From Candidatus Hydrogenedentota bacterium (GTDB taxonomy: Bacteria; Hydrogenedentota; Hydrogenedentia; Hydrogenedentales; SLHB01): a DNA stretch of 64,000 nucleotides. The DNA lies in NCBI GenBank assembly GCA_020849535.1, contig JADLGB010000037.1, forward strand, positions 28,814 to 92,813. The letters run 5' to 3'. The position numbers and the translations under genes were made by a program. The notes beneath the pieces were generated by a model, which was not told the DNA's origin, ran no database searches, and was given only the letters and a program-made list of their open reading frames with translations. Shown piece by piece: positions 1 to 64,000 of this stretch. Position 1 is the stretch's first letter; each line of letters begins with the position of its first letter.

Positions 1-714
1 GATGCCGCCACGGGGGATTTCGATCGCATTCTGCGCAATGCCCTCGCTTCCCACACCCAAGAACTGGGGTGGGACGCATTGATCGATTTCAGCCGATTGA
101 TCTGCCGGGTGATCGATTTCAAGAGCGAGTTCACGGCCACTCACACGAGCGGTATCGTGGCCACATCCGTTGCCTTGGCGAAACTGCACGGATTCTCCGA
201 AGAAGAATGCAGTCTTATGCAGGTTGCGGCCTACCTGCACGACCTCGGCAAGCTGGCAATTCCTATTGAGATCCTCGAAAAGCCTGCGGCCCTGAATGAC
301 GCCGAGTGGCACGTTATGCGCGCGCACGTTTACTACACGTACCGGGTCTTGGAACCGATCAAGGAATTCGGCGTGATCACATCGTGGAGTGCCATGCACC
401 ATGAGCGAATCAACGGAAGTGGCTATCCATTCGGACACAAGGGAGAACAAATCCCCCTCGGTGCGCGCATCATGGCCGTGGCGGACGTGTTCACCGCCAT
501 TACCGAAGACCGTCCCTACCGCAAGGCGGTGGATCGCGAGACCGCCCGTGCCATGATCGCGCGCATGGCGGAGCGGGATGAATTGGATCGGAACGTTGTC
601 CAGATCCTGCTCGCCAATTTTGATACGTTGAATGAGACGCGCGCTTCAGCGCAACGCGAGGCGCTTCACGAATACCAGTCATTTCGTGATGCGGTGGCCG
701 TCAAGCGCGCTTGA
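1..714 (+). CDS. HD-GYP domain phosphohydrolase (c-di-GMP phosphodiesterase type), 5' end outside window
   Basis: Frame 1 is open from nt 1 (track ORF 79..714 only starts at the first in-frame start codon). HD motif YLHDLGKLAIP and GYP motif HHERINGSGYPFG. Confidence 0.8.
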   Translation, partial: DAATGDFDRILRNALASHTQELGWDALIDFSRLICRVIDFKSEFTATHTSGIVATSVALAKLHGFSEEECSLMQVAAYLHDLGKLAIPIEILEKPAALNDAEWHVMRAHVYYTYRVLEPIKEFGVITSWSAMHHERINGSGYPFGHKGEQIPLGARIMAVADVFTAITEDRPYRKAVDRETARAMIARMAERDELDRNVVQILLANFDTLNETRASAQREALHEYQSFRDAVAVKRA

Positions 715-2606
715 CCGTCCAGACCGCCCGCGACAGGGTTCCAAAGGTGTGTTTCATGGCGCAAAAGTGCCAGGCGATACGTAGAATGCTGAGTCCAAAA
801 TCGGCCGCATTTCCTGGTTTCTGGCCGCGCATCGGCAAGTTTCTCCACGTACTCGTGTCTCTGTCCGTCCCAATCCAGTGCCTGATCCTCAGCGACAACA
901 TGCTGGCGCCACTTCTGTATGTGCCGTTGAGCCTCGCCGCGGGGGCCTGGTTCCTTCCGCTGCTGTCTCTGGCCGGCCTGCTCTCGTTTGCGTGCGCGCT
1001 GGACGTGCCTATTCGGCCAATGGACACCTTCATGATCGGTCAGGCGGCCACGGTTCTGGCGCTTCTGATGTCTGGCCGGCTCACGGCGTCTCCAACGTTG
1101 GACGACGTGCGCTGGCGACTGCTCCACCGATATGGACGGCCGCTTCGCGTTTTCTTGTTTGTCGCTGCGACAATCCTGCTCTCTCACGCTGCACTCTTCC
1201 AAGACGCGGACGTCCTGTTCGATGTGGTTTGGAGCGGCACCTTGTTTGGCTTCCTGTGGGCGGTCCCATGGCCTCCGCCCGTGGCCCGTGTCAATTGGAG
1301 AGATCAAGGAATCAACCTCGCAGTCCTCGCCGCGTCGCTGCTTGTGAGCGCCGCGGGCCTTGAATGGGCTACTCGCCTTCTGCTTACCGATCCCTTGAAG
1401 CCATCGGATGTGTATGCGCCTGACCCCGAGTTCATCTTTACATTGCAGCCCGGCGGGGAGGGCGAAGTCACCCTCCTGGACAATGACGGAACACCCCTTC
1501 GGCGCGAGGTAAGGATCTCTTCGCAAGGACTTCGCGACCGCGAGTACGGCCCCAAACGCGATGGTGAATTCCGAATCATTGTCCTCGGCGACTCGTATAC
1601 CATGGGCCACGGACTGTACCCGGAAGAAACGTATGCGATGTGCCTCGAATCCCTGCTCAATGCCAGCGAACCGCCTATGGATTGTACGGTGATCAACTGT
1701 GGTATCGGCGGTTACGCACCCTGGCAAGAGAAAGGGTTTCTGGAGAAGCGCGGATTTCCGCTGGACCCTGACCTCGTGATCCTTCAGCTCTTTCCGTCCA
1801 ACGATGTGGCTGGGTCCTATTCACGCATTGGAGGGCAACTACCCGCTTTCGATCCCTGCTGGGAATCGCGGCTGCGTCTCATGCGCAGCCAAAGCCAGTG
1901 GACGATGCGCGTTGAGCGCTGGCTTCAAGGACATTCCAACGTATACCGTGCACTGGAGAACATTGCCGGATCGAGGGGCTTCATCATAGACCTGGCTGAT
2001 GCGCTGCGATTCCGGCCTGCAACCACTAAGGCCAAGGCAACGTCTCCGTCACGCCGCAATCCAAATCAGGAGGTGTGCTTAGTCAATTGGTATCCCCAAC
2101 TTCGGGAGGCTTGGGAACTGTTTGCCCGAGACGTGCGTGCCATTCGCGACACGTGCGCCGGACACGGTGTGGGCCTTATCGCGTTTGTCCATGGGGACCC
2201 CATCAGCCTGGATCCCGAAGGGTGGCGGGAACTCAACCGAAAACACCCAGAGACGCCTTATGAAATGAATAAGGACATCCGCATTACACGCGAACTGCTT
2301 GCAGATCTCGGGATCCCTCAAGTGGACGTGATAGAGCGACTCAGCAAGTACCCTCGACCGCAGGATCTCTACTTCAATCACGACGGACACTTCACCCCAG
2401 CGGGCGCAGGCCTTGTGGCCGAAAGTCTGCAAGAGTTCCTCATGACGGAGTACGGCCTCACGAGACACCTTGCTTCCGGCAGTACGCAGCTCGAGTCGCG
2501 CGAAATGGACTCCGAGAGTCAATTCGCTACGCACGGGCACCCCGGGAGTGCGAGCGGGAAACAACTCGACACCCTATTGACACCCGCCGAAAACCCGCTA
2601 GAATAG
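711..2606 (+). CDS. Membrane-anchored SGNH/GDSL-type hydrolase
   Basis: Hydrophobic N-terminal third. Block I IIVLGDSYTMGHG and C-terminal block FNHDGHFTPAG (DxxH). Start uncertain (TTG at 711 overlapping the upstream stop; in-frame ATGs a little downstream). Confidence 0.6.
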   Translation: MTVQTARDRVPKVCFMAQKCQAIRRMLSPKSAAFPGFWPRIGKFLHVLVSLSVPIQCLILSDNMLAPLLYVPLSLAAGAWFLPLLSLAGLLSFACALDVPIRPMDTFMIGQAATVLALLMSGRLTASPTLDDVRWRLLHRYGRPLRVFLFVAATILLSHAALFQDADVLFDVVWSGTLFGFLWAVPWPPPVARVNWRDQGINLAVLAASLLVSAAGLEWATRLLLTDPLKPSDVYAPDPEFIFTLQPGGEGEVTLLDNDGTPLRREVRISSQGLRDREYGPKRDGEFRIIVLGDSYTMGHGLYPEETYAMCLESLLNASEPPMDCTVINCGIGGYAPWQEKGFLEKRGFPLDPDLVILQLFPSNDVAGSYSRIGGQLPAFDPCWESRLRLMRSQSQWTMRVERWLQGHSNVYRALENIAGSRGFIIDLADALRFRPATTKAKATSPSRRNPNQEVCLVNWYPQLREAWELFARDVRAIRDTCAGHGVGLIAFVHGDPISLDPEGWRELNRKHPETPYEMNKDIRITRELLADLGIPQVDVIERLSKYPRPQDLYFNHDGHFTPAGAGLVAESLQEFLMTEYGLTRHLASGSTQLESREMDSESQFATHGHPGSASGKQLDTLLTPAENPLE

Positions 2607-2689
2607 CGCCGTGCCGATTAGAGACTTCCGCCGCGCGAAGTCCGGCTGTTCTGGATCTTTCGGAACGCCGCCGTTGACAGTCGAGTCAC

Positions 2690-3421
2690 TTGGGTGGCCG
2701 CGCCGAATTGTCCACCCTATTCACCGCCGATGGGCAGGGAGCTTCCGACGTGAGCAAAATCTTGGTACTCTTCATTGTCTTCGCAATCGCTTGTGTCGTC
2801 ATGTTCAAGTATCTGCCCATCTGGGCATCCCTGCTCATCGTGGTGATTGGGATCGTCGGCCTTCGCTACGGTGCCAAGTATTTTCTCAAGCGCCTTTTCC
2901 TGGCGCCATTCAAAATGAAGGGTAAGGCGCTCGCCGGTGCGACCGTATCCATCCATTCGGTGCGCCCCACCGCCGCACCCACGAGTTCGCCGCACACGGA
3001 AATCGAGATGGGCGAGGCGGAGGAAGGCGAAGAAGGTGAAGTGGAATACCGGGAAATGGTCAAGGCGGAAGAAGACGAGGACGCGCCCGACTACGGCAAG
3101 TACCAGTGGTACCTCGTGGATGTCACCATCACACCTCAGCAATCTTCCGGAGACGGTTTCACCCACTGGGAGCCTGGCGAGGTGATGCTGGTGTCGCCAA
3201 CGGCCAAGGCGGACGACCTGGATGCGGAGGAAGACGACCTTGCCATGATCCATGACTTACGCATCTTCCAGGAAGGATCCTTCCAGCAGTATGACGGCGA
3301 GAAATTCCAGGGCCCGCTACACGTAGAGTTTCACGCGGGCGTGAAACCCGGCGTCTCGGAACTGAAGTTCCGGTATTACTTCGAGATCCTCGAGCCGGCC
3401 GTCCCTTTTCCGCAGATGTGA
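2690..3421 (+). CDS. Hypothetical membrane protein with acidic E/D-rich segment
   Basis: Two predicted TM helices (ILVLFIVFAIACVVMF, ASLLIVVIGIVGL) then an EMGEAEEGEEGEVE acidic tract. No recognisable catalytic motif; start uncertain. Confidence 0.4.
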   Translation: MGGRAELSTLFTADGQGASDVSKILVLFIVFAIACVVMFKYLPIWASLLIVVIGIVGLRYGAKYFLKRLFLAPFKMKGKALAGATVSIHSVRPTAAPTSSPHTEIEMGEAEEGEEGEVEYREMVKAEEDEDAPDYGKYQWYLVDVTITPQQSSGDGFTHWEPGEVMLVSPTAKADDLDAEEDDLAMIHDLRIFQEGSFQQYDGEKFQGPLHVEFHAGVKPGVSELKFRYYFEILEPAVPFPQM

Positions 3422-3884
3422 ACACTCGGTGATCAACGTTGCTTGCGTATCCAATCCCTTTGGGCAAACCTCGGATTGGAGGAAAGGAAGTACCCAGCCT
3501 GCAGAGCAAGCGCGTGCGGAACAGGCGCCCTCGCCTGTTGTCCCTATGGAGTGCGGCGGCTTGCCGCTGCTTTCACGAAGCAGGCTTGCCTGCGGTTTGT
3601 GGAGACAGGCCGCACACCTGCCAAAACCCACTTCGAATCAAACCCTGCAATCAGAGAGAGCCTGAGAAAGACACCGGCGAGGGCATTTGTGCCACACGTC
3701 TGCCTCCCTCTTGGTTTGTGTTAAGAGGTTCCAAAATGCTACGCCTCAGTTCATCCGAATCTCGCACCCCGCGGCACATCCCGCCGATGCAAGGGCGCCG
3801 AGCCTCCGCCAAGCCGTTGGAGTATGATGGTGCACGCCCCATACACTCTGGCAAGATGGCTTCGTCGGCTCAAGGAGATTCCCC

Positions 3885-4268
3885 ATGCCCACATGGCTCA
3901 TGTTCGTCATAATCGGCATCGCCGGCGGCGTTGCCGCGGGCTTGTTTGGTATCGGCGGTGGTCTTGTCATCATCCCCGCACTCATCTACGGGGCAGGATT
4001 TTCCCAGCACATGGCGACGGGGACGACCCTCGCCGTTTTGCTCCCGCCGATTGGCCTTGCCGCGACCATCGAATACTACCGGCACGGAAACGTCGATGTG
4101 CGCGCGGCGGCCATCCTGGCCGCCACCATGTTTGCCGGTGCATGGGTCGGAGCCTACTTCGCGAACCGTATTTCGGGCCCACATCTACGCCTCACCTTTG
4201 GCCTGTTCGTCTGCGCTATGGGCGTCTACCTCGTATACGGCGCCTGCAAGCGCCTCGGTTGGATTTGA
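3885..4268 (+). CDS. Half-size TauE/SafE (TSUP) family membrane protein
   Basis: AGGAG RBS before ATG. 127 aa, four hydrophobic helices, GGVAAGLFGIGGGLVIIPAL motif typical of TSUP transporters. Confidence 0.65.
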   Translation: MPTWLMFVIIGIAGGVAAGLFGIGGGLVIIPALIYGAGFSQHMATGTTLAVLLPPIGLAATIEYYRHGNVDVRAAAILAATMFAGAWVGAYFANRISGPHLRLTFGLFVCAMGVYLVYGACKRLGWI

Positions 4269-4369
4269 TCGAATTCCGCTCACGCACGCGCGCGTACGGT
4301 ATACTGACACTGTTCAGGTTTTCCTGATTGCGGGGCATAGTCTCGAGGCGACATGCGGAGGTACTTGCC

Positions 4370-5746
4370 ATGCGTCGCGCGAGTTCCTTGTATCTTCTCC
4401 TGCTGTGCATGGCCGCTCCATGCATCTTGGCAGAGACCAAACTTCTCCAACCCGGTGATTTCACGTACCTTGGCGCGTTTCGACTGCCTGGAGGTTTCGA
4501 TCGCCCCGAGACGTTTGCCTACGGCGGCAACGCCATGACCTGCAACCCTGTGGGCGATCCGTCCGGCGGCGGCGATGGTTTTCCCGGCAGTCTCTTCGTG
4601 ATGGGCCACGACCGCCTACCCTACGGTGAACTGCCCAACGGCAACCAGATTGCCGAGATCACGATCCCCGCACCCGCCATCGCCAAAGATCCCACCGCGC
4701 TTCCGCAAGCAACGTTTGTGCAGGAGTTCCGGGACGCGGCCCGTGGCTTGTTCCCCGAGTACGACGAAATCCCGCGCGTCGGCATGGCGTACGTCGAAGT
4801 GCCGTCCCTCGGCCCAAGAATCCTCCTCGCGTGGGGACAACACTTCCACGAAGACGCGGTGAAACAAGGCCCGACCCACGCCTGGATCGAGCCGCAGCTT
4901 GACGCGCCGCGTCCACAGGGAGCGTGGTTCATCGGATCGTATTCGCACTATAGCGTCAATGGATACCTCTTCGAGATTCCGCGCGAATGGGCCGACGCCA
5001 ACACCGGCGGACGCTGCATCGCCACGGGCCGCTACCGGGACGGCGGCTGGTCGGGGCAGGGCCCGTCGCTGTTCGCGTTCCGGCCGTGGGCGGGCGATGG
5101 CCAACCTGCGGTTCCGGACACGCGGCTCGACGCGTTGCCCCTCCTACTCTATCAAGGTTCGCGGGACAACAACGACGTGGTAGGCCGCTCGTTGCGCGGC
5201 TATCAACACCCCGATGAGTGGGAAGACGGCGCATGGCTGACGTCGAGCAGCGGGAAGACGGCCGTTGTCTTTGCGGGCACCAAAGGCACAGGGGAGAAAT
5301 ACTGGTACGGTTGGGCCAATCCGTCGGGACCAGAAACGCCTTGTGTCGAAGTGGAACTCGTCGATCAGTTCACGACCTGCCGTCTCGCGGACGGCTCGCC
5401 GTGCCCCGCCGCCGATCTAACTGGATGTGAAGGCCACAACGACTATCGAGGCTGGTGGAGCAGCCGCTTCACGGCCCAGATCCTTCTGTACAACCCGGAC
5501 GATCTCGCCCGCGTGGCGCGCGGCGAATCCAAGCCATGGGAATCGCAACCTTACGCGCACGTGGATCTCGATGACACCCTCTTGCTGAATCCGGCTCACG
5601 TGGAAGAAGACATGCTGGGCCGGGGCGTCCAACGCCGCTACCGCATCGGCGCCATGGCCTACGACCGCGCACACGATCTCATCTACGTGCTCGAATCCTT
5701 CGCCGACGAAACCAAGCCGGTGGTTCACGTCTGGCATTTGAACTGA
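4370..5746 (+). CDS. Secreted hypothetical protein
   Basis: ATG at 4370 preceded by GGAGG. Signal-peptide-like MRRASSLYLLLLCMAAPCILAE. No motif recognised in the mature part. Confidence 0.5.
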   Translation: MRRASSLYLLLLCMAAPCILAETKLLQPGDFTYLGAFRLPGGFDRPETFAYGGNAMTCNPVGDPSGGGDGFPGSLFVMGHDRLPYGELPNGNQIAEITIPAPAIAKDPTALPQATFVQEFRDAARGLFPEYDEIPRVGMAYVEVPSLGPRILLAWGQHFHEDAVKQGPTHAWIEPQLDAPRPQGAWFIGSYSHYSVNGYLFEIPREWADANTGGRCIATGRYRDGGWSGQGPSLFAFRPWAGDGQPAVPDTRLDALPLLLYQGSRDNNDVVGRSLRGYQHPDEWEDGAWLTSSSGKTAVVFAGTKGTGEKYWYGWANPSGPETPCVEVELVDQFTTCRLADGSPCPAADLTGCEGHNDYRGWWSSRFTAQILLYNPDDLARVARGESKPWESQPYAHVDLDDTLLLNPAHVEEDMLGRGVQRRYRIGAMAYDRAHDLIYVLESFADETKPVVHVWHLN

Positions 5747-5997
5747 TACGTTCATACAAGAGAAGAACTCACCACGAAGGGGCTGAACGCGTCCTGTTCC
5801 TGGCATTGCTTCGTGAGCTTCGTGCCTTCGTGGTGAAATCTCCCTTATTTGCCTTCTCTTCGTGGTGAGACCTCCTTCCTTTGCCTTCCGTTCTCTTGCT
5901 ATCGTTGTGAGTTCACCGAGCAGTGAGGCGCGGCCGTCGCGTATTTGGTAGTATGCGGGGCGTCATGCTCTCGTGATGTCACACAGGCGAGGTCCCC

Positions 5998-8064
5998 ATG
6001 CGAAACTGTATTCCTCTAAGCCTATTCATGATTGTGCTTGCGGCGCTGTGCCCCATCTCTTCCCAGGCAGACGAAGGCATGTGGCTGTTCTCCAATCCGC
6101 CCGCCGGGATACTCAGAGAAAAGCATGGAGTCGAACTTTCACAGCAGTGGCTGGAGCACGCGCAGAAATCAGCCGCCCGTATGAGCACCGGCGGTTCAGC
6201 AGCGTTCGTTTCCGCGGATGGACTAGTGATGACCAATCATCACGTCGGTATGCCGGCGCTGGCAGATCTCAGCACGCCGGAAAGCGATCTCCTGGAGACG
6301 GGGTTCTATGCGAAGACGCGCGAACTGGAATTGAAGTGTCCCAACCTCGAGATGAACGTGCTGTGGGAGGTTGAAGACGTTACGGAGCAGGTCAAGACCG
6401 CCGCCCCCCCAGGCATGCCCCCAGCCGATGCTCATGCGGAACGCCGCGAAACGATTTCCGTTCTCGAAAGTGAATACGAAAAGGCCACCGGACTCGATTG
6501 CCAGGTAGTCACGCTGTACGGGGGCGAGCGCTATCATCTCTACCAATACAAGCGCTTCACAGATCTCCGGCTGGTGATGGCCCCCGAGAAAAGCATCGCC
6601 TTCTACGGTGGGGACAACGATAACTTCGAGTACCCACGCTATGCGCTGGACGTCTGCTTCTTCCGCGTCTACGAGAATGACTCGCCCTATCATCCCGAGC
6701 ACTACCTCTCGTGGAGCAAGACCGGAGTGGCGGAAGGCGATCTGGTCTTTGTCGCGGGGCATCCGGGACACACGCAGCGGCACGCAACCGTGGCGCATCT
6801 CGCGTTCATGAGGGATGTCGAGATGCCGGCGCGCATGCGTGACTTCTGGCGAAGAGAAGTACAGCTCCAAACCCTTTCGGCGCGCGATGATGAGTTTGCA
6901 CGCATCGCCGACGGACACCTGACCGGCATTCAGAACGCGCGCAAAGCGTATACGGCGATTGCGGCGGGACTTCAGGACCCTGTCCTCATGAATCGTGTCG
7001 CCGCGAGTGAACAGCGCATCCGCGCCGCGGTTGAAGCCAATCCCGAGTACAACAATCGCTGGGGCGGCGCGTGGGACGACATTGCCGCGGCCCGTAATCG
7101 CTACCGCGAGTTCTATCTGCGCCACCGCGTTGGCATAAACTCGACGTTGTTCGGCATTGCGACCCACCTTGTGCGGCTGGCGGAAGAGTTGCCGAAACCC
7201 AGCGCGCAGCGATTGCCGGAGTACGCCGATGCGAATCTGGATGCGCTGTACCGCAGTCTGCATTCAGCCAGTCCAATCTACGATGAACTCGAGATCGAGC
7301 AGATCACAAGCGCTCTCTCTCACATGATCGACTCCTTCGGCGGCGATGACCCCTTTGTGAAAAGGGCCCTCGGTGATCTCTCGCCTCGGGCCAGGGCGGA
7401 ATCGTTGGTTCTCGCGTGTACCTTGAAGGAGGTCAGCGTCCGCAAGGCCCTTGCTGAAGGCGGCGCAAAGGCCATCGCCGCTTCCGATGACCCGATGATT
7501 CGCTTCGCCGCGGATCTTGATCCCGAATTCCGGGCGTGGCGCAAGAAATGTGAGGACGAGGTCGAGGCTGTCGAAAGGGACGCGTATGCGCGGATCGCGT
7601 CCGCGCGTTTCGCCATTGATGGCGAGCGCATTTATCCCGGAGCGACGTTCACGCTTCGCCTCGCCTTCGGCACGGTGGCCGGCTACTCCCAGCTCGGCCA
7701 GACTGTGCTTCCCTTCACGACGTTCGGCGGCCTGTACGAACGCGCCGAAGCGCGCCGTGGCCAAAAGGACTACGCACTGCCGGAGCGTTGGTTGAAGCGC
7801 AAGTCACGTCTTGATCCCGACACGCCTTTCAACTTCGTGTGCACGGCAGATATCGCAGGCGGAAACTCCGGCAGCCCAGTCATCAACGAGGACACGGAGG
7901 TCGTGGGCCTCATCTTCGACGTGAATGCGCCATGCCTGGCCCACTACATCGCCTATGCCGATGATGATGGCCGCGCAATCGCCGTTGATGCGCGCGCGAT
8001 CATCGCGGCATTGGATCGGGTTTATCGGGCGAAACCGCTCGTGGCCGAACTGCTCTCCCGTTGA
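5998..8064 (+). CDS. S46 family serine dipeptidyl-peptidase (DPP7/DPP11-like)
   Basis: Signal peptide followed by the family-typical DEGMWLF. His region GLVMTNHHV. Ser region TADIAGGNSGSPVIN. Confidence 0.8.
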   Translation: MRNCIPLSLFMIVLAALCPISSQADEGMWLFSNPPAGILREKHGVELSQQWLEHAQKSAARMSTGGSAAFVSADGLVMTNHHVGMPALADLSTPESDLLETGFYAKTRELELKCPNLEMNVLWEVEDVTEQVKTAAPPGMPPADAHAERRETISVLESEYEKATGLDCQVVTLYGGERYHLYQYKRFTDLRLVMAPEKSIAFYGGDNDNFEYPRYALDVCFFRVYENDSPYHPEHYLSWSKTGVAEGDLVFVAGHPGHTQRHATVAHLAFMRDVEMPARMRDFWRREVQLQTLSARDDEFARIADGHLTGIQNARKAYTAIAAGLQDPVLMNRVAASEQRIRAAVEANPEYNNRWGGAWDDIAAARNRYREFYLRHRVGINSTLFGIATHLVRLAEELPKPSAQRLPEYADANLDALYRSLHSASPIYDELEIEQITSALSHMIDSFGGDDPFVKRALGDLSPRARAESLVLACTLKEVSVRKALAEGGAKAIAASDDPMIRFAADLDPEFRAWRKKCEDEVEAVERDAYARIASARFAIDGERIYPGATFTLRLAFGTVAGYSQLGQTVLPFTTFGGLYERAEARRGQKDYALPERWLKRKSRLDPDTPFNFVCTADIAGGNSGSPVINEDTEVVGLIFDVNAPCLAHYIAYADDDGRAIAVDARAIIAALDRVYRAKPLVAELLSR

Positions 8065-8235
8065 GTCAGACGCGACCCGCTCGCATAACCCATTTCCCGA
8101 CAGGCACTAATCCTACAACGCGGGATTATGCGCAGACAGCGCGCCTCAGATAAATCAGATGAATCTCTTCGGTAGCGCCCGCCTTCCACGGCGGGCGTCT
8201 TTGAGATCCAAGTCCGCCCGGCATGGAAACCGGGC

Positions 8236-8303
8236 GCTACTAATTCGTTAGTAGCTATTGACAAATGCCGCCGCTGGGTTTATGCTACTAATTAATTAGT
8301 AGC
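8236..8303 (+). promoter_or_regulatory. Promoter with two palindromic operators upstream of the blaI-like repressor gene
   Basis: GCTACTAATTCGTTAGTAGC (8236-8255) and GCTACTAATTAATTAGTAGC (8284-8303). TTGACA at 8258-8263, 17-nt spacer, TATGCT at 8281-8286; the second palindrome overlaps the -10. Confidence 0.5.
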
Positions 8304-8330
8304 TACTCCACCCGAGGGAGGGCCGGTCCC

Positions 8331-8720
8331 ATGCCGCGTGTCGCGTCCCGTTATCCTACCGATCTCGAACTCGAAATCATGAAGGTCCTCTGGCAACGCG
8401 GGCCGTCAACGGTGCGGGAAGTCCGCGACGCCCTCGCCGCCGAGCGCGACCTCGCTTACACCTCCGTCATGACCATCATGACGATCATGGCGGACAAGGG
8501 TTACGTGCGCCGCAGAAAATCCAAGGGCTCGTACCGCTACCGCCCGGTGCTGGAACAGCGTTCGGCGGCGGGGGCGATGCTGGCCGATGTGGTGAACCGC
8601 GTGTTTGACGGTTCAGCGGCCGCGGCCGCGGTGCACCTGCTCGAAACGGCGGACATCGACCAATCTGAACTGCGCGAACTCCGGCGTCTGCTGGAGAGCA
8701 AGGGGGAGGCCACATCATGA
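8331..8720 (+). CDS. BlaI/MecI/CopY family transcriptional repressor
   Basis: 129 aa. N-terminal winged helix ELEIMKVLWQRGPSTVREV...YTSVMTIM...KGYV. 4-nt overlap with the downstream M56 sensor gene. Confidence 0.8.
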   Translation: MPRVASRYPTDLELEIMKVLWQRGPSTVREVRDALAAERDLAYTSVMTIMTIMADKGYVRRRKSKGSYRYRPVLEQRSAAGAMLADVVNRVFDGSAAAAAVHLLETADIDQSELRELRRLLESKGEATS

Positions 8721-11700
8721 ACAGCACATTCAACCTGGACCCGGAGCTTGCCGCGCGGTTTGTGCTCACGCTCGCGCATTTTGTGTGGCAGGGTGGGGCC
8801 ATTGCTTTGGCGATGGTGGCGGCGGGCGCGGTGCTCAAGCGCGCGTCCGCGCGCTTGAGGTATGGGGTGTTCCTCGCGGCGCTCGCCGCGATGGCGCTGT
8901 GCCCACCGGTGACCTACATGGTGCTGGGGGCGGATGGGAATTATGGGAAGTATGGGAGCTATGGGACCGGGGAGCTGGGCCCGGCAAGCCGGTCCGGCGT
9001 GGCCGGTCAGATCACTTCGGCTGGTGCCGCCAGTCAGCCCAGCGCGAACGATCCTGCCACCCCGTCCACCTCGTCCACCTCGTCCACTCCGTCCACCCCG
9101 TCCACTTCGTCCGCTCCGTCCACTCCGTCCACTCCGTCCGATTCCCATTCGCTCGCGCAAGCGAACGCGCCCGCCAGCGCCCTGGCGCCTGGCCTGCCCC
9201 CTCCCGCTGCCGCGCAAGCGGCAGCCACCTGGCGCGCGTACACGCCGCACCTGGTGCTCGCCTACATCGCGGGCGTGCTGCTCATGCTCGCGCGGCTGGC
9301 GTTGGGCCTCGCAGGCGGGGGACGCCTCCGCAAACGCGCCGAGCGCATCACGGACAACGCAATCCTGGAGGCTCTGCAGCGCCACGCGGCTCAACTGAAA
9401 CTTCGTGCACTCCCCATCGTCGCGTATTGCCAGCGCATCGCAGTGCCGACGGTGGTGGGCGTCATCAGGCCGATGGTGCTGCTTCCAGCATCGCTGGCGT
9501 CCGGCATGCCGCCACAGCAAGTCGAGTTGCTGCTGCTTCACGAACTCGCCCACATCCGGCGCTACGATCATATCGTCAACATCGCGCAACGCCTTATCGA
9601 AGCCGCGCTCTTCTTTCATCCCGCGGTGTGGTACGTGTCGCACCGCATCCGCGTCGAGCGCGAACACTGTTGCGACGACCTCGTTATCGCCCTCGGCGGC
9701 GAGCGTTACGCATACGCCGAGTCCCTCGTGGCCGCCGCGGCGTTGGCCACCGGCATGCGGCTCTCCCCCGCCGCTCTCGCTGCGACGGGAAAACCTTCGC
9801 AACTGCGCCGCCGCATCCATCGCCTCCTCGGCGATCCCCAACCGCCCGTGCGGCTCGTCCGCGGCGGCTGGGTGCTGGCCGTCCTCGCCATCGCCGCTGT
9901 CATCGCAGGCGCCTCGCAGGTCGCCAATCTTGATAGCGATGAGCCGGAGCGCGAAGTCCTTGCTCAGGCGGAAAGCACGACCGATCCTCCGGCAGTTGAA
10001 CCAGTCGCACCGCCAGCGGTGAAACCGGAACCCAAGCCGGCTCCGCCGAAACCAGTTACCGTGCCTGTGGCCGAGAAACCCGCCACAACGACCGATCCCA
10101 ATTCGGTCGAGCCCGCGCCTGAGAGCACCGCGCTTGCCCCCGCGCCTGAGACAAAGGAACTGCAAGACAAGTACAACGAGCTTTCCACGCAGATGGCGGA
10201 CCCTGACTGGTGGCTGCGCAAAGTAGCTGTGCAGCAACTCGGCGATCTGCCGTATCACCCGCACTTCGTCTTCAGCCTCATTCAGGCACTGAAAGACGAA
10301 GACCCACGCGTCCAGGCCGCCGCCGCCGAAGGCTTGGCCAAGCAAGGCGACCCCGACGCCATCAAACATCTGGTGGCCGCGCTAAAAAACGATTCTCAGG
10401 TGCGCGAAGCCGCTTCCGAAGCTCTCACGCGTTTCACACCTGAACAGGTCATGCCGCTCCTCACCCTCGCCTCGCAGGATGAAGACGCACAGGTGTGTGG
10501 CGGCGCGGTGACGGCCCTGGGCAAGCAAAACACGCCGGAAGCCGCGGCGGCGCTGGTTTCGCTGCTTCCCAAATACTATGGGGAGCAAGGGGGGCCGGTG
10601 GCGCCTGTGGCGCGGGTTCGGCCGGGAGTGTCGCGAGGACGGTCAGGTATCTCGCTGGGTCCCGTTGGGAAACTGCTGGCCTCGGCGTTCGGGGACATGG
10701 CTCCCGACATGGCGATGGATTCACTGGACCGCGCCAGCAAGGAAGGAGACTGGAAAACCCGTACCCAAGTCGCGCTAGTGCTTGATGCATCGGGACTGCG
10801 CAATACACAGACTGCTCAATCGATGTTGACGGCATTTCTCGCGGATGAACAAAAGGACGTCCGGGCGGCCGCCGCGCAGGTCTTGGGCAACGCCTTTTCT
10901 GAGTCTGTTGAAAAGGGAACCACTCTCCCATCCGAATTGGTGGCACCGCTAACGCCTTTGCTTCGCGATCCGAATCGTGCGGTGGCATTCCTAGCGGCGT
11001 CTGCGCTCCAGAAAGCGCGCTGGCAACCGGGAAGTCCGGAAGAACGCGCTTGGTACCTTGTCGCTCTGCAGCAGAGCCGCGAGGCTGCATCGTTGGGTCC
11101 CGTGGCGTTCGAGCCATTGGTTCACGCCTTGCAGGCTGATTCCACACCCGCGTTTACTTGTATCGGCAACATGGCAGAAGCCCCCTCCGACGCGATTGAG
11201 GGCCTGTTCCAGCTTGAAGATCCGCGCAAGGTGGATCCATTGATCGCGGCTCTAAAGGGCGCTGATGCCCAGTTGGCACTGAACATTGCGAATATCCTGG
11301 GAGAAACCAAAGCACCACAGGCAGTAGATGCCCTTATCCCGCTGCTCGGTCACGTGGAGGCCAGTGTCCGCGCTACGGCAGCCGAAGCCCTCGGCAAGAT
11401 CAAGGATCCGCGCGCGGTCGATCCGCTCGTGGCCCTGCTTTCGGAAACGGAGCCAAGCATACGGGAGTATGCGGTCATCGCGCTCGGCGAGATTGGCGAT
11501 GTGCGGGCGGCGCCAGCATTGCGGCCCTTCCTCACCGAGGACAAAGGCGTCAGCACAGCCACCGTCGCGAACGCGCTCGGCGGCATCCGCGACCCCGAGA
11601 GCGCGCCACTACTCGCAGCCATCGCGCTGGACCCTGAAAAGAAAGACCGTGAGGCCTGTTGCGAGGCCTTGCAAAAGATCGGCGGCCCAGTGGCGCAAGA

Positions 11701-12817
11701 GACCTTCCTGCGGCTTCTCGGACACGACACCGATGGTAAGATGCGGGCCAAAGCCGCCGAGTTGCTGGGCGAAATCGGCGATCCCGCGGCAGTCACCGCA
11801 CTGAAGGATGCTTTCTTCTTCGACTCAACCATTGCAGTGCAGGACAGTACTATCGCCGCATTGGGAGAGATTGACGGTCCGGCTGCCGTGAATGCACTGA
11901 GCATGGGCTATGATTACGCACTCGCCAACTTGCACGATGGCAAAACAGAAGCCTGGCCATTTGTGAAAGCCTTGATGAATAACACTGACCCGTCCGCAAT
12001 GGATACCATGGTTCGCCTAGCCGACCGCGATGGCAGTCCCAAGCTACGCTTCCGCGTTGCCCAGGTGTTGGCCGAGCGCGGCGATCCGCGCGCGGTGCCA
12101 ATGTTGCAGGATTTGCGCAACCAGCCCGAAACCCGAATCGACGCAACCAACACCCTGGAGAAGCTGGAGGGACAGCCCAGCGCCCCGGAGCAGCCAAGCA
12201 CCAACGCTTCGCCAGACACCCCCAGCGAAGCTGCTCCGTCCGATCCGTCCGATCCGTCCGATCCGTCCGATTCCGCACCGAAAACCTCGCAGCTTGCCGG
12301 ACCGCGGCTGCAATTCCGCTGGGTTCTCGAGGGACCCACTCTGGCCGCGCCCACGGAATCTGAACCGGACCGCACCCTGGCGGTGGCGGATGAAATGGTG
12401 TTGACCGAAGGGGACATTGCGAGTGCCGAAGTCCAGAAGGACCCCAGTTCCGAATACTTCCAAGTCCTTTTTCAGACAACCGAGGATGGGGCCAAGAAAC
12501 TGAAATCCGCTACCGAGGGCAATCTCTCGCGCAAATTGGCGATCGTATTTGATGGGCGCGTGCTCAGCGCGCCGGTGGTCAGGGCCCCTATCGGTTCGTC
12601 CGGCGCCATCACGGGCAATCTGTCGGAAGTGGAGGCCCATGCTATCGCGGACGCCATCACGAGCAAGAGGAAGGCGGATTCACTGCCAGAGCCGATTCTC
12701 TACGACAAGCTATTGCCGCTCCATCCGGTAGAAGCGAGGGAGACGTTTCCAATTACGATCGCCGATCCGGAAGCCGTTGAGCCAAAGAAGGCCGAAACGG
12801 AAGGAACTCAGCAGTAA
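8717..12817 (+). CDS. BlaR1-type M56 metallopeptidase sensor fused to HEAT-repeat array and SecD-P1-head-like C-terminal domain
   Basis: N-terminal TM helices. Zinc motif LLLHELAHIRRYDH. Pro/Ser/Thr linkers. Many PBS-lyase/HEAT-like repeats (ASVRATAAEALGKIKDPRAVDPLVALL, PSIREYAVIALGEIGD, KMRAKAAELLGEIGDPAAV, LRFRVAQVLAERGDPRAVPML). C-terminal KLAIVFDGRVLSAPVVRAPIGSSGAITGNLSEVEAHAIADAI. Confidence 0.75.
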   Translation: MNSTFNLDPELAARFVLTLAHFVWQGGAIALAMVAAGAVLKRASARLRYGVFLAALAAMALCPPVTYMVLGADGNYGKYGSYGTGELGPASRSGVAGQITSAGAASQPSANDPATPSTSSTSSTPSTPSTSSAPSTPSTPSDSHSLAQANAPASALAPGLPPPAAAQAAATWRAYTPHLVLAYIAGVLLMLARLALGLAGGGRLRKRAERITDNAILEALQRHAAQLKLRALPIVAYCQRIAVPTVVGVIRPMVLLPASLASGMPPQQVELLLLHELAHIRRYDHIVNIAQRLIEAALFFHPAVWYVSHRIRVEREHCCDDLVIALGGERYAYAESLVAAAALATGMRLSPAALAATGKPSQLRRRIHRLLGDPQPPVRLVRGGWVLAVLAIAAVIAGASQVANLDSDEPEREVLAQAESTTDPPAVEPVAPPAVKPEPKPAPPKPVTVPVAEKPATTTDPNSVEPAPESTALAPAPETKELQDKYNELSTQMADPDWWLRKVAVQQLGDLPYHPHFVFSLIQALKDEDPRVQAAAAEGLAKQGDPDAIKHLVAALKNDSQVREAASEALTRFTPEQVMPLLTLASQDEDAQVCGGAVTALGKQNTPEAAAALVSLLPKYYGEQGGPVAPVARVRPGVSRGRSGISLGPVGKLLASAFGDMAPDMAMDSLDRASKEGDWKTRTQVALVLDASGLRNTQTAQSMLTAFLADEQKDVRAAAAQVLGNAFSESVEKGTTLPSELVAPLTPLLRDPNRAVAFLAASALQKARWQPGSPEERAWYLVALQQSREAASLGPVAFEPLVHALQADSTPAFTCIGNMAEAPSDAIEGLFQLEDPRKVDPLIAALKGADAQLALNIANILGETKAPQAVDALIPLLGHVEASVRATAAEALGKIKDPRAVDPLVALLSETEPSIREYAVIALGEIGDVRAAPALRPFLTEDKGVSTATVANALGGIRDPESAPLLAAIALDPEKKDREACCEALQKIGGPVAQETFLRLLGHDTDGKMRAKAAELLGEIGDPAAVTALKDAFFFDSTIAVQDSTIAALGEIDGPAAVNALSMGYDYALANLHDGKTEAWPFVKALMNNTDPSAMDTMVRLADRDGSPKLRFRVAQVLAERGDPRAVPMLQDLRNQPETRIDATNTLEKLEGQPSAPEQPSTNASPDTPSEAAPSDPSDPSDPSDSAPKTSQLAGPRLQFRWVLEGPTLAAPTESEPDRTLAVADEMVLTEGDIASAEVQKDPSSEYFQVLFQTTEDGAKKLKSATEGNLSRKLAIVFDGRVLSAPVVRAPIGSSGAITGNLSEVEAHAIADAITSKRKADSLPEPILYDKLLPLHPVEARETFPITIADPEAVEPKKAETEGTQQ
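9062..9142 (+). repeat. In-frame 9-nt tandem repeat (CCGTCCACY x9) encoding a PST linker
   Basis: ccgtccacc/tcgtccacc/tcgtccact... read directly. Encodes PSTSSTSSTPSTPSTSSAPSTPSTPSD inside the BlaR1-like gene. Confidence 0.85.
12236..12271 (+). repeat. In-frame 9-nt tandem repeat (CCGTCCGAT x4) encoding PSDPSDPSDPSD
   Basis: Four identical units read directly. Same unit family as the repeat at 9062-9142. Confidence 0.85.
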
Positions 12818-13284
12818 TCCTGCTGGCTCTTCCTTCGGATCGATCGGAAGAACTCCGTCAGCATGGCGCCGCATTCGTCGGCGAGGAGGCCAGGGAAGAC
12901 TTGGGGCCGGTGGTTGAACCGCGTGTCTTCGAGCAGGTTCATGAGCGACCCGCAGGTCCCCGCCTTGGGGTCGTAGGCCCCGAAGTAGACCTCGGGGATG
13001 CGCGCCAGGATAATCGCGCCCGAGCACATGGCGCAGGGCTCCAGCGTCACGAATAGCTTCGTCTCTTCCAGGCGCCAGCTACCCAGCCTGTTCGCGGCCT
13101 GGGTGATGGCGAGGATCTCGGCGTGGGCGGTGGGGTCCTGCAACATCTCTCGCTGGTTGTGGGCCTTCCCGATGATCTGGCCGTCGTAAATGATCACGCA
13201 ACCGACGGGCACCTCCCCCGCTTCCTGGGCCCGCTGCGCTTCCCGAATGGCATACTGCATGTACCGCGTGTTGTCGTCCAGCAT
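12808..13284 (-). CDS. tadA: tRNA adenosine(34) deaminase
   Basis: CDA-fold zinc motifs HAEILAI and PCAMCSGAI. 158 aa. 3' end overlaps the convergent BlaR1-like gene by 10 nt. Confidence 0.85.
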   Translation of the reverse strand: MLDDNTRYMQYAIREAQRAQEAGEVPVGCVIIYDGQIIGKAHNQREMLQDPTAHAEILAITQAANRLGSWRLEETKLFVTLEPCAMCSGAIILARIPEVYFGAYDPKAGTCGSLMNLLEDTRFNHRPQVFPGLLADECGAMLTEFFRSIRRKSQQDYC

Positions 13285-13353
13285 AGGCGGCGATTCTGGG
13301 ATATGCCGCCGGTCAAGTCAAGTCTTTGGGGCAAGCGCAGTGCTCCGCAACAA

Positions 13354-13574
13354 GTAGGGCGGGATTTGTTCCCGCCTTCTTAGTCTCCTTATCGTAATTC
13401 GGAGGACAACCCGGCACTCGCATCAGCGTCATGCCCAACCAGGAGCACCGGCATCCTTGCCGGCTCTTCAGGCACATCCGAAGGCACGATTCGCCGTCGC
13501 GACCTCGGCACTTGAAGTCCTGGACCGCATTGAATCCCGTCTCGTGAAGAAGGCGGGAACAAATCCCGCCCTAC
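13354..13574. repeat. Perfect 28-bp inverted repeat pair flanking a 165-bp spacer (MITE/REP-like)
   Basis: GTAGGGCGGGATTTGTTCCCGCCTTCTT at 13354-13381 and its exact reverse complement at 13547-13574. Each arm contains its own GGCGGGA-N5-TCCCGCC hairpin. Confidence 0.7.
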
Positions 13575-13605
13575 GAAGAAGTCCATGGTATGATCGTATA
13601 CGGAA

Positions 13606-13822
13606 GGGACTGACGCCGTCTTTCGCGCAGGCTTCGCGCGCCGAGACTCACTTCTCGGCAGCGAAACACGGTGTCTGTCCCTATCCGGGAGTTGCACACA
13701 TGAAAACCATCGTCGCAGCCGCCAAAGGGGACTGACGCCGTCTTTCGCGCAGGCTCGGCGGAGCGAAACACGGTGTCTGTCCCTGGCCAGGAGTAGCACA
13801 CATGAAAACCATCGTCGCAGCC
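13606..13822 (+). repeat. Tandem duplication of the usp leader plus its first seven codons
   Basis: Copy A 13606-13720 and copy B 13728-13822 share GGGACTGACGCCGTCTTTCGCGCAGGC...GCGAAACACGGTGTCTGTCCCT...CACACATGAAAACCATCGTCGCAGCC. Copy A has a ~20-nt hairpin insertion and ends in an 11-codon ORF MKTIVAAAKGD*. Confidence 0.75.
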
Positions 13823-14242
13823 TTGGACTTCTCGGAGGCCACCGAGCACGTGCTGTCCGTGGCGGCGGACCTCGCCAAAACGGCCGGCGGCAGCCTCTAC
13901 CTGCTGCACGTCGAGGCGCCGGACCCCGAGTTCGTGGGGTATGAACCCGGCCCGCAGCATGTGCGGAACCAAGTAGCCCGCGCCATCGCGGAGGACCGCC
14001 ATGAGATTACCGCCCTGCGGGATCGCCTCAAAGGCGAAGGTATTGACGCGCACTGCATCGTATTGCAGGGTCCCACGATCGAGAAGATCGCCGACGAAGC
14101 GGCGCGCCTGCACGCGGACTGCATCGTCGTGGGCTCTCACGGACACGGCGCACTGCACCATCTCGTGCTCGGCAGCGTCAGCGCGGGTCTCATCCGCCGC
14201 GCGGCGTGTCCGGTTCTCGTCGTGCCGCGCGGCAGCGAGTGA
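13802..14242 (+). CDS. Universal stress protein (UspA family)
   Basis: 146 aa. MKTIVAALDFSE start and C-terminal VVGSHGHGALHHLVLGSVSAGLIRRAACPVLVV ATP-binding-type motif. Confidence 0.8.
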   Translation: MKTIVAALDFSEATEHVLSVAADLAKTAGGSLYLLHVEAPDPEFVGYEPGPQHVRNQVARAIAEDRHEITALRDRLKGEGIDAHCIVLQGPTIEKIADEAARLHADCIVVGSHGHGALHHLVLGSVSAGLIRRAACPVLVVPRGSE

Positions 14243-14312
14243 TCACGCGTAAACCGCGCTCCCATGCTTGCGAGGTCGGGGCCAGCACCTTCTGGTACTC
14301 AGGCAACTGCGT

Positions 14313-15122
14313 TCAATCCGCCTCGCGCAGGAGTCGAAATCCGAGGGCCGGATGAATCGTGTTGGGCCCCTCGTAGTTACGATTGCCTGACCGGCATTGG
14401 GTGACGACTTGTCCCCAGTCTCCGCCACGAATCACGCGCTGCGTACCGGTTTCGGGTCCCTGCGGATCCGTGACTGGTTCGAGGGAATCGGACAGATAGA
14501 AGTCTGCGTCGTACCAGTCTTGGCACCACTCCCACACGTTGCCCGACATGTCGTAGAGTCCCCAATCGTTGGGGAGCTTCTCCCCAACGGGGTGGTGCTG
14601 CCCCGAACTGTTCAGGCCGTGCCACGCATAGTTGTTGGCCTCGACATCGCCCGGATCGTCTCCCCAATAGTACCGCGTATAGGTGCCCGCGCGGCAGGCG
14701 TATTCCCATTCCGCTTCCGTGGGCAGACGATAAGTGACCGTTGATTTCGTGTAGTTCAAATACACCAAGAACTGACGGACGTCCTCCCAAGTGATATACT
14801 CGACAGGATTGTTCGCACCCACAAATTGAGAGGGATTGGCGCCCATAACCTCTTCCCATTGCGCTTGGGTGATTTCATATTTCGAGAGCCAGAATCCTTT
14901 GGTAAGCGTGACCGCGCGGGGCCATTCATCGCCGTGACGTCCCGTCTCGTAGATGTTTGTTCCCATGACGAAGGTGCCCGGCGGGCACCACTGGAACTCG
15001 ATGCCGTCGAAGGTCCGCGTCTCGCCCGCCACGGGAGAGCCAGACTGCACGGGACATCCTGAAAGGACCGGACCGGCAGCAATGCAGACCGCCATGCAGA
15101 GATATTGCGAGAGGTTCTTCAC
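14313..15122 (-). CDS. Formylglycine-generating-enzyme (SUMF1/FGE-sulfatase) family lipoprotein
   Basis: Lipobox-like MAVCIAAGPVLSGC. GNVWEWCQDWY and RVIRGGDW motifs typical of the family. Confidence 0.8.
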   Translation of the reverse strand: MKNLSQYLCMAVCIAAGPVLSGCPVQSGSPVAGETRTFDGIEFQWCPPGTFVMGTNIYETGRHGDEWPRAVTLTKGFWLSKYEITQAQWEEVMGANPSQFVGANNPVEYITWEDVRQFLVYLNYTKSTVTYRLPTEAEWEYACRAGTYTRYYWGDDPGDVEANNYAWHGLNSSGQHHPVGEKLPNDWGLYDMSGNVWEWCQDWYDADFYLSDSLEPVTDPQGPETGTQRVIRGGDWGQVVTQCRSGNRNYEGPNTIHPALGFRLLREAD

Positions 15123-15527
15123 GAATTCGTCTCCTTACATTCCGATGAATTGGCTCCGCGGAAACACGGTTACGCCCGGAGTCCAGCCACCAATGGCATT
15201 TGCCTCGCGCCTTGCAGAGATACGAGGACGAACCAGCAATAGTACTGCTGTCACTGCTGCCCGTTACTTATAACATACACACAAGTGCCTTTGCAAAAAG
15301 CGCGTGGGTGGCGCCGGATACTCCCCAATTGCCGTTTCCGTAGTGTCCGCGAGCCGTTTTTGAATTCGGGCGCTCGGAAACCTACAATATTTCTCTATTC
15401 CGCATGCCGGGCGCATGTATGCGCATGGGGCCTTCCATTTAGTGAAACACATGACCTCACATTCGGGATTGATCGGGTGTGAGGCCATTACAGGCAGCCG
15501 ACGCGACAGGGACGGACTGGAGTTTGA

Positions 15528-16829
15528 ATGAGACGCAATATCGTACATATGGGCGCGGGGAGCCTCAGCTACGAAATCCGGGAAATTGTAGCGGTCGCGA
15601 GACAGATTAGCGCCGCAGGCCAGGAAATCACCTGGGAGAATATCGGCGATCCCGTTCAGAAAGGTGAGAAAGTCGAGCCGTGGATGCGGGAAGTCATCCA
15701 CGATCTCGTCGACCGGAACGAGTCGTGGGCGTACTGCGATTCGGCGGGCGTACCTGCGACTCGTGAGTTCCTTGCGTCGCACGTGAACGCGCGGCCGGGC
15801 GGCGTGCAGATCACCTCCGACGACATCATGTTCTTCAATGGGCTGGGGGATGCCGTCGCGAAGGTCTACGGCTTTCTCCGGCGAGAGGCGCGCATCCTGG
15901 GTCCGTCGCCCGCCTACAGCACGCACTCCTCCGCTGAGGCGGCGCACTCGGGCTACAACCACGTCACCTACAACCTCGACCCGTACAACGGGTGGATGCC
16001 CGATGTGGACGACATCCGCAACAAGGTGAAGTACAACGATTCCATCGCGGGGATCCTGGTCTTGTCTCCGGACAATCCGACAGGGGCGGTGTACTCGCGG
16101 GAACTGGTCGAAGAGATCGCGGCGATCGCGCGCGAACACAAGCTGTTCATGATCACGGACGAAATCTACGTGCACATCGTGTACAACGGCAGTCCGCGCA
16201 TGCACTTGAGCGAGTGGATTGGCGATGTGCCGGCGCTGGCGATGCGCGGCATCAGCAAGGAGTACCCGTGGCCAGGCTCGCGGTGCGGGTGGCTGGAAGT
16301 CCTTAACAAAAACAAGGACGAGAACTTCGCCACGTATGTCAACAGCCTGCTGGCGGCGAAGCGGCTGGAAGTGTCGTCCACGACCTTGCCGCAGATGTCC
16401 ATTCCCCGCATCATGGGAGACCCCCGATACCAGGCGCACTTGGCCCGGCGTGAAGAACTGTTCAGCACGCGCGCGGATGAGGCCATGAAAGCCTTTGAAA
16501 GTTGCGACGAAGTCATCACGAACAAGCCGGGCGGCGCCTTCTACTTCACGGTGATGTTCAAGCCGGGCGTGCTGAATGACCGCCAGACGCTGCCCATTGA
16601 AAACACGGCGATCCGGTCGAAGATCGAGGGACTGGTGAAGAACGTCGCGCCGGACAAACGCTTTGTATATTACCTCATGGGCGCGACGGGGATCGTGGTG
16701 GTACCCCTGACGGGCTTCCAAAGCACGCACGATGGGTTCCGCATGACCCTGCTGGAATCGGATGACGCCAAGCGGGCGTGGATCTTCAAGACCTTGCGGG
16801 AATCGATTGCAGCGTATATCAATTCGTGA
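15528..16829 (+). CDS. Class I/II PLP-dependent aminotransferase (alanine/aspartate aminotransferase-like)
   Basis: GGAG RBS. 433 aa. PLP-lysine region RGISKEYPWPGSRCGW. SPDNPTG motif. Confidence 0.75.
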   Translation: MRRNIVHMGAGSLSYEIREIVAVARQISAAGQEITWENIGDPVQKGEKVEPWMREVIHDLVDRNESWAYCDSAGVPATREFLASHVNARPGGVQITSDDIMFFNGLGDAVAKVYGFLRREARILGPSPAYSTHSSAEAAHSGYNHVTYNLDPYNGWMPDVDDIRNKVKYNDSIAGILVLSPDNPTGAVYSRELVEEIAAIAREHKLFMITDEIYVHIVYNGSPRMHLSEWIGDVPALAMRGISKEYPWPGSRCGWLEVLNKNKDENFATYVNSLLAAKRLEVSSTTLPQMSIPRIMGDPRYQAHLARREELFSTRADEAMKAFESCDEVITNKPGGAFYFTVMFKPGVLNDRQTLPIENTAIRSKIEGLVKNVAPDKRFVYYLMGATGIVVVPLTGFQSTHDGFRMTLLESDDAKRAWIFKTLRESIAAYINS

Positions 16830-16966
16830 GGGCACGGACGATTCTTTGCGGGTGCGTTGACAGTCACATTACGCATACACTATGCTTGAGATAGGCGCAA
16901 GAACACGGGTGTTCTGTCGCTGAGAGCCTGGAGTGCTGGGGGCATTCCCTGGGGAAAGGCGGCGGC

Positions 16967-17572
16967 ATGTTTACGGTGTATCTGGTCTGCGGTGCGGTGG
17001 GCTCGGCCATTCTGATCGTGCAGCTCATCATGAGCTTCATCGGCTTCGAACATGGCGTTGATGCCGATGCCGGGCACGTCGAATTCGGGGGAGACCACGG
17101 CGGCGATGTCCACGGCGACACGCATGCCGATGGCCACGATGACAGTTCCCACTTCCTGGGCGTCTTGAGTTTCAGGGCACTCAGCGCCGCATGCGCGTTC
17201 TTCGGCCTTTCCGGACTGGCCGCATCGGGGTCCGGGTTCTCCTTCCTGATTTCCCTGGCCATCGCAGTCGGCGCTGGCGTGTTCGCCATGTACCTTGTGG
17301 CGTGGCTCATGCGCGCCCTCAGCAGCCTTCGCTCGGAAGGCAACGTGCACATCGAATGCGCCCTGGGCTGTGTCGGCACCGTATATCTCGACGTTCCGGA
17401 AGAGAATGAAGGTCTCGGCAAAGTGCTGGTCATGGTTCAAAATCGCACCATGGAATATGAGGCGCGCTGCGCCCGAGGGGCGCTTCCCACAGGCACGCCG
17501 GTGCGGATCGTGGATGTGCTGGATAACAACACGGTGCAGGTGGAACCTGTAAGCAACTCCGAAGGGGACTAA
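16967..17572 (+). CDS. NfeD/YqiJ-like membrane protein
   Basis: N-terminal TM helices. C-terminal OB-like GTVYLDVPEENEGLGKVLVMVQNRTMEYEARCA...GTPVRIVDV. Immediately upstream of a flotillin gene (classic NfeD-SPFH pairing). Confidence 0.6.
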   Translation: MFTVYLVCGAVGSAILIVQLIMSFIGFEHGVDADAGHVEFGGDHGGDVHGDTHADGHDDSSHFLGVLSFRALSAACAFFGLSGLAASGSGFSFLISLAIAVGAGVFAMYLVAWLMRALSSLRSEGNVHIECALGCVGTVYLDVPEENEGLGKVLVMVQNRTMEYEARCARGALPTGTPVRIVDVLDNNTVQVEPVSNSEGD

Positions 17573-17574
17573 TC

Positions 17575-19263
17575 ATGGACGGGTTTAGTATCGGCGGCAT
17601 GGCGTTCCTGGGGATCTTCGTGTTGGCGGGCGTGGTGGCGCTCAGTTTTCTACTGCTCCTTGCCAACCGCTACAAACGATGCCCGAGCAACCGGGTGCTG
17701 GTGATTTTCGGTAAGGTGCGCACGGGCGACACCGCCAAGTGCGTGCATGGCGGGGCGGCCTTCGTCTGGCCGCTGCTGCAGGACCACGCGTATCTCAGTC
17801 TCGAGCCCATTCAGATCGAGATTCCGCTGAAGGACGCGTTGTCGGTGGAAAACATCCGGGTGAATGTACCGAGCGTGTTCACGGTGGCCATCGGCACGCA
17901 GCGCGAGTTCATGCAGAACGCGGCGATTCGCTTGCTGGGACTCAACACGGTGCAGGTTAAAAAGCAGGCGGAAGACATCATCCTGGGGCAGTTGCGCCAA
18001 GTGATCGCGTCGATGAGCATTCAGGAGATCAACCGCGACCGTGAGAAGTTCCTGCACAACATCCAGAATTCGCTGGAACAGGAGCTGCGAAAGATCGGGT
18101 TGGTCCTCATCAACGTGAACATCACGGACATTACCGACGAGTCCGGATACATCGAGGCTATCGGGCAGAAGGCGGCGTCGCAGGCCGTGCAACAGGCGCG
18201 CGGCGACGTGGCCGAAGAAGTGAAGCTGGGCGAAGTGCGCGTGGCCCAGGCCGAGCGCGACAAGGAAGTCCAAGTGGCCGATGCGACCAAGCAGCGAAAC
18301 ATCGGTATCCGCGAGGCGCAACGCGACCAGGCGGTGAAGCTGGCGGACCTGACCCGTGAGCAGCAGGTCGGAGAACAGTCCGCCGCGTTCGGACGTGAAG
18401 TGCAGGTGAAGAACGCGGAGCGCGAGAAGCGCACCTCGGTGGCCGAGGCGGAAGCGCTGGCCGTGCGCGGCGAAAAGGAAGCGGAGCGCACACGCCGCGT
18501 CGCAGTGGCCGAGGCGGAAGCCCAGGCGGTGACGGGCGAGAACCTGTCGCAGGCGAAAATCGCGGCGTCGGAGGCGGAACTGCAGGTGAGGCGCGCGGAA
18601 GCCTTCCAGATCGGCGAGACGAAGAAGCGCGAGGCGGAAGCGGCGGTCTTGGAGGCGCAGAACCGCGCCATGGCCAAGGCGGCACTCGCCCAGGCGGAGC
18701 TGGTGGAGGCGCAGCGGCGTGCCGAACTCGAAGCGCCGGCCAAAGCACAGAAGGCCCAGGTGATTGTGGAAGCCGAGGCGGAAGCCGAGAAGCGGCGCAT
18801 CGAGGCGATCGGCGAGGCGTCGGCCATCTTCGCCAAGTTGGACGCGGAGGCGCGTGGACAGTACGAGATTCTCGCAAAGAAAGGCGAGGGTCTCAAGCGC
18901 ATCGTCGAATCATGCGGCGGCGCGAACGAGGCCTTCCAGATGCTGATGCTCGAACACCTCGACAACTTGGCGAACTCCGCCGCGAAAGCTATCTCCAACA
19001 TCAAGTTCGACAAAGTCATCGTGTGGGAAGGCGGCAACGCCAACGGGAGCAGCAGCACCGCGAACTTCATCCAAGGGATGGCGCGCACCCTCCCCCCCAT
19101 GCTCCAGGTAATGCGCGACATCGGCGGCGTGGAACTGCCTGAATCGCTCATCAAACTCTCGTCCGAAGCCACCGACGGGAGCGGACAACCCAGCATGGGA
19201 AGCTCGCCATCTGCGGGCGCGAAGTCCCCGGAGGCCAGACCGGGCGAAAGGCCCAAGGCCTAG
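17575..19263 (+). CDS. Flotillin / SPFH-domain protein (YqiK-like)
   Basis: N-terminal TM helix, SPFH region, then a long Ala/Glu-rich coiled coil (EAEA repeats). Confidence 0.8.
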   Translation: MDGFSIGGMAFLGIFVLAGVVALSFLLLLANRYKRCPSNRVLVIFGKVRTGDTAKCVHGGAAFVWPLLQDHAYLSLEPIQIEIPLKDALSVENIRVNVPSVFTVAIGTQREFMQNAAIRLLGLNTVQVKKQAEDIILGQLRQVIASMSIQEINRDREKFLHNIQNSLEQELRKIGLVLINVNITDITDESGYIEAIGQKAASQAVQQARGDVAEEVKLGEVRVAQAERDKEVQVADATKQRNIGIREAQRDQAVKLADLTREQQVGEQSAAFGREVQVKNAEREKRTSVAEAEALAVRGEKEAERTRRVAVAEAEAQAVTGENLSQAKIAASEAELQVRRAEAFQIGETKKREAEAAVLEAQNRAMAKAALAQAELVEAQRRAELEAPAKAQKAQVIVEAEAEAEKRRIEAIGEASAIFAKLDAEARGQYEILAKKGEGLKRIVESCGGANEAFQMLMLEHLDNLANSAAKAISNIKFDKVIVWEGGNANGSSSTANFIQGMARTLPPMLQVMRDIGGVELPESLIKLSSEATDGSGQPSMGSSPSAGAKSPEARPGERPKA

Positions 19264-19377
19264 TGGCTGACGTACCAAGCGCTCAGAAATATCGCCTGAA
19301 TGCAGGGCGACAAATAACGTCCGCAGGAATTTGACAACACACCCGTTGCTTGCTAGAATCATCGAATAACGATCTGA

Positions 19378-19454
<77 letters not shown>

Positions 19455-19463
19455 TTGCAAATC

Positions 19464-19494
19464 AAGGACTTACGGCAACGTAAGTCCTTTTTTT
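19464..19494 (+). terminator. Rho-independent terminator after the tRNA
   Basis: AAGGACTTACG-GCAA-CGTAAGTCCTT hairpin followed by a T7 run. Confidence 0.6.
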
Positions 19495-19615
19495 GTGCCC
19501 GAAAACGGCCCGGTGTTACTTAATTTGTTACTTGTGAAATCCGCCGGACCCGCCCGCCGCTCAAGGAGAGGACCCGCCACACAGACCTGGGCTCCAACAA
19601 GAAGGAATCTGTGTC

Positions 19616-20815
19616 ATGGCTTCTCTCTGGAAACGCGGCAAGATGTACTATGCCCGCTACTACGTGGCGGGCCAGCAGCGCGCGGTCTGTCTGCACACCA
19701 CGTCGCACCAAACCGCCAAGGAAAAACTCAACCGCTTCGAAGTCCGGCTCTCGGAGCGCGGCGAAGACGCGCTCCCGACCAAGACTCCTGTCGTGAAGGT
19801 GCTGGAGGCGTACATCGCCCACATCCAGGTCGCAAAGACGAAGGCCGGCGTCCGGAGCGACCTGTACTACCTGCGCGACATCTTCGGGCCCGTCTGCAAG
19901 GAACTTGAGGTGAAGCAAAAGGACGCGCGCGCCCGGGCACATCGCGCCTACCTTCCCGCCAAATACCTGGAGCAAATCCGCACCCAGGATATCGTGGCGT
20001 TCGTGACGGCTCGCGTCCAGCAGCGAAACCTCTCAGCGAAAACGGCGAACCAGTACCGCTGCGTGCTTTCCCGGGTCTTCAGTTGGTCGATGTCGCAATT
20101 CGGGGTGCGCATCCCCGGTGATGCCAATCCCGCAAGAAAGGTGGAGCGCTACCGGGAGCCCGCGAGGACCATTCGCTTCTTGAACGTCGCCCAAATTGCC
20201 AAACAACTCGATGCCCTTGCGGAGGATCGTCTGGTTCAGTCCCTGGTTGCCGCATACATCTACGCGGGTCTTCGCCGGGAGGAAGCGCTGTGGCTTACCC
20301 GCCATGACCTCGACTTCCAGAAGGGGAAATACGGGGTCATCCTGGTCCAGGCCAAGACCATCGACGGGGAATTCTGGGAACCCAAGACGAAGGTGAACCG
20401 GGCCGTGCCCATCTCCCGCGCCTTGCGCGGGTATCTGGACAAATACCAGCCATCAATCGTTCCTGCCGGCTGGTATTTTCCTACACCCAACGGTACGCGA
20501 TGGGATCCCGACAACTTCTCCCAACGGCTCAAGGAACTGAATCTGAAGGCGGGTCTTTCGTGGAGTTGCCAGGATTACCGGCACACCTTCGGGTCGTTGC
20601 TGGCGAGCAAGGGCGAAAGCCTATACAAGATCGCGACGCTCATGGGGAATTCGCCGGAGATCTGCCGGCGCCACTATGCGGCGCTGATGCCGGAGTCCTT
20701 AATCGACTCCGTCGAATTTGAAGCGCCCCGCCCGCAGGAAACACCCCCGCCCGGCAACCGGCCGAGGTTGTACATCCTTCCGCATCCCGCAGACGAGCAA
20801 GCGCAACGCGCGTAA
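19616..20815 (+). CDS. Tyrosine-type site-specific integrase
   Basis: 399 aa. N-terminal SAM-like core-binding region. Catalytic residues in YAGLRREEAL (Arg), DYRHTFGSLL (His-x-x-Arg) and CRRHYAAL (Tyr). Confidence 0.85.
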   Translation: MASLWKRGKMYYARYYVAGQQRAVCLHTTSHQTAKEKLNRFEVRLSERGEDALPTKTPVVKVLEAYIAHIQVAKTKAGVRSDLYYLRDIFGPVCKELEVKQKDARARAHRAYLPAKYLEQIRTQDIVAFVTARVQQRNLSAKTANQYRCVLSRVFSWSMSQFGVRIPGDANPARKVERYREPARTIRFLNVAQIAKQLDALAEDRLVQSLVAAYIYAGLRREEALWLTRHDLDFQKGKYGVILVQAKTIDGEFWEPKTKVNRAVPISRALRGYLDKYQPSIVPAGWYFPTPNGTRWDPDNFSQRLKELNLKAGLSWSCQDYRHTFGSLLASKGESLYKIATLMGNSPEICRRHYAALMPESLIDSVEFEAPRPQETPPPGNRPRLYILPHPADEQAQRA

Positions 20816-20886
20816 ACGCGCAGAACAAAAATGCCGCGAGCGCGCGGCGCCCACAAAGAGGGGGCCGCGCGCTCGCCGATATCCCA

Positions 20887-21129
20887 TCAGTCGTCCTGGC
20901 CTACCAACCGCGAGGTTTCCAACTGCTCCACCTCGTCACGCAGAAAACGAACGATCCCGTGTCGGCCCTCGCCCAAGAGAAGTCGGGTCAGACCTTCGCG
21001 CCGCGCGATTCGATCCACCGTCGACCGCGAACAGCGCCACCGCTGCACGAGATCGCGCGGAGAAAAGTACCGGGACTCGTGCCTCGGCTGGGGCTGAGTG
21101 TAGGATTTCGATTTGCCACTTCCACCCAT
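20887..21129 (-). CDS. Excisionase/AlpA-like helix-turn-helix protein
   Basis: 80 aa. YFSPRDLVQRWRCSRSTVDRIARREGL...VRFLRDEVEQL resembles the MerR-superfamily HTH_17 excisionase pattern. Adjacent to the integrase. Confidence 0.6.
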   Translation of the reverse strand: MGGSGKSKSYTQPQPRHESRYFSPRDLVQRWRCSRSTVDRIARREGLTRLLLGEGRHGIVRFLRDEVEQLETSRLVGQDD

Positions 21130-21164
21130 GGTGTACTCCTCCAGGACGAGTTCCTACCGCGCCA

Positions 21165-21557
21165 TCAGAAGGGTAAATCGACGTCGTCCTTGAGACAAGG
21201 AGGAGACACGTCGACGACATTGGCGTGGATTAACCCTTTGGCATCGGTCTTGTGGACTACGACGATGCGGCACCGCTTACTGAGCAGGTCCTCAACGGTG
21301 ATCTCCTCACCTACGGCTGGCATGTGGCCCAGTATGGCGGAAACCCAGCGGCCCAATTTGGTGCCTTCGCTGAGTTTCACGCTGGCGAGCCCCGACACCC
21401 TCTGGCCGTCGAACTCGTTGTCCGTGGACAACGTGAACTCGACGCGAACCATCGGGCCATGCTGGCCGTCTTGATCGCGCACTCCCGAAACCTCCGCATC
21501 GTACACGCCTTCGGCGATAGCCGTGATGGCCTCTTCAACGGTTGCTTTCCATTCCAT
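21165..21557 (-). CDS. Small acidic-tailed protein, possible ssDNA-binding protein
   Basis: GGAGGA RBS 7 nt before ATG at 21557. Protein ends ...KDDVDLPF, mimicking the bacterial SSB C-terminal DDDIPF tip. The fold assignment is inference only. Confidence 0.4.
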   Translation of the reverse strand: MEWKATVEEAITAIAEGVYDAEVSGVRDQDGQHGPMVRVEFTLSTDNEFDGQRVSGLASVKLSEGTKLGRWVSAILGHMPAVGEEITVEDLLSKRCRIVVVHKTDAKGLIHANVVDVSPPCLKDDVDLPF

Positions 21558-21846
21558 TTCCTTTTCCTCCATGGTGGTTCGATTCCTCATCTATCTACCC
21601 TTGGTGCGGCAGGAGTTAGGCGCTCATTTCATTTCCTGTCCATGCTTTGGCGGGATTGCTCAGTGATTCCATTGACGACCAAGTCCGCTGGAACACTTCA
21701 GGTGGGTGCGGCGCGGAAGATGCAAGCGTATGGCAGGCAACTCGCTGGAACCGTCTTGGAAGTCTACAAAGTCTACTGAGGGCCGCGTTCTGCACTGCAG
21801 TCGTGGATACGTGTCTCGACAGAAAGCATTGAAGTCGTTTCCATGT

Positions 21847-23451
21847 CTACGCCGTGTCTGTCGAATCCGTCTTGCTGGCCGTTGCGGAACCCGGCCCTAT
21901 CGGCGCGAGTGTGTACCGTGCCGAACTACGAACGGCGGAGCGCTCCAGCTTGACTTGGAACTTGCCGAATACCCGACCTAGATTCCGGTTGAGTGCACGT
22001 CCAAGTCTGCTCACTTGCGACCGCCGGCCGCCAAAGCCGACGATCTCTGCCAACAACTCACCGTTCAGACACGGTTCAAGAAGGTCCGACGCCTTAACAG
22101 GGGCTCTCCCGAACCGTTCCCACCAGAGGCTTGCCAAGGCGCGCCACTCCTCGGTCTCCACATCCGCTTCGGTGCATGTACTTATCGCGTTCTCCAAGAA
22201 CGCAGGGATCCCTGCAACATCCAATATTCCGCCCAGGACAGAGGACCAATATTCGAATGACCCGAGAGGCGCGCCGTGCCACCGGGGGCTTCCTTCCTCA
22301 ATCCACGTGCGCACTAAGCTCATGCAGGCCTGCACCAGACGCCGGCGATGCTCGCGCGCCCAAGACAGCAGGTCGCCGTGCACGAAATCCTTGCGTAGCC
22401 ACGGCCGTTCTGTTTTCGGGTCGATACGGATCCAGATGCTGCGGCGGCTCAATTCCGTGCTGCAACGAAGGTTATTGGCAGTCAAGATCCACACGGCCTG
22501 GTTTTGGAGGACTGCCATCTGGTTGCCTCCCAGGAGACGATCGGTGGGGCGTGTGGTCGTCAGGAAGGCGGCAAGGGTCGCATCATCGAGTGTACGATCT
22601 TGGGGAACGTTATCCAGAAGGATGATTGGGCTCGCCGCCGTCCCTGCCAGCAACAGGGACGTCAGCTTCTTCGCATTCTCGCTGTAGCTTGCACCCATCG
22701 TGGTGGGCTTGCATGGCTCCCCGGTGGCGATAACCGAAACGAGGTCCGCCAGTCGTCCTTTCCCGCTGCCCGGAGATGCCGACTCAATAACATGGAGCGG
22801 TGTACTCCCGGCCCCGATGGCCCTGCGAATGAAGGGCAGTACCATCAGCGCTATGGCGTGTGCCCGCCCCGCATCGTCTGCAAAGGGGAAATCGCAGACC
22901 GATTCTAGCAGGAGGCTGCGCGCCTCGGCGGGGTCAAGCCGCGGACAGGGATAACCGCCGAGTCCGTGCTGGTCATGAAAGTAAACACGGTGGTCCGGAT
23001 GATAACCGTGCATGGCAATCAGTTCGAAGTTCTTGCCGAACACGGGAACGGTAGTCACCGCCTCAAGCTCGGGGAAACTGATGTTCGAAGCTTCCAGAAG
23101 GGCATCCATGATCCGACTCGGGGGAATCGAGGGTGCCTCCCCGTTGCCAGTCCTTTTCCTCCAGTCAGCCATCTCGATGAGAATTTTAAGCAAGCGCTGT
23201 TTGTTTAGGGGAAGAAAGCAGGGGCCTTCGCAGCCCGAAGGCGTCATGAGGTGGACGAGGCGCCCGGCCCGGCTAAAAACCGCGGGCGGGTCGTTAGCTT
23301 CGTGGATGACCTTCACCATGTTCTGAAGAACGTGACGAGGCTGGTCGTCCGTGTAGACCACAGGACGCCCGCTTTCCTCATCGGAATCCGCCGTGTCCGG
23401 TTCCCCTCGATGGGGAAATAGCTGTACGATCGTGTCCCTGGTCATCCCCAC
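21847..23451 (-). CDS. SF3-helicase-like P-loop NTPase (phage/plasmid primase P4 C-terminal type)
   Basis: Walker A SASPGSGKGRLADL. Walker B-like PIILLDNV. ILTANN (motif C-like). SRRSIWIRI arginine region. Confidence 0.55.
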   Translation of the reverse strand: MGMTRDTIVQLFPHRGEPDTADSDEESGRPVVYTDDQPRHVLQNMVKVIHEANDPPAVFSRAGRLVHLMTPSGCEGPCFLPLNKQRLLKILIEMADWRKRTGNGEAPSIPPSRIMDALLEASNISFPELEAVTTVPVFGKNFELIAMHGYHPDHRVYFHDQHGLGGYPCPRLDPAEARSLLLESVCDFPFADDAGRAHAIALMVLPFIRRAIGAGSTPLHVIESASPGSGKGRLADLVSVIATGEPCKPTTMGASYSENAKKLTSLLLAGTAASPIILLDNVPQDRTLDDATLAAFLTTTRPTDRLLGGNQMAVLQNQAVWILTANNLRCSTELSRRSIWIRIDPKTERPWLRKDFVHGDLLSWAREHRRRLVQACMSLVRTWIEEGSPRWHGAPLGSFEYWSSVLGGILDVAGIPAFLENAISTCTEADVETEEWRALASLWWERFGRAPVKASDLLEPCLNGELLAEIVGFGGRRSQVSRLGRALNRNLGRVFGKFQVKLERSAVRSSARYTLAPIGPGSATASKTDSTDTA

Positions 23452-23476
23452 GGGTCATTGAGCCCTTTCAACATGG

Positions 23477-24202
23477 TTACGTTGACCGAATACAGGTGAA
23501 GCCAAAACCACGGACAACGCAGTTTTCCACGAGGCTTCCAAGGCGTTGCCGCACTGCCTCAATCCAGGGTGGAGTACGGTCTGCTGGGACCGAACCGGGG
23601 CTGTCGGATGATCGGCCCGCTTGCGGCCTCCGGTAGCGCTGCAGAACATACGTCCGGGCGCATCGGATGCGATTTCCCATTGTTAGAAGGTCTTCAGGGG
23701 TGAGTTGAGGAATGACAGTGGTGCGAAACTCGTGATCCACGCTTCCTTCCATGAGGAGCGCAATGCTCTCATCAATGGCGCCCTGGTCAACCGAAACACC
23801 ACAGATTTCGTCGTACTTCTCTGCCGGGGCCTTGATGTCCATGCCCACGTAGTCGAGCACCCCCGCATCGATAAGCGACGCCAGCACGTCGGGCTGCGTT
23901 CCGTTGGTATCCAGCTTTACGAGATACCCTAGCGCGCGGACCTCGGCCATGAACTCTGCAATGCCCCGTTGAATCGTGGGCTCACCACCACTGACAACCA
24001 CGGCATCGAGCAATCCACGCCGACCGCCGAGCCAGGAAAGGACTTCCTCCTGTGTTCTGCCACTCGCTTCACTGTCGGCGTCCCGGAGTACCGGGTTGTG
24101 ACAATAGGAGCACCGAAGGTTGCAGCCAGGGGTGAAGACAACTGCCGCAATCATCCCCGGGTAATCGACCAATGACGACTTCACCACCCCGGCAATCCGC
24201 AT
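23477..24202 (-). CDS. nrdG: Anaerobic ribonucleoside-triphosphate reductase activating protein (radical SAM)
   Basis: GCNLRCSYCHNP (CxxxCxxC) and VVVSGGEPT. Start chosen at MRIAGVV (24202), 4 nt after the nrdD stop. Track ORF extends to 24277. Confidence 0.8.
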   Translation of the reverse strand: MRIAGVVKSSLVDYPGMIAAVVFTPGCNLRCSYCHNPVLRDADSEASGRTQEEVLSWLGGRRGLLDAVVVSGGEPTIQRGIAEFMAEVRALGYLVKLDTNGTQPDVLASLIDAGVLDYVGMDIKAPAEKYDEICGVSVDQGAIDESIALLMEGSVDHEFRTTVIPQLTPEDLLTMGNRIRCARTYVLQRYRRPQAGRSSDSPGSVPADRTPPWIEAVRQRLGSLVENCVVRGFGFTCIRST

Positions 24203-24206
24203 GTCT

Positions 24207-26309
24207 CTATCGTTGCCTTCCGAATGATTCGGGAATCCGGAACACTGTCCGTTCCCGGAACTCTTGCTTCTTGCCATCGTTGTAGTCCGTCACCGGGCGG
24301 AGATAGCCCGTCACACGCGACCACACTTCCGTCTCGGCGCCGCAGCTGGGGCAGACGGAGTGCTCACCGCAGATATAGCCGTGGGTTGTGCACGTGCTGA
24401 ATGTCGGTGTAATGGACAGATACGGCAACTTGTACCGGCTGAAAATCCTGCGGATGAGGTGCTTGGCGGTACTCGTGTCGTCTATGCTCTCACCAAGAAA
24501 CAGGTGAAGCACCGTGCCGCCCGTGTAGAGCGACTGTAATTCGTCCTGCAGGTGGAGCACCTCGAAAATGTCGTCCGAGTATCCGACCGGAAGATGGCTC
24601 GAATTCGTGTAGTACGGCGCGGCATTGCCGGCGGTCTTGATGTCTGGGTATCTGGCCTTGTCGAGCATGGCCAGACGGTACGCCGCGCTCTCCGCCGGCG
24701 TCGCCTCGAGGTTGTATGGATGACCCGTTCGGGCCTGGACAGCAAGCAGACACTCGCGCATGTGCTGTAGGGTCTGAACGGCGAACCGCTGGCCCGCCTG
24801 GGCGGTTAGATTCTGCCCCACGAAATTCCACGCGGCCTCATTCATGCCAACGACGCCGATGGTACTGAAATGGTTGGCCCAATACTCGCCTCTTTGTTGC
24901 TTCGTTCCGCGGAGGTAGTGGGCCGAATAGGGGTAAAGCCCGTTCCCGGTCTGCTTCTCGATGACTTTGCGCTTGATCTCCAGGGAGGTTACGCCTATCT
25001 CCACCATTTGCTTCAACCGCGCTTTGAATTCCTTCGGCGTCTTGGATAGATAGCCGATGCGAGGCAGGTTGATGGTATAGACCCCAATCGAGCCCGTAAG
25101 CGGATTGCTTGCGAATAGCCCGCCGCCGCGGAATTCCAATTGGGTGAGGTCAATGCGTTTTCGGCAACACATGGCCACAACATCGTCCGGGGAGAGGTCG
25201 GAGTTGATGAAGTTGGCGAAGTATGGGCTGCCGTATTTGCAGGCGAGTCGCATGAACGCCTCAACGGAAGGCGAGTCCCAGTCCATATCGCCGGTCACGT
25301 TGATCGTAGGAACCGGGAACGTGAAGGCGCGCTCGGCTGCGTCTCCTTCAGTCATCACCTCGCAGAAAGCGCGGTTGAACAGGTCCATCTCGTTCTGGAA
25401 CTCACCGTAGGTCTCGGGGATGGCTTGTCCGCCGATCACCGCCGGTTGGTCTTTCAACTTCCCCGGCACGGTCAAGTCAAAGGTGAGGTTGGAAAAGGGA
25501 CACTGGAAACCTACCCGCGTGGGGACGTTCAGATTGAAGATGAATTCCTGGACGGCTTGTTTGACTTGGGCATAGTTCAGGCCGTCATGGCGAATAAAGG
25601 GCGCGCAGTAAGTGTCGATGCTGCTCCAGGCCTGGGCGCCGGCGGTCTCACCCTGGGTGGTGAAAGTGGAATTGACGACGTGACCCAAAAAGGACCGAAG
25701 GTGTTTGGCCGGCCGGCAGGCGACCTTGCCGCTGACTCCGCCGAATCCTTCCGTTAGAAGGGAATACAAGTTCCAGCCGGCGCAGTACGGGCCGAGGAAC
25801 CCCAGATCATGAATGTGTGCTGCGCCACCCTCGTGCGCTTCGCGAACCTCATCCGGATAGACCTCATGCAGCCAGTAGTTGCTGGTAAAGCACTCGCGGA
25901 CATAGTTGTTGAGGCCGTTGATGCTCTTCTGGATATTGGCGTTTTCCCGGACTCGCCAGTCTCGTTCCCCGAGGTAGTCGGAGAACATGTCGATTGTGGC
26001 GCCGATCAGGGCATCGTGATTTCGCGCCGCCGCCCGCTTCTGTCTGTACAGAATGTAGGCCTTTGCCGTGAGGGCATGCCTGTTCTCAATGAGTACGTTC
26101 TCTACAAGGTCCTGGATTTCCTCAACATGAGGGATGCTACTGGCGTACCTTTGCTTAGCCACGGCAACAACCTGCCGCGCCAAGGATTCCGCAAGTGTGG
26201 AATCGCCGCCGCCACACGCCACCGCAGCCTTGAAAATGGCGCGGGCAACTTTATCTACGTGAAACAGCTCGATTTGGTCACCGCGTTTTCGTATGTATTT
26301 GATCATCAC
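24207..26309 (-). CDS. nrdD: Class III (anaerobic) ribonucleoside-triphosphate reductase
   Basis: N-terminal ATP-cone (IRKRGDQIELFHVDKVARAI). MCCRKRIDL region. C-terminal Zn site CGEHSVCPSCG and glycyl-radical motif SRVTGYLRPV. Confidence 0.9.
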   Translation of the reverse strand: MMIKYIRKRGDQIELFHVDKVARAIFKAAVACGGGDSTLAESLARQVVAVAKQRYASSIPHVEEIQDLVENVLIENRHALTAKAYILYRQKRAAARNHDALIGATIDMFSDYLGERDWRVRENANIQKSINGLNNYVRECFTSNYWLHEVYPDEVREAHEGGAAHIHDLGFLGPYCAGWNLYSLLTEGFGGVSGKVACRPAKHLRSFLGHVVNSTFTTQGETAGAQAWSSIDTYCAPFIRHDGLNYAQVKQAVQEFIFNLNVPTRVGFQCPFSNLTFDLTVPGKLKDQPAVIGGQAIPETYGEFQNEMDLFNRAFCEVMTEGDAAERAFTFPVPTINVTGDMDWDSPSVEAFMRLACKYGSPYFANFINSDLSPDDVVAMCCRKRIDLTQLEFRGGGLFASNPLTGSIGVYTINLPRIGYLSKTPKEFKARLKQMVEIGVTSLEIKRKVIEKQTGNGLYPYSAHYLRGTKQQRGEYWANHFSTIGVVGMNEAAWNFVGQNLTAQAGQRFAVQTLQHMRECLLAVQARTGHPYNLEATPAESAAYRLAMLDKARYPDIKTAGNAAPYYTNSSHLPVGYSDDIFEVLHLQDELQSLYTGGTVLHLFLGESIDDTSTAKHLIRRIFSRYKLPYLSITPTFSTCTTHGYICGEHSVCPSCGAETEVWSRVTGYLRPVTDYNDGKKQEFRERTVFRIPESFGRQR

Positions 26310-26474
26310 ATGCTATCCTTGCTGCCGCAGGCGGTGATCGAAGCGGCACTGCTATTCCCGTGTGCCGCGATCGTGTACATGGCTATACGTAGTATTCCGG
26401 GTAATCTGCCATCGGATATTTCGCAACGGTCATTTCACATTTCGCCTTTTGCTTGTAAAATAGAATGCGGCGCC

Positions 26475-27557
26475 TCAAGACGGGCTCCGCTGCGCCTGTA
26501 AAGAAGTGTCATCGGGCAATGGGGCATTGCCGCGCCGCCGAAAAAGCGAGCAGGAATCATCACAATAGGGCGTCACTGCGGAGTCCTCGCAGGCACTGCC
26601 GTGGTAGTGTTTCAGAAACGCGGCGGCGGCCTGTGCCTTGATCTCGTTCTCCGTGATGACTCTCTTGCCATCCCGCGGGTGGTTCTTCGTTGCCCACTGC
26701 TGAAGGGCGGCCATGGTAATGTCTGGGGGCAATCCTATTCTTCGCAGTTGTACAGCGAGGCGGAAGCAGGACACGCGCTGATTTTCGGACACGCCTTCTT
26801 GGAGCATCCGTCTCGCGCAAGGCGGCAGCGCCCCGGGCAATGGTTGGAATACGCCCAACGACATCCCGCCACCAGAATGGAATTGTCCGCCCAGCGGGAT
26901 ATCGTTCACCTCAATGATCTCGTCGAGAAGCGCTTCGGTGACCAACGCAACGGATTCAAGGAAGTCCCACTGATTGGCGTAGGGGCGAAGAGATCCATCC
27001 ACCACGTTGAGGAATACGGTGCGTCCTTTCGGGACGAGCGCACCAAACAAAGGGGCATTGATAAAATTCCCAAAACTCGTCGAGCCTACGGGGATACTAT
27101 CCTGCTTCGGGAACACCTCGGTCGCGGGCAGCTGGATTTCTTCTAGGACACGGCGAAACACAGCCCGCGCCTTCATTGCGTTTACCCCGTCCCCTTCCAT
27201 AAACGTCCAGGCGTGGAATCCCCGGCGCTTACTTCTCTCCAGGTAGCACGGCAGACCGTAATGTGCGAGCGCAGCGATGAAATGCAAGGGCGGCTGCGCG
27301 TCATCATCATCGAAGTCTGCGACCATTGCGCGGGTAGTCTCGCCGGTGAGGAGATAGACGCCATAGGGCCGCTTACCCGTGAGGTGTGCCAAGATTACGT
27401 CGGCGGTGACCGGCCGCTTGATTTGCCATGCCCGGCCGCCTGAGGCCTGGGCATAACTGCCGTAGACGTGCTCTAGGCCGGAGAATCGCGTCCTGAACAA
27501 CCGGATCTTGTTCGCCGTGCTGCGTGGCTTGTTTCGTGACATCAAAGCATATCCCAT
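26475..27557 (-). CDS. Archaeo-eukaryotic primase superfamily PrimPol with PriCT-like C-terminal region
   Basis: Motif I MVADFDDDD, motif II SKRRGFHAWTF, helical C-terminal half. Overlaps the upstream gene by 16 nt. Confidence 0.7.
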   Translation of the reverse strand: MGYALMSRNKPRSTANKIRLFRTRFSGLEHVYGSYAQASGGRAWQIKRPVTADVILAHLTGKRPYGVYLLTGETTRAMVADFDDDDAQPPLHFIAALAHYGLPCYLERSKRRGFHAWTFMEGDGVNAMKARAVFRRVLEEIQLPATEVFPKQDSIPVGSTSFGNFINAPLFGALVPKGRTVFLNVVDGSLRPYANQWDFLESVALVTEALLDEIIEVNDIPLGGQFHSGGGMSLGVFQPLPGALPPCARRMLQEGVSENQRVSCFRLAVQLRRIGLPPDITMAALQQWATKNHPRDGKRVITENEIKAQAAAAFLKHYHGSACEDSAVTPYCDDSCSLFRRRGNAPLPDDTSLQAQRSPS

Positions 27558-28132
27558 TCTGGCTGGTCCGGCAGGAAGTAGGCTTCCATGCCTGGTAAGA
27601 AGTAGTGGCCCGGATTTGGCAAGAAGGAGTCTCCGCGGTCCGGGGGGAAACCGTCGCTCGGACCGTGCGTGAATGCAACGCCATGTCCGGGCCGGAGGCT
27701 GTCGCCCGGATCCAGTAAGAAACCATCGCCTTGGTTCGGCTGGAAGGCAGCTATCGGATCCGGCATGAAGCCATCGCCCGGCTCCGGCAAGAAATAATCA
27801 AACGCGCCCGGCGCCGAAAGCCGCGGGTTCGCGTAGAGTTCATCGTTCGTGAGCACCCTATCCTCCAGCAGCATGCCATTGAAGGGGCGACGCAACCCAA
27901 ACAGGTCCACCGCCAGGGCACGGGCGTCGAATTCTGTGCGGCAGTCGAGACAGAGCCTTTTCTCATCGTGCCAGTGTTGCCCGAGGGGGTCGTCCTCGAT
28001 TAGCGCGTCGCGACACGGCCGACAAACTTGAAAGTCATCAAGGCGCCCATCAATGCCGCGGTCTACCCAGACCCGACGGTCACCTTCGTCGTTCTTTCGA
28101 AACAGCAGGTCTCGCGCAAATTCCTCCAGCAT
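27542..28132 (-). CDS. Zinc-ribbon protein with C-terminal GDxF(L/M/P)PDP-type degenerate repeats
   Basis: CRPC...CLDC cysteine pairs. Repeats EPGDGFMPDP / NQGDGFLLDPGDSLRPG / PSDGFPPDRGDSFLPNPGHYFLPG / AYFLPDQ. Confidence 0.5.
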   Translation of the reverse strand: MLEEFARDLLFRKNDEGDRRVWVDRGIDGRLDDFQVCRPCRDALIEDDPLGQHWHDEKRLCLDCRTEFDARALAVDLFGLRRPFNGMLLEDRVLTNDELYANPRLSAPGAFDYFLPEPGDGFMPDPIAAFQPNQGDGFLLDPGDSLRPGHGVAFTHGPSDGFPPDRGDSFLPNPGHYFLPGMEAYFLPDQPEWDML

Positions 28133-28248
28133 GGCGGATTCCTCCGGTTTTCATCCAAACGGCCCCGGCCCCGTCACCCGCGAGTAGGCCTTTCTCTACC
28201 TATTGAGCGGCAGAATTGGAGATGCTGTTTCAACGGCTTCAGGCGTGA

Positions 28249-28884
28249 TCAAGGATGGAAGATGCCCCGCAACAGATCATCCGTGGCGGCGTAGTCCATG
28301 ATGACTGACGGCACAAAACGAACCAGTTCGTGGGGGGAAGCGTCTCGCAGGGGGAGCGGCAGAATATCCTTCCATCGTTCCTGTATCAGGACCGCTGTTT
28401 CGCACTGCATGTTCCACGGCAACTGCTGCCAAGCGGCCTGTACCGCGCGCCAGAGCATGTCCTTTCTTCGGGCCGTCTTGATTTCGTTTGCCACAGACGA
28501 CAGGGCGTGGCGTATTGCCTCGTCTCCCAGGGTCTGTGCGTCGTAAAGGAGTGCGTCGATGCCTTTGCCCCAAACGCCCCAGTACGTTTGTTCTAGACTC
28601 ATGCACGCATCCGCCAGGAGAGCCTCATGCTCGACCACGCGCCGAGGCGCCACAACACGATACAAGTTGGCAAGCAAGCGAGCCGTCTCATTCAGGAGGT
28701 ACTCGATGGTGACACACGACGCCGGCGCACGTTCCCGCAGGAACGAGGCCAGTTCCTTGTCCGCCGGTTCATCAATGAGAAGACGGCAACTCTTGCCGTC
28801 GCTAGCCGCCAAGGCCTTTCGGACGAATTTCCACGGATCTGTGGAAGCCTCACAGCGTGTCATAGGCGAAAACCTTCGGGTCAT
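28249..28884 (-). CDS. Helical protein, divergent fourth copy of the operon-specific ~190-aa helical domain
   Basis: Shares the block order VTIEYLLNETARLLANLYRVV ... GKGIDALLYDAQTLGDEA ... ERWKDILPLPL with the three clearer copies. Start uncertain (28863/28884/28953). Overlaps the upstream ATPase stop. Confidence 0.45.
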   Translation of the reverse strand: MTRRFSPMTRCEASTDPWKFVRKALAASDGKSCRLLIDEPADKELASFLRERAPASCVTIEYLLNETARLLANLYRVVAPRRVVEHEALLADACMSLEQTYWGVWGKGIDALLYDAQTLGDEAIRHALSSVANEIKTARRKDMLWRAVQAAWQQLPWNMQCETAVLIQERWKDILPLPLRDASPHELVRFVPSVIMDYAATDDLLRGIFHP

Positions 28885-31288
28885 CCACAAACTCGCCTCG
28901 GAGCGGCGCCGGGGCCCTGCCGCGACTTCGCAGAGCGGCGAGAGCCTGTTCACGCGTTACGCAATAGCGTGCGCGCGACACTTCCTTCGCCCGCTCGGCC
29001 ATGCCTGGCACTTCCGGCTCTCCCAGTGTTGGGGTAACTAGGCGAACGACATCCCGTCCTATTCGCGCGATGGCGTGTCTTGGTTCCAAGGACAGAAGTT
29101 CCCCAGGCGCAATACCGCCTCCCAGATTTCGAGCTACCATGGATTCATCTGCGGCCGTCACGGCGAAAGCGATGGTCGTTCCCACCACCCCCAGCGAATC
29201 AATGCGCTTGCGCGTTTCCATCTGACTCAGATACTGGTGGGCGAGGACCATGCTGCACTCGTACTTCCGCAGCTCCACGAGGATATTCTCGATGGAGTCC
29301 GTGGTGAATCGATGCACCTCATCGATGTAGATATGGCAGGGACGCCGCAGATGGGGCAACAGTTCACTGCGGGAAAGGGCGGCCTGGTGGATGAGCGCTA
29401 TAAGAAATGTGCCAAGGGTGTTGGCGGCCATCCCGACGGAACTGAGGTCGGCCAGGAAAATTCCGCGTTCATCCATGAGCCTTCGCAGATCGAAGGAACT
29501 GTGTGGATAGGCGAACATGAGTCCGAGCGTGTCGTGCAAAAGCAGTTTGGTCAGTTTGTGTTGGACGGGCGCGAAATCGGCCGGACCGTATCTGGGAAAC
29601 TCGTGCTCCCAGAAGTGACGTGCCTTCGGATTGTCCACCACGGCCAGAATGTCCTTGCACAGGCGTTCGCGCGCCGGATGCTTGGGAGTCAGGAGAATAG
29701 AGACATCCGACAGAGTGGCGTGACCGGTTTTCATGAACCCATAAAGGGCCTGGCGCAGAAGCGTCTCAAGACGGTCTCCCCATCCCGAAGATATGTGTGA
29801 GACACCATGAATGAATTCGTCGGCCACGCGGTCCGGTACGCCACCCTCCAGGAGATTCCACGCCGGGATGGCCTTCCCCCCGGGATCGAAATGGACCAAG
29901 CGATCAAGGTGCTCCTCTCGGAGGCGACTTAAGATTCCCTCGCTCAGGTCGCCGTGCGGGTCTACGACGAAGGTCGCCTCTCCTCGTTCGATGTCCCGAA
30001 GACACATCCCTTCCATGGTCTTCGACTTCCCCGTGCCAGGCCGGCCGATCAAGTGAATGTGCTGCATGCGCAACGAGTCCGGGACGAATACCGGGCGCGA
30101 CTCGCCCGCCCGCTCGAGTATCCCGACCAAGGTTCCCTCCGAGAAGATCTCGTCCCCATGCGGCAACGGAGACACTATGGGCATGGTGGAACCGGGGCCT
30201 TTGAGGGTGCTCAGGGGCGGTATGTGAAGCCATGAGCAGCACTCGAGACTATTCAAAAGTATGCCGCAGCGATGGGAGACTCCGCGGGTCAGCATGAGCT
30301 CGATGCCTTTCGTCCCGATTGCATCCCGAAACGAAATGTCTGTCACATACAGCAAGGGACGGCCTCCATGCTGAAACACGCCGAGAAAAGTCGTGAGAGC
30401 CCGAAGCCACGCCCGGCGTTCTTCTTCGCTGGATCCGAAGACGCCGACGCGGGCCAGCACGTGGAAGAAGGGCTTATCCGCGTGGGCCTTCCAGGATACC
30501 TCGTTCGACAGCGCGTTCAGCTGAGCCGAAGGGGTCTGTTGGGCGTAGGGTTGCGCGAGATGGTGGGCGCCATGCAACCGCGCCAGGTAGGACAGGTCGC
30601 GGAGCAACGCCACGTTCAAATGCCAATCGTGGTCGGGCGCCACGGGCTGTGCCAGTACCTGGAAAACACCCAGCATCCCCGGCGGCAAGCCGCTCAGAAT
30701 TCGCAGGAAGGGTTCCAGCGGCGAGAGGTGAAGCTCATTCGGGCGGGTGAGGAGCTCCGTATAGGGCGGCGGCGCCCACGTCTCAACAAAGGAGAACCGG
30801 TCCCAGACACCAAGTTCCAGTTGGTCCATGGGGTGATCTCGGAGAACGGTAAGCTCCCCTTCCGGGAAAATACCGCGGAACGCTGCTTGGCACATGGGCT
30901 CGTCGTCCTCGCGGCAAGCCAATGAGAACAGGAGCCGATCCCTGCCGCCTACAATGTCAAAGACGAGACGGTGCCGTAGACCCTGGAGCTGTTTCAGCAT
31001 CAATTCATTGCGAAGCCAGTCGCACGGGTGGTCGGGGGGTACCCACACCTGGAATCGCCGCCATTCGTTCGGCGCCGTGGGAGTTTCGGGAACGTACCAG
31101 GCTTCCTCCGCGCCGAGGAGCAAATCTTCGGGCTCCCGAAGCGGTCTGTAGGGGGGTTCCAATGCTACGGGCGCCGGTGCGATGTCCCCCAGACACCCTT
31201 TGGTGACCTCCAGTTCACAAAGGTGCGCCGCTTTCGCCGCAAGCATTGCGGACCGGCTCCGGGGAATGGGCACAGGGGCAGAAAACAC
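28850..31288 (-). CDS. TraD/VirD4-like FtsK-HerA superfamily ATPase with ~400-aa unknown N-terminal region
   Basis: Walker A LIGRPGTGKSKTM followed by VVDPHGDL. Walker B HIYIDEVHRF. MVLAHQYLSQM (coupling-protein-type AHQ motif). Confidence 0.7.
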   Translation of the reverse strand: MFSAPVPIPRSRSAMLAAKAAHLCELEVTKGCLGDIAPAPVALEPPYRPLREPEDLLLGAEEAWYVPETPTAPNEWRRFQVWVPPDHPCDWLRNELMLKQLQGLRHRLVFDIVGGRDRLLFSLACREDDEPMCQAAFRGIFPEGELTVLRDHPMDQLELGVWDRFSFVETWAPPPYTELLTRPNELHLSPLEPFLRILSGLPPGMLGVFQVLAQPVAPDHDWHLNVALLRDLSYLARLHGAHHLAQPYAQQTPSAQLNALSNEVSWKAHADKPFFHVLARVGVFGSSEEERRAWLRALTTFLGVFQHGGRPLLYVTDISFRDAIGTKGIELMLTRGVSHRCGILLNSLECCSWLHIPPLSTLKGPGSTMPIVSPLPHGDEIFSEGTLVGILERAGESRPVFVPDSLRMQHIHLIGRPGTGKSKTMEGMCLRDIERGEATFVVDPHGDLSEGILSRLREEHLDRLVHFDPGGKAIPAWNLLEGGVPDRVADEFIHGVSHISSGWGDRLETLLRQALYGFMKTGHATLSDVSILLTPKHPARERLCKDILAVVDNPKARHFWEHEFPRYGPADFAPVQHKLTKLLLHDTLGLMFAYPHSSFDLRRLMDERGIFLADLSSVGMAANTLGTFLIALIHQAALSRSELLPHLRRPCHIYIDEVHRFTTDSIENILVELRKYECSMVLAHQYLSQMETRKRIDSLGVVGTTIAFAVTAADESMVARNLGGGIAPGELLSLEPRHAIARIGRDVVRLVTPTLGEPEVPGMAERAKEVSRARYCVTREQALAALRSRGRAPAPLRGEFVDDPKVFAYDTL

Positions 31289-31343
31289 GAGGCCTCCTTT
31301 CCAAGAGAAGGCGGCGGAAAGGAGGCCAGTGTTTCAAGGTAAC

Positions 31344-31919
31344 TCAGCGGCGAACGGCCTGTCCTAACGAGCGAATGAGTTTCGGGTGCGCTTCGAGATA
31401 CCGCGGGAAGTGCACGAGCATTCTGGCCTCGTCTTCCCGCAACATGTCCTCTGGCAAGAGATGCGCCCACTTCCGCCTGTATTCCGCGACGGTGGCGAAG
31501 CGTTCCTGCGTGGACAAGCCGCACCAATAATGCGCCACGCGGGCCGCCACTTCATTGTCTGCGAGCTGTTCGGCGAAGCCATGCGCTGTGTCCCGAAAGA
31601 CGCGCCTCAGGCCGCCTTCAATCCCATACACCGCACGCCGCACTGCGAGACGCGGCCCGTCGGGCCCATAAAGCCGATGGAGTACTTCGGAACACCGGAC
31701 CCAGTCGTGGGCGGGATCGATCCACCGCCTCCCGGTTCCAAAGACAATGCCGTCCAAATGCACAAAGAATCGCACCATCAGGTTCCGGAATTCCACTTCG
31801 TCGCGCACGTCAGGACCTGTAACCGGAAACAAATCCATGGCATCGACTGCACGCCGAAGAATGGCATCGTACGTGCGGGATGGATGCAGACTATCGAGAA
31901 GAAGGTCGAGCTTCGTCAT
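31344..31919 (-). CDS. 191-aa helical protein (copy 3 of the operon-specific domain)
   Basis: GGAGGTG RBS 6 nt before ATG at 31919. Blocks VRDEVEFRNLMVRFFVHL, GIEGGLRRVF, EYRRKWAHLLPED. Confidence 0.6.
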   Translation of the reverse strand: MTKLDLLLDSLHPSRTYDAILRRAVDAMDLFPVTGPDVRDEVEFRNLMVRFFVHLDGIVFGTGRRWIDPAHDWVRCSEVLHRLYGPDGPRLAVRRAVYGIEGGLRRVFRDTAHGFAEQLADNEVAARVAHYWCGLSTQERFATVAEYRRKWAHLLPEDMLREDEARMLVHFPRYLEAHPKLIRSLGQAVRR

Positions 31920-31943
31920 GGAATACACCTCCGCCTTGTGCGC

Positions 31944-32522
31944 TTAGATGCGACGAAACACTGACGCCATCTGACGCGATGCTTGCAGCAGAGAACGAAT
32001 AAGTAGTTCGACATCCTTGGCATACCTCTCCGGGTGGTTGCGATCGATGCCGGGAAGCGTCGGCGAGTACGAGTCGATGAATTCTCGCACTGTGCGCACC
32101 CGGAGCTCCCAGTCGTCCGGCGGAAGGTAACGGTCTAAAACGTCGCGCATCTGATGTTCCAACGCTTCCGCCTTCATGGCGTCGCAGAGAACGTCCAGGA
32201 TGTGACGCAAGCCACCGTTCAGAGAGTCCAGGCAGTCGCGATATGCGGAAACCGCGTCGCCGCCTTGGCGCCGGAGTTCTTGATTCAACATCGACTTGCC
32301 TTGGCCCGCTGCCGTAGCGCGCGAAGGCGAGCTGCCGGGGGTGACGCATTCCCTGTATACATATTGCACGTAGTCCGCAAGGATATCCGTGAAATCTGGA
32401 TAGTCCCTGACCGAATTCGACGACGGCCGGTAGGCCAAACGCGTCTGGTCGAATGGTCTGGCGATTCGCTGCGCCAGCGTCACTTCGTCAAGTTCCTTCA
32501 GCATCGAATTCAGGCGACTCAT
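31944..32522 (-). CDS. 192-aa helical protein (copy 2 of the operon-specific domain)
   Basis: GGAGGA RBS 7 nt before ATG at 32522. Blocks RPFDQTRLAYRP, VRDYPDFTDILADYVQYVY, LNGGLRHILDVLCDAMK, YSPTLPGID. Confidence 0.6.
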   Translation of the reverse strand: MSRLNSMLKELDEVTLAQRIARPFDQTRLAYRPSSNSVRDYPDFTDILADYVQYVYRECVTPGSSPSRATAAGQGKSMLNQELRRQGGDAVSAYRDCLDSLNGGLRHILDVLCDAMKAEALEHQMRDVLDRYLPPDDWELRVRTVREFIDSYSPTLPGIDRNHPERYAKDVELLIRSLLQASRQMASVFRRI

Positions 32523-32542
32523 TTTCATATCCTCCATTCTTG

Positions 32543-34228
32543 TCAAAGTCGACGCAAAGTCTGCGTCATTTCGTTCAGGCACCGCGCTATAGCGCGGGCC
32601 AGGTCTTCCCACCTTGCAGTGAATCGCTCGATGGGCGCCTCACATAGGTCTACGGGCAGTAAGGATCCAAAGCGAGCGAAAACGGCCTGCACGAATTTCT
32701 CTCTGGCGCTGTCATTGCGCCCCTTCATGGCCGTAGTGAACGTGAACAGGACGCTTTTCTCGTAGTCTTTTTGTTTGCGAAAGTCGGCCATGGCATCCAG
32801 GATCGAGCGCATACCCCCGTTGACGCCGAGTTCGCCTTCCAGTTTCGCTCCTTCTATTCCACCCGCCCGCGCATAGGCTTCGTTGAGATAGGCCAAGGAT
32901 TCCGCCTCCAAGGCCGTTCGATCCGTCAGATCGAGGGTTACTCCCAGCTTCCCCATCAGGTGCACGTAGAAGGACATGATCACGTCCACAACGTCGTCCC
33001 AGGAATCACTTGTGACAAAACCCGGGTTGAACGTGAGGCGGGCTTCATCAATAGGACGACTAATTGCGCTCGATAGGAATTCCGCGCTCAAGCGAGAAAG
33101 GACAAGATCCGTTGTATCCTCCGCCGCGCTGTAATCCACCTCTTGTGCGCTTACCACCGGAGGAATTGCTGAGGAAACACAAGCATGCGAGAGGACACGA
33201 CCCTCGACAGCCTGAAGCAACACGGTGACGTCTGCGGCGTCTTCAGTACCGCCGAGAAGGCCCACCTCTAGGCATCGTCCAAAATCCGTAAGAGGAAACT
33301 GGAGGCTGCGCCGGCGCAAGGGCGCCAAGCCGGCCAGTGTGTGCATGAGACGTTTTCCCATCCCGGATGGATAGTGGCCCTCGCGCATATGGTGGCCCAG
33401 AAACGCCGCGAGCAGAGCTTCCGCTCCCGGTCGGTCGGACTGCGTCAAAGCGGCTGCCGTGGCCGACCAAAAGCGCTCATGGTGATTCTTCAGCAAGTGG
33501 GCGGCAGCGCGACGGACCGGGGATTCGGGAAAGCAATTAGGCACGGCATGCCCGAAGATGCCTTTGCGAAGAATTGCGAGGGGGATATCGAGCTCTTGAA
33601 CGGCGACCATCAAGGCTTCGGCGACATCATGAACAGGGGTGGCATGAAACTGCTCCCGAGCTTCCGCCAGGGCCGCTTCGATTCGTTCCGCCTCCGCCGG
33701 GGCCATGACATTGAGGGACCCGTCGGCCCCAAAGGCCGGATAGACGAACTCCCTCACCTCATGTTGTTCCCGGGCGGCCTGCACTTTGGCAGGCAAGGCC
33801 CCTACCGGCCCAATCGTTCCGATGAGGGATATCAGTGCGCCGGTGAGAATTACGTCTTGACGCAGCGGCAGTTCAAGAGCCGACGACAACATGGTCAGGA
33901 AGAGGGGAAGTTCAACAGAGTGTCCCCCCTGCACAGCATCAGCCCCGTACACCCCGATGGCGTCGAGGCCTTCGATTGTCACTTCCCAGATCGGTATGGA
34001 TGCGCCCAAGGCATCGAGGATTTGAACTACCGTCGGAACCACGGTCGCTTCCGCATGTGCTATGGCATCCGGGTCCAGGCCTATTCGACTCCGCATGCGC
34101 AAGCGTTCCTCGCCCGGCCCTTCAGACGAAACCGCCAGTACGGCGGAAACAAACGCGCGGCCAGCGGACGGCACGACGATGACCGTCCGGGCGCGCCCTA
34201 TAATTCCTACTGTGGATGAGCACATCAT
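32543..34228 (-). CDS. Lon-protease-like (S16) N-terminal domain fused to the operon-specific helical domain; no AAA+ module
   Basis: N-terminal ~175 aa: GGHSVELPLFLTMLSSALELPLRQDVILTGALISLIGTIGPVGALPAKVQAA parallels the Lon DGPSAG...TGE...GG.KEK layout, with Ser and Lys positions retained. C-terminal blocks RPIDEARLTFNP, SDSWDDVVDVIMSFYVHL, VNGGMRSILDAMADFRK, FGSLLPVD. Confidence 0.55.
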   Translation of the reverse strand: MMCSSTVGIIGRARTVIVVPSAGRAFVSAVLAVSSEGPGEERLRMRSRIGLDPDAIAHAEATVVPTVVQILDALGASIPIWEVTIEGLDAIGVYGADAVQGGHSVELPLFLTMLSSALELPLRQDVILTGALISLIGTIGPVGALPAKVQAAREQHEVREFVYPAFGADGSLNVMAPAEAERIEAALAEAREQFHATPVHDVAEALMVAVQELDIPLAILRKGIFGHAVPNCFPESPVRRAAAHLLKNHHERFWSATAAALTQSDRPGAEALLAAFLGHHMREGHYPSGMGKRLMHTLAGLAPLRRRSLQFPLTDFGRCLEVGLLGGTEDAADVTVLLQAVEGRVLSHACVSSAIPPVVSAQEVDYSAAEDTTDLVLSRLSAEFLSSAISRPIDEARLTFNPGFVTSDSWDDVVDVIMSFYVHLMGKLGVTLDLTDRTALEAESLAYLNEAYARAGGIEGAKLEGELGVNGGMRSILDAMADFRKQKDYEKSVLFTFTTAMKGRNDSAREKFVQAVFARFGSLLPVDLCEAPIERFTARWEDLARAIARCLNEMTQTLRRL

Positions 34229-34923
34229 GGAGTTTGCACGCTGCCTTCCAAGATGATCTCAAGGCTGCCGTTTTCCAGGCCTGAAAAGGTACGCAGAACG
34301 ATTCCGCCTGCATGACACGCGATCACTCGAGATGGATGAGACTTGTCCCCGACACCCTCGGCCGCAAGTCGAAGGGGTTCCGGGCGGGAACTCGTACGAA
34401 TGAGCAAGTCTGCTTCTTCCAAGCGGCCTTCCCAAAGCAGCCGTCCCGTCGAAAAGGTCACGCGATACTCACCAGGGACAAGGCCCGGTATGACTGTACT
34501 TTCACCGGGCGAGACCAACCGGGCGCGGACGAACTCCAACTCCCGCCGGTGTACCACCACATCGACGGACGAGTCGAGCGGCCCGAAGGCCGTGACGACT
34601 CGGCGGAGTGCATCGAGCCGTATTCGCAGGTCTGGGCGATGCACAAGCTCTCTGTCCAGATCTTCAACATGACGGGGGCTGGATAGGATGGCCTCTAGGA
34701 AATCCAGGGAGTCGGTGTCCGCGTCGTCATCGCAGGAAGCAAGCGATCTCAACTCGCGTTTCACCTCTCCCATGAAGTCTCCGAACTGGGCCCAGCCTTT
34801 ATGGAATTCCGGTATCTTGCCCAAGTCTTTGATAGTCTGAAATGCCTCCTGGAGTGAATGCAGCGGGTCCGTAGACCGTAGCGCGTCCAGAATGATTGGG
34901 GCGAAAAACACATCATGAACCAT
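34225..34923 (-). CDS. Hypothetical protein (helical N-terminus, beta-rich C-terminus)
   Basis: Start taken at MVHDVFF (34923). 4-nt overlap with the downstream Lon-like gene. C-terminal VIPGLVPGEYRVTFSTGRLLWEGRL looks like a beta-sandwich strand pattern. No catalytic motif seen. Confidence 0.45.
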   Translation of the reverse strand: MVHDVFFAPIILDALRSTDPLHSLQEAFQTIKDLGKIPEFHKGWAQFGDFMGEVKRELRSLASCDDDADTDSLDFLEAILSSPRHVEDLDRELVHRPDLRIRLDALRRVVTAFGPLDSSVDVVVHRRELEFVRARLVSPGESTVIPGLVPGEYRVTFSTGRLLWEGRLEEADLLIRTSSRPEPLRLAAEGVGDKSHPSRVIACHAGGIVLRTFSGLENGSLEIILEGSVQTP

Positions 34924-36127
34924 GGGCGGTACCCCCCTGATGCTTCCGGCTTCCACTGGCGATGGCCGATACCCGTTCCCACAAACCGACGGACTTGGCC
35001 GCCTCAAGCAGCCAAGGCACCCGAGCCACAATCTTGGCGATGTTGACGTAAAGATGGGGAACTTGGACGCGATTGCTATTGCTTTTTAGCCACTCGCGGC
35101 CTGCAAAGCGGCTGAATGTTGCTCGACTAAGGCCATGACGGGAGGACAAAGCGGCGTCCGTGAATTCCCCAGATACCAGATTGTTCAGCACGTCGAGAAC
35201 TAGATTCCGCACTCCTTCGACGCCCAAGCCGCGAATTGCAGTCGGTAGCACCTCAATACCGGCGGCCTTCTCGTCAGCAACGAATTCCTGAACCGAGGAA
35301 CTCCGAACGCCTCGGAAACCAAGCGGCAAGTCAACTTCCCACGGCGGTGCCGGGATATCCCCCGCAAGGTTTTCATGCAGCGCAACAAAGCCGGGCTTCG
35401 GAAACCAAGCGTCTATGGCTGCCTGAATACGTCCGGCCTCGCGGGAATCCGATGGGTCGAATTGCCCTATATGCGCTTCGAGCCAAAGGCGGCGTTGCTT
35501 GCCAGGGAAGTCCTTGGGAAATCGCACCGTCACATGTGATCCGTTCACAGGCCATCTATACCGCGATGTCAGCAAATCCTCTTCCCGGCGTGCCTCCTTG
35601 AGGCAGTAGCCAAGCTGATGAAACACTAGACCTTGCAGCAAAGCAGCCTCGCGGCTCTCCAATTCCGCCTCGGTATCGGGTGGCTTCGCGGCGAAGTCCT
35701 CGTGCACAAGCTTTGTGACCGCGGCGAAAGTCTTGCTGCAGTCCGTCTCCCTAAGCTTTCGCGTAGGCGGCGAAGCCGATTCCTCGGCTTCCTGGTGGTC
35801 AGGGCTTACAGAAGCCTCTGTCTCTACGGGCAGCCGTGACCACCGGTCCATCACAAGTTGCGTTGCCCGATCGATGATGTCGCCAGTGCGGTGGCGGGTC
35901 CCCATGCTCTTTGATGTCTCGATGCGCCAGACCTCGATGAACTCACCAAAGGTCATCAAACCCCTGCCAGCCACTTCGAACAGCCTACGGCTATGAAATT
36001 CATCGAGAGCAGTCCGGTCAGCATTCTCGGCGATGCACCCGGCCAGTTCGGATGCTCGCAGCATGCGCAGGTGACGCGCGTCCAACCCTCGATTCAATTT
36101 ATCTTCGCGTCGGTCTTGCACAGTCAT
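34913..36127 (-). CDS. Hypothetical protein with possible C-terminal HTH
   Basis: 404 aa. 4-nt overlap with the upstream gene. LSSRHGLSRATFSRFAGREWL resembles a helix-turn-helix. Function unknown. Confidence 0.45.
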   Translation of the reverse strand: MTVQDRREDKLNRGLDARHLRMLRASELAGCIAENADRTALDEFHSRRLFEVAGRGLMTFGEFIEVWRIETSKSMGTRHRTGDIIDRATQLVMDRWSRLPVETEASVSPDHQEAEESASPPTRKLRETDCSKTFAAVTKLVHEDFAAKPPDTEAELESREAALLQGLVFHQLGYCLKEARREEDLLTSRYRWPVNGSHVTVRFPKDFPGKQRRLWLEAHIGQFDPSDSREAGRIQAAIDAWFPKPGFVALHENLAGDIPAPPWEVDLPLGFRGVRSSSVQEFVADEKAAGIEVLPTAIRGLGVEGVRNLVLDVLNNLVSGEFTDAALSSRHGLSRATFSRFAGREWLKSNSNRVQVPHLYVNIAKIVARVPWLLEAAKSVGLWERVSAIASGSRKHQGGTAHGS

Positions 36128-36876
36128 AGCAGGATCTCCGAAATTTGGTTGAACAAATCGCCGAGAACGCTACACACGAAGTCCCATTGCCACCAGAATA
36201 CGAGCGGAATCCCAATGAGAAGTGTGAGGTTGGCAAGAACCATGAAAACGTCCAAGGCGTTTGCATCAAATCGTGAAGGCTCGAAGGACGACGAAGGCGG
36301 CCGAAAGTTCGTCGTGGCGGAATAGACGGGCGTAATGTCGATGCTTGGCGGCGAAGCGGAGTAGTTGTTCAAACAATGCTGTCGCAGGGACTCGCGAGCA
36401 AATTCGTCGATGTGGTCCCTATCTTTCCGGAGCTTGGCGAGAAGCTGTTCCATGCAATCTCGCTGCCCCCGCCAGTACTCGTCTTGATCGGATTTGTCGT
36501 CTACTACGTCCAACATGATGTTGACATTGTGTTTGCGCGCTGCACGCGCGCCACAGTCAATGAGTTCGGACGCTGGCGTCTTGGTTTGGGCACGCATCGC
36601 AAAGGTCGGGCGCTCACCCAACTCGCCGGACCCTTGTACGGTAGCGATGATGCCGTGATTCGGCCTATACGACGGAATATTCGACAGATCCAGGTCCCCG
36701 CGAATTGCGCTCTCGCCCAGAGATGTCAGCGTGTACGATTCGTCCGGAAACGAGGACGACAAGAATGCCCACGAACTGGACTCCCCTCCGACAGGACAAC
36801 CGTTCTTCGGTTCCGCCCAACGAAGGATGTCGTCTTTGATCTTGTCTGCGTCGTCATACCGCCAGTCGTTGCTCAT
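36124..36876 (-). CDS. Tail-anchored membrane protein (single C-terminal TM helix)
   Basis: 250 aa. Soluble N-terminal part, then VFMVLANLTLLIGIPLVFWWQW near the C-terminus. 4-nt overlaps on both sides. Confidence 0.5.
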   Translation of the reverse strand: MSNDWRYDDADKIKDDILRWAEPKNGCPVGGESSSWAFLSSSFPDESYTLTSLGESAIRGDLDLSNIPSYRPNHGIIATVQGSGELGERPTFAMRAQTKTPASELIDCGARAARKHNVNIMLDVVDDKSDQDEYWRGQRDCMEQLLAKLRKDRDHIDEFARESLRQHCLNNYSASPPSIDITPVYSATTNFRPPSSSFEPSRFDANALDVFMVLANLTLLIGIPLVFWWQWDFVCSVLGDLFNQISEILL

Positions 36877-37208
36877 GACACTATCTCCTTATGTCGTTTG
36901 TGGTCGCGCGAATCACGCGGCCCTGTCGTGTGGTCTAGGTGGCAACCCCTATGCGTGTCGTGTTTGGAGGGAATGACGAAAGAACGAAGACCGCCTGGAC
37001 CGCGGGCATAGGATTCGGCCGAGCTGTTTTGGGCACTGTTCTCTGAAAGAGCAGAAGAATAGCCGGCATTCGAAAACGGCTGGGGCAGGAACGGAGACGA
37101 ACTGGAATCACCTTCAGAGAATCCGTAACTGGCCCCAGGTATGGTCCCTAAGATATGCAGTTTGATCTCGCTCGCATTGTCATTGCAACTGTGATTGCTC
37201 ACGTTCAT
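36873..37208 (-). CDS. Small Ser-rich low-complexity protein
   Basis: 111 aa. 4-nt overlaps with the kinase gene (upstream) and the TM-protein gene (downstream). SEGDSSSSPFLPQPFSNAGYSSALSENSAQNSSAES. Coding status supported mainly by the coupling. Confidence 0.4.
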   Translation of the reverse strand: MNVSNHSCNDNASEIKLHILGTIPGASYGFSEGDSSSSPFLPQPFSNAGYSSALSENSAQNSSAESYARGPGGLRSFVIPSKHDTHRGCHLDHTTGPRDSRDHKRHKEIVS

Positions 37209-38041
37209 TTCTCCAGGCAGCGTTGGATAACGCGCCGTATGTGCTCCGGCACTCCGCCGAGTCGCGCGGGCGTTTCGAAGAGATGGCCGGTGCGTTGCCT
37301 ATCGGCACCGCCGGAAAACGGCGGCCTACATTCTCGACTGAAGATTTCATAGCCGATACAGCCCAGTGCGTAGCAGTCGGCTCGGGCGCCCACGCGCTGG
37401 GGATCCTCGCCCCGCCACAACTCCGGCGCGGTGTAGGCGGGCGTCGAATACACCCGATGTGAGGGGCTTTCCTTGACGTTTTTCTCATGACGAAGCGATA
37501 TCGACGATGCGAGGTCGCACAGTACCGGACTGGATGCGGTCAGAAGAACGTTGGCTGGCTTCAGGTCCAAGTGTAAGAATCCCTGCGCATGAAAGACGGC
37601 AACGGAATCGCACAGCCCTGCGAAGAGTTGGAGTCCCTTTTCAAGGCGGTAGCCATGGCTCGCCTCATGGCGCTTGAGCCAGTCCCGCAGGGTCCCTGCC
37701 GGCACGAATTCCAAAGACACCGCCACAAACTGCCGAGCCGCCCACGCCACTTCGTAGAGCCCGAGCGCGGCAACGACGCACGACCGGTCATGCAGCTTCC
37801 TGCGCACGTCTACTTCACGGCGCACCGCGCGCCATCCATGCCCGTTCCCGCGAGGGGCAAACTTGAGTGCGACCTGCCGGGCGTATTTCGTATCCAGTGC
37901 GCGATACACCCTGCCGTGCCCGCCGTCGCCCAGCTTTGCCTGGAGGACGAAGCGGCCGTCAGCCGAGCTCAGCCCGTGAACGGCGGCTTCGGCCCTGCAG
38001 TCTGCCTCGAAGACCCATTCGCTTTTGATAGTTGCCGCCAT
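37205..38041 (-). CDS. Hanks-type Ser/Thr protein kinase, catalytic domain only
   Basis: Gly-rich loop LGDGGHGRVY. VALKF lysine. Catalytic loop HLDLKPANVL. DLA in place of DFG. TPAYTAPE activation-segment end. Confidence 0.8.
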   Translation of the reverse strand: MAATIKSEWVFEADCRAEAAVHGLSSADGRFVLQAKLGDGGHGRVYRALDTKYARQVALKFAPRGNGHGWRAVRREVDVRRKLHDRSCVVAALGLYEVAWAARQFVAVSLEFVPAGTLRDWLKRHEASHGYRLEKGLQLFAGLCDSVAVFHAQGFLHLDLKPANVLLTASSPVLCDLASSISLRHEKNVKESPSHRVYSTPAYTAPELWRGEDPQRVGARADCYALGCIGYEIFSRECRPPFSGGADRQRTGHLFETPARLGGVPEHIRRVIQRCLEK

Positions 38042-38044
38042 GTC

Positions 38045-39931
38045 TCAGTACCTGAACGTCCTCTTTGCGTTGACAGCACGACCTACCGCCCAAATCAAGG
38101 CCTTGAAGCATCGGCCGGCCCACGACGCAAACTCGGATGAATGTATAGCGTCGAGCACGGCGCGCATGGCCTTTGCTTCCGGACAGACAGTCTGGTCGCC
38201 AGGAGTGACGCTTACTACTACATGTGCGCGCACGTCATCGGCTACTGCGGGAAAGGGGCACGCCACTGCACGGCGGATACCTGAAGACGGGTCCAACTCG
38301 ACCATGCACAAGGTCATACTCGTCCGGCAGGCGCCCTCGTGGAACCACATCCACTCCCGTGCGTGGAGTTCCAAGCGTCCAAGGCCATCCACGTCCAACT
38401 CCCGCATCACTTCTTCAGCAGTCACCGCTACATGATGTGTAAGTATGGGCTGGAGGCGCGTCACCGAAATGAAGCTCCGGACGGATTGACCCACAACCTC
38501 CGACCCGGCGACCACATCCGCAAGCGTAAGCTTCTCCCCCGGAACCACGGTCAGACGGCCCTCGGCCTCGGCTTCGCACAGCATCTCGACCTTCCTGAGA
38601 TCTCCGGCGTTCCCGGCTTCCAGGGCTTCGAGCCGGCGCCGACACTCCAACGCCGGCCCAAATTGAAATAGTGCTTCATGCAACTCGGCCTGCCGTTGCA
38701 GAAAGTTGAGCGTCGCAGCAGTTGGGGCCCGGTCGTCGAGATACTCCGCTTGTCGGACCCGGACCGACAATTCCTCCACCCAAGCCGCGCCCGTGTCTGT
38801 ACCGCGTGAGCGAATCAAGTCCGCCTGCAGTTCGAGCGCAACGTGACCGTATCCCAATGCCACCATGCGCTCGACCACATCGTCGAAGGTACTGAACCCG
38901 TCCGGTAGGTGTCCGGATTCAATTGCAGCGGCAAACCCTTCCACTTCCGCCCGCCGAAGAGCCTCGCGGTATGCTTGTAGTGACGCGCGATCCTGGCCTG
39001 CAACTGATCGGAAAGGCGTGGCGGAGTCAACCGTATACATCGGTGACAGTGCCTGCGATTCGAACCGGTATGCCGTTGCCCTTCCAGTGCCATCAAGCAG
39101 AAGAAGCCCTTCTTCGATCCCGGGCAGAAACGTCCCGGCAGTAACGTCCGGCGGTCCCTCCCACACGTGCAGCGGGCGATTCGCAACAGTCAGCCACTGT
39201 TTTACCCTGCGATCATGCCGCCCGACGGTCAAGAGCGTCTCTTCCTGCGGAAGCAACACATAGAACGATCCTTCGTGAGCAGGGACCGCTGAAATCGTGC
39301 CTGTATGGAGGTTGTACGTGGCCAATAGTCCCCCTCGCGCGGGCCACGAGAGCGATGCCTCGTCTGGTGAGGCAATAAGGCGTACAAGCGCCGTCTTCCG
39401 GGGAGGACGAGGCGCCGCAATTGTTGCGATGGGCTTCGTTCGATCGACCATCCAGTTCAGCAATGACCCATCCCGGGCCAGACCCCAGAGACCTTCGCGA
39501 AGCGCTACCAGCGCGCATATGGGGCTTAACCCTGTTTCAAGGCGCACAGGCGGCTGTGCGATGCCGGCCGCAGTATTACGCCAAACATAGACCCCGGACA
39601 TGTCTGCGGCAGCAATAAGATCTTCCCCGATGGCGACCGCCTCGACCGCTTGGCCTGTTAAGCGAAGACAGCGTCCGGCTTGAGCCGCGTCTCGACCCAA
39701 ACCGCCAAGGGTGAACAGGTCTACCCGGCCGCCGCGCGTGCCGATCGTTTCCTGGTTGTTCCGACGGTCCAGGGCGTAGCACCCGTGGCCCCGGCCGTAT
39801 TCCGCCGCCGTGCTTAGACTGCCCGTCGCTGGATCAAGCCGTTCCAGGCGGCCCAGCTGGCTGCCGCCGCCCATCAGGATGAAACATTCGTCCGGGTTGA
39901 TTGCCTGCATGTTTCGAGATCCATTCCTCAT
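38045..39931 (-). CDS. Putative 7-bladed beta-propeller protein with helical middle and unknown C-terminal domain
   Basis: About seven ~40-aa units in the first ~300 aa (e.g. AVAIGEDLIAAADMSGVYVWR, ICALVALREGLWGLARDGSLLNW, GGLLATYNLHTGT, LLTVGRHDRRVKQW). Helical region ~300-450. 3-nt gap to the kinase gene. Confidence 0.5.
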   Translation of the reverse strand: MRNGSRNMQAINPDECFILMGGGSQLGRLERLDPATGSLSTAAEYGRGHGCYALDRRNNQETIGTRGGRVDLFTLGGLGRDAAQAGRCLRLTGQAVEAVAIGEDLIAAADMSGVYVWRNTAAGIAQPPVRLETGLSPICALVALREGLWGLARDGSLLNWMVDRTKPIATIAAPRPPRKTALVRLIASPDEASLSWPARGGLLATYNLHTGTISAVPAHEGSFYVLLPQEETLLTVGRHDRRVKQWLTVANRPLHVWEGPPDVTAGTFLPGIEEGLLLLDGTGRATAYRFESQALSPMYTVDSATPFRSVAGQDRASLQAYREALRRAEVEGFAAAIESGHLPDGFSTFDDVVERMVALGYGHVALELQADLIRSRGTDTGAAWVEELSVRVRQAEYLDDRAPTAATLNFLQRQAELHEALFQFGPALECRRRLEALEAGNAGDLRKVEMLCEAEAEGRLTVVPGEKLTLADVVAGSEVVGQSVRSFISVTRLQPILTHHVAVTAEEVMRELDVDGLGRLELHAREWMWFHEGACRTSMTLCMVELDPSSGIRRAVACPFPAVADDVRAHVVVSVTPGDQTVCPEAKAMRAVLDAIHSSEFASWAGRCFKALIWAVGRAVNAKRTFRY

Positions 39932-40560
39932 TTCCAGATAGGTCCATCCTCAATGAGTTTGCGAACCTGGGTGCTCATCGGATCTTTCCTCGAAGAGCCA
40001 CCCCGTTTTTCTCTACTTTCGGCAGGACTGGGAATCTCCGGCAGCACAAGCGGCGGAAACTTCCGAGGCTTGTCTTTGGCGGGCCACGGGCGCAGCCTCT
40101 GGCGATCAAGAGCTATGCAAACGTAACGTTCCGCGGCACGATGATCACGCTCAATACACTCCGCGTCCAGCAGCTCCTGTTCAAGCTCTCGGACAGAGTC
40201 CGCATACGCATCTGCGGTCGCCTGGAGCTTTGCCTGACGCGCATCTTCTCGTACACGGCTGAGCTTTGTCCGAATTCGGATGAGACATTTCTGAATGAAT
40301 TCATTCTCCTGAATGTGACTGGCGAGCATTCGCCTTATGTGCTCGATAATCTCGTCGCGCTTTGCATATTCCTGTTCGGCCGCGGGGATTTGTCCGATTT
40401 CGTTCGATTCCGGATTCCCCAGGAGCCAAACGTAACGACTCAGTTCGTCAGTTTTTCGTATCATGTTCTGGCGATTGATGCGAAACTCGGACCGGCATTC
40501 CGCGAGCGATTCAGGCGTGCGCCATCCCACTTTGAACTCTGAACTCTTCTCATCTTGCAT
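39928..40560 (-). CDS. Coiled-coil protein
   Basis: 210 aa. Heptad-like charged helices (RVREDARQAKLQATADAYADSVRELEQELLD). 4-nt overlap with the downstream gene. Confidence 0.5.
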   Translation of the reverse strand: MQDEKSSEFKVGWRTPESLAECRSEFRINRQNMIRKTDELSRYVWLLGNPESNEIGQIPAAEQEYAKRDEIIEHIRRMLASHIQENEFIQKCLIRIRTKLSRVREDARQAKLQATADAYADSVRELEQELLDAECIERDHRAAERYVCIALDRQRLRPWPAKDKPRKFPPLVLPEIPSPAESREKRGGSSRKDPMSTQVRKLIEDGPIWK

Positions 40561-41071
40561 CGCTGCTCCTTCCTGTCAGTCGAGCCCGCAAAGATTCAAT
40601 CAGCCTCCGGCTTTCAATCCGGTTGGCATTGTCCCGTTTCTGCAAGCTACTGAGGATCTCTGTCTCCTCCTCTACTGCACGCAACGCGAGCTCCACGCGT
40701 TCGATAGATTCGTGGATGTGCAGTTCCTTGGCGTCCCGCCCAAGGGTTGACTCCGTTTCTCTTGAGGAATCAATGACCCGATCCAACTCGCGTTCACGCT
40801 CCTCGCCTTCCTGCTGCAAGTCGCCCGCGGCCTCGTCGTGTTCACGGGCATGGTCGCGTGCGATGTCCTCGGCTCTGGCAAGATGCTGATCCGCCGCGTC
40901 AGCACCCTCTTGAGTCAAACCTTCCTTGACAGCCAGGCGGGTGCCTTCGACGATCTCGGTATCACTGACGCCTTTCTCGATTTCTTTCGTCTCGGCGCCC
41001 AGCTGGTCTCGAGCTTCGTCTACTTCACAATTCAGGTCGGTTCTACTCCTGATATCCCGATGCCGCATCAC
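40550..41071 (-). CDS. Acidic coiled-coil protein
   Basis: 173 aa, very E/D/R-rich helices. 15-nt gap after the HerA-like gene, 11-nt overlap with the next gene. Confidence 0.5.
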   Translation of the reverse strand: MMRHRDIRSRTDLNCEVDEARDQLGAETKEIEKGVSDTEIVEGTRLAVKEGLTQEGADAADQHLARAEDIARDHAREHDEAAGDLQQEGEERERELDRVIDSSRETESTLGRDAKELHIHESIERVELALRAVEEETEILSSLQKRDNANRIESRRLIESLRARLTGRSSDAR

Positions 41072-41086
41072 GGTCTCCTTGGTCTG

Positions 41087-43801
41087 CTACGCGATTTCGT
41101 CGAACTTCGCGCGCAGCGTTTTGGCGTGCAGGGCAATCGCCTGTCCAGCCTTGTCAAAGCGTTGTTCCAGGGTGTCTATAAGGGATCTGAAATCTCCGTC
41201 CAGCCAAGAAGGCTTGGCCAGACGCTTCACTGATCCGCGGGAACGAAACAGGTCCGCCTGCCACTCTTCGAGGTCGCGCAGCCACCGTGCCAAGGCGGAC
41301 GCCCGGGCGTTGCGGCTGCCCGTTGCCGCGAGATCGGATGGTATCGAATCCAAGACCTCCCACAATCGATCGACCCGGTGATTGCAGGCCTCCAATGTGC
41401 CGAAGATGGATTCCTCCATGTCACGGCGATATTGCGGATCCTCTTCCAGGATCAAGAGCAGCTCCTGCTCGGACAAGGGCTCTTCAAGTCCGAGATCCTT
41501 TTTCGTGTTGGGCAGACGCAGGCGCCGCGGAAAGACATAGCCGTCCGTGCTGAAGAAACAATCACCCTTGCCGAAACGGATGAGTTCGTCCCGCTGCTCC
41601 GGGGACAGAAGCATTGCCTCAGCCATACGTTCGACGTCCTGGAGATCTTGCTGCTTGAAGCAGACAATAGAGCCCACGCTCTTGAGGACTGCCGGAGAAA
41701 TGGCTGTCGGATGCTGGTCGAATATGGAAATGCTCAAACCGGCTGCTCGCCCCTCCGCCAGCAGCCGGGTAATAAGCTCCTCCGCAAACGCTGCTGTGTA
41801 GGGCGCATCGGGCGAGGCCTGGGCGGGTCCAATTGTGGGCGGGAAGACAACGTGTGCCTCCTCGATCACCACTACAATACGAGGAAGGTCTCCCCTGTGT
41901 GGCGTTGCGCTTAAGATTTGCCTCAACTCGGACAAGAGCGATATCGCCTCAAGCTGGGCTTGTTCGCGGCTCAAACCCTCCAACTCAATTATCAGGCAAC
42001 CTGAGGGCAGTGGGTCGAGTGAGGGAACGTTCTTGCTTGTGCGGTAAGCGTCTCCGGAGCGGCCCAACAAAAGCGGATAGAAGCGCACCAGCCCTGCGGC
42101 GATGAGATCGGCCTCCACAGACGGTTCATAGTGCTTCGAACGGACGACAGAGATGTATGCCATCAGGAGGTCGTCATAGGTTGGAGGGCAGGCCCGGTTC
42201 TCGAAATGATCATACAACGTGTGTAGGCTCTCTACTAGGAGTGGCTGCATGGGGCCTTCCAGGGGCGTCGAAGCCTTGAGACTCGTCAAGACGGACGTGA
42301 TGCCTTCGTCCACTGAGGCGCCCGTAGGAAGGATTAGCTGGTTTCGACGGTAGGGGAGCTTATTTGTTGAGGGACTACACAAACGAATACCCCGACCGAT
42401 ATTACGCAAGGCGGGGTTGCTGTGCCGCCGCAGGCGCAGCAGATCACGGTACTCCCGCTTGCTGCACTCAAGAATCACGACGGGAACGCCCTTCGATGCC
42501 CAATGGATGACTTCGGCAAAGCCTAAACTCGTCTTGCCAGTGCCGGTCATCCCAAGTGATCCGAAGTGTGTCGCTATGAAGCTGTCTACAATGCCACGCC
42601 AGAGAAGAGCGATATCTCTGACCGGTCCACCCGGGCACCAGTCTTGCCCTATGGGAAAGAGGCGATCTGCTGCTACGTCGAGGGGGTCACTGTCCTTGCG
42701 CACGGTCAGTGTCGGACCGGGGCCTGCCACGGGCGGAGCCACAAGGGATGTTAACTCCGATACGGAGGCAACCTGCGACAAGGCTTCCAACGGCGCACAA
42801 CACGCGGGAACGTTGCCCGGGTAGAATCGTGCAAGTGTTCGAAAGGGGTGTACGCGGCCGTGCCGCAGCGACTCACACAGCGCCTGGAGTTCATCACCGT
42901 CACTGATCGTGAGTAGTCCGTAAGACCCATCATCAAGGGTCCCTTCGGCCAAAGCTCCGGCGACCAGGCGAGCCGTAGTCGCACTTTGTGCCATGACGTA
43001 TGCCCCGAACCGTAAACTGGGCGGCCCCAGAACGCGAAGCAGGTCGCTTGCGGAACGTTCAGGGCCCTCCGCGACCGCATCTGGTTTGATGGGCGGTTCC
43101 ACGGGACGCACGTAGTCATGCAAGTGGGTCGCGTCAAGGAGTGGGCTCTCCACGCCTGCAATGGCATCAAGCCGTGAAGGGTGCAAAACTTCTCCCAAGC
43201 GTGCTGCATAGGTGCGCAAGGCCCCTGCTTCAGCGGCGATTTCCGCTCGGGCAACCGTAATCGCGATGACCACGGTTTCGTCCAGCGAGGAGAGAACCCT
43301 ATCAAGTGTAACGTGATTGCGGCGACGCCTGCCTTTGATCTCGCCAAGCAGATAATAACCCTCGCCAACGACATGGGGGTTGTCACGGGGGTCAATGCCC
43401 GGGGGAATAACATGACCGGGTCGCGTAAGCACGACGCCGGCCTTCACCTCGTCCAACGGGAGATCGAAATTCGAGATTTCCTCGAGGGACAAAAGCAGGC
43501 CCAGGCTTCCTCCCTGGATCCGCCTAATCATCGACTCGACTTCTTCGGAGTCACTACCACGAATTTGGACGATATTCTGAAGCCGCTCATGGGCAGTTCT
43601 CGCGGAACGTGGATGAAAGACATAGAAAGAAGAAAGCGTCAAGTCACTATCGGCTGGACTCGAGGTAAGTCCGCGAAGGATCTCGGCAGTCCCATCCAGT
43701 ACACCATCGAAAATGGACGCGGTTGTTGCATACCGATGGTTGGGCGAACAGGGGTCTGGCCATGCCTTAAGGCGGAGAGAACTTGACACCGACTGGTTCA
43801 A
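41087..43801 (-). CDS. HerA-like FtsK-HerA superfamily ATPase with ~400-aa N-terminal and coiled C-terminal extensions
   Basis: TTG start at 43801 with AAGGAGGA RBS 7 nt upstream. Walker A GMTGTGKTS. Walker B RIVVVIEEAHVVF. SISIFDQHPTAIS sensor-like region. Confidence 0.7.
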   Translation of the reverse strand: MNQSVSSSLRLKAWPDPCSPNHRYATTASIFDGVLDGTAEILRGLTSSPADSDLTLSSFYVFHPRSARTAHERLQNIVQIRGSDSEEVESMIRRIQGGSLGLLLSLEEISNFDLPLDEVKAGVVLTRPGHVIPPGIDPRDNPHVVGEGYYLLGEIKGRRRRNHVTLDRVLSSLDETVVIAITVARAEIAAEAGALRTYAARLGEVLHPSRLDAIAGVESPLLDATHLHDYVRPVEPPIKPDAVAEGPERSASDLLRVLGPPSLRFGAYVMAQSATTARLVAGALAEGTLDDGSYGLLTISDGDELQALCESLRHGRVHPFRTLARFYPGNVPACCAPLEALSQVASVSELTSLVAPPVAGPGPTLTVRKDSDPLDVAADRLFPIGQDWCPGGPVRDIALLWRGIVDSFIATHFGSLGMTGTGKTSLGFAEVIHWASKGVPVVILECSKREYRDLLRLRRHSNPALRNIGRGIRLCSPSTNKLPYRRNQLILPTGASVDEGITSVLTSLKASTPLEGPMQPLLVESLHTLYDHFENRACPPTYDDLLMAYISVVRSKHYEPSVEADLIAAGLVRFYPLLLGRSGDAYRTSKNVPSLDPLPSGCLIIELEGLSREQAQLEAISLLSELRQILSATPHRGDLPRIVVVIEEAHVVFPPTIGPAQASPDAPYTAAFAEELITRLLAEGRAAGLSISIFDQHPTAISPAVLKSVGSIVCFKQQDLQDVERMAEAMLLSPEQRDELIRFGKGDCFFSTDGYVFPRRLRLPNTKKDLGLEEPLSEQELLLILEEDPQYRRDMEESIFGTLEACNHRVDRLWEVLDSIPSDLAATGSRNARASALARWLRDLEEWQADLFRSRGSVKRLAKPSWLDGDFRSLIDTLEQRFDKAGQAIALHAKTLRAKFDEIA

Positions 43802-44151
43802 TACCTAATCCTCCTTCGGTCCGATTGAAACAGTTGCGGCGACTCGCCCAACACAGAAATACTCAACGCCGATTGGGTGCAGCTTACCCGTCCGTGAAAC
43901 CCGTTAGGTTCGGCCAAACTGATCTCGCGTACGATGGTCGCGCGGCGTTGATTTGAGTCACTTACACTTGCGAATATCTGTCGGCGACGTGTTCGCTCAC
44001 TTAGGGGCCTCCGCCGCCGGTTGCAGTGCCACGGACTTGTCCGACGCAAAACCCCAACCAGCGCCCAGATTCCAATCAATGTCAATCGAGTTTCCATTGG
44101 GTCAAAACTGCCGCCAACGCTCTTGAGCCCATTGCGGACGACGAATTCCAC
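43798..44151 (-). CDS. Questionable Arg-rich ORF upstream of the HerA-like gene
   Basis: TTGA overlap with the HerA-like start is the only support. Composition is non-descript and Arg-rich. Confidence 0.2.
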   Translation of the reverse strand: MEFVVRNGLKSVGGSFDPMETRLTLIGIWALVGVLRRTSPWHCNRRRRPLSERTRRRQIFASVSDSNQRRATIVREISLAEPNGFHGRVSCTQSALSISVLGESPQLFQSDRRRIRY

Positions 44152-44263
44152 ATATCCGACATGCGCCAGAGAACTTCATGAACTCACCTGCATTTTACCG
44201 TCACGCTTTTAGACCTGTCAAGCACAACCTATTGACGCACAACGACTTACGAGCGTTTTCGGT

Positions 44264-44353
44264 TACAGAGGTTCGTAGCAGAGGTGACCCAAAAACCAAG
44301 CTCTCGATGTCCTTCAAGGACTTGCATGTTGCAGAGGTTGGTGGCAGAGGTTG
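44264..44353 (+). promoter_or_regulatory. Two pairs of 13-bp-phased direct repeats (GCAGAGGTT-like) in the divergent promoter region
   Basis: TACAGAGGTT (44264), TAGCAGAGGTG (44276), TTGCAGAGGTTG (44329), TGGCAGAGGTTG (44342). Located between the HerA operon and the NACHT gene start. Confidence 0.35.
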
Positions 44354-44397
44354 AAGGTGTGGTAAGACATGGCCACGCTTGGTTTGGAGTTCGAAGC

Positions 44398-47300
44398 ATG
44401 AGTAACGAGCCTATTCTGACCAAAATCGCATTCGTCGTAGATGAGAATGGACTGCCCGGCGAGGAAATCCGATTCGTTTCGGTGTCACTTGACGATGGGC
44501 AATGGACGCCCCCCTTGAGTTGCAGGCGCGGCAGGGACGGGGAGTATTGGCGCAAAGTCTTTCTTCTGATCGCGCGCTATTGGGAGCGTTTGAACACCCT
44601 CGGCTCTCTTGAGTATTGGCCCGATGAGGGCCACGGCCCAATTCTAGTAGGCGAGGGGCTTCCTGACTACGAGGGTTGGCATTTCTTGGCAAAGTACTGG
44701 AAGGAAAACGACGCCAAGGTTAAGCGCGAACCTAAGTCAGCTGAGCGAAAGAGGATTAGAGAATACCAAAAGGCCTTGGCAGGGATCTTTCAACGGCAAA
44801 CCGACCGGAGTCCATTCCCTTGGATCACTGTAAGAGTCAGTTTGGAACTGGACACCGTTCTCCTTTGCCCTCGCTCTATTGAGCTACCGTCAAAATGGCC
44901 CCAAAAAGCCGAAACGGTACCCGAGCGTTTGTTTGAGCACAATTGCATTGACGATCCCGCGGAAGTCGACCGACTCTTCAGGGAGCTGTGTGAAAAAGTT
45001 GCCAAATCTGAGCGCCAATTGGTCTATGCGCGCGGCAAGAACTCCTCGTGGATGACAGCGTACAAGAGTGCTCTGGTCTCCCGAGTTCCCGAGGTTACGT
45101 TGGCCGTGGGTGTTCGGGAATACCATTCGAAAGACCAAACGAACATTTATGCCCAAGGGGGGCCCTCGTCAATGACTGCCCCGGGCCGTATCCTCTTTGT
45201 AGAAGACCTCCTCAACTTCGCTCCAAACGTCCGGCGAATCTTGCTCTCTGGACCGTCTGGAACCGGCAAATCGACCCTCGCCAGACTTCTCGCCGATCAG
45301 CATATGGCTTGCACTCCAGCGCCCACGCCCCGAAAAACTTCAGTACTGGTTCAGTTGAATCTGTTCGACCCTGGTCGGCACAAGCATTTCTCAGACCTTG
45401 CACTGGAGTCCATGTGCCGTCTGGCTACTGAAGCTGACCAAACCTTTGACGAAAGAACCGAGTCTGCAATACGGCACTGGCTTGAATCTGACCAATCTCT
45501 TGCTTCCGAAACCCTTTACCTTTTAGATGGCTACAACGAAATACCCTTTGAACGTCGTTTGGGTGCCCGTGGTTTTGACAAGCTATTCCAGGCCTTCCTC
45601 AAAAGGAAGCATCAAGGTAGGATCGTCGTTACAGCAAGAACCGAATTATACCCTCCCGAATTCGTCCCGAGAGTTTTCATCATCCAGGAACCAGACGATG
45701 ACGCAGTTAGGCAATTCATCGATGCCAGACTAGGTCATGCCAGATATGCTCCTTTTACGGCTCAGCTTCTGACTGATCCCAAACTCCGGTCCTTGATCAA
45801 GAATCCATTCTTCCTAGATCATCTAATCAAACTCGCTCTGCAAATAGGAAGCAGAACTCAGCATGTTTCCACCGAACTGCCGTGCAGCCGAGCAGGCGTT
45901 CTGAAAGCCTTCGTGGAGGGCTCCCGTGATAGAAAATTCCGTCAGGAAGGGCTAGAGTATGTATCTTCGCCCTTATCTCTTCCGCATGTAGTATCCGCTC
46001 TTTCAAAGATCGCCCACGCCTTCCTCGTTAGCCCCGCCCACTCTACTCATTATCCGGACGGCATTGCTCGAGTCGTGCCGGACGCGTTTGAGCGAGAAGC
46101 CGTTATCAGAACGGCCGTAGCGCTTGGATTTCTTCAAGACATAGATTTCGATAGCACCTCCGTCGCGCAGCCCCTTGTCTTCTCGCATGACTTGCTCCGC
46201 GACTATTTCGCATCAATCGAAATCGCGGCGAGACTCGCCGACGGGAAAGCCTGCCTGAGAACGGACTACCTGGAGTACCGCCGCTGGGATGGACCACTGT
46301 CTCTATTTGTCGAGTTGTGTGAAGACCAAGCTACCGTTGACAATGTTATCCACGAAGTCACGCTCGATGATAGTGTCTTCGCCTCCGAACTCGGTGCAAG
46401 CGCGGCCCGGTGCGGAAAGCTTCAACTAACCCAACTTCTGCGAGCCAATGGGTATAGGTCAGAGTACGCACACAAGCTCATCAGCATGGCCCTCGAGCAC
46501 CCTCAGCATATCGTTCGGCTGCCTCAAGTATCGTGCGAAGCGACCACGAGACTTCTCGCTACTCTAGACGACTGGCAACTATTCAGGGCCCGCCAAGAAT
46601 TACCGAAACTCTCTTGGCTATGGTCAAACATCGTGGCTGCGATTGGTGCGCGGGGATTATTTGCCCCTGATCCAACTGCACCGTGCGAAGCAGACGCCGA
46701 CTACATCGAGTGCTATCTCGCGTTAGAAGGGCTTTCCAACGTTGGGACTTCCGAAGCCTTTGAACGGGCCACGGAGATTCTGCGTCGCATCGCGCCTCGT
46801 TTCGATGCGTCTGAGATGTCATATACCGCTGAACAACGGCTTTTCGTTCGACTGTGCAGCAGAATGTTCTCTCAGTGGTATGGCGACCTGTCCCCCGAGT
46901 GCGTACTGGACACCCTTCGGCAGCATGAGGGCTTTGTGCGGTGGGCACTGCTACAGATCTTGCACGCCGCACGCTTCTCTGAAAAACATATCGAATCACT
47001 CGTACGTGAGGCACGCATTAGCGAGGTTAGTCCAGGCTCTGTTCTTCAGGCAATCGGTCGAATCGGCGGAAAGAACGCTGTTTCGGCGATAATGCGCGTG
47101 GCGAAGCACTTCGCGAATGTAGACGGCAACTTGGCAACCAGCGAGAATTGCGGCCTGCTTCTTGATGCTGTCTTATCCGCACTTGCCGGAACGGGTGAGA
47201 TAGCAATGGCAGCATCGTGCCTGCAGAACGCGCTACTCGGTCCGTTGTCAGAAGACTCTTCAATGGTGTCGACAGAATTCGTACCAAGCTCGGAAGAGGA

Positions 47301-48132
47301 CCCAGAATACGTGTGGAATACCGTATTGATTGGGCTACTTCACATTGCTAAAGAGCCTCAGTTCATAATTCAACACCTCTTCCCCGACAATGTTGACGAA
47401 AAGGCTGTCAAAGAGTTGCGGGCCTTAACCGAACACCATTCTGAGTTTTCGGTACGGCATGAAGCAAAGAAGGCACTCGCAAAGGTTGTTGGTACCCATT
47501 GTCCAGAATTAATACTCACAGAGATTGAGGAAATTGTGGAGAAACGACCGGAGTACGCCCGCAATTGTGTTAGATATATCTGTCCCCACCCTGGCCTGCT
47601 GGAGCGACTCGAAACAAGGGAAGTTGATAGTGAGCTCTTCCGCCCGCTATGGGGTATGTCCTATATGGCGTATATAAGGCGGTGCATTGGTTCCACCGCA
47701 ACTGTCGGTATGCTCGACCTGTGTGTCCGGCTTTCTTTGAACGAGAGCTTGCCTGTTCCTGTTCGAACTATCTTGTGCGAAGTGCTATTAGATTATGGCA
47801 TACGACCGCAACCTTGGTTGGTCTTGGCTTTCCTCACCGCGCGAAGTGTCTTTGTCCAGCTGCTCGCAAGGGATACAGCAATTCAGTCTATCTGCACTTC
47901 CTTATCTGACAATGAGGCCCTGAGGTTGCTATCGGAGATGAAGGAACTTGCTGAAAACGGAGATCGCACATACTCTCAGTTTCGAATCGGGCAACCGGCA
48001 AGTTTTATACTCGCTGGGAGAGAACGACGTTACCTCCACCAACTAGAATCATGGCCAGATGGTCTTCGTTCGGTGCCTCAGGAATACCAACCTGTTGGTT
48101 ACGAAATTCTGGCCCGAATTGTAGATGCGTGA
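44398..48132 (+). CDS. STAND NTPase: unknown N-terminal domain + NACHT module + HEAT/ARM-like repeat C-terminus
   Basis: ATG at 44398 with GGAG upstream (track ORF starts at 44284). Walker A LLSGPSGTGKSTLARLL. Walker B LYLLDGYNEIP. ~600-aa helical repeat C-terminal region. Confidence 0.75.
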   Translation: MSNEPILTKIAFVVDENGLPGEEIRFVSVSLDDGQWTPPLSCRRGRDGEYWRKVFLLIARYWERLNTLGSLEYWPDEGHGPILVGEGLPDYEGWHFLAKYWKENDAKVKREPKSAERKRIREYQKALAGIFQRQTDRSPFPWITVRVSLELDTVLLCPRSIELPSKWPQKAETVPERLFEHNCIDDPAEVDRLFRELCEKVAKSERQLVYARGKNSSWMTAYKSALVSRVPEVTLAVGVREYHSKDQTNIYAQGGPSSMTAPGRILFVEDLLNFAPNVRRILLSGPSGTGKSTLARLLADQHMACTPAPTPRKTSVLVQLNLFDPGRHKHFSDLALESMCRLATEADQTFDERTESAIRHWLESDQSLASETLYLLDGYNEIPFERRLGARGFDKLFQAFLKRKHQGRIVVTARTELYPPEFVPRVFIIQEPDDDAVRQFIDARLGHARYAPFTAQLLTDPKLRSLIKNPFFLDHLIKLALQIGSRTQHVSTELPCSRAGVLKAFVEGSRDRKFRQEGLEYVSSPLSLPHVVSALSKIAHAFLVSPAHSTHYPDGIARVVPDAFEREAVIRTAVALGFLQDIDFDSTSVAQPLVFSHDLLRDYFASIEIAARLADGKACLRTDYLEYRRWDGPLSLFVELCEDQATVDNVIHEVTLDDSVFASELGASAARCGKLQLTQLLRANGYRSEYAHKLISMALEHPQHIVRLPQVSCEATTRLLATLDDWQLFRARQELPKLSWLWSNIVAAIGARGLFAPDPTAPCEADADYIECYLALEGLSNVGTSEAFERATEILRRIAPRFDASEMSYTAEQRLFVRLCSRMFSQWYGDLSPECVLDTLRQHEGFVRWALLQILHAARFSEKHIESLVREARISEVSPGSVLQAIGRIGGKNAVSAIMRVAKHFANVDGNLATSENCGLLLDAVLSALAGTGEIAMAASCLQNALLGPLSEDSSMVSTEFVPSSEEDPEYVWNTVLIGLLHIAKEPQFIIQHLFPDNVDEKAVKELRALTEHHSEFSVRHEAKKALAKVVGTHCPELILTEIEEIVEKRPEYARNCVRYICPHPGLLERLETREVDSELFRPLWGMSYMAYIRRCIGSTATVGMLDLCVRLSLNESLPVPVRTILCEVLLDYGIRPQPWLVLAFLTARSVFVQLLARDTAIQSICTSLSDNEALRLLSEMKELAENGDRTYSQFRIGQPASFILAGRERRYLHQLESWPDGLRSVPQEYQPVGYEILARIVDA

Positions 48133-48422
48133 CATACCTTGGACGAGCAAAGCGATAGGAGCGCCCTAGTGTTTTCCAACAGTGGAGTTATTCAGGCGGC
48201 GTTAGAACGGGACGTACAGAACGTTTGGCCCTTGATTTTGACTGACAACGGTATATGCTGCTCAACCGAGCAGACCGCAAGGCAAGCGGCAAGGCTGCGG
48301 AACTAGGAGATAGTGAGATCGCGGTTTCTGGGGATCCTATTCACAGTGACGCTTCATGGATTTGGCTCTCTGTATGGGGCTGTATGGCGCAAATTCTCGG
48401 ATTATCCCGACATCATGCACAC

Positions 48423-48461
48423 AAAAAAAGGGGGCAAATCCCAGAATGGGACGTCCCCCTT
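48423..48461 (-). terminator. Rho-independent terminator after the 463-aa gene
   Basis: Minus-strand GGGGG...CCCCC stem with inner TCCCA/TGGGA pairs, followed by T7. Lies 7 nt after the stop at 48468. Confidence 0.55.
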
Positions 48462-48467
48462 GGTGCG

Positions 48468-49859
48468 TCAGGTTACGCGGAGAAATGCGCCCGCGAGGCT
48501 CATGCGGCCGTCAAGCAAGGCCTGCATAAGTTCGCGGACGCTAAAGGTGGTATTCTCGTGCGCAGCGTGGAGGATGGCGTTGCCTCTCATGTGCCGCAGT
48601 GCGTAGGCGGTGAGGAGCAGGTTCCGGAGCACACGACAGTCCTCCAGCAAAGGAAACGCTTGGGCGCGCCCGGGAATCCTTTCCATGCGCACGAACTGGT
48701 GCCTGCCGAAGAAGTGATCCATTTCGCCGCGGTGCTCCTGGTATTGAGCGGCAGCCAATGTGGCAATCTTTTGGAACAGGGTTGCCTTGTCACCCGTGCT
48801 GGACACGCCGTACATTCGTAGCACGTTTTTGAGTTGCTCTCCGGTGAAACCTTGCCCGATGATGCTCCCTATCTGGTAGCATTCAACCTGCCCAAGACGG
48901 AGTTCGGCTGTGGCTGCCGGATGTCGACCTTCATTCGTGTAGTTCAGCGATGGGAACGATGGCGCGACGTGGCCTTGCTCGACCATGGCGAAAAGTCTGT
49001 CCAACGAGGTGCGAAAACACAACCTGCCATTGTCTATTCGCCATGCTTCAGCGAACTCCCGTGCAACAGCGCGCTTTGCCTCACTTGCACCGACAGCCGC
49101 CTTGAACGAGCAGGTGTCGCCCTTTCGCTCGACGTGCCACTCGAGGTGCGCGCGCTCAAGTGAGTAGTTCGCCGTGGTGAGCGTCAGCCTCGTAATTTCC
49201 GGTACGAGTTTCAACAGCCCGTGACTATAGGTTACGTGGCGGAGGAACGTGGCGCGGCGGAAGTTGAGGAACGGAAACGCCATGTTTAAGACAACGGCAT
49301 CCCGCCCCTCGAAATCGTTCAATGACAAGGCGTGCCCCAGGTCGTAGCGATCCAGGTCGTCGTAGCCGGATAGCTTCATGTCACGCTTTTTGGTCCTGAG
49401 GAAGCGGCGCAAGTCCTGAAACGAGGGATACACACGCTCAGCCACCTGGCGCGCGATGCTATGGCTCCACTGGTTTCGCAGGCGCTCGCGAGCCATGTCC
49501 AGCAGGGCCAGGTAGGGCATCTCATCCACGAAATACATCCACTTGCTCAGGTATTCGATCGTGTGTTCGAACAGGCTCTTGTGTTGGTAGTAGTGGCCGG
49601 TCGGAGCCCAGACATGATTCGCGTACCCGGCGGATTCGAGGTCCGGGATCTTCACGCTGGCGTCATTGAGCCGCCTGAGTAGAGCGTCGACCATGGTTGG
49701 GTGGCGGTCGACCTTTCCTTGTTCGTCTGCCCACGGATGAACTCCGTGAACGAGAACGTCGGCAAGGGAAACATCGACGATCTCCCACGCGAGTCGCCGC
49801 AGAGCCGGGAAGTCGACGTCCGGCACTAAAAACAGTTTGAAGGTCTTGAGCGTGTTCAT
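48468..49859 (-). CDS. Hypothetical protein with SAP-like motif, partner of the MoxR ATPase
   Basis: 463 aa. 4-nt overlap with the MoxR gene. FTGEQLKNVLRMYGVSSTGDKATLFQKIATL fits the SAP helix-extended loop-helix pattern. Confidence 0.5.
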   Translation of the reverse strand: MNTLKTFKLFLVPDVDFPALRRLAWEIVDVSLADVLVHGVHPWADEQGKVDRHPTMVDALLRRLNDASVKIPDLESAGYANHVWAPTGHYYQHKSLFEHTIEYLSKWMYFVDEMPYLALLDMARERLRNQWSHSIARQVAERVYPSFQDLRRFLRTKKRDMKLSGYDDLDRYDLGHALSLNDFEGRDAVVLNMAFPFLNFRRATFLRHVTYSHGLLKLVPEITRLTLTTANYSLERAHLEWHVERKGDTCSFKAAVGASEAKRAVAREFAEAWRIDNGRLCFRTSLDRLFAMVEQGHVAPSFPSLNYTNEGRHPAATAELRLGQVECYQIGSIIGQGFTGEQLKNVLRMYGVSSTGDKATLFQKIATLAAAQYQEHRGEMDHFFGRHQFVRMERIPGRAQAFPLLEDCRVLRNLLLTAYALRHMRGNAILHAAHENTTFSVRELMQALLDGRMSLAGAFLRVT

Positions 49860-51346
49860 GCTGCGATACCTCCCTTCTCATTTCTGGGTTGATTCGTGAG
49901 CAGTTCCTCGAATAGGTGAAGATCGCGTTCTATGTTCCGGCGGGTTGCCTCAATGCTCTCGAGATCGAGCGTGCGGGACTTGACAAGGCACGACACGTGT
50001 TGGTAGGCCACGAGTTTGCCAAGGTCAGACTCCTGCTCAAGGAGTTGCTCGACTTCCTCGACATACTCCACAGCGTCGTCCACGAGACTCCCGACGCATC
50101 GGGTGCACAGTTTCTCCGCGTCAATCTTGGTGGACAGTGAAGCCATCAATTCTTGGGGAATGGTTCCGGGCCGGCGCGCTTCCACCTGCAGGGCGACATA
50201 CGCAAGGAGCGTGATGTCCCGCTTGCCGTCCACCAGGTCGGTCCAGGCTTTGGAGCATGCCATCTCCCCCAGGTTCCGGGTGAGCAGTAACTCAGCCTTG
50301 CGCATCAAGTCAGGCGTGGCAAACAACTCGTAGATGAGGTTGGTTTCTGACAGCTCCGCACCTTCTTCGAAGTAAGAGCTAAGCAGATCGAAACAGATCT
50401 CGGTCTTGTGTATGGCCTCGTCGCGTTTGAGGGACTGGTCGTTCAGGCCGATCGGAATGCTGGATTGCACGACGTACCGGGCCGACTCCACAAAATCCGG
50501 GAGTGCCGCGTCCGATATCTGAGCTTTGGCAAGTTCCACGGCGCGGTTGGCGAGCAGATTGCGGTGAATATACCCGAGCCGCCGGCCATCCAAAGCGACT
50601 TCGCCACCCGTCTCGCGAACGAGCAGGTCCGCGAACTTGGCCAGGAATTCAGCGAGGGTGGGCATCTGGCTGCGAAGCTGGAGGAAATACCCGCCTGCCT
50701 TCACCAGAGTTTCCCTGAGTTGGATCCCGATGCCGTCAACATCCGCCTTGGCAACGGTGCCCGCCGATTCACCTCCAGTCCATTCGGACAGGCTAGGAGC
50801 ATCGTCGCCATTGATGTGTGTCGCCACCTTGATACGGTCCCCTTCCTCCATCTGGAGCACGTCCGGCGGATAGAGGAAGATGGCGAAGCGCCCAATAAGC
50901 GCGTTGTCCAGCGCTTGAGTTGCGCTGTAGCTGATGGGATTGATGGCCGCCCACACCCATTTCACTTGGGTTGGAAAGCCCATGATCTTCCGACTGCGGA
51001 TGATCTCGAGCCACTTGCTCTGAAGTTCCGGGACCGCACGATTCAATTCATCAATAAGTACGAGTTCCTTGTCCCAGATGGTGACGGGACTCGGTACGTA
51101 CTCCACGACGCCGTGCTTGAGCTTCTCCACATTGGGATACCCCAGCACATCCTCAAACATGGCCTTCGAGGCGTCATACACCAGAAACTTCCGTCCCAGG
51201 GCCTGCGCCACCTTGTTGCCAGCATGCGTTTTAGCGCACCCGTGGTTGCCGATGAGCAGCAAGGGGTCGCCGGTGAGGAGGGATGCCAAGACGAGATTCT
51301 CGTCCGCTTCCTTCCAGCCAAATATGCCAAGTTGGTTCAGAATCAT
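49856..51346 (-). CDS. MoxR-type AAA+ ATPase with ~300-aa C-terminal extension
   Basis: Walker A LLIGNHGCAKTH. Walker B LVLIDELNRAVPELQSKWLEII. NALIGRF arginine-finger region. Confidence 0.75.
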   Translation of the reverse strand: MILNQLGIFGWKEADENLVLASLLTGDPLLLIGNHGCAKTHAGNKVAQALGRKFLVYDASKAMFEDVLGYPNVEKLKHGVVEYVPSPVTIWDKELVLIDELNRAVPELQSKWLEIIRSRKIMGFPTQVKWVWAAINPISYSATQALDNALIGRFAIFLYPPDVLQMEEGDRIKVATHINGDDAPSLSEWTGGESAGTVAKADVDGIGIQLRETLVKAGGYFLQLRSQMPTLAEFLAKFADLLVRETGGEVALDGRRLGYIHRNLLANRAVELAKAQISDAALPDFVESARYVVQSSIPIGLNDQSLKRDEAIHKTEICFDLLSSYFEEGAELSETNLIYELFATPDLMRKAELLLTRNLGEMACSKAWTDLVDGKRDITLLAYVALQVEARRPGTIPQELMASLSTKIDAEKLCTRCVGSLVDDAVEYVEEVEQLLEQESDLGKLVAYQHVSCLVKSRTLDLESIEATRRNIERDLHLFEELLTNQPRNEKGGIAA

Positions 51347-51390
51347 GGTTCTTTCCTCCGGTTGGTTTCCTGTTATTGATCAAAATCGTT

Positions 51391-51423
51391 GGGGAGGCGT
51401 CCCCACCGAGGGGATGCCTCCCC
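51391..51423 (-). terminator. Stem-loop (possible terminator) between the small ORFs and the MoxR gene
   Basis: GGGGAGGCGTCCCC-ACCGAG-GGGATGCCTCCCC, a 14-bp stem with one mismatch. Only a short T4 run follows on the minus strand. Confidence 0.4.
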
Positions 51424-51447
51424 GAAACGACATGATGAAGATCGGAT

Positions 51448-51642
51448 TCAAGGCTTCAGTTCACACGCATAAATGGCAATCCCTGTGCCCCAATCCGATG
51501 CATCTTCCCGGCGCTTCTCTTCCGTGAGTCCATGCTGGACAAGCCATTCGTTCTCAGCTTGCTTCGCAGAACCCTCGGTCATGAATGCGCGCACGCCACG
51601 CACAATGCCTTCGTCCAGCGGTATGCAAACGAAGATTTCCAT
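51448..51642 (-). CDS. Small hypothetical protein (64 aa)
   Basis: AAGGAGAGG RBS before ATG at 51642 (MEIFVCIPLDEG...). The track ORF 51448..51804 is an upstream extension. Confidence 0.45.
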   Translation of the reverse strand: MEIFVCIPLDEGIVRGVRAFMTEGSAKQAENEWLVQHGLTEEKRREDASDWGTGIAIYACELKP

Positions 51643-51679
51643 GCGGATTCCTCTCCTTATGTTTTCACCACGGGTCCTT

Positions 51680-51838
51680 TTAGTCGGCCCAGACTTCGCG
51701 GCCGTCGCCGTGACGATCTTGGATGATGAAGTGGGTGGCGAGTGATTCGGGATCCAGTTGGATCTCTCGGGCCAAGCGTGCCGCATCCTCAAAGGACTCG
51801 GCATCGAGGTCGATGATCCACGTCACGCGAAATTCCAT
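51680..51838 (-). CDS. Small hypothetical protein (52 aa), absent from the ORF track
   Basis: Hand translation MEFRVTWIIDLDAESFEDAARLAREIQLDPESLATHFIIQDRHGDGREVWAD*. AGGAGG RBS 8 nt upstream of ATG at 51838. Confidence 0.45.
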   Translation of the reverse strand: MEFRVTWIIDLDAESFEDAARLAREIQLDPESLATHFIIQDRHGDGREVWAD

Positions 51839-51855
51839 GGTTTTCGCCTCCTATC

Positions 51856-53160
51856 TCAGACGGTGATATCCTCCAATTGAACGACGTCGCCGAACGCCTT
51901 GAACTCTGGACTGTCAGTCCGGCCGCCGAAGAGGACCGTCAAGGTATTGAATGCACGAGCCTTCAGTTGCTCCTGGTTTATGTTCTTCATGCTTGCGTAC
52001 CCATCGGTGAGGATGACGGCTTTGTCGAAGCGGTTGGCTAACGCGTGCTCAGCAATACAGTCAAAGTCCGTACCGTAGGTGGTCTGAACCTGACCGGCGA
52101 GAATCGTGCGAAAAGACGCCTCGACAACCGTGTTCGAAAACAGGAAGATGGTTTTTAGGTCCCGTTTCAGGCTTCGCAGCAGTCCGATGATCTCAGGCAG
52201 GTGTCGGTTGACGCTGCCGGAAACGTCGAGATAGATGGCGAGGCCGCGTTCCTGGGCCGCCTGGCGGTAGGCCAGGTTGTGATAATGGAACGGCGGTATA
52301 CCCGCGGCTAGCAAGACAAAGTCCCGTTTCGATGGTTGGATAGGAATCGGCGAGACGCCTATCCGCGGCGCATCGATCATCCTGCGGAATTTGTCCACCT
52401 TCTGGCGCGTGGTGAATCGATCCAGGAGCGAACGCTTAAGGCCCATGTGTGTCTTGAGAATCTCCAGGAAGAAGTCGAAGAGCGCTTCCCCGTATCCCGC
52501 GGCAAGGCCGTTGGGGCGCTGCGCAACGCGCATCAGATCCTCCGCGATGCGCGCAAGGGCTTCCGAACCGAAGGTCTGAGCCTTTCCTCTTCCCTTTGCG
52601 TCATGCACTGCTGTGCCGTGTCCTCCGAGAAGGACGATGGTCGGGGTCTCGACGGCCGGTGTAAGCACCTTGAGCGTTTGAATGACCTCGCCTGTGCTCA
52701 GTCTCTGGCCGACGCTATGACTCTCGTAGAAGTCGTGGTAAAGCCGAACGTACCGGCTCTGGTGCATGTGGCTTCCGGGGCGCAGCAAGCCCTCAAGCCC
52801 GGTGGGTTTGTAGAAGCGTCGAAACAGAGAGCCATTTCCCGAGTAGCGATTGAACAGAAGACTTAGGGTTGCGTTGATGACCATGTCTGCCCCGATGTTT
52901 TCGAGTTGGCCGCCTTCATACACGAAGTGGCCGAACATCGGGTGCATCAGCTCGTGCGTCACGAGGCAGAACAGGTCTTCCTGGCTCGTGACGTACTGAT
53001 GGACAAACGAAGGGTTGTATCGCATGACGCCGTGAGCGTCGATACAGGCCGTGGGACAGTGCTCCTCCGCTTCAACCTTCGCGATGAAGGATGCAACGAA
53101 GCTGTCCCGGCCGAAGGTACTTCGAAGCAATTCTCGGGCGGCTTGCAGGTTTATTTCCAT
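51856..53160 (-). CDS. Zincin-like metallopeptidase domain + vWA domain protein (DUF2201-like architecture)
   Basis: HExxH in VTHELMHPMFGH. MIDAS-type LAIYLDVSGSV in the C-terminal half. Start chosen at MEINLQ (53160, AAGGAG 9 nt upstream); the ORF extends to 53193. Confidence 0.7.
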   Translation of the reverse strand: MEINLQAARELLRSTFGRDSFVASFIAKVEAEEHCPTACIDAHGVMRYNPSFVHQYVTSQEDLFCLVTHELMHPMFGHFVYEGGQLENIGADMVINATLSLLFNRYSGNGSLFRRFYKPTGLEGLLRPGSHMHQSRYVRLYHDFYESHSVGQRLSTGEVIQTLKVLTPAVETPTIVLLGGHGTAVHDAKGRGKAQTFGSEALARIAEDLMRVAQRPNGLAAGYGEALFDFFLEILKTHMGLKRSLLDRFTTRQKVDKFRRMIDAPRIGVSPIPIQPSKRDFVLLAAGIPPFHYHNLAYRQAAQERGLAIYLDVSGSVNRHLPEIIGLLRSLKRDLKTIFLFSNTVVEASFRTILAGQVQTTYGTDFDCIAEHALANRFDKAVILTDGYASMKNINQEQLKARAFNTLTVLFGGRTDSPEFKAFGDVVQLEDITV

Positions 53161-53239
53161 TGTCTTCATCTCCTTGGTGTAAGGACGCCCCACAGGACTC
53201 AGTCCATCTGTGGGGCGTCTGCTTGGTGTTTACGGATCT

Positions 53240-53842
53240 TCAGTGGACCGTGAATACGACGTTTCCTGCGCCCTTGCGGAAGCAGTAGCCGCACTCGAGG
53301 CACGATTCGACTTCTTCCTGTTGGTGTCGGCAGCGCATGCCGGCGGCACGAGGATCGATGCCGATGAATGCCACGCGCCAGCCAGGAGTCGGGTCGGGCA
53401 TATCCGGGTCAAGGGATGCAAACAAATGCACGTTGCCGAGCGCGCGCAGCTGCTCCAACGCGGGTAGTATCGAGGCCACGTTCCAAGAGCGGGTGTACGC
53501 AAAGAACTGGGTGTTGGGCCGCTTACGCGCAATGGCTGTCCATGCGTCTGCATATTGCGCAGAATGAAAGTCACCGCTCACGTGGATGCGCAGATAGGGC
53601 AAGTCGCGCGGTATGCACCGCAGCATGGCGCGCACAAAGCGCGGCGCGTTCCACGAGAGCACGAGGTTGCGCGAGTACGCAACCCGGCAGTTTGGCCAAA
53701 CGCGTTCGAAGCGCGCCGCGTAGCAGTGCTTGATGCACCAGGGACTGGCGCCGGGGCAACTGAAGCGCGAAGGCAGGCTGAAGGTGGGAATCGGGCCGAC
53801 CTTCACGTTCCCACGGCCAATCGTGGGTTCGGCGACAATCAT
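53240..53842 (-). CDS. Cys-rich phage-type protein (Gp88-like, from memory)
   Basis: IPTFSLPSRFSCPGASPWCIKHCYA near the N-terminus and C-terminal CLECGYC. The family assignment is recollection only. Confidence 0.4.
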   Translation of the reverse strand: MIVAEPTIGRGNVKVGPIPTFSLPSRFSCPGASPWCIKHCYAARFERVWPNCRVAYSRNLVLSWNAPRFVRAMLRCIPRDLPYLRIHVSGDFHSAQYADAWTAIARKRPNTQFFAYTRSWNVASILPALEQLRALGNVHLFASLDPDMPDPTPGWRVAFIGIDPRAAGMRCRHQQEEVESCLECGYCFRKGAGNVVFTVH

Positions 53843-53953
53843 AGGGTCTCCTTTCCAAGAGGAAGGGGCGGAGCCGCCGCGGTATAGGCAGACTCCGCCC
53901 TTAGGTTGAGTGTTGCGTTGTGGGTTCCGGCGATGATCGCCGGCAAGAAGGGA

Positions 53954-54205
53954 CTACTCGGGTGCTACTTCACTTGGCCGTAGTTCTGCGAGGTCATCTT
54001 CGAAGAGTTCCTGAGCACGGCGTAACTCCGCGTTCCAGTCGTGACCGCAAGCTTCGCACCAGTGACACAACGCCGTCAGGAGAGACGTGACGTAGCCCTC
54101 GGGGTCCGAATCTGGATCGTACTCCTTGGGCTGGTAACCGTCGGCTTTGGCGCGGTGCAGGATCGCCTCGCGCGCAAGCCCGAGCATGGTATCGCGGGTG
54201 CTCAT
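53954..54205 (-). CDS. Small hypothetical protein (83 aa)
   Basis: 4-nt overlap with the upstream gene. Part of a tightly packed minus-strand small-gene array. Confidence 0.45.
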   Translation of the reverse strand: MSTRDTMLGLAREAILHRAKADGYQPKEYDPDSDPEGYVTSLLTALCHWCEACGHDWNAELRRAQELFEDDLAELRPSEVAPE

Positions 54206-54402
54206 GAGGTCTTCTCCTCGACTTTCTCTTCGACGGACCAGGTGTCCGGACGAAGCTCATGACTATACTCATCGAACTCAAGGTCAACGGCCTCCGGCGC
54301 CCGATCATTGACGAGGTCCTTGGCGTGTTCCGGGTCATCGGCCGTGACTTGGTAGAAGCGGACATGCACTTCACGGACGCCTACAACGTAGGTCTTCTTC
54401 AT
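54202..54402 (-). CDS. Small hypothetical protein (66 aa)
   Basis: ATG at 54402 (MKKTYVV) forms an ATGA overlap with the upstream stop. GGGAGA RBS. Confidence 0.45.
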   Translation of the reverse strand: MKKTYVVGVREVHVRFYQVTADDPEHAKDLVNDRAPEAVDLEFDEYSHELRPDTWSVEEKVEEKTS

Positions 54403-54797
54403 GGCGCATTCTCCCGTGGATACGAGGCGCATGTTTTTTCCTCGGAATGATGTATCGCGCTGGCGCTTCGCGCACCCCCTTCCATCATTCGCAGGTCACA
54501 TACGTTTCGAAGCGAGTCGCGGATCGTTCGAAGCGCCTGTTTCCCATCTTCTTGAACGTTTGTCGTCTCGTGTACAATGCGCTCCGCCTCGGCTTTCAAT
54601 GCGCTGCAAAACTCGAAGAGCACCACGACAAGCGCCGACTCGTCTGTCGCGATCACTCTCTGGGCTTCCTCATCGGCATCAAAGCAGCAACAGGAGTCGC
54701 AACGTTGGATTTCCAGCGCGGCCGTGTCTGTGTTGAACATGAGCAGCCAACCGCGACCGCCGCACGCAGAGCAGGCATTGGATGCAGTGGTACTCAT
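54399..54797 (-). CDS. Cys-rich small protein (132 aa)
   Basis: CSACGGRGW...CDSCCC cysteine clusters (zinc-binding-like). 4-nt overlap with the upstream gene. Confidence 0.45.
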   Translation of the reverse strand: MSTTASNACSACGGRGWLLMFNTDTAALEIQRCDSCCCFDADEEAQRVIATDESALVVVLFEFCSALKAEAERIVHETTNVQEDGKQALRTIRDSLRNVCDLRMMEGGARSASAIHHSEEKTCASYPRENAP

Positions 54798-55084
54798 TCA
54801 TCCTCCTTCGGACGCCGGTCGGGGAAGTCCTTGTAGTACTCCTCCTCGAGCACGTCTGTGAACTGTTCGCGCAACGCGTCCACTTCGAGTGACGGTTGCC
54901 AGAGTTCGAACGTCGTGCCGTCGTCCAAGTGGAGCGTGGTTGAGATGCACTGCACCTCATTGGAATACGACACTTCGACGATGGTCCTGCCTTTGAGCAT
55001 GGCTACAATCTCTTTGAGGTGCGCTATGCCAGCGTTGCTGCGCATGAATCGCTCGAGGTCTGCCATATTGCACGCGTCTCCCAT
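54794..55084 (-). CDS. Small protein (96 aa), paralogue of 55387..55674
   Basis: GGAGGGGAGGA RBS. Shared blocks L(K/E)GRTI...TTLHLD...D(A/T)L(R/F)EQ(F/Y). Confidence 0.5.
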   Translation of the reverse strand: MGDACNMADLERFMRSNAGIAHLKEIVAMLKGRTIVEVSYSNEVQCISTTLHLDDGTTFELWQPSLEVDALREQFTDVLEEEYYKDFPDRRPKEDE

Positions 55085-55087
55085 GGT

Positions 55088-55390
55088 TCAGTCCTCCCCT
55101 CCGTTGAGCGCCTTTTGCAGGACCGGGGCAATCTCTTCGTAGGTGTGCCAGAACCCGTTGATCGAGATGCCCCGCTCGAAGCACAGGAGGTTTTCCAGTA
55201 AGTGCCGTTCGTCTTCCGTGGATTCGGCGGCGGCGTTGGCCAGGAGTTCGAGCGGGTCTGTGGGGATTTCGTGTTCGGCGCAGGCGTCGGTGTAGCTGCG
55301 GACATAGTCGTCGCCGATGCGCCATCCCCAACTTGCGCCGTCATGGTCCGCCTCGAACTTGGTGCGGGTCAGGAAAGCCCGGTTGCTCAT
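55088..55390 (-). CDS. Small hypothetical protein (100 aa)
   Basis: ORF in the coupled array (4-nt overlap with the upstream gene). No motif recognised. Confidence 0.45.
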   Translation of the reverse strand: MSNRAFLTRTKFEADHDGASWGWRIGDDYVRSYTDACAEHEIPTDPLELLANAAAESTEDERHLLENLLCFERGISINGFWHTYEEIAPVLQKALNGGED

Positions 55391-55674
55391 AAGGTCCTCC
55401 TTTCTGTTTCGTTTGTTGTTGGATGGTGGAGTTGCCAGAAGAAGGCGCTGTACTGCTCGAAGAGCGTGTCCAGCGTTAGTTCCTCGTCCTGGAAGCGAAA
55501 CGCTTCGTGCTTGTCCAGGTGCAGGGTGGTTGCGATGCCGTTCTCCGTTGCCGCAAAGGTGATGCGGCGGATAGTCCGGCCCTCAAGGTACGTGCGGATG
55601 CTTTCCAGCACGGCCCTGCTTTCCGAACTGCGCTTGAAGGCGCGGGCGTCTTTCACGCCCTTGCAGGTGAGCAT
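55387..55674 (-). CDS. Small protein (95 aa), paralogue of 54794..55084
   Basis: GGAGGG RBS 8 nt before ATG at 55674 (MLTCKGV...). The track ORF extends to 55758. Confidence 0.5.
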   Translation of the reverse strand: MLTCKGVKDARAFKRSSESRAVLESIRTYLEGRTIRRITFAATENGIATTLHLDKHEAFRFQDEELTLDTLFEQYSAFFWQLHHPTTNETERRTL

Positions 55675-56198
55675 GGTTGAACCCTCCCTTTGTCGAAGGT
55701 ACGTACCGTGCGCTTGTCTACGCTGACGCGGACGGTTTCGTAGTACGGGTCCATCCACGCGCAGAACTTGTCCAGGACCGCCTCAAAGGTTGTGGGCGTG
55801 TAGTCCAGGGTGAGGCAGCTTCGCGGGTAGTTTGCGTCGTGTTGCTGGAAGAAGCCGCCGGTAGACCCCAGGTCCAGGTAGTGGTCCAGGGTGAATTGGG
55901 CCCGCCAGTGGAAGATGGAATTGGCATGGCCCCATTTTCCGGGATGGTTTACGAGGTCCATGAAGTGGCGCGCCCGTTCGAGGATGGCTTCCGGCGCGGT
56001 GCTTCGCTGGGCCCAGCCGATGTACTCGCAGGAGCCCAGCCCGAAGGCTTTGCTCCAGTGGCCGGTCACGATGCGCCACACGGTGGGCCGTTGGTCCGCC
56101 CAGGCAATGACGCGGGCCAGCGCCGGGTCGGCGGTGCGCAAGTGCCGTACGTCGGACTGGTAGATGCGAAGCGAGATGACTTGGTCGATGGTATTCAT
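55653..56198 (-). CDS. Hypothetical protein (181 aa)
   Basis: ORF in the same array. No motif recognised. The opposite-strand ORF 55677..56216 is considered a shadow. Confidence 0.45.
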   Translation of the reverse strand: MNTIDQVISLRIYQSDVRHLRTADPALARVIAWADQRPTVWRIVTGHWSKAFGLGSCEYIGWAQRSTAPEAILERARHFMDLVNHPGKWGHANSIFHWRAQFTLDHYLDLGSTGGFFQQHDANYPRSCLTLDYTPTTFEAVLDKFCAWMDPYYETVRVSVDKRTVRTFDKGRVQPCSPARA

Positions 56199-56212
56199 AA
56201 CCGTGACCTTTC

Positions 56213-56515
56213 CTAATACTCGTCAGGGAGCAGCATTGTGGTGGCGGCCCGGTTGCCTTTGTCATCCTCCGCGTCGGTGATGATCCAGAGCGTGGTCTCA
56301 TCCGGAAGGAAATAGGCGCTCAGCAACCGCGCACCGGATTTCAGTGCCTCATTGTTGGCCTGTTTGTCCTCCTCGCACACAATGCCCCAATCGCCGCGTG
56401 AATGGCGCTGGAGGAAGTCCAGGCCCGTGGTGTGGTTCCGCCGCAGGGCTTCCAACGCGCCGGGCGTGGCCACGATTTGGCCGAGGGGGAATTGAATCTC
56501 TTGTTTCGTGCTCAT
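56213..56515 (-). CDS. Conserved plasmid/ICE-associated small protein (GDWG...TTMLLPDEY type)
   Basis: GGAGGTG RBS before ATG at 56515. RHSRGDWGIVCEEDKQANNEAL...LWIITDAE...TTMLLPDEY matches a family I recall on conjugative plasmids/ICEs near anti-restriction genes. Confidence 0.5.
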   Translation of the reverse strand: MSTKQEIQFPLGQIVATPGALEALRRNHTTGLDFLQRHSRGDWGIVCEEDKQANNEALKSGARLLSAYFLPDETTLWIITDAEDDKGNRAATTMLLPDEY

Positions 56516-56595
56516 GCTTTCACCTCCATTAACAGTTGTGGCCCGGCGGGCCGATTGGTCTCCGCCGGGCCCGGCTCTATCCATAGGGAAACGGG

Positions 56596-56961
56596 CTACG
56601 CAGCCAGCTCCCGCTCTTTGAGTTGTCGAGAGGCGTCCTCGGTTAGCTTGTTGAGTTCCTCCAGCGCCCCGTCGACCATGTCGTCGAAGTAGCCGCCGGG
56701 TTGCCGGAAGTCCTCCTCGTCTGCGTACGAACAACAGCCGAGATGGTCCGAGGCCGAGAACAGTCCCCATGAAACATTCACGGTGACCATGGCCCAGGCC
56801 CATACGTCATCCTGTTCCAGACGGCGAAAGATGCCGCCCTCAACTTCCCGGTCAAAGGCATCGTCGCCGGATGCCAAGGCGTTGCCCTCAACCGGAATGA
56901 ATTCCGGTTCCACCTTCAGGCGGATGGCGATTTCTTCGCGCGTCAGCGGTTTCCAATTCAT
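56596..56961 (-). CDS. Acidic small protein (121 aa)
   Basis: GGAGGTG RBS before ATG at 56961 (MNWKPLT...). Acidic. Function unknown. Confidence 0.45.
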   Translation of the reverse strand: MNWKPLTREEIAIRLKVEPEFIPVEGNALASGDDAFDREVEGGIFRRLEQDDVWAWAMVTVNVSWGLFSASDHLGCCSYADEEDFRQPGGYFDDMVDGALEELNKLTEDASRQLKERELAA

Positions 56962-57062
56962 ATAGATCACCTCCTTGGTCTGGCCCCAACAGGGGCATGT
57001 TTCGGGCCTGTTCGGGCAGGTTGTGGTTTCTAATACAAGGGAGAACGCCCAGGTTTTGGGCA

Positions 57063-57926
57063 CTATGCGGTAGCGGGCAACTCGGCGGGTTGGGCCGTTG
57101 CGGCGGCCGATTCGGCTGTATCGAGGATCAGTTTGACGCAGTTGCAGACACGGTCGAGCACTTGGATGCAAGCGCGCACGGTGTCTACCTTCGCATCTCG
57201 TGCATATTGTTCGATGTAGCTGAACGCGCCGCCGAGGTCCGCGTCATGCGTCATCCCGAGGCACTCGAGCAACACCGCACCGCCCAATTCGGCCACGATC
57301 TCCTTGTGCCACTTTTCTCCTTTGAGGTTTGTAAGCCGGTGGTCTGCCGCATGGACCAACTCATGGGCCCACGTAGACAGGTTTTCCACGCCCAGCATGA
57401 CGGCCTGGTTACCATTCGAGGCATAACGGTAGTAGCCAAGCGGATTCCCACCCCGATGGCTGAATGTACCGACGTTGATGCCCCAAGCATCGGCCACTTC
57501 TGTCAAAGGAAGCTCCTTGACCCAGGAATCGTACTTACCGTCACCTTCGGGCAAGGCATCGCCTTCTGTGTCTTCAACCGCAAACACGGGCACAGACCGG
57601 AATCCGTAGATCACCTGCCGCTCCTTTTCCTGGCCTTGGTCGTTCTTCTCCGCGACCTTCTTGACGCACGGTGCCAAGATCCAAATGGCGCAGCTGCCCT
57701 TCTTGACCTTCCTGCCGGCTTGGTTCCACTGTTTGATGCCCCGCGCGTCCACGGTGGCGCACAAGGCAACAAGAAGCTGGTTGTGCCAGCTCCACCGCCT
57801 GCACGGCACATCGTCCTCACGATGGATGAACACCGGCGCCAATGCTGACGGCAACCGTTCGGGATGGCGGAACGCGTCAACAATGCGCTCCGCTACGTCC
57901 TGGCTGTGCTTTCCGTAAAACTTCAT
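57063..57926 (-). CDS. ArdC-like protein (ssDNA-binding N-domain + HExxH metalloprotease-like C-domain)
   Basis: AAAGGAGG RBS before ATG at 57926. N-terminal WSWHNQLL...IKQWNQAGRKVKKG. C-terminal WAHELVHAADH. Confidence 0.6.
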   Translation of the reverse strand: MKFYGKHSQDVAERIVDAFRHPERLPSALAPVFIHREDDVPCRRWSWHNQLLVALCATVDARGIKQWNQAGRKVKKGSCAIWILAPCVKKVAEKNDQGQEKERQVIYGFRSVPVFAVEDTEGDALPEGDGKYDSWVKELPLTEVADAWGINVGTFSHRGGNPLGYYRYASNGNQAVMLGVENLSTWAHELVHAADHRLTNLKGEKWHKEIVAELGGAVLLECLGMTHDADLGGAFSYIEQYARDAKVDTVRACIQVLDRVCNCVKLILDTAESAAATAQPAELPATA

Positions 57927-57971
57927 ACGAATCGACCTCCTTTCATTTGTTGACCTGTCCAAATGCGAAAA

Positions 57972-58002
57972 GCCCGACAGGCTACTCGTTGACCTGTCGG
58001 GC
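57972..58002. promoter_or_regulatory. 31-bp palindromic element (copy 1), 46 bp upstream of the ArdC-like start
   Basis: GCCCGACAGG-CTACTCGTTGA-CCTGTCGGGC, perfect 10-bp arms. Confidence 0.4.
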
Positions 58003-58132
58003 CAAAGCGGGTGGCGGCATACGGTCATCTCCTCGCATCACCGAATGGGCGTACGAAGATACGGACGTATGGCGATTCTGAATAGAGAATCACGTAGTGA
58101 AGGGTGCGGGAGTTGTGGCGGGGGAGGGTATG

Positions 58133-58609
58133 TCAGGCGGAAACGGTAGCAGCCCGTGATACCGACGCTGCTGCGGACTCGCGAATGTAGAAGCGTGTGC
58201 GGCGCGGACTGTCGCAACGTAGAAACAGGTGCGTGTCGCTCTTGAAGTCCCCGAACCCAAGGTGTTCCAATCCGTGAAAATCGTGCAGGCGTGGAAGGTT
58301 CAATTCCGGTACAGTGTTGAGTCCGCCGTCAATGACGTCTTTGCCATCGGCCAGCATCTTCTCCACGTATTCCTTGTCTGTCAGGACCGGCTCGGGCTCC
58401 TCATATTCGCCCAAGTCATACCCCCGGTGGATGGCGTCGTCTAGGGACCAGAGCTGCCGGAAGCCGCCCAGTTCCACATGCATCCCCGGACACTCGCGCG
58501 GTGCTTGATCCATCTTCTCCGCTAACGCCAGGGCTTCCTCCTTGGTCAATTCGCCGAAGTCCAGCCGGACCGTCACGCCGCATTTCTTGCACTTCGTTCG
58601 AATAATCAT
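58133..58609 (-). CDS. Hypothetical protein with N-terminal CxxC (158 aa)
   Basis: MIIRTKCKKCGVTVRL... First gene of the minus-strand early-type array. Confidence 0.45.
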   Translation of the reverse strand: MIIRTKCKKCGVTVRLDFGELTKEEALALAEKMDQAPRECPGMHVELGGFRQLWSLDDAIHRGYDLGEYEEPEPVLTDKEYVEKMLADGKDVIDGGLNTVPELNLPRLHDFHGLEHLGFGDFKSDTHLFLRCDSPRRTRFYIRESAAASVSRAATVSA

Positions 58610-58650
58610 GCTTCGCTCTCCTATCGTCGTTTTGCTGGAAACACAAAGAA

Positions 58651-58680
58651 CCCTACAGGCTACTCGTTCACCTGTCGGGC
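58651..58680. promoter_or_regulatory. Palindromic element (copy 2), 42 bp upstream of the 58609 start
   Basis: CCCTACAGGCTACTCGTTCACCTGTCGGGC, which differs from copy 1 at only three positions. Confidence 0.4.
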
Positions 58681-59129
58681 TTGATGGCTGAAGATATGGT
58701 CATACAGTCATTCGCTGGTATGGCTGCGATGGGAAAGGACCGTACGGGATGATGGTAGTGGGGGCACGTAGCACGTAGAAATCGCGAGCGCTTTCGCTCA
58801 ATCACACGCTCCAATCCGTCATTCTCGGGCTGGAGTTCACTCTACATAAAGGTACAGGGACTTACTTCTTTGCGAACACTTCCGGCCTTCACGGTCCCTC
58901 GGGATGCTGCTCGACAATCAGGCTTTCTTTAAGGACCGCTCAAGGTCTGCGGTGGTCCGGTTTCGGGCCATGGACATGGGCGCAGGTGCGCCACTTTGTC
59001 CAAGGCTCCAAATGGTCGATATCAGTAACTACAACGTGGTGGTGATGGGGGAGTATATAAACCTTTGCATTCCTGCACATACGCTCGTATGGCGGTACGC
59101 CTACATCGGCGTATGCCGGTGGGAGGTGA

Positions 59130-59267
59130 GAGAGTAAATTTCCTGTCGAGCGCGCCGAAGACGAGCTCTGTTTTTCTCCTTTCTTTCTTTTCTATATTGA
59201 AAAGAATAGATATATAGAGAGAGATAGAGAGAGAGGCCAAAGGATTCTCCATCGGACATTTACTCTC
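59130..59267. other. Candidate replication origin: AT-rich polypyrimidine/polypurine core flanked by a 14-15-bp inverted repeat
   Basis: GAGAGTAAATTTCC (59130-59143) versus GGACATTTACTCTC (59254-59267; one mismatch). Core TTTTTCTCCTTTCTTTCTTTTCTATATTGAAAAGAATAGATATATAGAGAGAGATAGAGAGAGAGG at ~59170-59237. Directly upstream of the Orc1/Cdc6-like gene. Confidence 0.4.
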
Positions 59268-59305
59268 CCTCTTGCTTTCCCGATGACACTTCCCGGTGAC
59301 ACAAA

Positions 59306-60619
59306 ATGCTTATATACAAGGTATGCGTCCTGTGGAGCATGAAGCAGCAAACGTCCACTCAAACGCCTCCGGCCAATGGCACACAGGACATTATCGGGAG
59401 CGCTTTCGCCACGGTAAGCCAACGCAAGTTGATCCGCCGCCGCATCTACCTGGATGACGAGAACCTGTCCGACGGAGAGCGTGTAGCCGTACTCCAGGAA
59501 GTATTTCACCGGGGAATCCGCATGCGGCAGATCGAACGTCTGGCCAAAATGATGGCGCCATTGGGCGACGGGCATCCGCCGCCGCACGTGCTCATCTACG
59601 GACCCACCGGGACCGGAAAGTCCGTGACCTGTCTGCACTTTCTCTCAGCCATGCAGGGTGTCTGCGCGCAGAAGGATATTTCGTTCCAGTACTTCTACGT
59701 GGATCTCACGACGCCTCACACCTGCTTCGGCGCTTTCAACGAACTCGCCATTGCCATGGACGGCTCGGTCCGGCGCTACCGCAAGGGTGTCGCACTCACC
59801 GAAATGCAGGAGTGCATCATCGCCGCATTAAATGCCCTCAACGGCGTGGTGTGCATGCTTATCGACGAACCGGACACCATCACCCGGGACCAGGACACCT
59901 TCCTCATGTTCCTGGCGAAGACCCTGCCCAGGAAGGTCCAGGCCAGGCTGGTCTACATCTTTCTCACCAACCAGCCCGAGTGGGAGCGTAGCCTCGATCC
60001 GCGTATCCTTTCCGTGCTGAAGAAGCAGGATATGATTTTTGAACCCTACGACGCCATGGATCTATTGGAAATCCTGAAGCTCCGGGTGGAAAAGGCGCTC
60101 GATCCTGACAAAGTGAACGAAACCGCCCTGCGCAAGATCGCCGCGATGGCGTCGCGAGACACCGGCGACGCACGAAAGGCGGTGGAGCTGCTCGCCAAGG
60201 CCGCCGAAGCTGCGGAAGAAGGATCAGGACACTTGTCCGAGGCGGAGGTGGACACCGCTGCACTGCGTCTTGAGTCGGACAAAACCCGGCAACTGATTGA
60301 CGCCCTCGCGCCGCAACAACACCTTGCCTTGCGGGCTTGCTACTACGGGCTGCAGAAAGAACGCCGGCGCCTGTCCACCGGTCTGGCTTACGCCTGGTAC
60401 CATCGCTTGTGCTCCGAGGAATGCACCAAACCCCTCACCCAACGCCGTTTCTCTGAAATGGTCAGCTTCCTGGATCTCTACGGCTTGGTCAACGCCTGCG
60501 TCACCAGCAAGGGGCGCTTCGGAAAGACCCGCGACATCTCACAGTCCCTTCCGTCCACCGTAGTCGCGGACATCCTCGGCAAGCTTCCGCCAATTGAGCG
60601 TCAGGACTCGCTGACATGA
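59306..60619 (+). CDS. Orc1/Cdc6-like AAA+ initiator protein
   Basis: Walker A LIYGPTGTGKSVT. Walker B CMLIDEPD. Sensor-1 YIFLTNQ. DARKAVELLAKAAE. C-terminal winged helix ...FLDLYGLVNACVTSKGRFGKTRDI. Confidence 0.8.
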   Translation: MLIYKVCVLWSMKQQTSTQTPPANGTQDIIGSAFATVSQRKLIRRRIYLDDENLSDGERVAVLQEVFHRGIRMRQIERLAKMMAPLGDGHPPPHVLIYGPTGTGKSVTCLHFLSAMQGVCAQKDISFQYFYVDLTTPHTCFGAFNELAIAMDGSVRRYRKGVALTEMQECIIAALNALNGVVCMLIDEPDTITRDQDTFLMFLAKTLPRKVQARLVYIFLTNQPEWERSLDPRILSVLKKQDMIFEPYDAMDLLEILKLRVEKALDPDKVNETALRKIAAMASRDTGDARKAVELLAKAAEAAEEGSGHLSEAEVDTAALRLESDKTRQLIDALAPQQHLALRACYYGLQKERRRLSTGLAYAWYHRLCSEECTKPLTQRRFSEMVSFLDLYGLVNACVTSKGRFGKTRDISQSLPSTVVADILGKLPPIERQDSLT

Positions 60620-60931
60620 CAGGTCCAAGGTAAAGTCCTGCATCTGCTGGCATGCCCGCTGCTGTTCAAATGAGAAAAGGACGGTTCGCGGATGAGTTGC
60701 GGGCTCGGGCGATTACAATCAAGGATGACCCTATGAAGGCTGGAGGGGGCGTCACACCATGGGCGGGGGACTGATTTTCACTTTTCTTTTGCCTCCCTGC
60801 GTCATGCACTCAAGGCAGTACTCGATTTCCGGGATATGGAGACGTACCAGTCGTCGTTGGTCGTCCGGTAGAAGCGGGTCAAACGAGCGCTATAGAAATG
60901 TGCGGCCACGCTCCATACGATTCTCATCTCA

Positions 60932-61537
60932 TCACCGATCTTGACGAAGCCAATATGATGAACTCGTCTGATTCTTTTGCCGGACGAGGACTTGAAACAC
61001 GCTCCTGGTCAGCCGGATGTCGTAAAGCGCATCGTGAGCCAGTGACTCTTCGACGTGCAATCCCAAGGCTCTGGCAACTGTGGTGAGTTTGAAGTTATTC
61101 AGGCGAGATCGGCTTGCCATGGCAGCAACAGCGGCCATACCCATGACATCAATGGGTGGGTGCCAGAACCAGGAGCCGTAGAAACGGTCATTGTTCTTCT
61201 CGAACCAGGCACGGATATGTTCAGAATCAAATGGCGCGTTGTAAGCCACCAGATGGAATTTGTCGCTGCGGTCGTATCGGTCCACAAACTGGCCAAGAAG
61301 ACTGGTGAATCTTTCGAATGCTACGCGCGGGTCTTCGTATCCGGCTATCTCCTCGTGCGTGAGCCCGTTGACAGAAAGTGCCTCGTCAGAGACCACATCT
61401 GCTGGAAACGGACGAATTCGGTGATTGAACGACGCCTTGATTTCTCCCTCTATCTCAATCACGCCGGACAGCTGGATGAGCCCGGAATCCGGATACTCAA
61501 GGCCAGTGGTTTCCACATCGATGAATATCAGTTTCAT
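60932..61537 (-). CDS. DEDDh 3'-5' exonuclease (DnaQ/epsilon-like)
   Basis: Start at MKLIFIDVETTGL (61537). ExoI FIDVETTG, ExoII LVAYNAPFDSEHI, ExoIII LAHDALYDI. Confidence 0.8.
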   Translation of the reverse strand: MKLIFIDVETTGLEYPDSGLIQLSGVIEIEGEIKASFNHRIRPFPADVVSDEALSVNGLTHEEIAGYEDPRVAFERFTSLLGQFVDRYDRSDKFHLVAYNAPFDSEHIRAWFEKNNDRFYGSWFWHPPIDVMGMAAVAAMASRSRLNNFKLTTVARALGLHVEESLAHDALYDIRLTRSVFQVLVRQKNQTSSSYWLRQDR

Positions 61538-62371
61538 TATAGAGAGACAAGAACGGCTCCATATAAAAAGTTTGCGGCAGTGGTAGTGTTGAGGGGAGTG
61601 CAGTCGGGGCGGAAATCGGCAGCCGCATGCCTCTCTCCGACGGATTATATCCGTGCCGCTGATGAAGCGTCTGACGTGGTTGATGATGCCCAGGTGGTGC
61701 ATCTTGGCGCGGACGGTCTCCAGTTGTGCAGCTACCTATTCCCTGTCGTTCCACCACCGGAGCGGCATTCGGCAGGAAGTGCTCCGGTAATCACGTCAAC
61801 TTTACGAGCATTGCGACGAATATGCGCTGCTGGGTCTTGTTTCCCGGGGTACAGCACACCATCGAGTTCGTCGAAGCCTTCCATACGGCTTATGCAGTTG
61901 TGATTGATTTCAATTCCTGTGAATGGTGTCATTGTTGCCGCCGGCCTCCTGCCTTTTTGTGACAAATCCAGCCTTTGTGGGTCAGGACCGATGAGTGATG
62001 CGTGTTAAAAGAAACGCAGGTCGTTGCGCTGGGAAAGGCCAGAACTTGATGCTCCCCGAAAACCGCGCGAATCCGTGCTGATGGTGCGCAGGATAGTGCA
62101 TTCCACGGTAAGCACGACTTTTCGGAGGTGATCCATACAGGAATCTCCCTGTGGGCTGCGGCGAAATGTGGGAGGGTGAATCCCTTGTCAATTTGTGCCG
62201 GGGCTTGGAGACTGCTTTGCCTGGTGTTTACCGTCGAAAAACCCCAATGACAATAGCTGAACAGGTAAATAGTTGATATGCCCCCGTGTTGCCTATGCGG
62301 CCACATCACCGTTCATTGTGCCGGACGAGTACTTCAGGAACGATTCGTCGTGCAGGTTGATTTCGTACACG

Positions 62372-62567
62372 AACCCAAAGCTACAGGTAGAGGCGATTGA
62401 GAATCCCCTTAGCTATGCACTCCGTAACGGGGTACCTTTGTGGTACCACCCCTAAGGTGAAGATCTAGCCCATGGCCTCTGCAACGCTAAGCAGACCCAG
62501 GACTTACGCGGATATCGGGACTCCACAAATGGCACAGCAAAACCTCGAATGTGCCATTTTTTGTGCC
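62372..62567 (+). repeat. Decayed copy of the tRNA-3'half / post-tRNA flank (candidate attR and relic attL of a second island)
   Basis: Colinear matches to 19415-19500. AACCCAAAG (62372-62380), CAGGT, GAATCC (62401-62406), GCTA. Then GCAACGcTAAG (62481-62491) and AGGACTTACG (62499-62508). Then hairpin AAATGGCAC/GTGCCATTT and TTTTTTGTGCC (62557-62567). Confidence 0.45.
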
Positions 62568-62661
62568 GTTTTTCGTCGGGAGTGACCACCCTTTATGCAG
62601 AAATGGCGTCTATTCATTTGGGACTTGCCCAACGACGAACATCAAGAAAGGAGCGCTCGTC

Positions 62662-63303
62662 ATGGCAGTCTCAAAGTCCAGTCTCAAGAGGCGCGGCAAG
62701 GTCTTTTATCTCCGGTTCTCCGAAAACGCAACGCGCAAACGCATCAGTCTCCACACCAACTCGCGTGAAACAGCGAAAGAACTGCAACGGCAGTTTGACT
62801 CGGCCCGCGCACGCGGCGAGGGAAACGTATTTCCGACCAAGACGCCGTTGGCACGCGCTGTTACGGCGTATATCGCGCACATGAAGGTGGCGCGCACCCG
62901 GCACGGTTACACGGCTGATCTGAGCTATCTGCGCAACGCTTTTGGACCCATCTGCGAAGCGCTAAAGTTCAAAAGGCGCCACAACAGGGCGCCCGAGGAT
63001 GATGCCGATAAGCGGTGTCGCGGACACGCGATTGCCAGCGGTCTTGGCCTTAAGACGCCCACGCAATTGGATTATGAGATGAGTGCGCCAGACGCGCCCT
63101 TCCTGCTTAACGCCAAGTTCGTTCAGAACGTGTCAGTTCCTGATAGCGACGTGCAGGCTTACGTATTTGATCTGTCGGATGGTCGGTGCGCGGGGTTTCT
63201 ACGGTCCTGCCTGACGCCGCAATGGCTGGACCACCGGCCTATTGAACTTCAGCTCAACTCCAAGATATTTACAGTGATCACCAAACAGGGCGACCTCGTC
63301 TGA
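62662..63303 (+). pseudogene. Truncated/decayed tyrosine integrase (N-terminal core-binding part only)
   Basis: AAAGGAG RBS. First ~110 aa align with the 19616 integrase (KRGK.FY.R..., LHT.S...AKE.L..FE, PTKTP......AYIAH..VA.T......DL.YLR..FGP.C). The rest has no catalytic R-H-R-Y motifs. Confidence 0.6.
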
Positions 63304-63423
63304 CCGCACGGCATAGAGCCCACGGCCAAACAGAAGAAGGACACAAGGTACAATCAGTGGCGCACCGTCGTTTGGCCGGAGGGCACACCTCCGCCGGGAC
63401 CGCTGTCATTCACGCTGGCTACG

Positions 63424-63870
63424 GTGCAGGAGCGGTACGTCGTCACGACGAAGTCGCACATGCAGGAGTTGATATCGGTCATCAAGTCCGCTGTAGTGAA
63501 ACCCGCTGTTCCCTCAAGCATAGTGGCCCTGTCCAACGAATTATGGTTTTTTAGTCGCTCACCGACTGAGAAACAGGCCAAGAGAAAAGCCGGCATCCTC
63601 GTGGAGCGTGGCGGGGTAACCAGCCGACGATGGGAGGCCATGCGCGACGGCATAGAAGATTTCAACATCGTCTCGGACCTTCGCGACTTGGCAAAGCAGA
63701 AGGGTGACCATCAAGCCATGGCCGCTATCGATGCCGCCGTGGCCTATGTGGCCGACCATGTGCTGACAGGCGCTACTCGAGAAGCTGCGGAGTATGACTT
63801 CAGCTACGCCGACTTCATGACGCATCGTGCGAGGATTCGCCAGGAATATGAGCGTCTCTTAGCCGAGTGA
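63424..63870 (+). CDS. Hypothetical protein or gene fragment
   Basis: 148-aa ORF. WEAMRDGIEDFNIVSDL is vaguely reminiscent of the C-termini of DUF4091-type glycoside-hydrolase-associated proteins. May be the 3' remnant of a disrupted gene. Confidence 0.3.
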   Translation: MQERYVVTTKSHMQELISVIKSAVVKPAVPSSIVALSNELWFFSRSPTEKQAKRKAGILVERGGVTSRRWEAMRDGIEDFNIVSDLRDLAKQKGDHQAMAAIDAAVAYVADHVLTGATREAAEYDFSYADFMTHRARIRQEYERLLAE

Positions 63871-64000
63871 TCTCGGCAAGGGGTACCTCGGCGCGTTCTT
63901 GGGATGGCTGAGTTGGGTCGAGTTCGTATTCAGAATTGCTGCATCGATCCAGGAGGATTTACGAACTACCTGTTCACGCGTTGATTGGTGCGTGCCCTTC

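Follow-up and report, generated by a model that had tools for sequence, protein, structure and literature searches.

Organization of the locus

The window analysed here, a 64,000-nucleotide stretch of a Candidatus Hydrogenedentota contig, contains an unbroken chain of 14 tightly coupled minus-strand open reading frames running from 43801 down to 28249 (Table 1). Neighbouring genes overlap by 4 nt at five junctions, by 11 nt at two and by 14 nt at one, and are otherwise separated by gaps of 3, 15, 15, 20 and 55 nt; Shine-Dalgarno-like GGAGG or AAGGAG sequences are found just 5′ of several of them. The HerA-like gene starts with TTG, preceded by AAGGAGG. An earlier, sequence-only reading had proposed this operon and its junctions, which are borne out; it had counted 15 genes where the interval holds 14, and had placed the end of the operon at 28249, whereas the co-directional cluster runs on to 21847 through the 196-aa gene, an AEP primase-polymerase (prim-pol) gene, the genes for NrdD and NrdG, and a primase/helicase-like gene. 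The far end of the cluster is marked by an integrase adjoining tRNA-Met, in keeping with the mobile-island setting proposed earlier; the vWA partner that had been assigned to a MoxR gene of the island was not confirmed.

Table 1. Features of the gene block and its surroundings (positions in the window).
Feature	Position	Strand	Remarks
tRNA-Met, likely integration target	19378..19454	+	ARAGORN and Rfam
Tyrosine integrase, at element end	19616..20815	+	Phage_integrase 4.9e-10
Primase/helicase-like protein, 534 aa	21847..23451	-	phrog_10537 1.2e-57; phrog_19930 (DNA polymerase/primase) 4.7e-29
NrdD (anaerobic ribonucleotide reductase) and activase NrdG; cargo/replication support	23477..26309	-	NRDD 5e-183; Radical_SAM 1e-22
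AEP prim-pol, end of Module B	26475..27557	-	
196-aa protein, lineage-specific	27542..28132	-	homologues in 5 loci only
hC, h-domain paralogue, 204 aa	28249..28863	-	start overlaps ATPase gene end by 14 nt
Soluble ATPase, 812 aa	28850..31288	-	VirB4-like N-terminal domain; FtsK/HerA/TrwB-type P-loop domain
hB, h-domain paralogue, 194 aa	31344..31928	-	
hA, h-domain paralogue, 192 aa	31944..32522	-	
Lon-like S16 protease	32543..34228	-	domain ~60-200, middle region, C-terminal h-domain 361-561
p232, 232 aa	34225..34923	-	conserved in 32 loci
p404, 404 aa, helical	34913..36127	-	conserved in 32 loci
Tail-anchored membrane protein, 250 aa, lineage-specific	36124..36876	-	one hydrophobic segment, residues 205-230
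Ser-rich ORF, 111 aa, lineage-specific	36873..37208	-	doubtful as conserved part
Hanks-type Ser/Thr kinase, 278 aa	37205..38041	-	Pkinase 2.8e-28
WD40 beta-propeller (N-terminal half), C-terminal half of unknown type, 628 aa	38045..39931	-	20 loci
cc2, 210 aa	39928..40560	-	15 loci; 11-nt overlap with cc1
cc1, 173 aa	40550..41071	-	16 loci, directly after HerA-like gene
HerA-clade FtsK/HerA ATPase, 904 aa	41087..43801	-	uncharacterised 400-aa N-terminal region; C-terminal tail
Promoter-like site TTGACA-18-TAAAAT, 5′ of HerA-like gene	44192..44221	-	consensus scan, 11/12 positions; pattern match only
Divergent NACHT-type STAND NTPase, likely cargo	44284..48132	+	NACHT and AAA matches, all weak

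Proteins of the two modules

Module A comprises the HerA-clade ATPase, cc1, cc2, the WD40 protein and the kinase, and forms a facultative second operon that is sometimes inverted. The ATPase gives a weak DUF87 match and a match to mad8 (2.5e-12), and its family counts 182 cluster representatives at E<=1e-30. The family profile finds solved HerA structures by their ATPase domains (4.7e-11); the Walker A and Walker B residues, Lys423 and Glu648, are invariant in 60 sequences. The beta-propeller is confined to residues ~30-275 of the 628-aa protein, where the family profile matches WD40 structures in the PDB (8.7e-21). The catalytic Lys, His-x-Asp, Asn and DFG-Asp of the kinase are kept in 14-15 of 16 homologues. 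Its relatives elsewhere are ~540 aa long, and most of them carry a ~250-aa helical tail with faint TPR matches which the window protein lacks. The two small proteins cc1 and cc2 were labelled coiled-coil in the sequence-only reading; cc1 has no Pfam or PADLOC match.

Module B has a near-invariant order: p404, p232, the Lon-like protein, hA, hB, the VirB4-like ATPase, hC and prim-pol. Near its C-terminus p404 contains a motif, GLSxATFSRFAG, seen in alignments A3 and A5, which by eye resembles a helix-turn-helix; a search with its AlphaFold2 model, which is of moderate quality (pLDDT 67), returned nothing significant, the matches being weak and TFIIB/sigma-like. No PDB or Pfam match was found for p232. 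The Lon-like protein gives weak Lon_C and ChlI matches, and its Ser104/Lys148 dyad is kept without exception in 26 sequences. Its C-terminal 200 aa are homologous to hA, hB and hC (hhalign probability 99-100%). Prim-pol matches AEP-TOTE (1.7e-29), PrimPol_Msp (6.5e-22) and PDB 7nqd (3.5e-13), its closest Pfam and PDB relatives being TOTE-conflict and CRISPR-associated prim-pols. The sequence-only assignments of the HerA-like ATPase, the beta-propeller, the Hanks kinase, the AAA-less Lon-like protease and the tail-anchored protein, with its single hydrophobic segment, thus agree with the searches.

The 812-aa ATPase had been called TraD-like. It does match TrwB_AAD_bind (5e-9; 35.9 bits, above the cutoff of 20.5), but a soluble VirB4-like architecture is the better label. 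The N-terminal domain, which is Pfam DUF8128 in relatives, was modelled with high confidence (pLDDT 89.8, pTM 0.89), and the model has the VirB4/TrwK fold (Foldseek against the PDB, E 2e-5, probability 1.0). No transmembrane segment or membrane anchor is present. Foldseek against viral models also retrieves Bacillus phage proteins (1e-13 to 1e-14); since tailed Bacillus phages have the same VirB4-like architecture, the architecture alone does not imply conjugation. A protein search yielded 105 homologues, and 44 genome loci were collected. Distant homologues adjoin Replic_Relax and Xis-like HTH genes or serine recombinases; one of them, in L055 (30% identical), is followed by an h-domain gene (hmmsearch 1.3e-30). 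The catalytic residues are kept in both the HerA-clade and the VirB4-like ATPase.

Conservation and element context

The same gene order is found in at least 44 species-level genomes (GTDB) from at least seven phyla, spanning Planctomycetota, Desulfobacterota-type lineages, Ignavibacteria/Bacteroidales, Nitrospiraceae, Hydrogenedentota, Sumerlaeota and Victivallales. Protein identities among these genomes, many of them unrelated, range from 25 to 80%, and the order is thus not due to chance. Four genomes have two copies, and some copies are decayed or frameshifted. Pairwise distances correlate with those of the VirB4-like ATPase for hA (Spearman rho 0.83), hC (0.73), the Lon-like protein (0.71) and prim-pol (0.61), and not for the integrase (0.05): Module B co-evolves as a unit that includes prim-pol, and not with the integrase.

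Module B sits at the integrase/tRNA end of the elements, with prim-pol almost always next (directly after hC in 42 loci), then the integrase and the tRNA. The integrase follows prim-pol directly in 12 loci, or comes after ribonucleotide reductase genes, which are present in ~40% of the elements; this position is held by NrdDG in 7 loci and by a class II enzyme in 9. Immediately past the integrase there is a tRNA or tmRNA gene, in the window as in seven other loci. The window element also carries an ArdC-like anti-restriction gene, Orc1/Cdc6 and a DnaQ-like exonuclease in addition to its ribonucleotide reductase. Around the constant modules, type I HsdR, SF1 helicase, SNF2 helicase and NACHT genes vary. 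Neither an att repeat nor a right-hand boundary was found for the window element. Searches found no relaxase, capsid, portal, terminase or membrane protein among the core families, none of which has a membrane segment; no relaxase, capsid, portal, terminase or membrane channel between 19 and 64 kb of the window; and, across the whole island, no multi-pass membrane protein.

Relation to known systems and probable function

No PADLOC, Pfam or NCBIfam model assigns the block to a named system, and no description of it was found in the literature. The absence of a named system had been anticipated, and the PADLOC models for HerA, mad8 and mad6/kinase match only generically. In the case of MADS, mad6 and mad8 are the best PADLOC matches of the kinase and both ATPases, but these matches do not extend beyond the generic kinase and P-loop domains, and no mad7 match, methylase or specificity subunit is present. 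The NCBIfam MAD6 model gives a score of 86, below its cutoff of 460.

VirB4/TrwK of conjugative type IV secretion (R388; PDB 8rtd and 7o42) resembles the 812-aa ATPase in overall length (~800 aa), in having an N-domain followed by an FtsK/HerA-superfamily P-loop domain, and in the alpha/beta fold of that N-domain (TM-score ~0.4); sequence similarity is marginal (TIGR00929, E 0.0027). In contrast with that system, VirB3, VirB6 and VirB8 partners and membrane proteins are missing here, and the partners of the ATPase are a Lon-like protease and three h-domain paralogues, all soluble. TraB of actinomycete integrative conjugative elements (AICEs) is membrane-associated and has a C-terminal wHTH. 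AICEs share with the present elements an integrase, a prim-pol-type replication gene and an FtsK-superfamily DNA translocase (a single one in AICEs), and a NUDIX gene lies near one relative of the block; however, the ATPases here are soluble and have other N-domains, 6-12 extra genes are conserved, and the hosts are not actinomycetes. The pT26-2 family consists of tRNA-integrating archaeal plasmids whose conserved core of several genes, mostly for unknown proteins, includes a VirB4/HerA-like ATPase thought to move DNA and adjoins a variable region (PMC6972569). By description the present elements are similarly built, but the archaeal core contains many membrane proteins, of which the core here has none, and the hosts of pT26-2 plasmids are archaea rather than bacteria of many phyla. 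The HerA/FtsK "capture" neighbourhoods and DndH/DptH (PMC10853773) likewise place HerA/FtsK domains in mobile neighbourhoods, sometimes with Orc1/Cdc6, and the profiles here weakly match DptH and defence HerA structures. In the capture systems, SIR2-HerA and DUF4297-HerA, the ATPase is paired with restriction-type nucleases, SIR2 or DUF4297 effectors, or wHTH arrays; Pfam and PADLOC searches detected none of these in the block.

We lean, with some reserve, towards reading the block as a DNA-handling machine that forms the backbone of a hitherto undescribed family of tRNA-integrating elements. In favour of this are the order kept across divergent genomes, the position at the element end, the co-evolution, the constancy of the block amid variable defence genes, the VirB4/TrwK fold of the modelled N-domain, the ATPase and h-domain pair kept in L055, the relaxase-like and recombinase neighbours of distant ATPase homologues, the double and frameshifted copies, and the other element genes of the window. 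Against it stand the missing membrane protein, relaxase, capsid, portal, terminase, att repeat and right-hand boundary, the best PADLOC matches (mad6, mad8 and HerA) and the TOTE-conflict and CRISPR-associated relatives of prim-pol; moreover, conflict systems typically include kinases, WD40 proteins, Lon-like proteases and HerA-type ATPases. On this backbone reading, the integrase would excise the element, and prim-pol would replicate it, with help from the ribonucleotide reductase that the element encodes and, in a subset of elements, from Orc1/Cdc6. p404, through its putative helix-turn-helix, may mark element DNA. The soluble VirB4-like motor, presumably a ring as in other FtsK/HerA ATPases, would be held by an h-domain scaffold, to which a ring of the Lon-like protease could be tethered through the same domain, and would pump or hand over DNA for transfer, packaging or segregation. 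Module A would supply a second HerA-type motor, with its WD40 protein and kinase sensing or regulating. For exit of DNA from the cell, a helper-dependent or unconventional route would be implied.

The sequence-only reading had preferred defence cargo in a defence island. This is not favoured because the block is constant while known defence genes vary, because Module B lies near prim-pol, integrase and tRNA and co-evolves with prim-pol, and because double and decayed copies occur. Its alternative, a novel DNA-transfer apparatus, is the better candidate: the VirB4-like N-domain agrees with it, while the expected membrane component and relaxase were not found. A multi-gene defence or counter-defence system that has become fixed cargo of one element family is rather unlikely. 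Here the HerA/FtsK motors would act on foreign DNA, intercepting it as it invades or replicates, the WD40 and TPR regions would sense, and the kinase and Lon-like protease would be effectors. Prim-pol would belong to the system itself, a role already proposed in TOTE systems and for CRISPR-associated prim-pols. The PADLOC matches (mad6 3.5e-36, mad8, HerA), the match of the HerA-like profile to solved HerA ATPase domains, the AEP-TOTE and CRISPR-associated affinities of prim-pol and the NACHT, type I R-M and helicase neighbours are consistent with such a system; capture systems mix element and defence features (PMC10853773), and ARMADA and Druantia III provide precedents for a defence system tied to one family of satellite-like elements (PMC12458937). 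Nevertheless, in Pfam and PADLOC searches none of the conserved members shows a known effector domain, be it a nuclease, NADase, TIR, pore-forming or other one, the block is almost always accompanied by prim-pol, with which it co-evolves, ribonucleotide reductase genes are embedded beside it, and distant homologues of the ATPase have relaxase-like proteins and recombinases as neighbours. The constancy of the block and its double and decayed copies also argue against it.

That the island is a provirus of an unrecognised group of non-tailed viruses we regard as improbable. One or both ATPases would then package the genome, the h-domain paralogues or other proteins would form the particle, and the h-domain-tethered protease would mature it. 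PRD1-type viruses use FtsK/HerA ATPases as their packaging motors (Iyer et al. 2004), Bacillus phage proteins have the same ATPase architecture, and prim-pol, the primase/helicase-like protein, the frequent ribonucleotide reductases, Orc1/Cdc6 and the DnaQ-like exonuclease are virus-like replication genes; the fusion of the protease to one copy of a domain that has several paralogues may also recall, by analogy, scaffold-targeted prohead proteases. Yet no relative was found in 2.9 million IMG/VR contigs, the window gave no PHROG structural match, no capsid-like fold was identified, and ATPases of 800-900 aa are far above the known packaging enzymes of the class. To our knowledge, all viruses with this class of ATPase have an internal membrane, whereas membrane proteins are missing here. 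A canonical conjugative type IV or actinomycete TraB-type apparatus is scarcely credible, being already contradicted by the absence of any channel component in the regions examined. The above-cutoff TrwB_AAD_bind match, the VirB4-like N-domain and the ArdC-like gene point that way, and the integrase, prim-pol and NUDIX combination recalls the actinomycete integrative conjugative elements reportedly treated by te Poele et al. in 2008; but neither ATPase has a transmembrane segment, the island has no multi-pass membrane protein or relaxase family match, and the hosts are diderm bacteria outside Actinobacteria.

The genes between the modules are lineage-specific. The Ser-rich ORF has no homologue in any fetched locus, and homologues of the tail-anchored protein occur only in the L001/L004 relative, which has three paralogues. 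The NACHT gene is conserved as a neighbour of the block in L001, the closest relative, where full-length comparison of the two proteins gives 36% identity.

Gene organisation of the block and its island

The block consists of 14 minus-strand genes, as defined by the ORF listing, translation and a table of junctions. Neighbouring genes are joined by start/stop overlaps of 4 nt (five junctions), 11 nt (two) or 14 nt (one), or separated by gaps of 3, 15, 15, 20 and 55 nt, and GGAGG-like ribosome-binding sites lie upstream of many of them. The sequence-only reading had described a coupled operon of 15 genes; the coupled minus-strand run is as described, with the number corrected to 14. A strong sigma-70-like match, identified by pattern match only, lies ahead of the first gene. 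The same-strand cluster extends past the block, down to 21847, through an AEP primase-polymerase (prim-pol), an anaerobic-type NrdD/NrdG pair and a gene matching phage primase/helicase PHROG families, beyond which lie the integrase and tRNA-Met.

Coordinates of features in the window and in homologous loci
Feature	Locus	Position	Strand	Remark
BlaR1 M56/HEAT-repeat protein	window	8717-12817	+	1366-aa host protein, outside island
tRNA-Met	window	19378-19454		beside integrase
Tyrosine integrase	window	19616-20815	+	
534-aa protein	window	ends 21847	-	phage primase/helicase PHROG families
NrdD + NrdG	window	23477-26309	-	
AEP prim-pol	window	26475-27557	-	
196-aa gene	window		-	directly past block end
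Block	window	28249-43801	-	14 genes
Kinase and following tail-anchored membrane protein, one	window	36124-38041		after kinase
Kinase and following tail-anchored membrane proteins, three	L001	10749-13809		after kinase
Promoter-like site	window	44221-44192		TTGACA-18-TAAAAT
NACHT-type STAND gene	window	44284-48132	+	36% identical, full length, to L001 counterpart
STAND counterpart	L001	325-4068		divergent neighbour of HerA-like gene
MoxR-type ATPase	window	49856-51346	-	within 48468-53193
DUF2201_N protein	window	51856-53193	-	near MoxR-type ATPase
GP88-family protein	window	53240-53842	-	right part of island
ArdC-like anti-restriction protein	window	57063-58028	-	right part of island
Orc1/Cdc6-type AAA+ gene	window	59306-60619	+	same island
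DnaQ/RNase T-like exonuclease	window	60932-61702	-	right part of island
ThiF/E1-like gene	L002	2974-4209		upstream of Module A or B
ThiF/E1-like gene	L025	1856-3325		upstream of Module A or B
ThiF/E1-like gene	L051	3928-5085		upstream of Module A or B
DUF8128-ATPase homologue	L053	10001-12472		among housekeeping genes

On the other side of the block, the NACHT-type STAND gene has its counterpart in L001, the locus of the closest relative, and travels with the element in this lineage. A MoxR-vWA pair had also been proposed for this region; the MoxR-type ATPase is present, and the pair is only partly confirmed because the 463-aa gene downstream of it gave no vWA match. Relatives of the Orc1/Cdc6-type gene adjoin Module B (see below) in six other loci (L033, L038, L041, L043 and L045 among them), often with a 420-aa protein of no assigned family on the opposite strand. 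The ArdC-like protein matches phrog_7245 at 8.8e-14. In 19-64 kb of the window there was no phage structural match and no multi-pass membrane protein. Searches of the window and 15 related loci for att repeats of at least 15 nt, matching the tRNA-Met 3' end or the integrase-proximal region, found none, so the right border of the element was not located. The host protein outside the island combines a BlaR1 M56 peptidase domain with many HEAT repeats and a SecDF P1-head domain.

Conservation of two gene modules

A word-based search returned 3 HerA-like proteins and an exhaustive search 182 cluster representatives (E<=1e-30); for the VirB4-like ATPase there were 105 homologues in the protein search and 44 loci in the GTDB species genomes. 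The hosts of these 44 loci, taken from record titles, include Planctomycetota (Phycisphaerae, Pirellulales, Sedimentisphaerales), Desulfobacterales, Syntrophales, Pelobacter, Thermodesulfobacteriota, Ignavibacteria, Bacteroidales, Nitrospiraceae, Hydrogenedentota, Sumerlaeota and Victivallales. Iterated HMM searches over the ORFs of all loci resolved two modules: Module A (HerA-clade ATPase, cc1, cc2, WD40 protein, Hanks kinase) and Module B, in which the order p404, p232, Lon-h, hA, hB, ATPase, hC, prim-pol is kept in nearly every locus with sufficient flank.

Module A lies directly upstream of Module B and is co-directional with it in about 15 loci, and is divergent in four (L011, L025, L030, L032). 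In about 10 loci other genes take its place within the available flank, among them an SF1 helicase, ThiF-like genes, a type I HsdR accompanied by Ymh and YgjP, and Orc1/Cdc6 together with the 420-aa protein. ThiF/E1-like genes were also noted just upstream of either module in three unrelated loci, one of which (L002) has a weak NUDIX gene as well. Pairwise divergence of the VirB4-like ATPase, compared with that of each partner by Spearman correlation, gave a rho of 0.83 for hA, 0.73 for hC, 0.71 for Lon-h, 0.70 for hB, 0.63 for the kinase, 0.61 for the prim-pol and 0.51 for p404, against 0.05 for the integrase and 0.02 for cc1. Two different copies of the element occur together in each of four genomes, of which three are MAGs and one is a SAG (L022 and L047, L013 and L035, L044 and L052, L031 and L050), and several copies are broken by frameshifts (L036, L040, L050).

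Downstream of the prim-pol two arrangements are seen. The integrase follows directly in 12 loci, often with a small gene between; otherwise a ribonucleotide reductase comes after the prim-pol, and the genes beyond it vary, XPB/DUF790/RecQ or an SNF2 helicase being examples. A ribonucleotide reductase directly after the prim-pol is found in about 40% of elements: in 7 loci it is the class III enzyme NrdDG, in 9 a class II enzyme that has a TSCPD domain; these loci comprise the window, L011, L013, L014, L015, L025, L035, L037, L047 and others. Just past the integrase there is a tRNA or tmRNA gene in seven other loci, with a target that varies among them (Leu, Arg, Lys, Glu/Gln, Asp/Val, Ala, tmRNA); that of the window is tRNA-Met.

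Proteins of the two modules

The P-loop domain of the HerA-like ATPase (904 aa) is of the HerA clade: a profile built from 60 sequences matches solved HerA structures at 4.7e-11, and neither Lys423 nor Glu648 varies in that alignment. The N-terminal 400 residues of the protein gave no match, nor did cc1 (173 aa) or cc2 (210 aa) match Pfam or PADLOC models. The first half of the 628-aa protein is a WD40 propeller (profile against the PDB, 8.7e-21). The kinase is of the Hanks type with its catalytic residues intact; the copy in the window is without the helical tail of about 250 aa that is present in most relatives and whose Pfam TPR matches are only faint. Two lineage-specific genes come next, a Ser-rich ORF and one for a tail-anchored membrane protein. 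The kinase has lost its tail in this lineage and is followed instead by paralogous tail-anchored membrane proteins, of which the window has one and L001 three. The possibility that the Ser-rich and membrane-protein genes are relics of the kinase tail was tested and ruled out.

In Module B, p404 is helical, with a C-terminal motif resembling a helix-turn-helix; its AlphaFold2 model is of moderate quality (pLDDT 67) and gave no significant match in a fold search, and profile searches of the PDB with p404, p232 and the h-domain were likewise without significant match. A tyrosine relaxase or Rep function for p404 was considered and dropped because the sole near-invariant tyrosine, Y190, is replaced by phenylalanine in two homologues. 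The 561-aa protein Lon-h carries a Lon-type S16 domain, whose Ser104 and Lys148 are kept by all 26 homologues compared. Its C-terminal 200 residues are homologous to hA, hB and hC (about 190-200 aa each; hhalign probability 99-100%), and the h-domain is therefore present four times.

The 812-aa ATPase, labelled TraD-like in the sequence-only reading, scores above the Pfam TrwB_AAD_bind threshold. The high-confidence model of its N-terminal 380 residues (pLDDT 89.8, pTM 0.89, 87 sequences) shares its fold with the R388 TrwK/VirB4 N-terminal domain (Foldseek E 2e-5, probability 1.0). The likeness to VirB4/TrwK is one of fold and size only; against TIGR00929 the protein scores 16 bits (E 0.0027) where the cutoff is 643. 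Stronger fold matches for this domain come from Bacillus phages Slash, G and JL, in uncharacterised proteins of 550-900 aa (E 1e-13 to 1e-14), and in distant relatives of the ATPase the domain corresponds to Pfam DUF8128. Large Bacillus myophages, SPO1-like ones and phage G, encode the VirB4-like N-domain together with the ATPase (U5Q0H6, G3MBM2 and S5MSQ0 in BFVD; gp91 of Bacillus phage CP-51, L056). The N-domains of the two ATPases were compared as possible paralogues and have no detectable relation (hhalign probability 0.5%); only the ATPase domain is common to both proteins.

Among distant homologues, the ATPase of L055 (30% identical) has an h-domain protein after it (hmmsearch 1.3e-30), with a Replic_Relax protein and an Xis-like HTH as further neighbours, and large serine recombinases come after two others. 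In L053 a homologue is located among the genes for CTP synthase, ribosomal protein L27, DnaX and seryl-tRNA synthetase; no recombinase is adjacent to it, the nearest integrase gene being about 7 kb downstream. In phage and plasmid collections, matches are confined to the ATPase domain (about 25-31% identity) and come from SPO1-like Bacillus phages and mostly Streptomyces plasmids. None of the 2.9 million IMG/VR contigs, scanned with the ATPase alignment, encodes a relative.

Comparison with known systems and a proposed role of the block

When the window proteins chosen for scanning were compared with Pfam, NCBIfam and PHROG, no relaxase family turned up, and hydropathy scans gave no transmembrane segment in either ATPase; the sole membrane protein in 19-64 kb is single-pass, and such segments are predicted for none of the conserved proteins, the core families of other loci included. 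The relaxase, the membrane-spanning mating-pair-formation proteins and the membrane-anchored coupling protein of a conjugative T4SS were not detected in these scans. The TraB protein of AICEs is membrane-associated and FtsK-like, with a C-terminal wHTH that binds clt repeats; the ATPase here has no transmembrane segment and no match to the FtsK gamma/wHTH domain, and the intergenic regions examined contain no repeat arrays. The sequence-only reading had offered an AICE/TraB-like transfer apparatus as its alternative; of the AICE-type features, the integrase beside tRNA-Met and the AEP prim-pol are present. With neither membrane components nor a relaxase detected, it is highly improbable that the block is a canonical conjugative or TraB-type apparatus.

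The defence systems compared gave a similar result. MADS, by its authors' model, requires MAD6, MAD7 and MAD8; the likeness here consists of domain-level PADLOC matches to mad6 and mad8 only, with none to mad7, and the NCBIfam MAD6 score is far under the cutoff. HerA-effector defence systems and DndFGH couple a HerA/FtsK ATPase to a SIR2, DUF4297 or restriction-endonuclease effector, and none of these domains occurs in any block gene. TOTE conflict systems are defined by TPR, OB (S1/CSD) and TBP components with an effector (quoted in PMC12458937); the AEP domain alone has a match in a Pfam family named after TOTE, there is no OB or TBP match, and TPR signals, faint ones, are limited to the kinase tails of relatives. 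The view that the gene set fits no named defence system accordingly holds for MADS, SIR2-HerA, DUF4297-HerA, DndFGH and TOTE, and literature searches (TOTE, DUF8128, TrwB_AAD_bind with defence, gene-set combinations) found no description of it in the searchable literature. AICE/TraB elements and the HerA/FtsK capture neighbourhoods of Aravind and colleagues are among the closest known things; the archaeal integrative plasmids of the pT26-2 type follow the same logic, but their core is membrane-rich.

A generic integrative element is the one definition whose testable features were found: a recombinase at a tRNA/tmRNA border, its own replication genes, variable cargo and patchy cross-phylum spread, with att repeats and a second border not found. 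The block is invariant amid a varying island, is tied to the prim-pol, lies at an integrase/tRNA end, is spread across phyla, and occurs in multiple and decayed copies. For these reasons we lean towards the view that the block supplies the core machinery of a hitherto undescribed integrative-element family; its properties are those of a mobile-element backbone, not of cargo. The sequence-only reading had proposed a candidate conflict system: that the set is undescribed is upheld, and the conflict part is weakened by this backbone-like behaviour and by the lack of a recognisable effector. A conflict system carried as fixed cargo would have a typical parts list (HerA motors, kinase, WD40 protein, protease, and a prim-pol that belongs to the TOTE/CRISPR-associated clade), shows the mad6, mad8 and HerA matches, and has precedent in ambiguous HerA/FtsK neighbourhoods (PMC10853773) and in defence fixed on satellite-like elements (PMC12458937); set against the same two objections, we regard it as rather unlikely. 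If correct, it would be among the largest conflict systems known, one in which two DNA pumps are linked with a kinase, a prim-pol and a Lon-like protease.

Tailed or PRD1-type proviruses are marked by a capsid, by portal/terminase genes, or by a small membrane-linked packaging ATPase alongside a double-jelly-roll capsid; PHROG and Pfam gave no structural match, and IMG/VR no relative. Ribonucleotide reductase genes are seen more typically in lytic viruses than in integrative elements, and they, the replication genes and the class of motor would suit an unrecognised provirus, but with no capsid evidence we consider it improbable that the island is one.

On the integrative-element reading, Module B most likely handles the element's replicated DNA. 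We infer a sequence of steps in which p404, through its HTH-like motif, would recognise DNA and the soluble VirB4-like ring motor would act on that of the element, with the h-domain subunits serving as its scaffold and the same domain recruiting the Lon-like protease; Module A would provide a second, exchangeable HerA-type motor, accompanied by the WD40 protein and kinase, which may sense or regulate. No route for DNA across the envelope is indicated, because all components of a secretion-system channel are missing. It is conceivable, if doubtful, that the two together form a membrane-less twin-motor machine that moves or encapsidates element DNA, the VirB4-like ATPase sitting on an h-domain scaffold with tethered protease and the HerA-type ATPase being under kinase and WD40 control. 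Such a machine would amount to a novel way of transferring DNA horizontally, or to a novel kind of virion, in at least seven bacterial phyla, invisible to current conjugative-element, virus and defence finders.

The gene set is real, widespread and unannotated, its function being deduced. Should the integrative-element reading be true, it would define a widespread element family in anaerobic sediment and subsurface bacteria, with hosts among Planctomycetota, Desulfobacterota-type lineages, Ignavibacteria, Nitrospiraceae and Hydrogenedentota, and a VirB4-type ATPase working without a secretion channel. Since the recognisable defence genes are variable cargo, the elements probably carry immunity genes from one phylum to another. 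The element core goes unrecognised in IMG/VR and by the models of PADLOC, Pfam, NCBIfam and PHROG, and the h-domain, p404, p232 and the 400-aa N-domain of the HerA-like ATPase constitute new protein families.

Follow-up and report, generated by a model that had tools for sequence, protein, structure and literature searches.

A nine-helix domain in four diverged copies, one fused to a Lon-like peptidase, in a conserved cassette of integrative elements from uncultured bacteria

Actinomycete AICEs such as those of the pSAM2/pMEA300 type, which integrate at tRNA genes and replicate by themselves, combine a tyrosine integrase located by a tRNA gene with an AEP prim-pol and an ATPase of the FtsK/TraD superfamily, and satellites of the P4/PICI type combine an integrase with a primase. 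Both sets of backbone genes recur in the locus described here, a window (the whole stretch of DNA analysed) of 64,000 nt from a Candidatus Hydrogenedentota bacterium (GCA_020849535.1, contig JADLGB010000037.1, positions 28,814-92,813, forward strand), in which all coordinates are given. It contains a helical domain of about 190 residues, labelled HD, of which copies A, B and D are free and copy C lies on a Lon-like protein (Lon-HD). In contrast to AICEs, however, the hosts are uncultured phyla of the Gram-negative type and the ATPase is soluble, and neither AICEs nor P4/PICI satellites have a counterpart to Lon-HD, A, B, D, the proteins g404 and g268 or the recurrent RNR of the present elements.

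The ATPase shares with the type IV coupling proteins (T4CP) TrwB/TraD/VirD4 a P-loop domain with an all-alpha insert, and its overall two-part architecture aligns with VirB4/TrwK. T4CPs have small helical partners, and here too small helical proteins are encoded on either side of the ATPase gene. In the F plasmid the C-terminal tail of TraD docks on the helical TraM tetramer, an arrangement of which the disordered linker and conserved acidic-aromatic tail of the present ATPase may be reminiscent. However, the membrane anchor of T4CPs is missing, as is any membrane protein anywhere in the cassette, the relaxase and channel genes of a T4SS are missing from the window cassette, and no PDB entry, TraM-type proteins included, resembles HD in sequence or fold. 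An S16-type Lon fold encoded with a hexameric-type DNA-motor ATPase is also found in the ring-shaped DNA motors RadA/Sms, ComM and BREX BrxL, and the RadA Lon-like domain (5h45) was weakly touched by our Lon profile (E 0.003). In comparison with these proteins and with ATPase-less Lon-like peptidases, the protein described here is a polypeptide separate from the ATPase, keeps the Ser-Lys dyad, lacks AAA+ and carries a C-terminal HD.

HerA/FtsK-centred 'capture' conflict systems related to DndFGH and to BREX represent a further group of relatives (PMC10853773, PMC12839542). As in these systems, and in the HerA-effector defence pairs SIR2-HerA and DUF4297-HerA, a soluble HerA/FtsK ATPase is central to a multi-gene operon which, like those of the capture systems, also has accessory sensor-like and enzyme components. 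In contrast, none of the capture-system partners (nucleases, PglZ, an in-operon ORC/Cdc6-type ATPase, wHTH arrays) is present here, while a Lon-type peptidase, an AEP and four HD paralogues are partners not described in PMC10853773 and PMC12839542.

Four copies of one helical domain

All four HD reading frames are present on the minus strand where an earlier note on positions 28249-34228 had placed them (Table 1), and a six-frame search of the window with the domain HMM returned exactly four places, the next match having E=0.15. In the Lon-like protein the HMM match spans residues 380-571 of the stop-to-stop frame. Together with the profile comparisons of all six pairs described below, this confirms that one helical domain of ~190 aa occurs four times. 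The fusion of one copy to a Lon-like protein, likewise proposed in that note, stands, whereas its count of two stand-alone copies has to be raised to three, as D, which it had set apart as divergent, is itself a stand-alone protein.

Table 1. Features of the window, with strand and supporting evidence
Feature	Position	Strand	Evidence and remarks
tRNA-Met, then tyrosine integrase	19378..20815 (tRNA 19378-19454; integrase 19616-20815)	+	ARAGORN; Phage_integrase 4.9e-10
Class III (anaerobic) RNR nrdD and activase nrdG	23477..26309	-	co-oriented, directly downstream of primase
AEP-type primase-polymerase	26475..27557	-	last conserved cassette gene; orthologues in 22 loci
g196, small Zn-ribbon-like protein with repetitive tail	27542..28132	-	CxxC...CxxC in sequence
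HD copy D, stand-alone, 204 aa	28249..28863	-	gene call P0106, start 28863; domain HMM E=1e-37
Soluble HerA/FtsK-superfamily ATPase, 798 aa, VirB4/TrwB-like fold	28850..31246	-	gene call P0001, start 31246
HD copy B, stand-alone, 191 aa	31344..31919	-	gene call P0105, start 31919; domain HMM 6e-48
HD copy A, stand-alone, 192 aa	31944..32522	-	gene call P0104, start 32522; nine-helix AF2 model
HD copy C, C-terminal ~190 residues (about 370-561) of Lon-like protein	32546..33121	-	domain HMM 1.3e-44
S16 Lon-type peptidase domain (residues ~1-175) and ~200-residue middle region, same 561-aa protein	33122..34228	-	
g268, ~232 aa from likely start	34225..34923	-	orthologues in 12 loci; overlaps Lon start by 4 nt
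g404	34913..36127	-	orthologues in 10 loci
Ser/Thr kinase (278 aa here) and g628, accessory upstream module	37205..39931	-	Pkinase 2.8e-28

Pairwise comparison within the window gave clear support only for A and the Lon C-terminus (BLASTP E=3e-11 over 196 aa); B matched the Lon C-terminus at 6e-4 and A at 0.013, and D had no significant BLASTP match to any other copy, so that a 'divergent copy' could not be proven from the window alone. By comparison, when profiles of orthologues gathered from about 25 related loci were aligned with HHalign, the similarity was significant for all six pairs, with probabilities of 99.0-100% and E values of 4e-18 to 1e-41 over 177-193 columns (B versus the other copies 99.0-99.4%; the Lon C-terminal copy versus the others 99.4-100%; D versus A, B and Lon-Ct 99-99.9%, and still 99.0-99.9% with a strictly defined D set). 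The negative controls from the same loci, g404, g268, AEP and the Lon middle region, reached at most 2.7% probability (E>=0.017) against each copy, and window A matches the D-position proteins of other loci at 1e-9 to 1e-12. A resemblance by chance or composition among unrelated proteins, as might be suspected for helical, Leu/Arg/Ala-rich proteins of a 59% GC genome and as the lack of a pairwise match for D and the value of just 0.013 for A and B could suggest, is refuted by the full-length profile matches in six of six pairs, the transitive matches via orthologues and the controls, all below 3%. All four copies derive from one domain and are paralogues that diverged long ago. The four ordered motif blocks that had been noticed by eye are also seen in the alignment, whose invariant columns include L158 and P159.

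The AlphaFold2 model of copy A consists of nine helices (pLDDT 89.9, pTM 0.84). Columns conserved in all copies are mainly hydrophobic, Gly or Pro (P.D.A..F, GGl, LP), and the alignment contains no polar or catalytic residue common to all of them. Searches of Pfam, NCBIfam, PADLOC and PHROGs returned no family at E<=0.1 for copies A and D and nothing but one stray sub-threshold match for copy B, and when 79 HD members were compared singly with Pfam, no family was matched by more than two members (best E 0.003). The best match of the HD profile to PDB sequences had E 0.034, and that of the model E 1.5 with TM<=0.25 in the PDB (Foldseek) and E 0.48 in BFVD. The domain, which the earlier reader had not recognised, thus has no significant match in Pfam, NCBIfam, PADLOC, PHROG, PDB or BFVD, and mapping it to a well-known family failed in all libraries searched. 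Judged from the model and the alignment, HD is a previously undescribed, predicted nine-helix and apparently non-enzymatic domain of ~190 residues. Its family comprises about 1,900 clusters at 50% identity in metagenomes, which are unannotated. Mean orthologue identity differs between the paralogues but is steady for each (A 0.50, B 0.40, Lon-Ct 0.31, D 0.28; for comparison, ATPase 0.43 and AEP 0.51), copy A being the most conserved and on par with the primase, and D the fastest-evolving paralogue; D and Lon-Ct are the fastest-evolving proteins of the cassette. The C-termini of HD-A, SSxFRR(L/F), and of Lon-HD are conserved as well.

The Lon-like peptidase and the soluble ATPase

On the single window sequence Lon_C scored 8.7e-4 with 19.3 bits, below the Pfam cut-off of 21.1, and the NCBIfam Lon models match only a peptidase core of ~60 residues with 13-25 bits against cut-offs above 500. 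The profile of the orthologues, in turn, matched the LonB protease domains 1xhk (1e-10) and 1z0c (2e-8) in the PDB. The catalytic residues align to those of LonB, with Ser in G-x-S and Lys in P-x-K-hydrophobic-x-A-A, and neither S104 nor K148 varies among 14 orthologues. By its sequence the protein falls within S16, having a Lon_C fold with an intact Ser-Lys dyad, and is a predicted peptidase. Assignment as a canonical ATP-dependent Lon (LonA/LonB) was rejected, as the 561-aa protein has no AAA+ module, and a fifth HD copy in the middle region was ruled out by the HHalign controls.

One HD copy is always fused to this peptidase with its intact dyad, and the free HD proteins might be substrates or regulators with which Lon-HD pairs homotypically, cleaving them or being inhibited by them, as a switch of the element, for example in induction or maintenance. 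Among the paralogues, it is the Lon-borne copy that comes closest to A (HHalign score 263) and to D (222), and extra or degraded HD copies occur in three related loci (L013, L016, L023; L-numbers denote related loci carrying the cassette or ATPase relatives). However, such a switch appears improbable, given that no cleavage-site motif or degron was identified, that three strictly retained free paralogues exceed the needs of a simple pair, and that D is translationally coupled to the gene for the ATPase, not to that for the protease.

The ATPase consists of an alpha/beta N-terminal region of ~400 aa, a P-loop ATPase with a helical insert, a disordered linker and a conserved C-terminal tail, which is acidic-aromatic (..F/Y-x-Y-D-E/T-F/L). 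Walker A (GRPGTGKS) and Walker B-like (IYIDEVH) motifs are present, and PF10412 TrwB_AAD_bind was matched at 5e-9 (35.9 bits against a cut-off of 20.5). Its AF2 model has a pLDDT of 82, falling below 50 for residues 791-812; over the whole length Foldseek aligned it with TrwK/VirB4 (~850 columns, E 6e-14), and over ~420 columns with TrwB (E 8e-13, TMt 0.65). No hydrophobic segment that could serve as a TM anchor was found in the first 600 residues, and the N-terminal 400 are predicted to be soluble alpha/beta. Hence the designation TraD-like, given previously, holds for the TrwB-type P-loop domain with its all-alpha insert but not for the membrane anchor, while the whole-length model aligns with VirB4. 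In a comparison of the ATPase profile with the PDB, defence HerA proteins and DptH were matched as strongly as TrwB. The nearest plasmid matches were mostly Streptomyces plasmids (80 of 97 records), with 23-31% identity over the ATPase half.

A conserved cassette and the proposed role of HD

The cassette has the order g404, g268, Lon-HD, A, B, VirB4/TrwB-like ATPase, D, (Zn-ribbon), AEP primase, and each HD copy forms its own orthologous group at a fixed single-copy position in about 20 loci. Its hosts belong to at least six phyla (Planctomycetota, Hydrogenedentota, Desulfobacterota/Thermodesulfobacteriota, Zixibacteria, Ignavibacteriae, Bacteroidales). The genes are tightly packed, overlapping or lying 20-24 nt apart. 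As had been stated for the HD copies in general, the ATPase gene is bracketed, namely by the genes of B and D; the start of D overlaps the ATPase stop by 14 nt, and D orthologues directly follow the ATPase gene in almost every related locus that reaches past it. The modules {Lon-HD, A, B} and {ATPase, D} remain linked even if inverted (L014, L022). Near more distant ATPase relatives (L028-L080), HD, Lon, g404, g268 and AEP are missing. The nine conserved cassette proteins all lack the TM-type segments, N-terminal or internal, by which T4SS channel parts are marked, and the scan of window genes returned no T4SS or relaxase family of Pfam; a Replic_Relax gene lies upstream in one related locus (L004). 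Neither g268 nor g404 has a Pfam or PDB match, and a C-terminal motif of g404 (GLSKATxSRFAG) resembles a helix-turn-helix on visual inspection only. The Zn-ribbon-like g196 is an optional member with orthologues only in L001 and L007, its position being taken by a 94-aa gene in L081.

The four HD copies are most likely assembly or adaptor subunits. The earlier note had offered two alternatives, hetero-oligomeric assembly or diversified specificity subunits, and on the gene and protein sequences the former appears to fit better, because the copies form four separate orthologous groups whose positions are each kept across at least six phyla, copy A is conserved like the primase (50% mean identity), the genes overlap or are 20-24 nt apart, and a polar or catalytic residue common to all copies is missing. 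Specificity subunits would fit D and the copy on the Lon-like protein, which evolve faster (28-31% identity), but not A and B. We tentatively favour, at a level of confidence just short of calling it probable, HD copies as hetero-oligomerising adaptors within a soluble machine that forms the backbone of tRNA/tmRNA-integrating elements and acts in replication or processing. In such a machine the HD fold would be a hetero-oligomerisation or adaptor module, and A, B and D would pack with the copy on the protease into a pseudo-symmetric scaffold tethering the Ser-Lys peptidase to the ATPase and, via the ATPase, to the primase. The conserved C-terminal tails, ..YDEF-COOH in the ATPase and ..FRRL-COOH in HD-A, may mediate docking, and the assembly would serve replication or processing of the excised element DNA. 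Physical assembly, stoichiometry, tail docking and the role in replication or processing are all inferred.

The nearby kinase, beta-propeller protein, STAND NTPase, MoxR/vWA pair and AEP-TOTE clade fit defence or conflict as well as replication, and the fast evolution of the D and Lon-borne copies could mean an arms race, not a relaxed scaffold role. The cassette might accordingly be anti-phage or anti-plasmid defence cargo, with HD paralogues sensing invaders and switching on a Lon, ATPase or AEP effector. The kinase matches PADLOC mad6 (3.5e-36) and the ATPase mad8 (5e-8, 30.8 bits); the AEP falls within the Pfam 'TOTE conflict system' clade (PF22548 AEP-TOTE, 103.5 bits with the cut-off at 27, covering positions 59-229 of the 230 in the profile), besides matching the primase phrog_21866 at 3e-18; several loci have kinase-TPR and beta-propeller genes upstream; STAND NTPase and MoxR/vWA genes share the island; and HerA/FtsK-centred capture is an established theme (PMC10853773, PMC12839542). 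However, a defence role seems somewhat unlikely. PADLOC matches are limited to the kinase and the ATPase and far below family level, and the scan detected no defence system. Furthermore, the HD paralogues are orthologously conserved rather than shuffled, with A 50% identical across phyla, the cassette and not the cargo is constant beside several kinds of integrase and different tRNA targets, two RNR classes were recruited to the same position, which is unusual for defence systems, and the kinase module, with orthologues of kinase and g628 in L001, L009, L019 and L081, belongs to a subset of elements only. In MADS the MAD6 kinase, MAD7 and MAD8 are mandatory, plus a methyltransferase (10.1101/2023.03.30.534895), and apart from the weak kinase/MAD6 and ATPase/mad8 matches there is no likeness here, methyltransferase and specificity subunit being missing; MADS was rejected, as the kinase scored just 86.5 bits against NF047741 MAD6 (cut-off 460) and no MAD7 or methylase was matched. 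TOTE is described in PMC12458937 as TPR, OB, TBP and Effector, with a TPR-OB(CSD) fusion and a TATA-binding-protein-like component. Although the present AEP is of the TOTE clade above the Pfam threshold, TPR-OB fusion and TBP-like Pfam domains were not detected in the cassette proteins, of which g404 and g268 have unassigned folds. Faint TPR matches occur on the kinase orthologue in L081, and g628 is beta-propeller-like in an orthologue.

Integrative-element setting

The mobile-element setting of primase, RNR and integrase was overlooked in the earlier note. In 14 related loci an integrase gene follows downstream of primase or RNR, and in seven of these (L004, L008, L009, L010, L014, L021, L025) it adjoins a tRNA or tmRNA gene. 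The nrdD/nrdG pair follows the primase also in L001 and L007, and a class II RNR occupies this place in six other loci. It is the cassette, not the surrounding cargo, that forms the constant part beside varied integrases and different tRNA targets. Across at least six phyla of uncultured bacteria, mobile elements that integrate beside tRNA or tmRNA genes have this cassette as their conserved core. Downstream of it there is usually an RNR, a tyrosine integrase beside a tRNA or tmRNA gene, or both, and the RNR often continues the cassette in its own orientation. We identified neither a replication origin nor a helicase loader or a partition function, and no tRNA-derived repeat marking the far element end was found in the window or in the 10-kb flanks of eight loci.

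RNR genes are common in phages and rare in plasmids, and HerA/FtsK-family ATPases package DNA in several virus lineages. The twofold recruitment of RNR genes and the tRNA-adjacent integration with a tyrosine integrase could thus point to a novel temperate virus-like agent, in which the ATPase would be the packaging motor, Lon a maturation protease and HD nucleoprotein or capsid-like proteins; the phage-like polymerase/primase, Gp88-like and anti-restriction-like genes of the island are in line with this, as is the lack of recognisable capsid, terminase and T4SS genes among the proteins scanned. In contrast, no ATPase relative was found in 2.9 million IMG/VR viral contigs and no close relative of ATPase or HD among 50,697 phage records, BFVD gave no match to the HD model, there is no sign of particle formation, and the N-terminal part of the ATPase resembles VirB4 in the structural alignment rather than known packaging ATPases, all of which makes such an agent very unlikely. 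A bolder version of the adaptor reading is that the four-HD scaffold joins a VirB4/T4CP-type ring ATPase to a Lon-type peptidase ring, with the AEP, in a new kind of cytoplasmic machine, as the replication or propagation core of an unrecognised and possibly virus-like class of tRNA-integrating elements found in at least six bacterial phyla. We consider this unlikely; such a machine would in effect be a split, non-AAA+ ATP-dependent protease or a DNA-protein processing engine.

If the favoured adaptor reading is true, HD represents a sizeable unannotated protein family with a confidently predicted fold that has no match in PDB or BFVD, and poorly studied anaerobic phyla harbour a new conserved integrative-element backbone combining a soluble VirB4/TrwB-like ATPase, a Lon-type peptidase and an AEP primase. 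One domain duplicated fourfold into a hetero-oligomeric adaptor between motor and protease would then offer a concrete, testable case, and annotation pipelines would gain a marker for these elements. Single-domain matches are insufficient for labelling the cassette a conjugation (TraD) or defence (MADS/TOTE) system.

Elsewhere in the island of the window, the protein g534 is a phage-like polymerase/primase, Gp88-like and anti-restriction-like genes are present, and a STAND NTPase accompanies the MoxR/vWA pair. At 62551-63303 lies a second, related integrase fragment, which is a possible marker of the element's right end.

Four paralogous copies of one helical domain

The five genes covered by the earlier note (Lon-HD, A, B, ATPase and D) lie in a dense operon on the minus strand (26.4-40 kb), in which the note had described a helical domain, here termed HD, in four copies, two of them stand-alone, one fused to a Lon-like protein and one divergent. 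In BLASTP comparisons, copy A matched the C-terminus of the Lon-like protein (3e-11, 196 residues), as did copy B (6e-4), and A matched B at 0.013, while nothing significant was obtained for D against any other copy, so that the BLASTP pairs by themselves supported the four-copy claim in part but not in full. However, when orthologues of each copy were taken from related loci, which had been found via the ATPase family, comparing the four sets with one another as profiles connected all six pairs with 99.0-100% probability (E 4e-18 to 1e-41, 177-193 aligned columns), and 99.0-99.9% was retained with a narrower D set of proteins whose best hit was D. D-position proteins of other loci also matched window copy A directly (1e-9 to 1e-12). 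Negative controls from the same loci, namely the conserved cassette proteins g404 and g268, the primase-polymerase (AEP) and the Lon middle region (residues 175-372), reached 2.7% at most against the HD profiles, and an HD HMM run on the six-frame translation of the entire window found four sites and no more. The claim of four copies is thus borne out, the copies are ancient paralogues, and chance as the source of their similarity is excluded, but three copies are stand-alone and one is fused. A fifth copy in any of the control proteins was rejected on the same values, and a duplication inside HD was rejected at 0.1% (half against half).

The AlphaFold2 model of copy A, built from a 46-sequence homologue alignment, consists of nine helices (pLDDT 89.9, pTM 0.84). 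Most of the columns that the four paralogue groups have in common hold hydrophobic residues, Gly or Pro; the shared features include an N-terminal P-x-D-x-A-x3-F motif, an F-x3-F-x2-H helix, a G-G-L turn preceding the longest helix and an L-P turn. No conserved set of polar residues of catalytic kind was present in the alignment across the four groups, and HD is a domain without a shared catalytic motif. The statement that the domain is not recognised also held, since single HD sequences found no family in Pfam, NCBIfam, PADLOC or PHROGs, 79 members compared individually with Pfam gave scattered single hits only, the HD profile reached a best E of 0.034 against PDB sequences, and Foldseek searches with the model remained at E 1.5 (TM <= 0.25) for PDB and E 0.48 for BFVD. 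A profile search run exhaustively over 1.84 billion cluster representatives returned 1,910 proteins at E <= 1e-3, with 1,378 reaching <= 1e-10; among the 150 matches listed, almost every one was about 190 aa long, and all homologues with a source name were annotated as hypothetical proteins, with no precomputed Pfam hits. Comparison of HD with annotated phages and plasmids gave zero matches, and it is very improbable that an unrecognised virus-like element uses the HD proteins as structural proteins.

The conserved cassette and its enzymes

In about 20 related loci the same order recurred: g404, g268, Lon-HD, A, B, ATPase, D, in some cases a small Zn-ribbon protein, and the AEP primase. These loci came from MAGs of Planctomycetota, Hydrogenedentota, Desulfobacterota/Thermodesulfobacteriota, Zixibacteria, Ignavibacteriae and Bacteroidales, all sequences being MAG- or metagenome-derived. 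The HD paralogues form four separate orthologous groups, each with a fixed position, and the Lon-type peptidase, the VirB4/TrwB-like ATPase and the AEP co-occur strictly with them in fixed order; in two rearranged cassettes (loci L014 and L022), {Lon-HD, A, B} and {ATPase, D} were each shifted as a block. Farther ATPase relatives (L028-L080, largely from Patescibacteria and others) had no HD, Lon, g404, g268 or AEP nearby. Mean pairwise identity among orthologues of the same loci was highest for the AEP (0.51) and A (0.50), followed by the ATPase (0.43), B (0.40), the Lon protein (0.33), g268 (0.32), the Lon-borne HD (0.31), g404 (0.30) and D (0.28). The genes are tightly coupled: in the window g268 and the Lon start share 4 nt, 20 nt separate Lon from A and 24 nt A from B, the ATPase stop and the D start have 14 nt in common, and the end of g196 runs into the start of the AEP gene.

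Features of the cassette and its surroundings, in window positions
Feature	Positions	Strand	Length (aa)	Remarks
tRNA-Met, then tyrosine integrase	19378-20815			integrase 19616-20815
Phage polymerase/primase-like protein	21847-23451	minus	534	phrog_10537 (1e-57), phrog_29234, phrog_19930 ('DNA polymerase/primase'); no Pfam hit
nrdD + nrdG	23477-26309	minus		class III RNR
g196	27542-28132	minus		Zn-ribbon-like
HD copy D	28249-28863	minus	204	start from gene call P0106
ATPase	28850-31246	minus	798	start from gene call P0001; C-terminus 28850-28915
HD copy B	31344-31919	minus	191	start from gene call P0105
HD copy A	31944-32522	minus	192	start from gene call P0104; C-terminus 31944-31985
Lon-HD protein	32543-34228	minus	561	C-terminus 32543-32580
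Ser/Thr kinase	within 36124-38041	minus	278	
Second HerA/FtsK-like ATPase	41087-43801	minus	904	weak DUF87 hit
Conflict-system-like genes	44284-53842			
Replication and anti-defence genes	57063-61702			Cdc6/ORC-like AAA+ 59306-60619; DnaQ-like exonuclease 60932-61702
Integrase-like ORF	62551-63303	plus		

The enzymatic parts of the cassette belong to known superfamilies. Residues ~1-175 of the Lon-like protein matched LonB protease domains in profile searches (1xhk, 1e-10; 1z0c, 2e-8) with the Ser of G-x-S and the Lys of P-x-K-L-x-A-A aligned, and the corresponding S104 and K148 were unchanged in 14 orthologues, while no AAA+ module was found in this protein with Pfam and NCBIfam. That the HD proteins are substrates or regulators of this protease is improbable. 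The ATPase sequence matched TrwB_AAD_bind; its AlphaFold model (pLDDT 82) aligned over the whole length with TrwK/VirB4 (E 6e-14) and in the C-terminal half with TrwB (TMt 0.65), and its sequence profile placed it at roughly the same distance from defence-type HerA, from DptH and from TrwB. Its matches among annotated phages and plasmids were at the level of the ATPase domain only (23-31% identity), and no relative was found in IMG/VR; the cassette as such is missing from annotated phages and plasmids and, judged by the ATPase, from IMG/VR. The primase falls into the Pfam 'AEP-TOTE' clade of AEPs (103.5 bits). The cassette proteins are soluble, with membrane segments in none of the nine conserved ones, and thus do not form a conjugative channel; a conjugative T4SS was rejected for the same reason, and membership in MADS was rejected after PADLOC and NCBIfam profile tests.

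Three of the proteins end in conserved tails that, judged by sequence, look like docking peptides. In the ATPase, a low-confidence linker (residues 791-812, pLDDT < 50) leads to a conserved acidic-aromatic F/Y-x-Y-D-E/T-F/L motif (e.g. FAYDTL, FEYDEF, LVYDEF), and SSxFRR(L/F) in HD-A and L(R/K)xL in Lon-HD are conserved across orthologues.

Copy number and integrity of the module vary among loci, with Lon-HD and A partly duplicated in tandem, alongside ATPase and Lon fragments, in L013 (3142-8191), two additional A-type copies beyond D in L016 (7775-10240) and an additional B-like copy upstream of g404 in L023 (981-1541). The HD-ATPase and g268-Lon fusions of L021 (8055-11926) were rejected as informative architectures, as they look like deletions in a decaying locus. 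The small protein g196 has an N-terminal CxxC...CxxC and then a tail in which GDGF(L/M)PDP-like units are repeated, and its orthologues elsewhere comprise 88-114 aa only and have no repeat tail.

Integrative elements carrying the cassette

Beyond the primase, and in the same orientation, the window encodes a class III ribonucleotide reductase (RNR; nrdD and nrdG), a pair also found after the primase in L001 and L007, whereas a class II RNR (Ribonuc_red_lgC + TSCPD) occupied this position in L002, L003, L004, L017, L019 and L025; in L004 it overlaps with the stop of the primase gene. The occurrence of two RNR classes at one position suggests that dNTP synthesis was recruited into the operon independently. 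A downstream tyrosine integrase was present in 14 related loci, and in L004, L008, L009, L010, L014, L021 and L025 it adjoins a tRNA or tmRNA gene, the tRNAs differing by locus. In the window, where the 534-aa phage-like protein lies between nrdG and the integrase, tRNA-Met and the integrase likely mark where the integrated, cassette-bearing element ends on the left (attL side). The cassette is thus linked to integrase, tRNA gene and RNR, and its recurrence beside varied integrases, tRNAs and RNRs indicates that, within a family of integrative elements, it stays constant while integrase type, target and upstream genes vary; in a subset of loci the upstream genes encode, among others, proteins of kinase-TPR and beta-propeller type and a second HerA-like ATPase.

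A second element boundary or attR was not found in the window or in the flanks of related loci. The ORF at the far end of the window is 41% identical at its N-terminus (E 1.7e-26) to the integrase and apparently represents the N-terminal part only, with no tRNA-derived direct repeat beside it; it may be where a ~43-kb element ends on the right, or part of a second, tandem or degraded element.

Possible function of the cassette and neighbouring genes

Taken together, these observations tentatively point to a machine in which HD scaffolds peptidase and ATPase for action on element DNA, a reading that we consider possible and slightly short of even. HD would be a hetero-oligomerisation or adaptor fold, three free subunits and the protease-borne copy building a pseudo-symmetric scaffold that would link the peptidase to the ATPase ring, possibly with the conserved C-terminal tails as docking peptides. 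The machine would work on the replication or processing of the element's own DNA, which would explain both the primase in the operon and the repeated recruitment of RNR. The tail of TraD docks on the helical TraM tetramer, and docking of tails on an HD scaffold would be analogous.

The main alternative, that the elements carry the cassette as a defence or conflict system in which the HD copies are sensors, is rather unlikely; it would accord with the kinase, beta-propeller and STAND genes of the neighbourhood, with the TOTE clade of the AEP and with D and the Lon C-terminus evolving fast, but each HD paralogue is orthologously stable, the cassette is linked to RNR, and it is the cassette rather than its surroundings that is invariant.

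The general theme of tRNA-integrating elements with integrase, AEP and FtsK/TraD-like ATPase is known and also seen here, and the cassette alternatively fits the known theme of HerA/FtsK-centred multi-gene modules. In the libraries and literature searched there was no counterpart of the HD family, its four-fold use, g404, g268, the ATPase-less Lon-HD fusion or a soluble VirB4-like ATPase with a docking-type tail, and literature searches found no account of this cassette. The cassette is built around a new domain family, HD; it is doubtful whether it represents a motor-protease machine or an element class that is categorically new.

The Ser/Thr kinase is shorter than its orthologues, which comprise 493-576 aa with a TPR-like tail; in place of this tail the window has a 111-aa ORF and g250 (250 aa, C-terminal hydrophobic segment), the latter having no homologue in the related loci. 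The second large HerA/FtsK-like ATPase also occurs in L004 (1002-3881), L019 (1-597) and L081 (1-189), upstream of the cassette, and some elements thus have two such motors. The conflict-system-like genes encode a STAND/NACHT-type NTPase (1282 aa), a SAP-domain protein, a MoxR AAA+ ATPase, a vWA/DUF2201 metallopeptidase-like protein and a Gp88-like protein. Farther along, an anti-restriction-like protein (phrog_7245), the Cdc6/ORC-like AAA+ protein and the DnaQ-like exonuclease are mobile-element-type replication and anti-defence genes of the same island.
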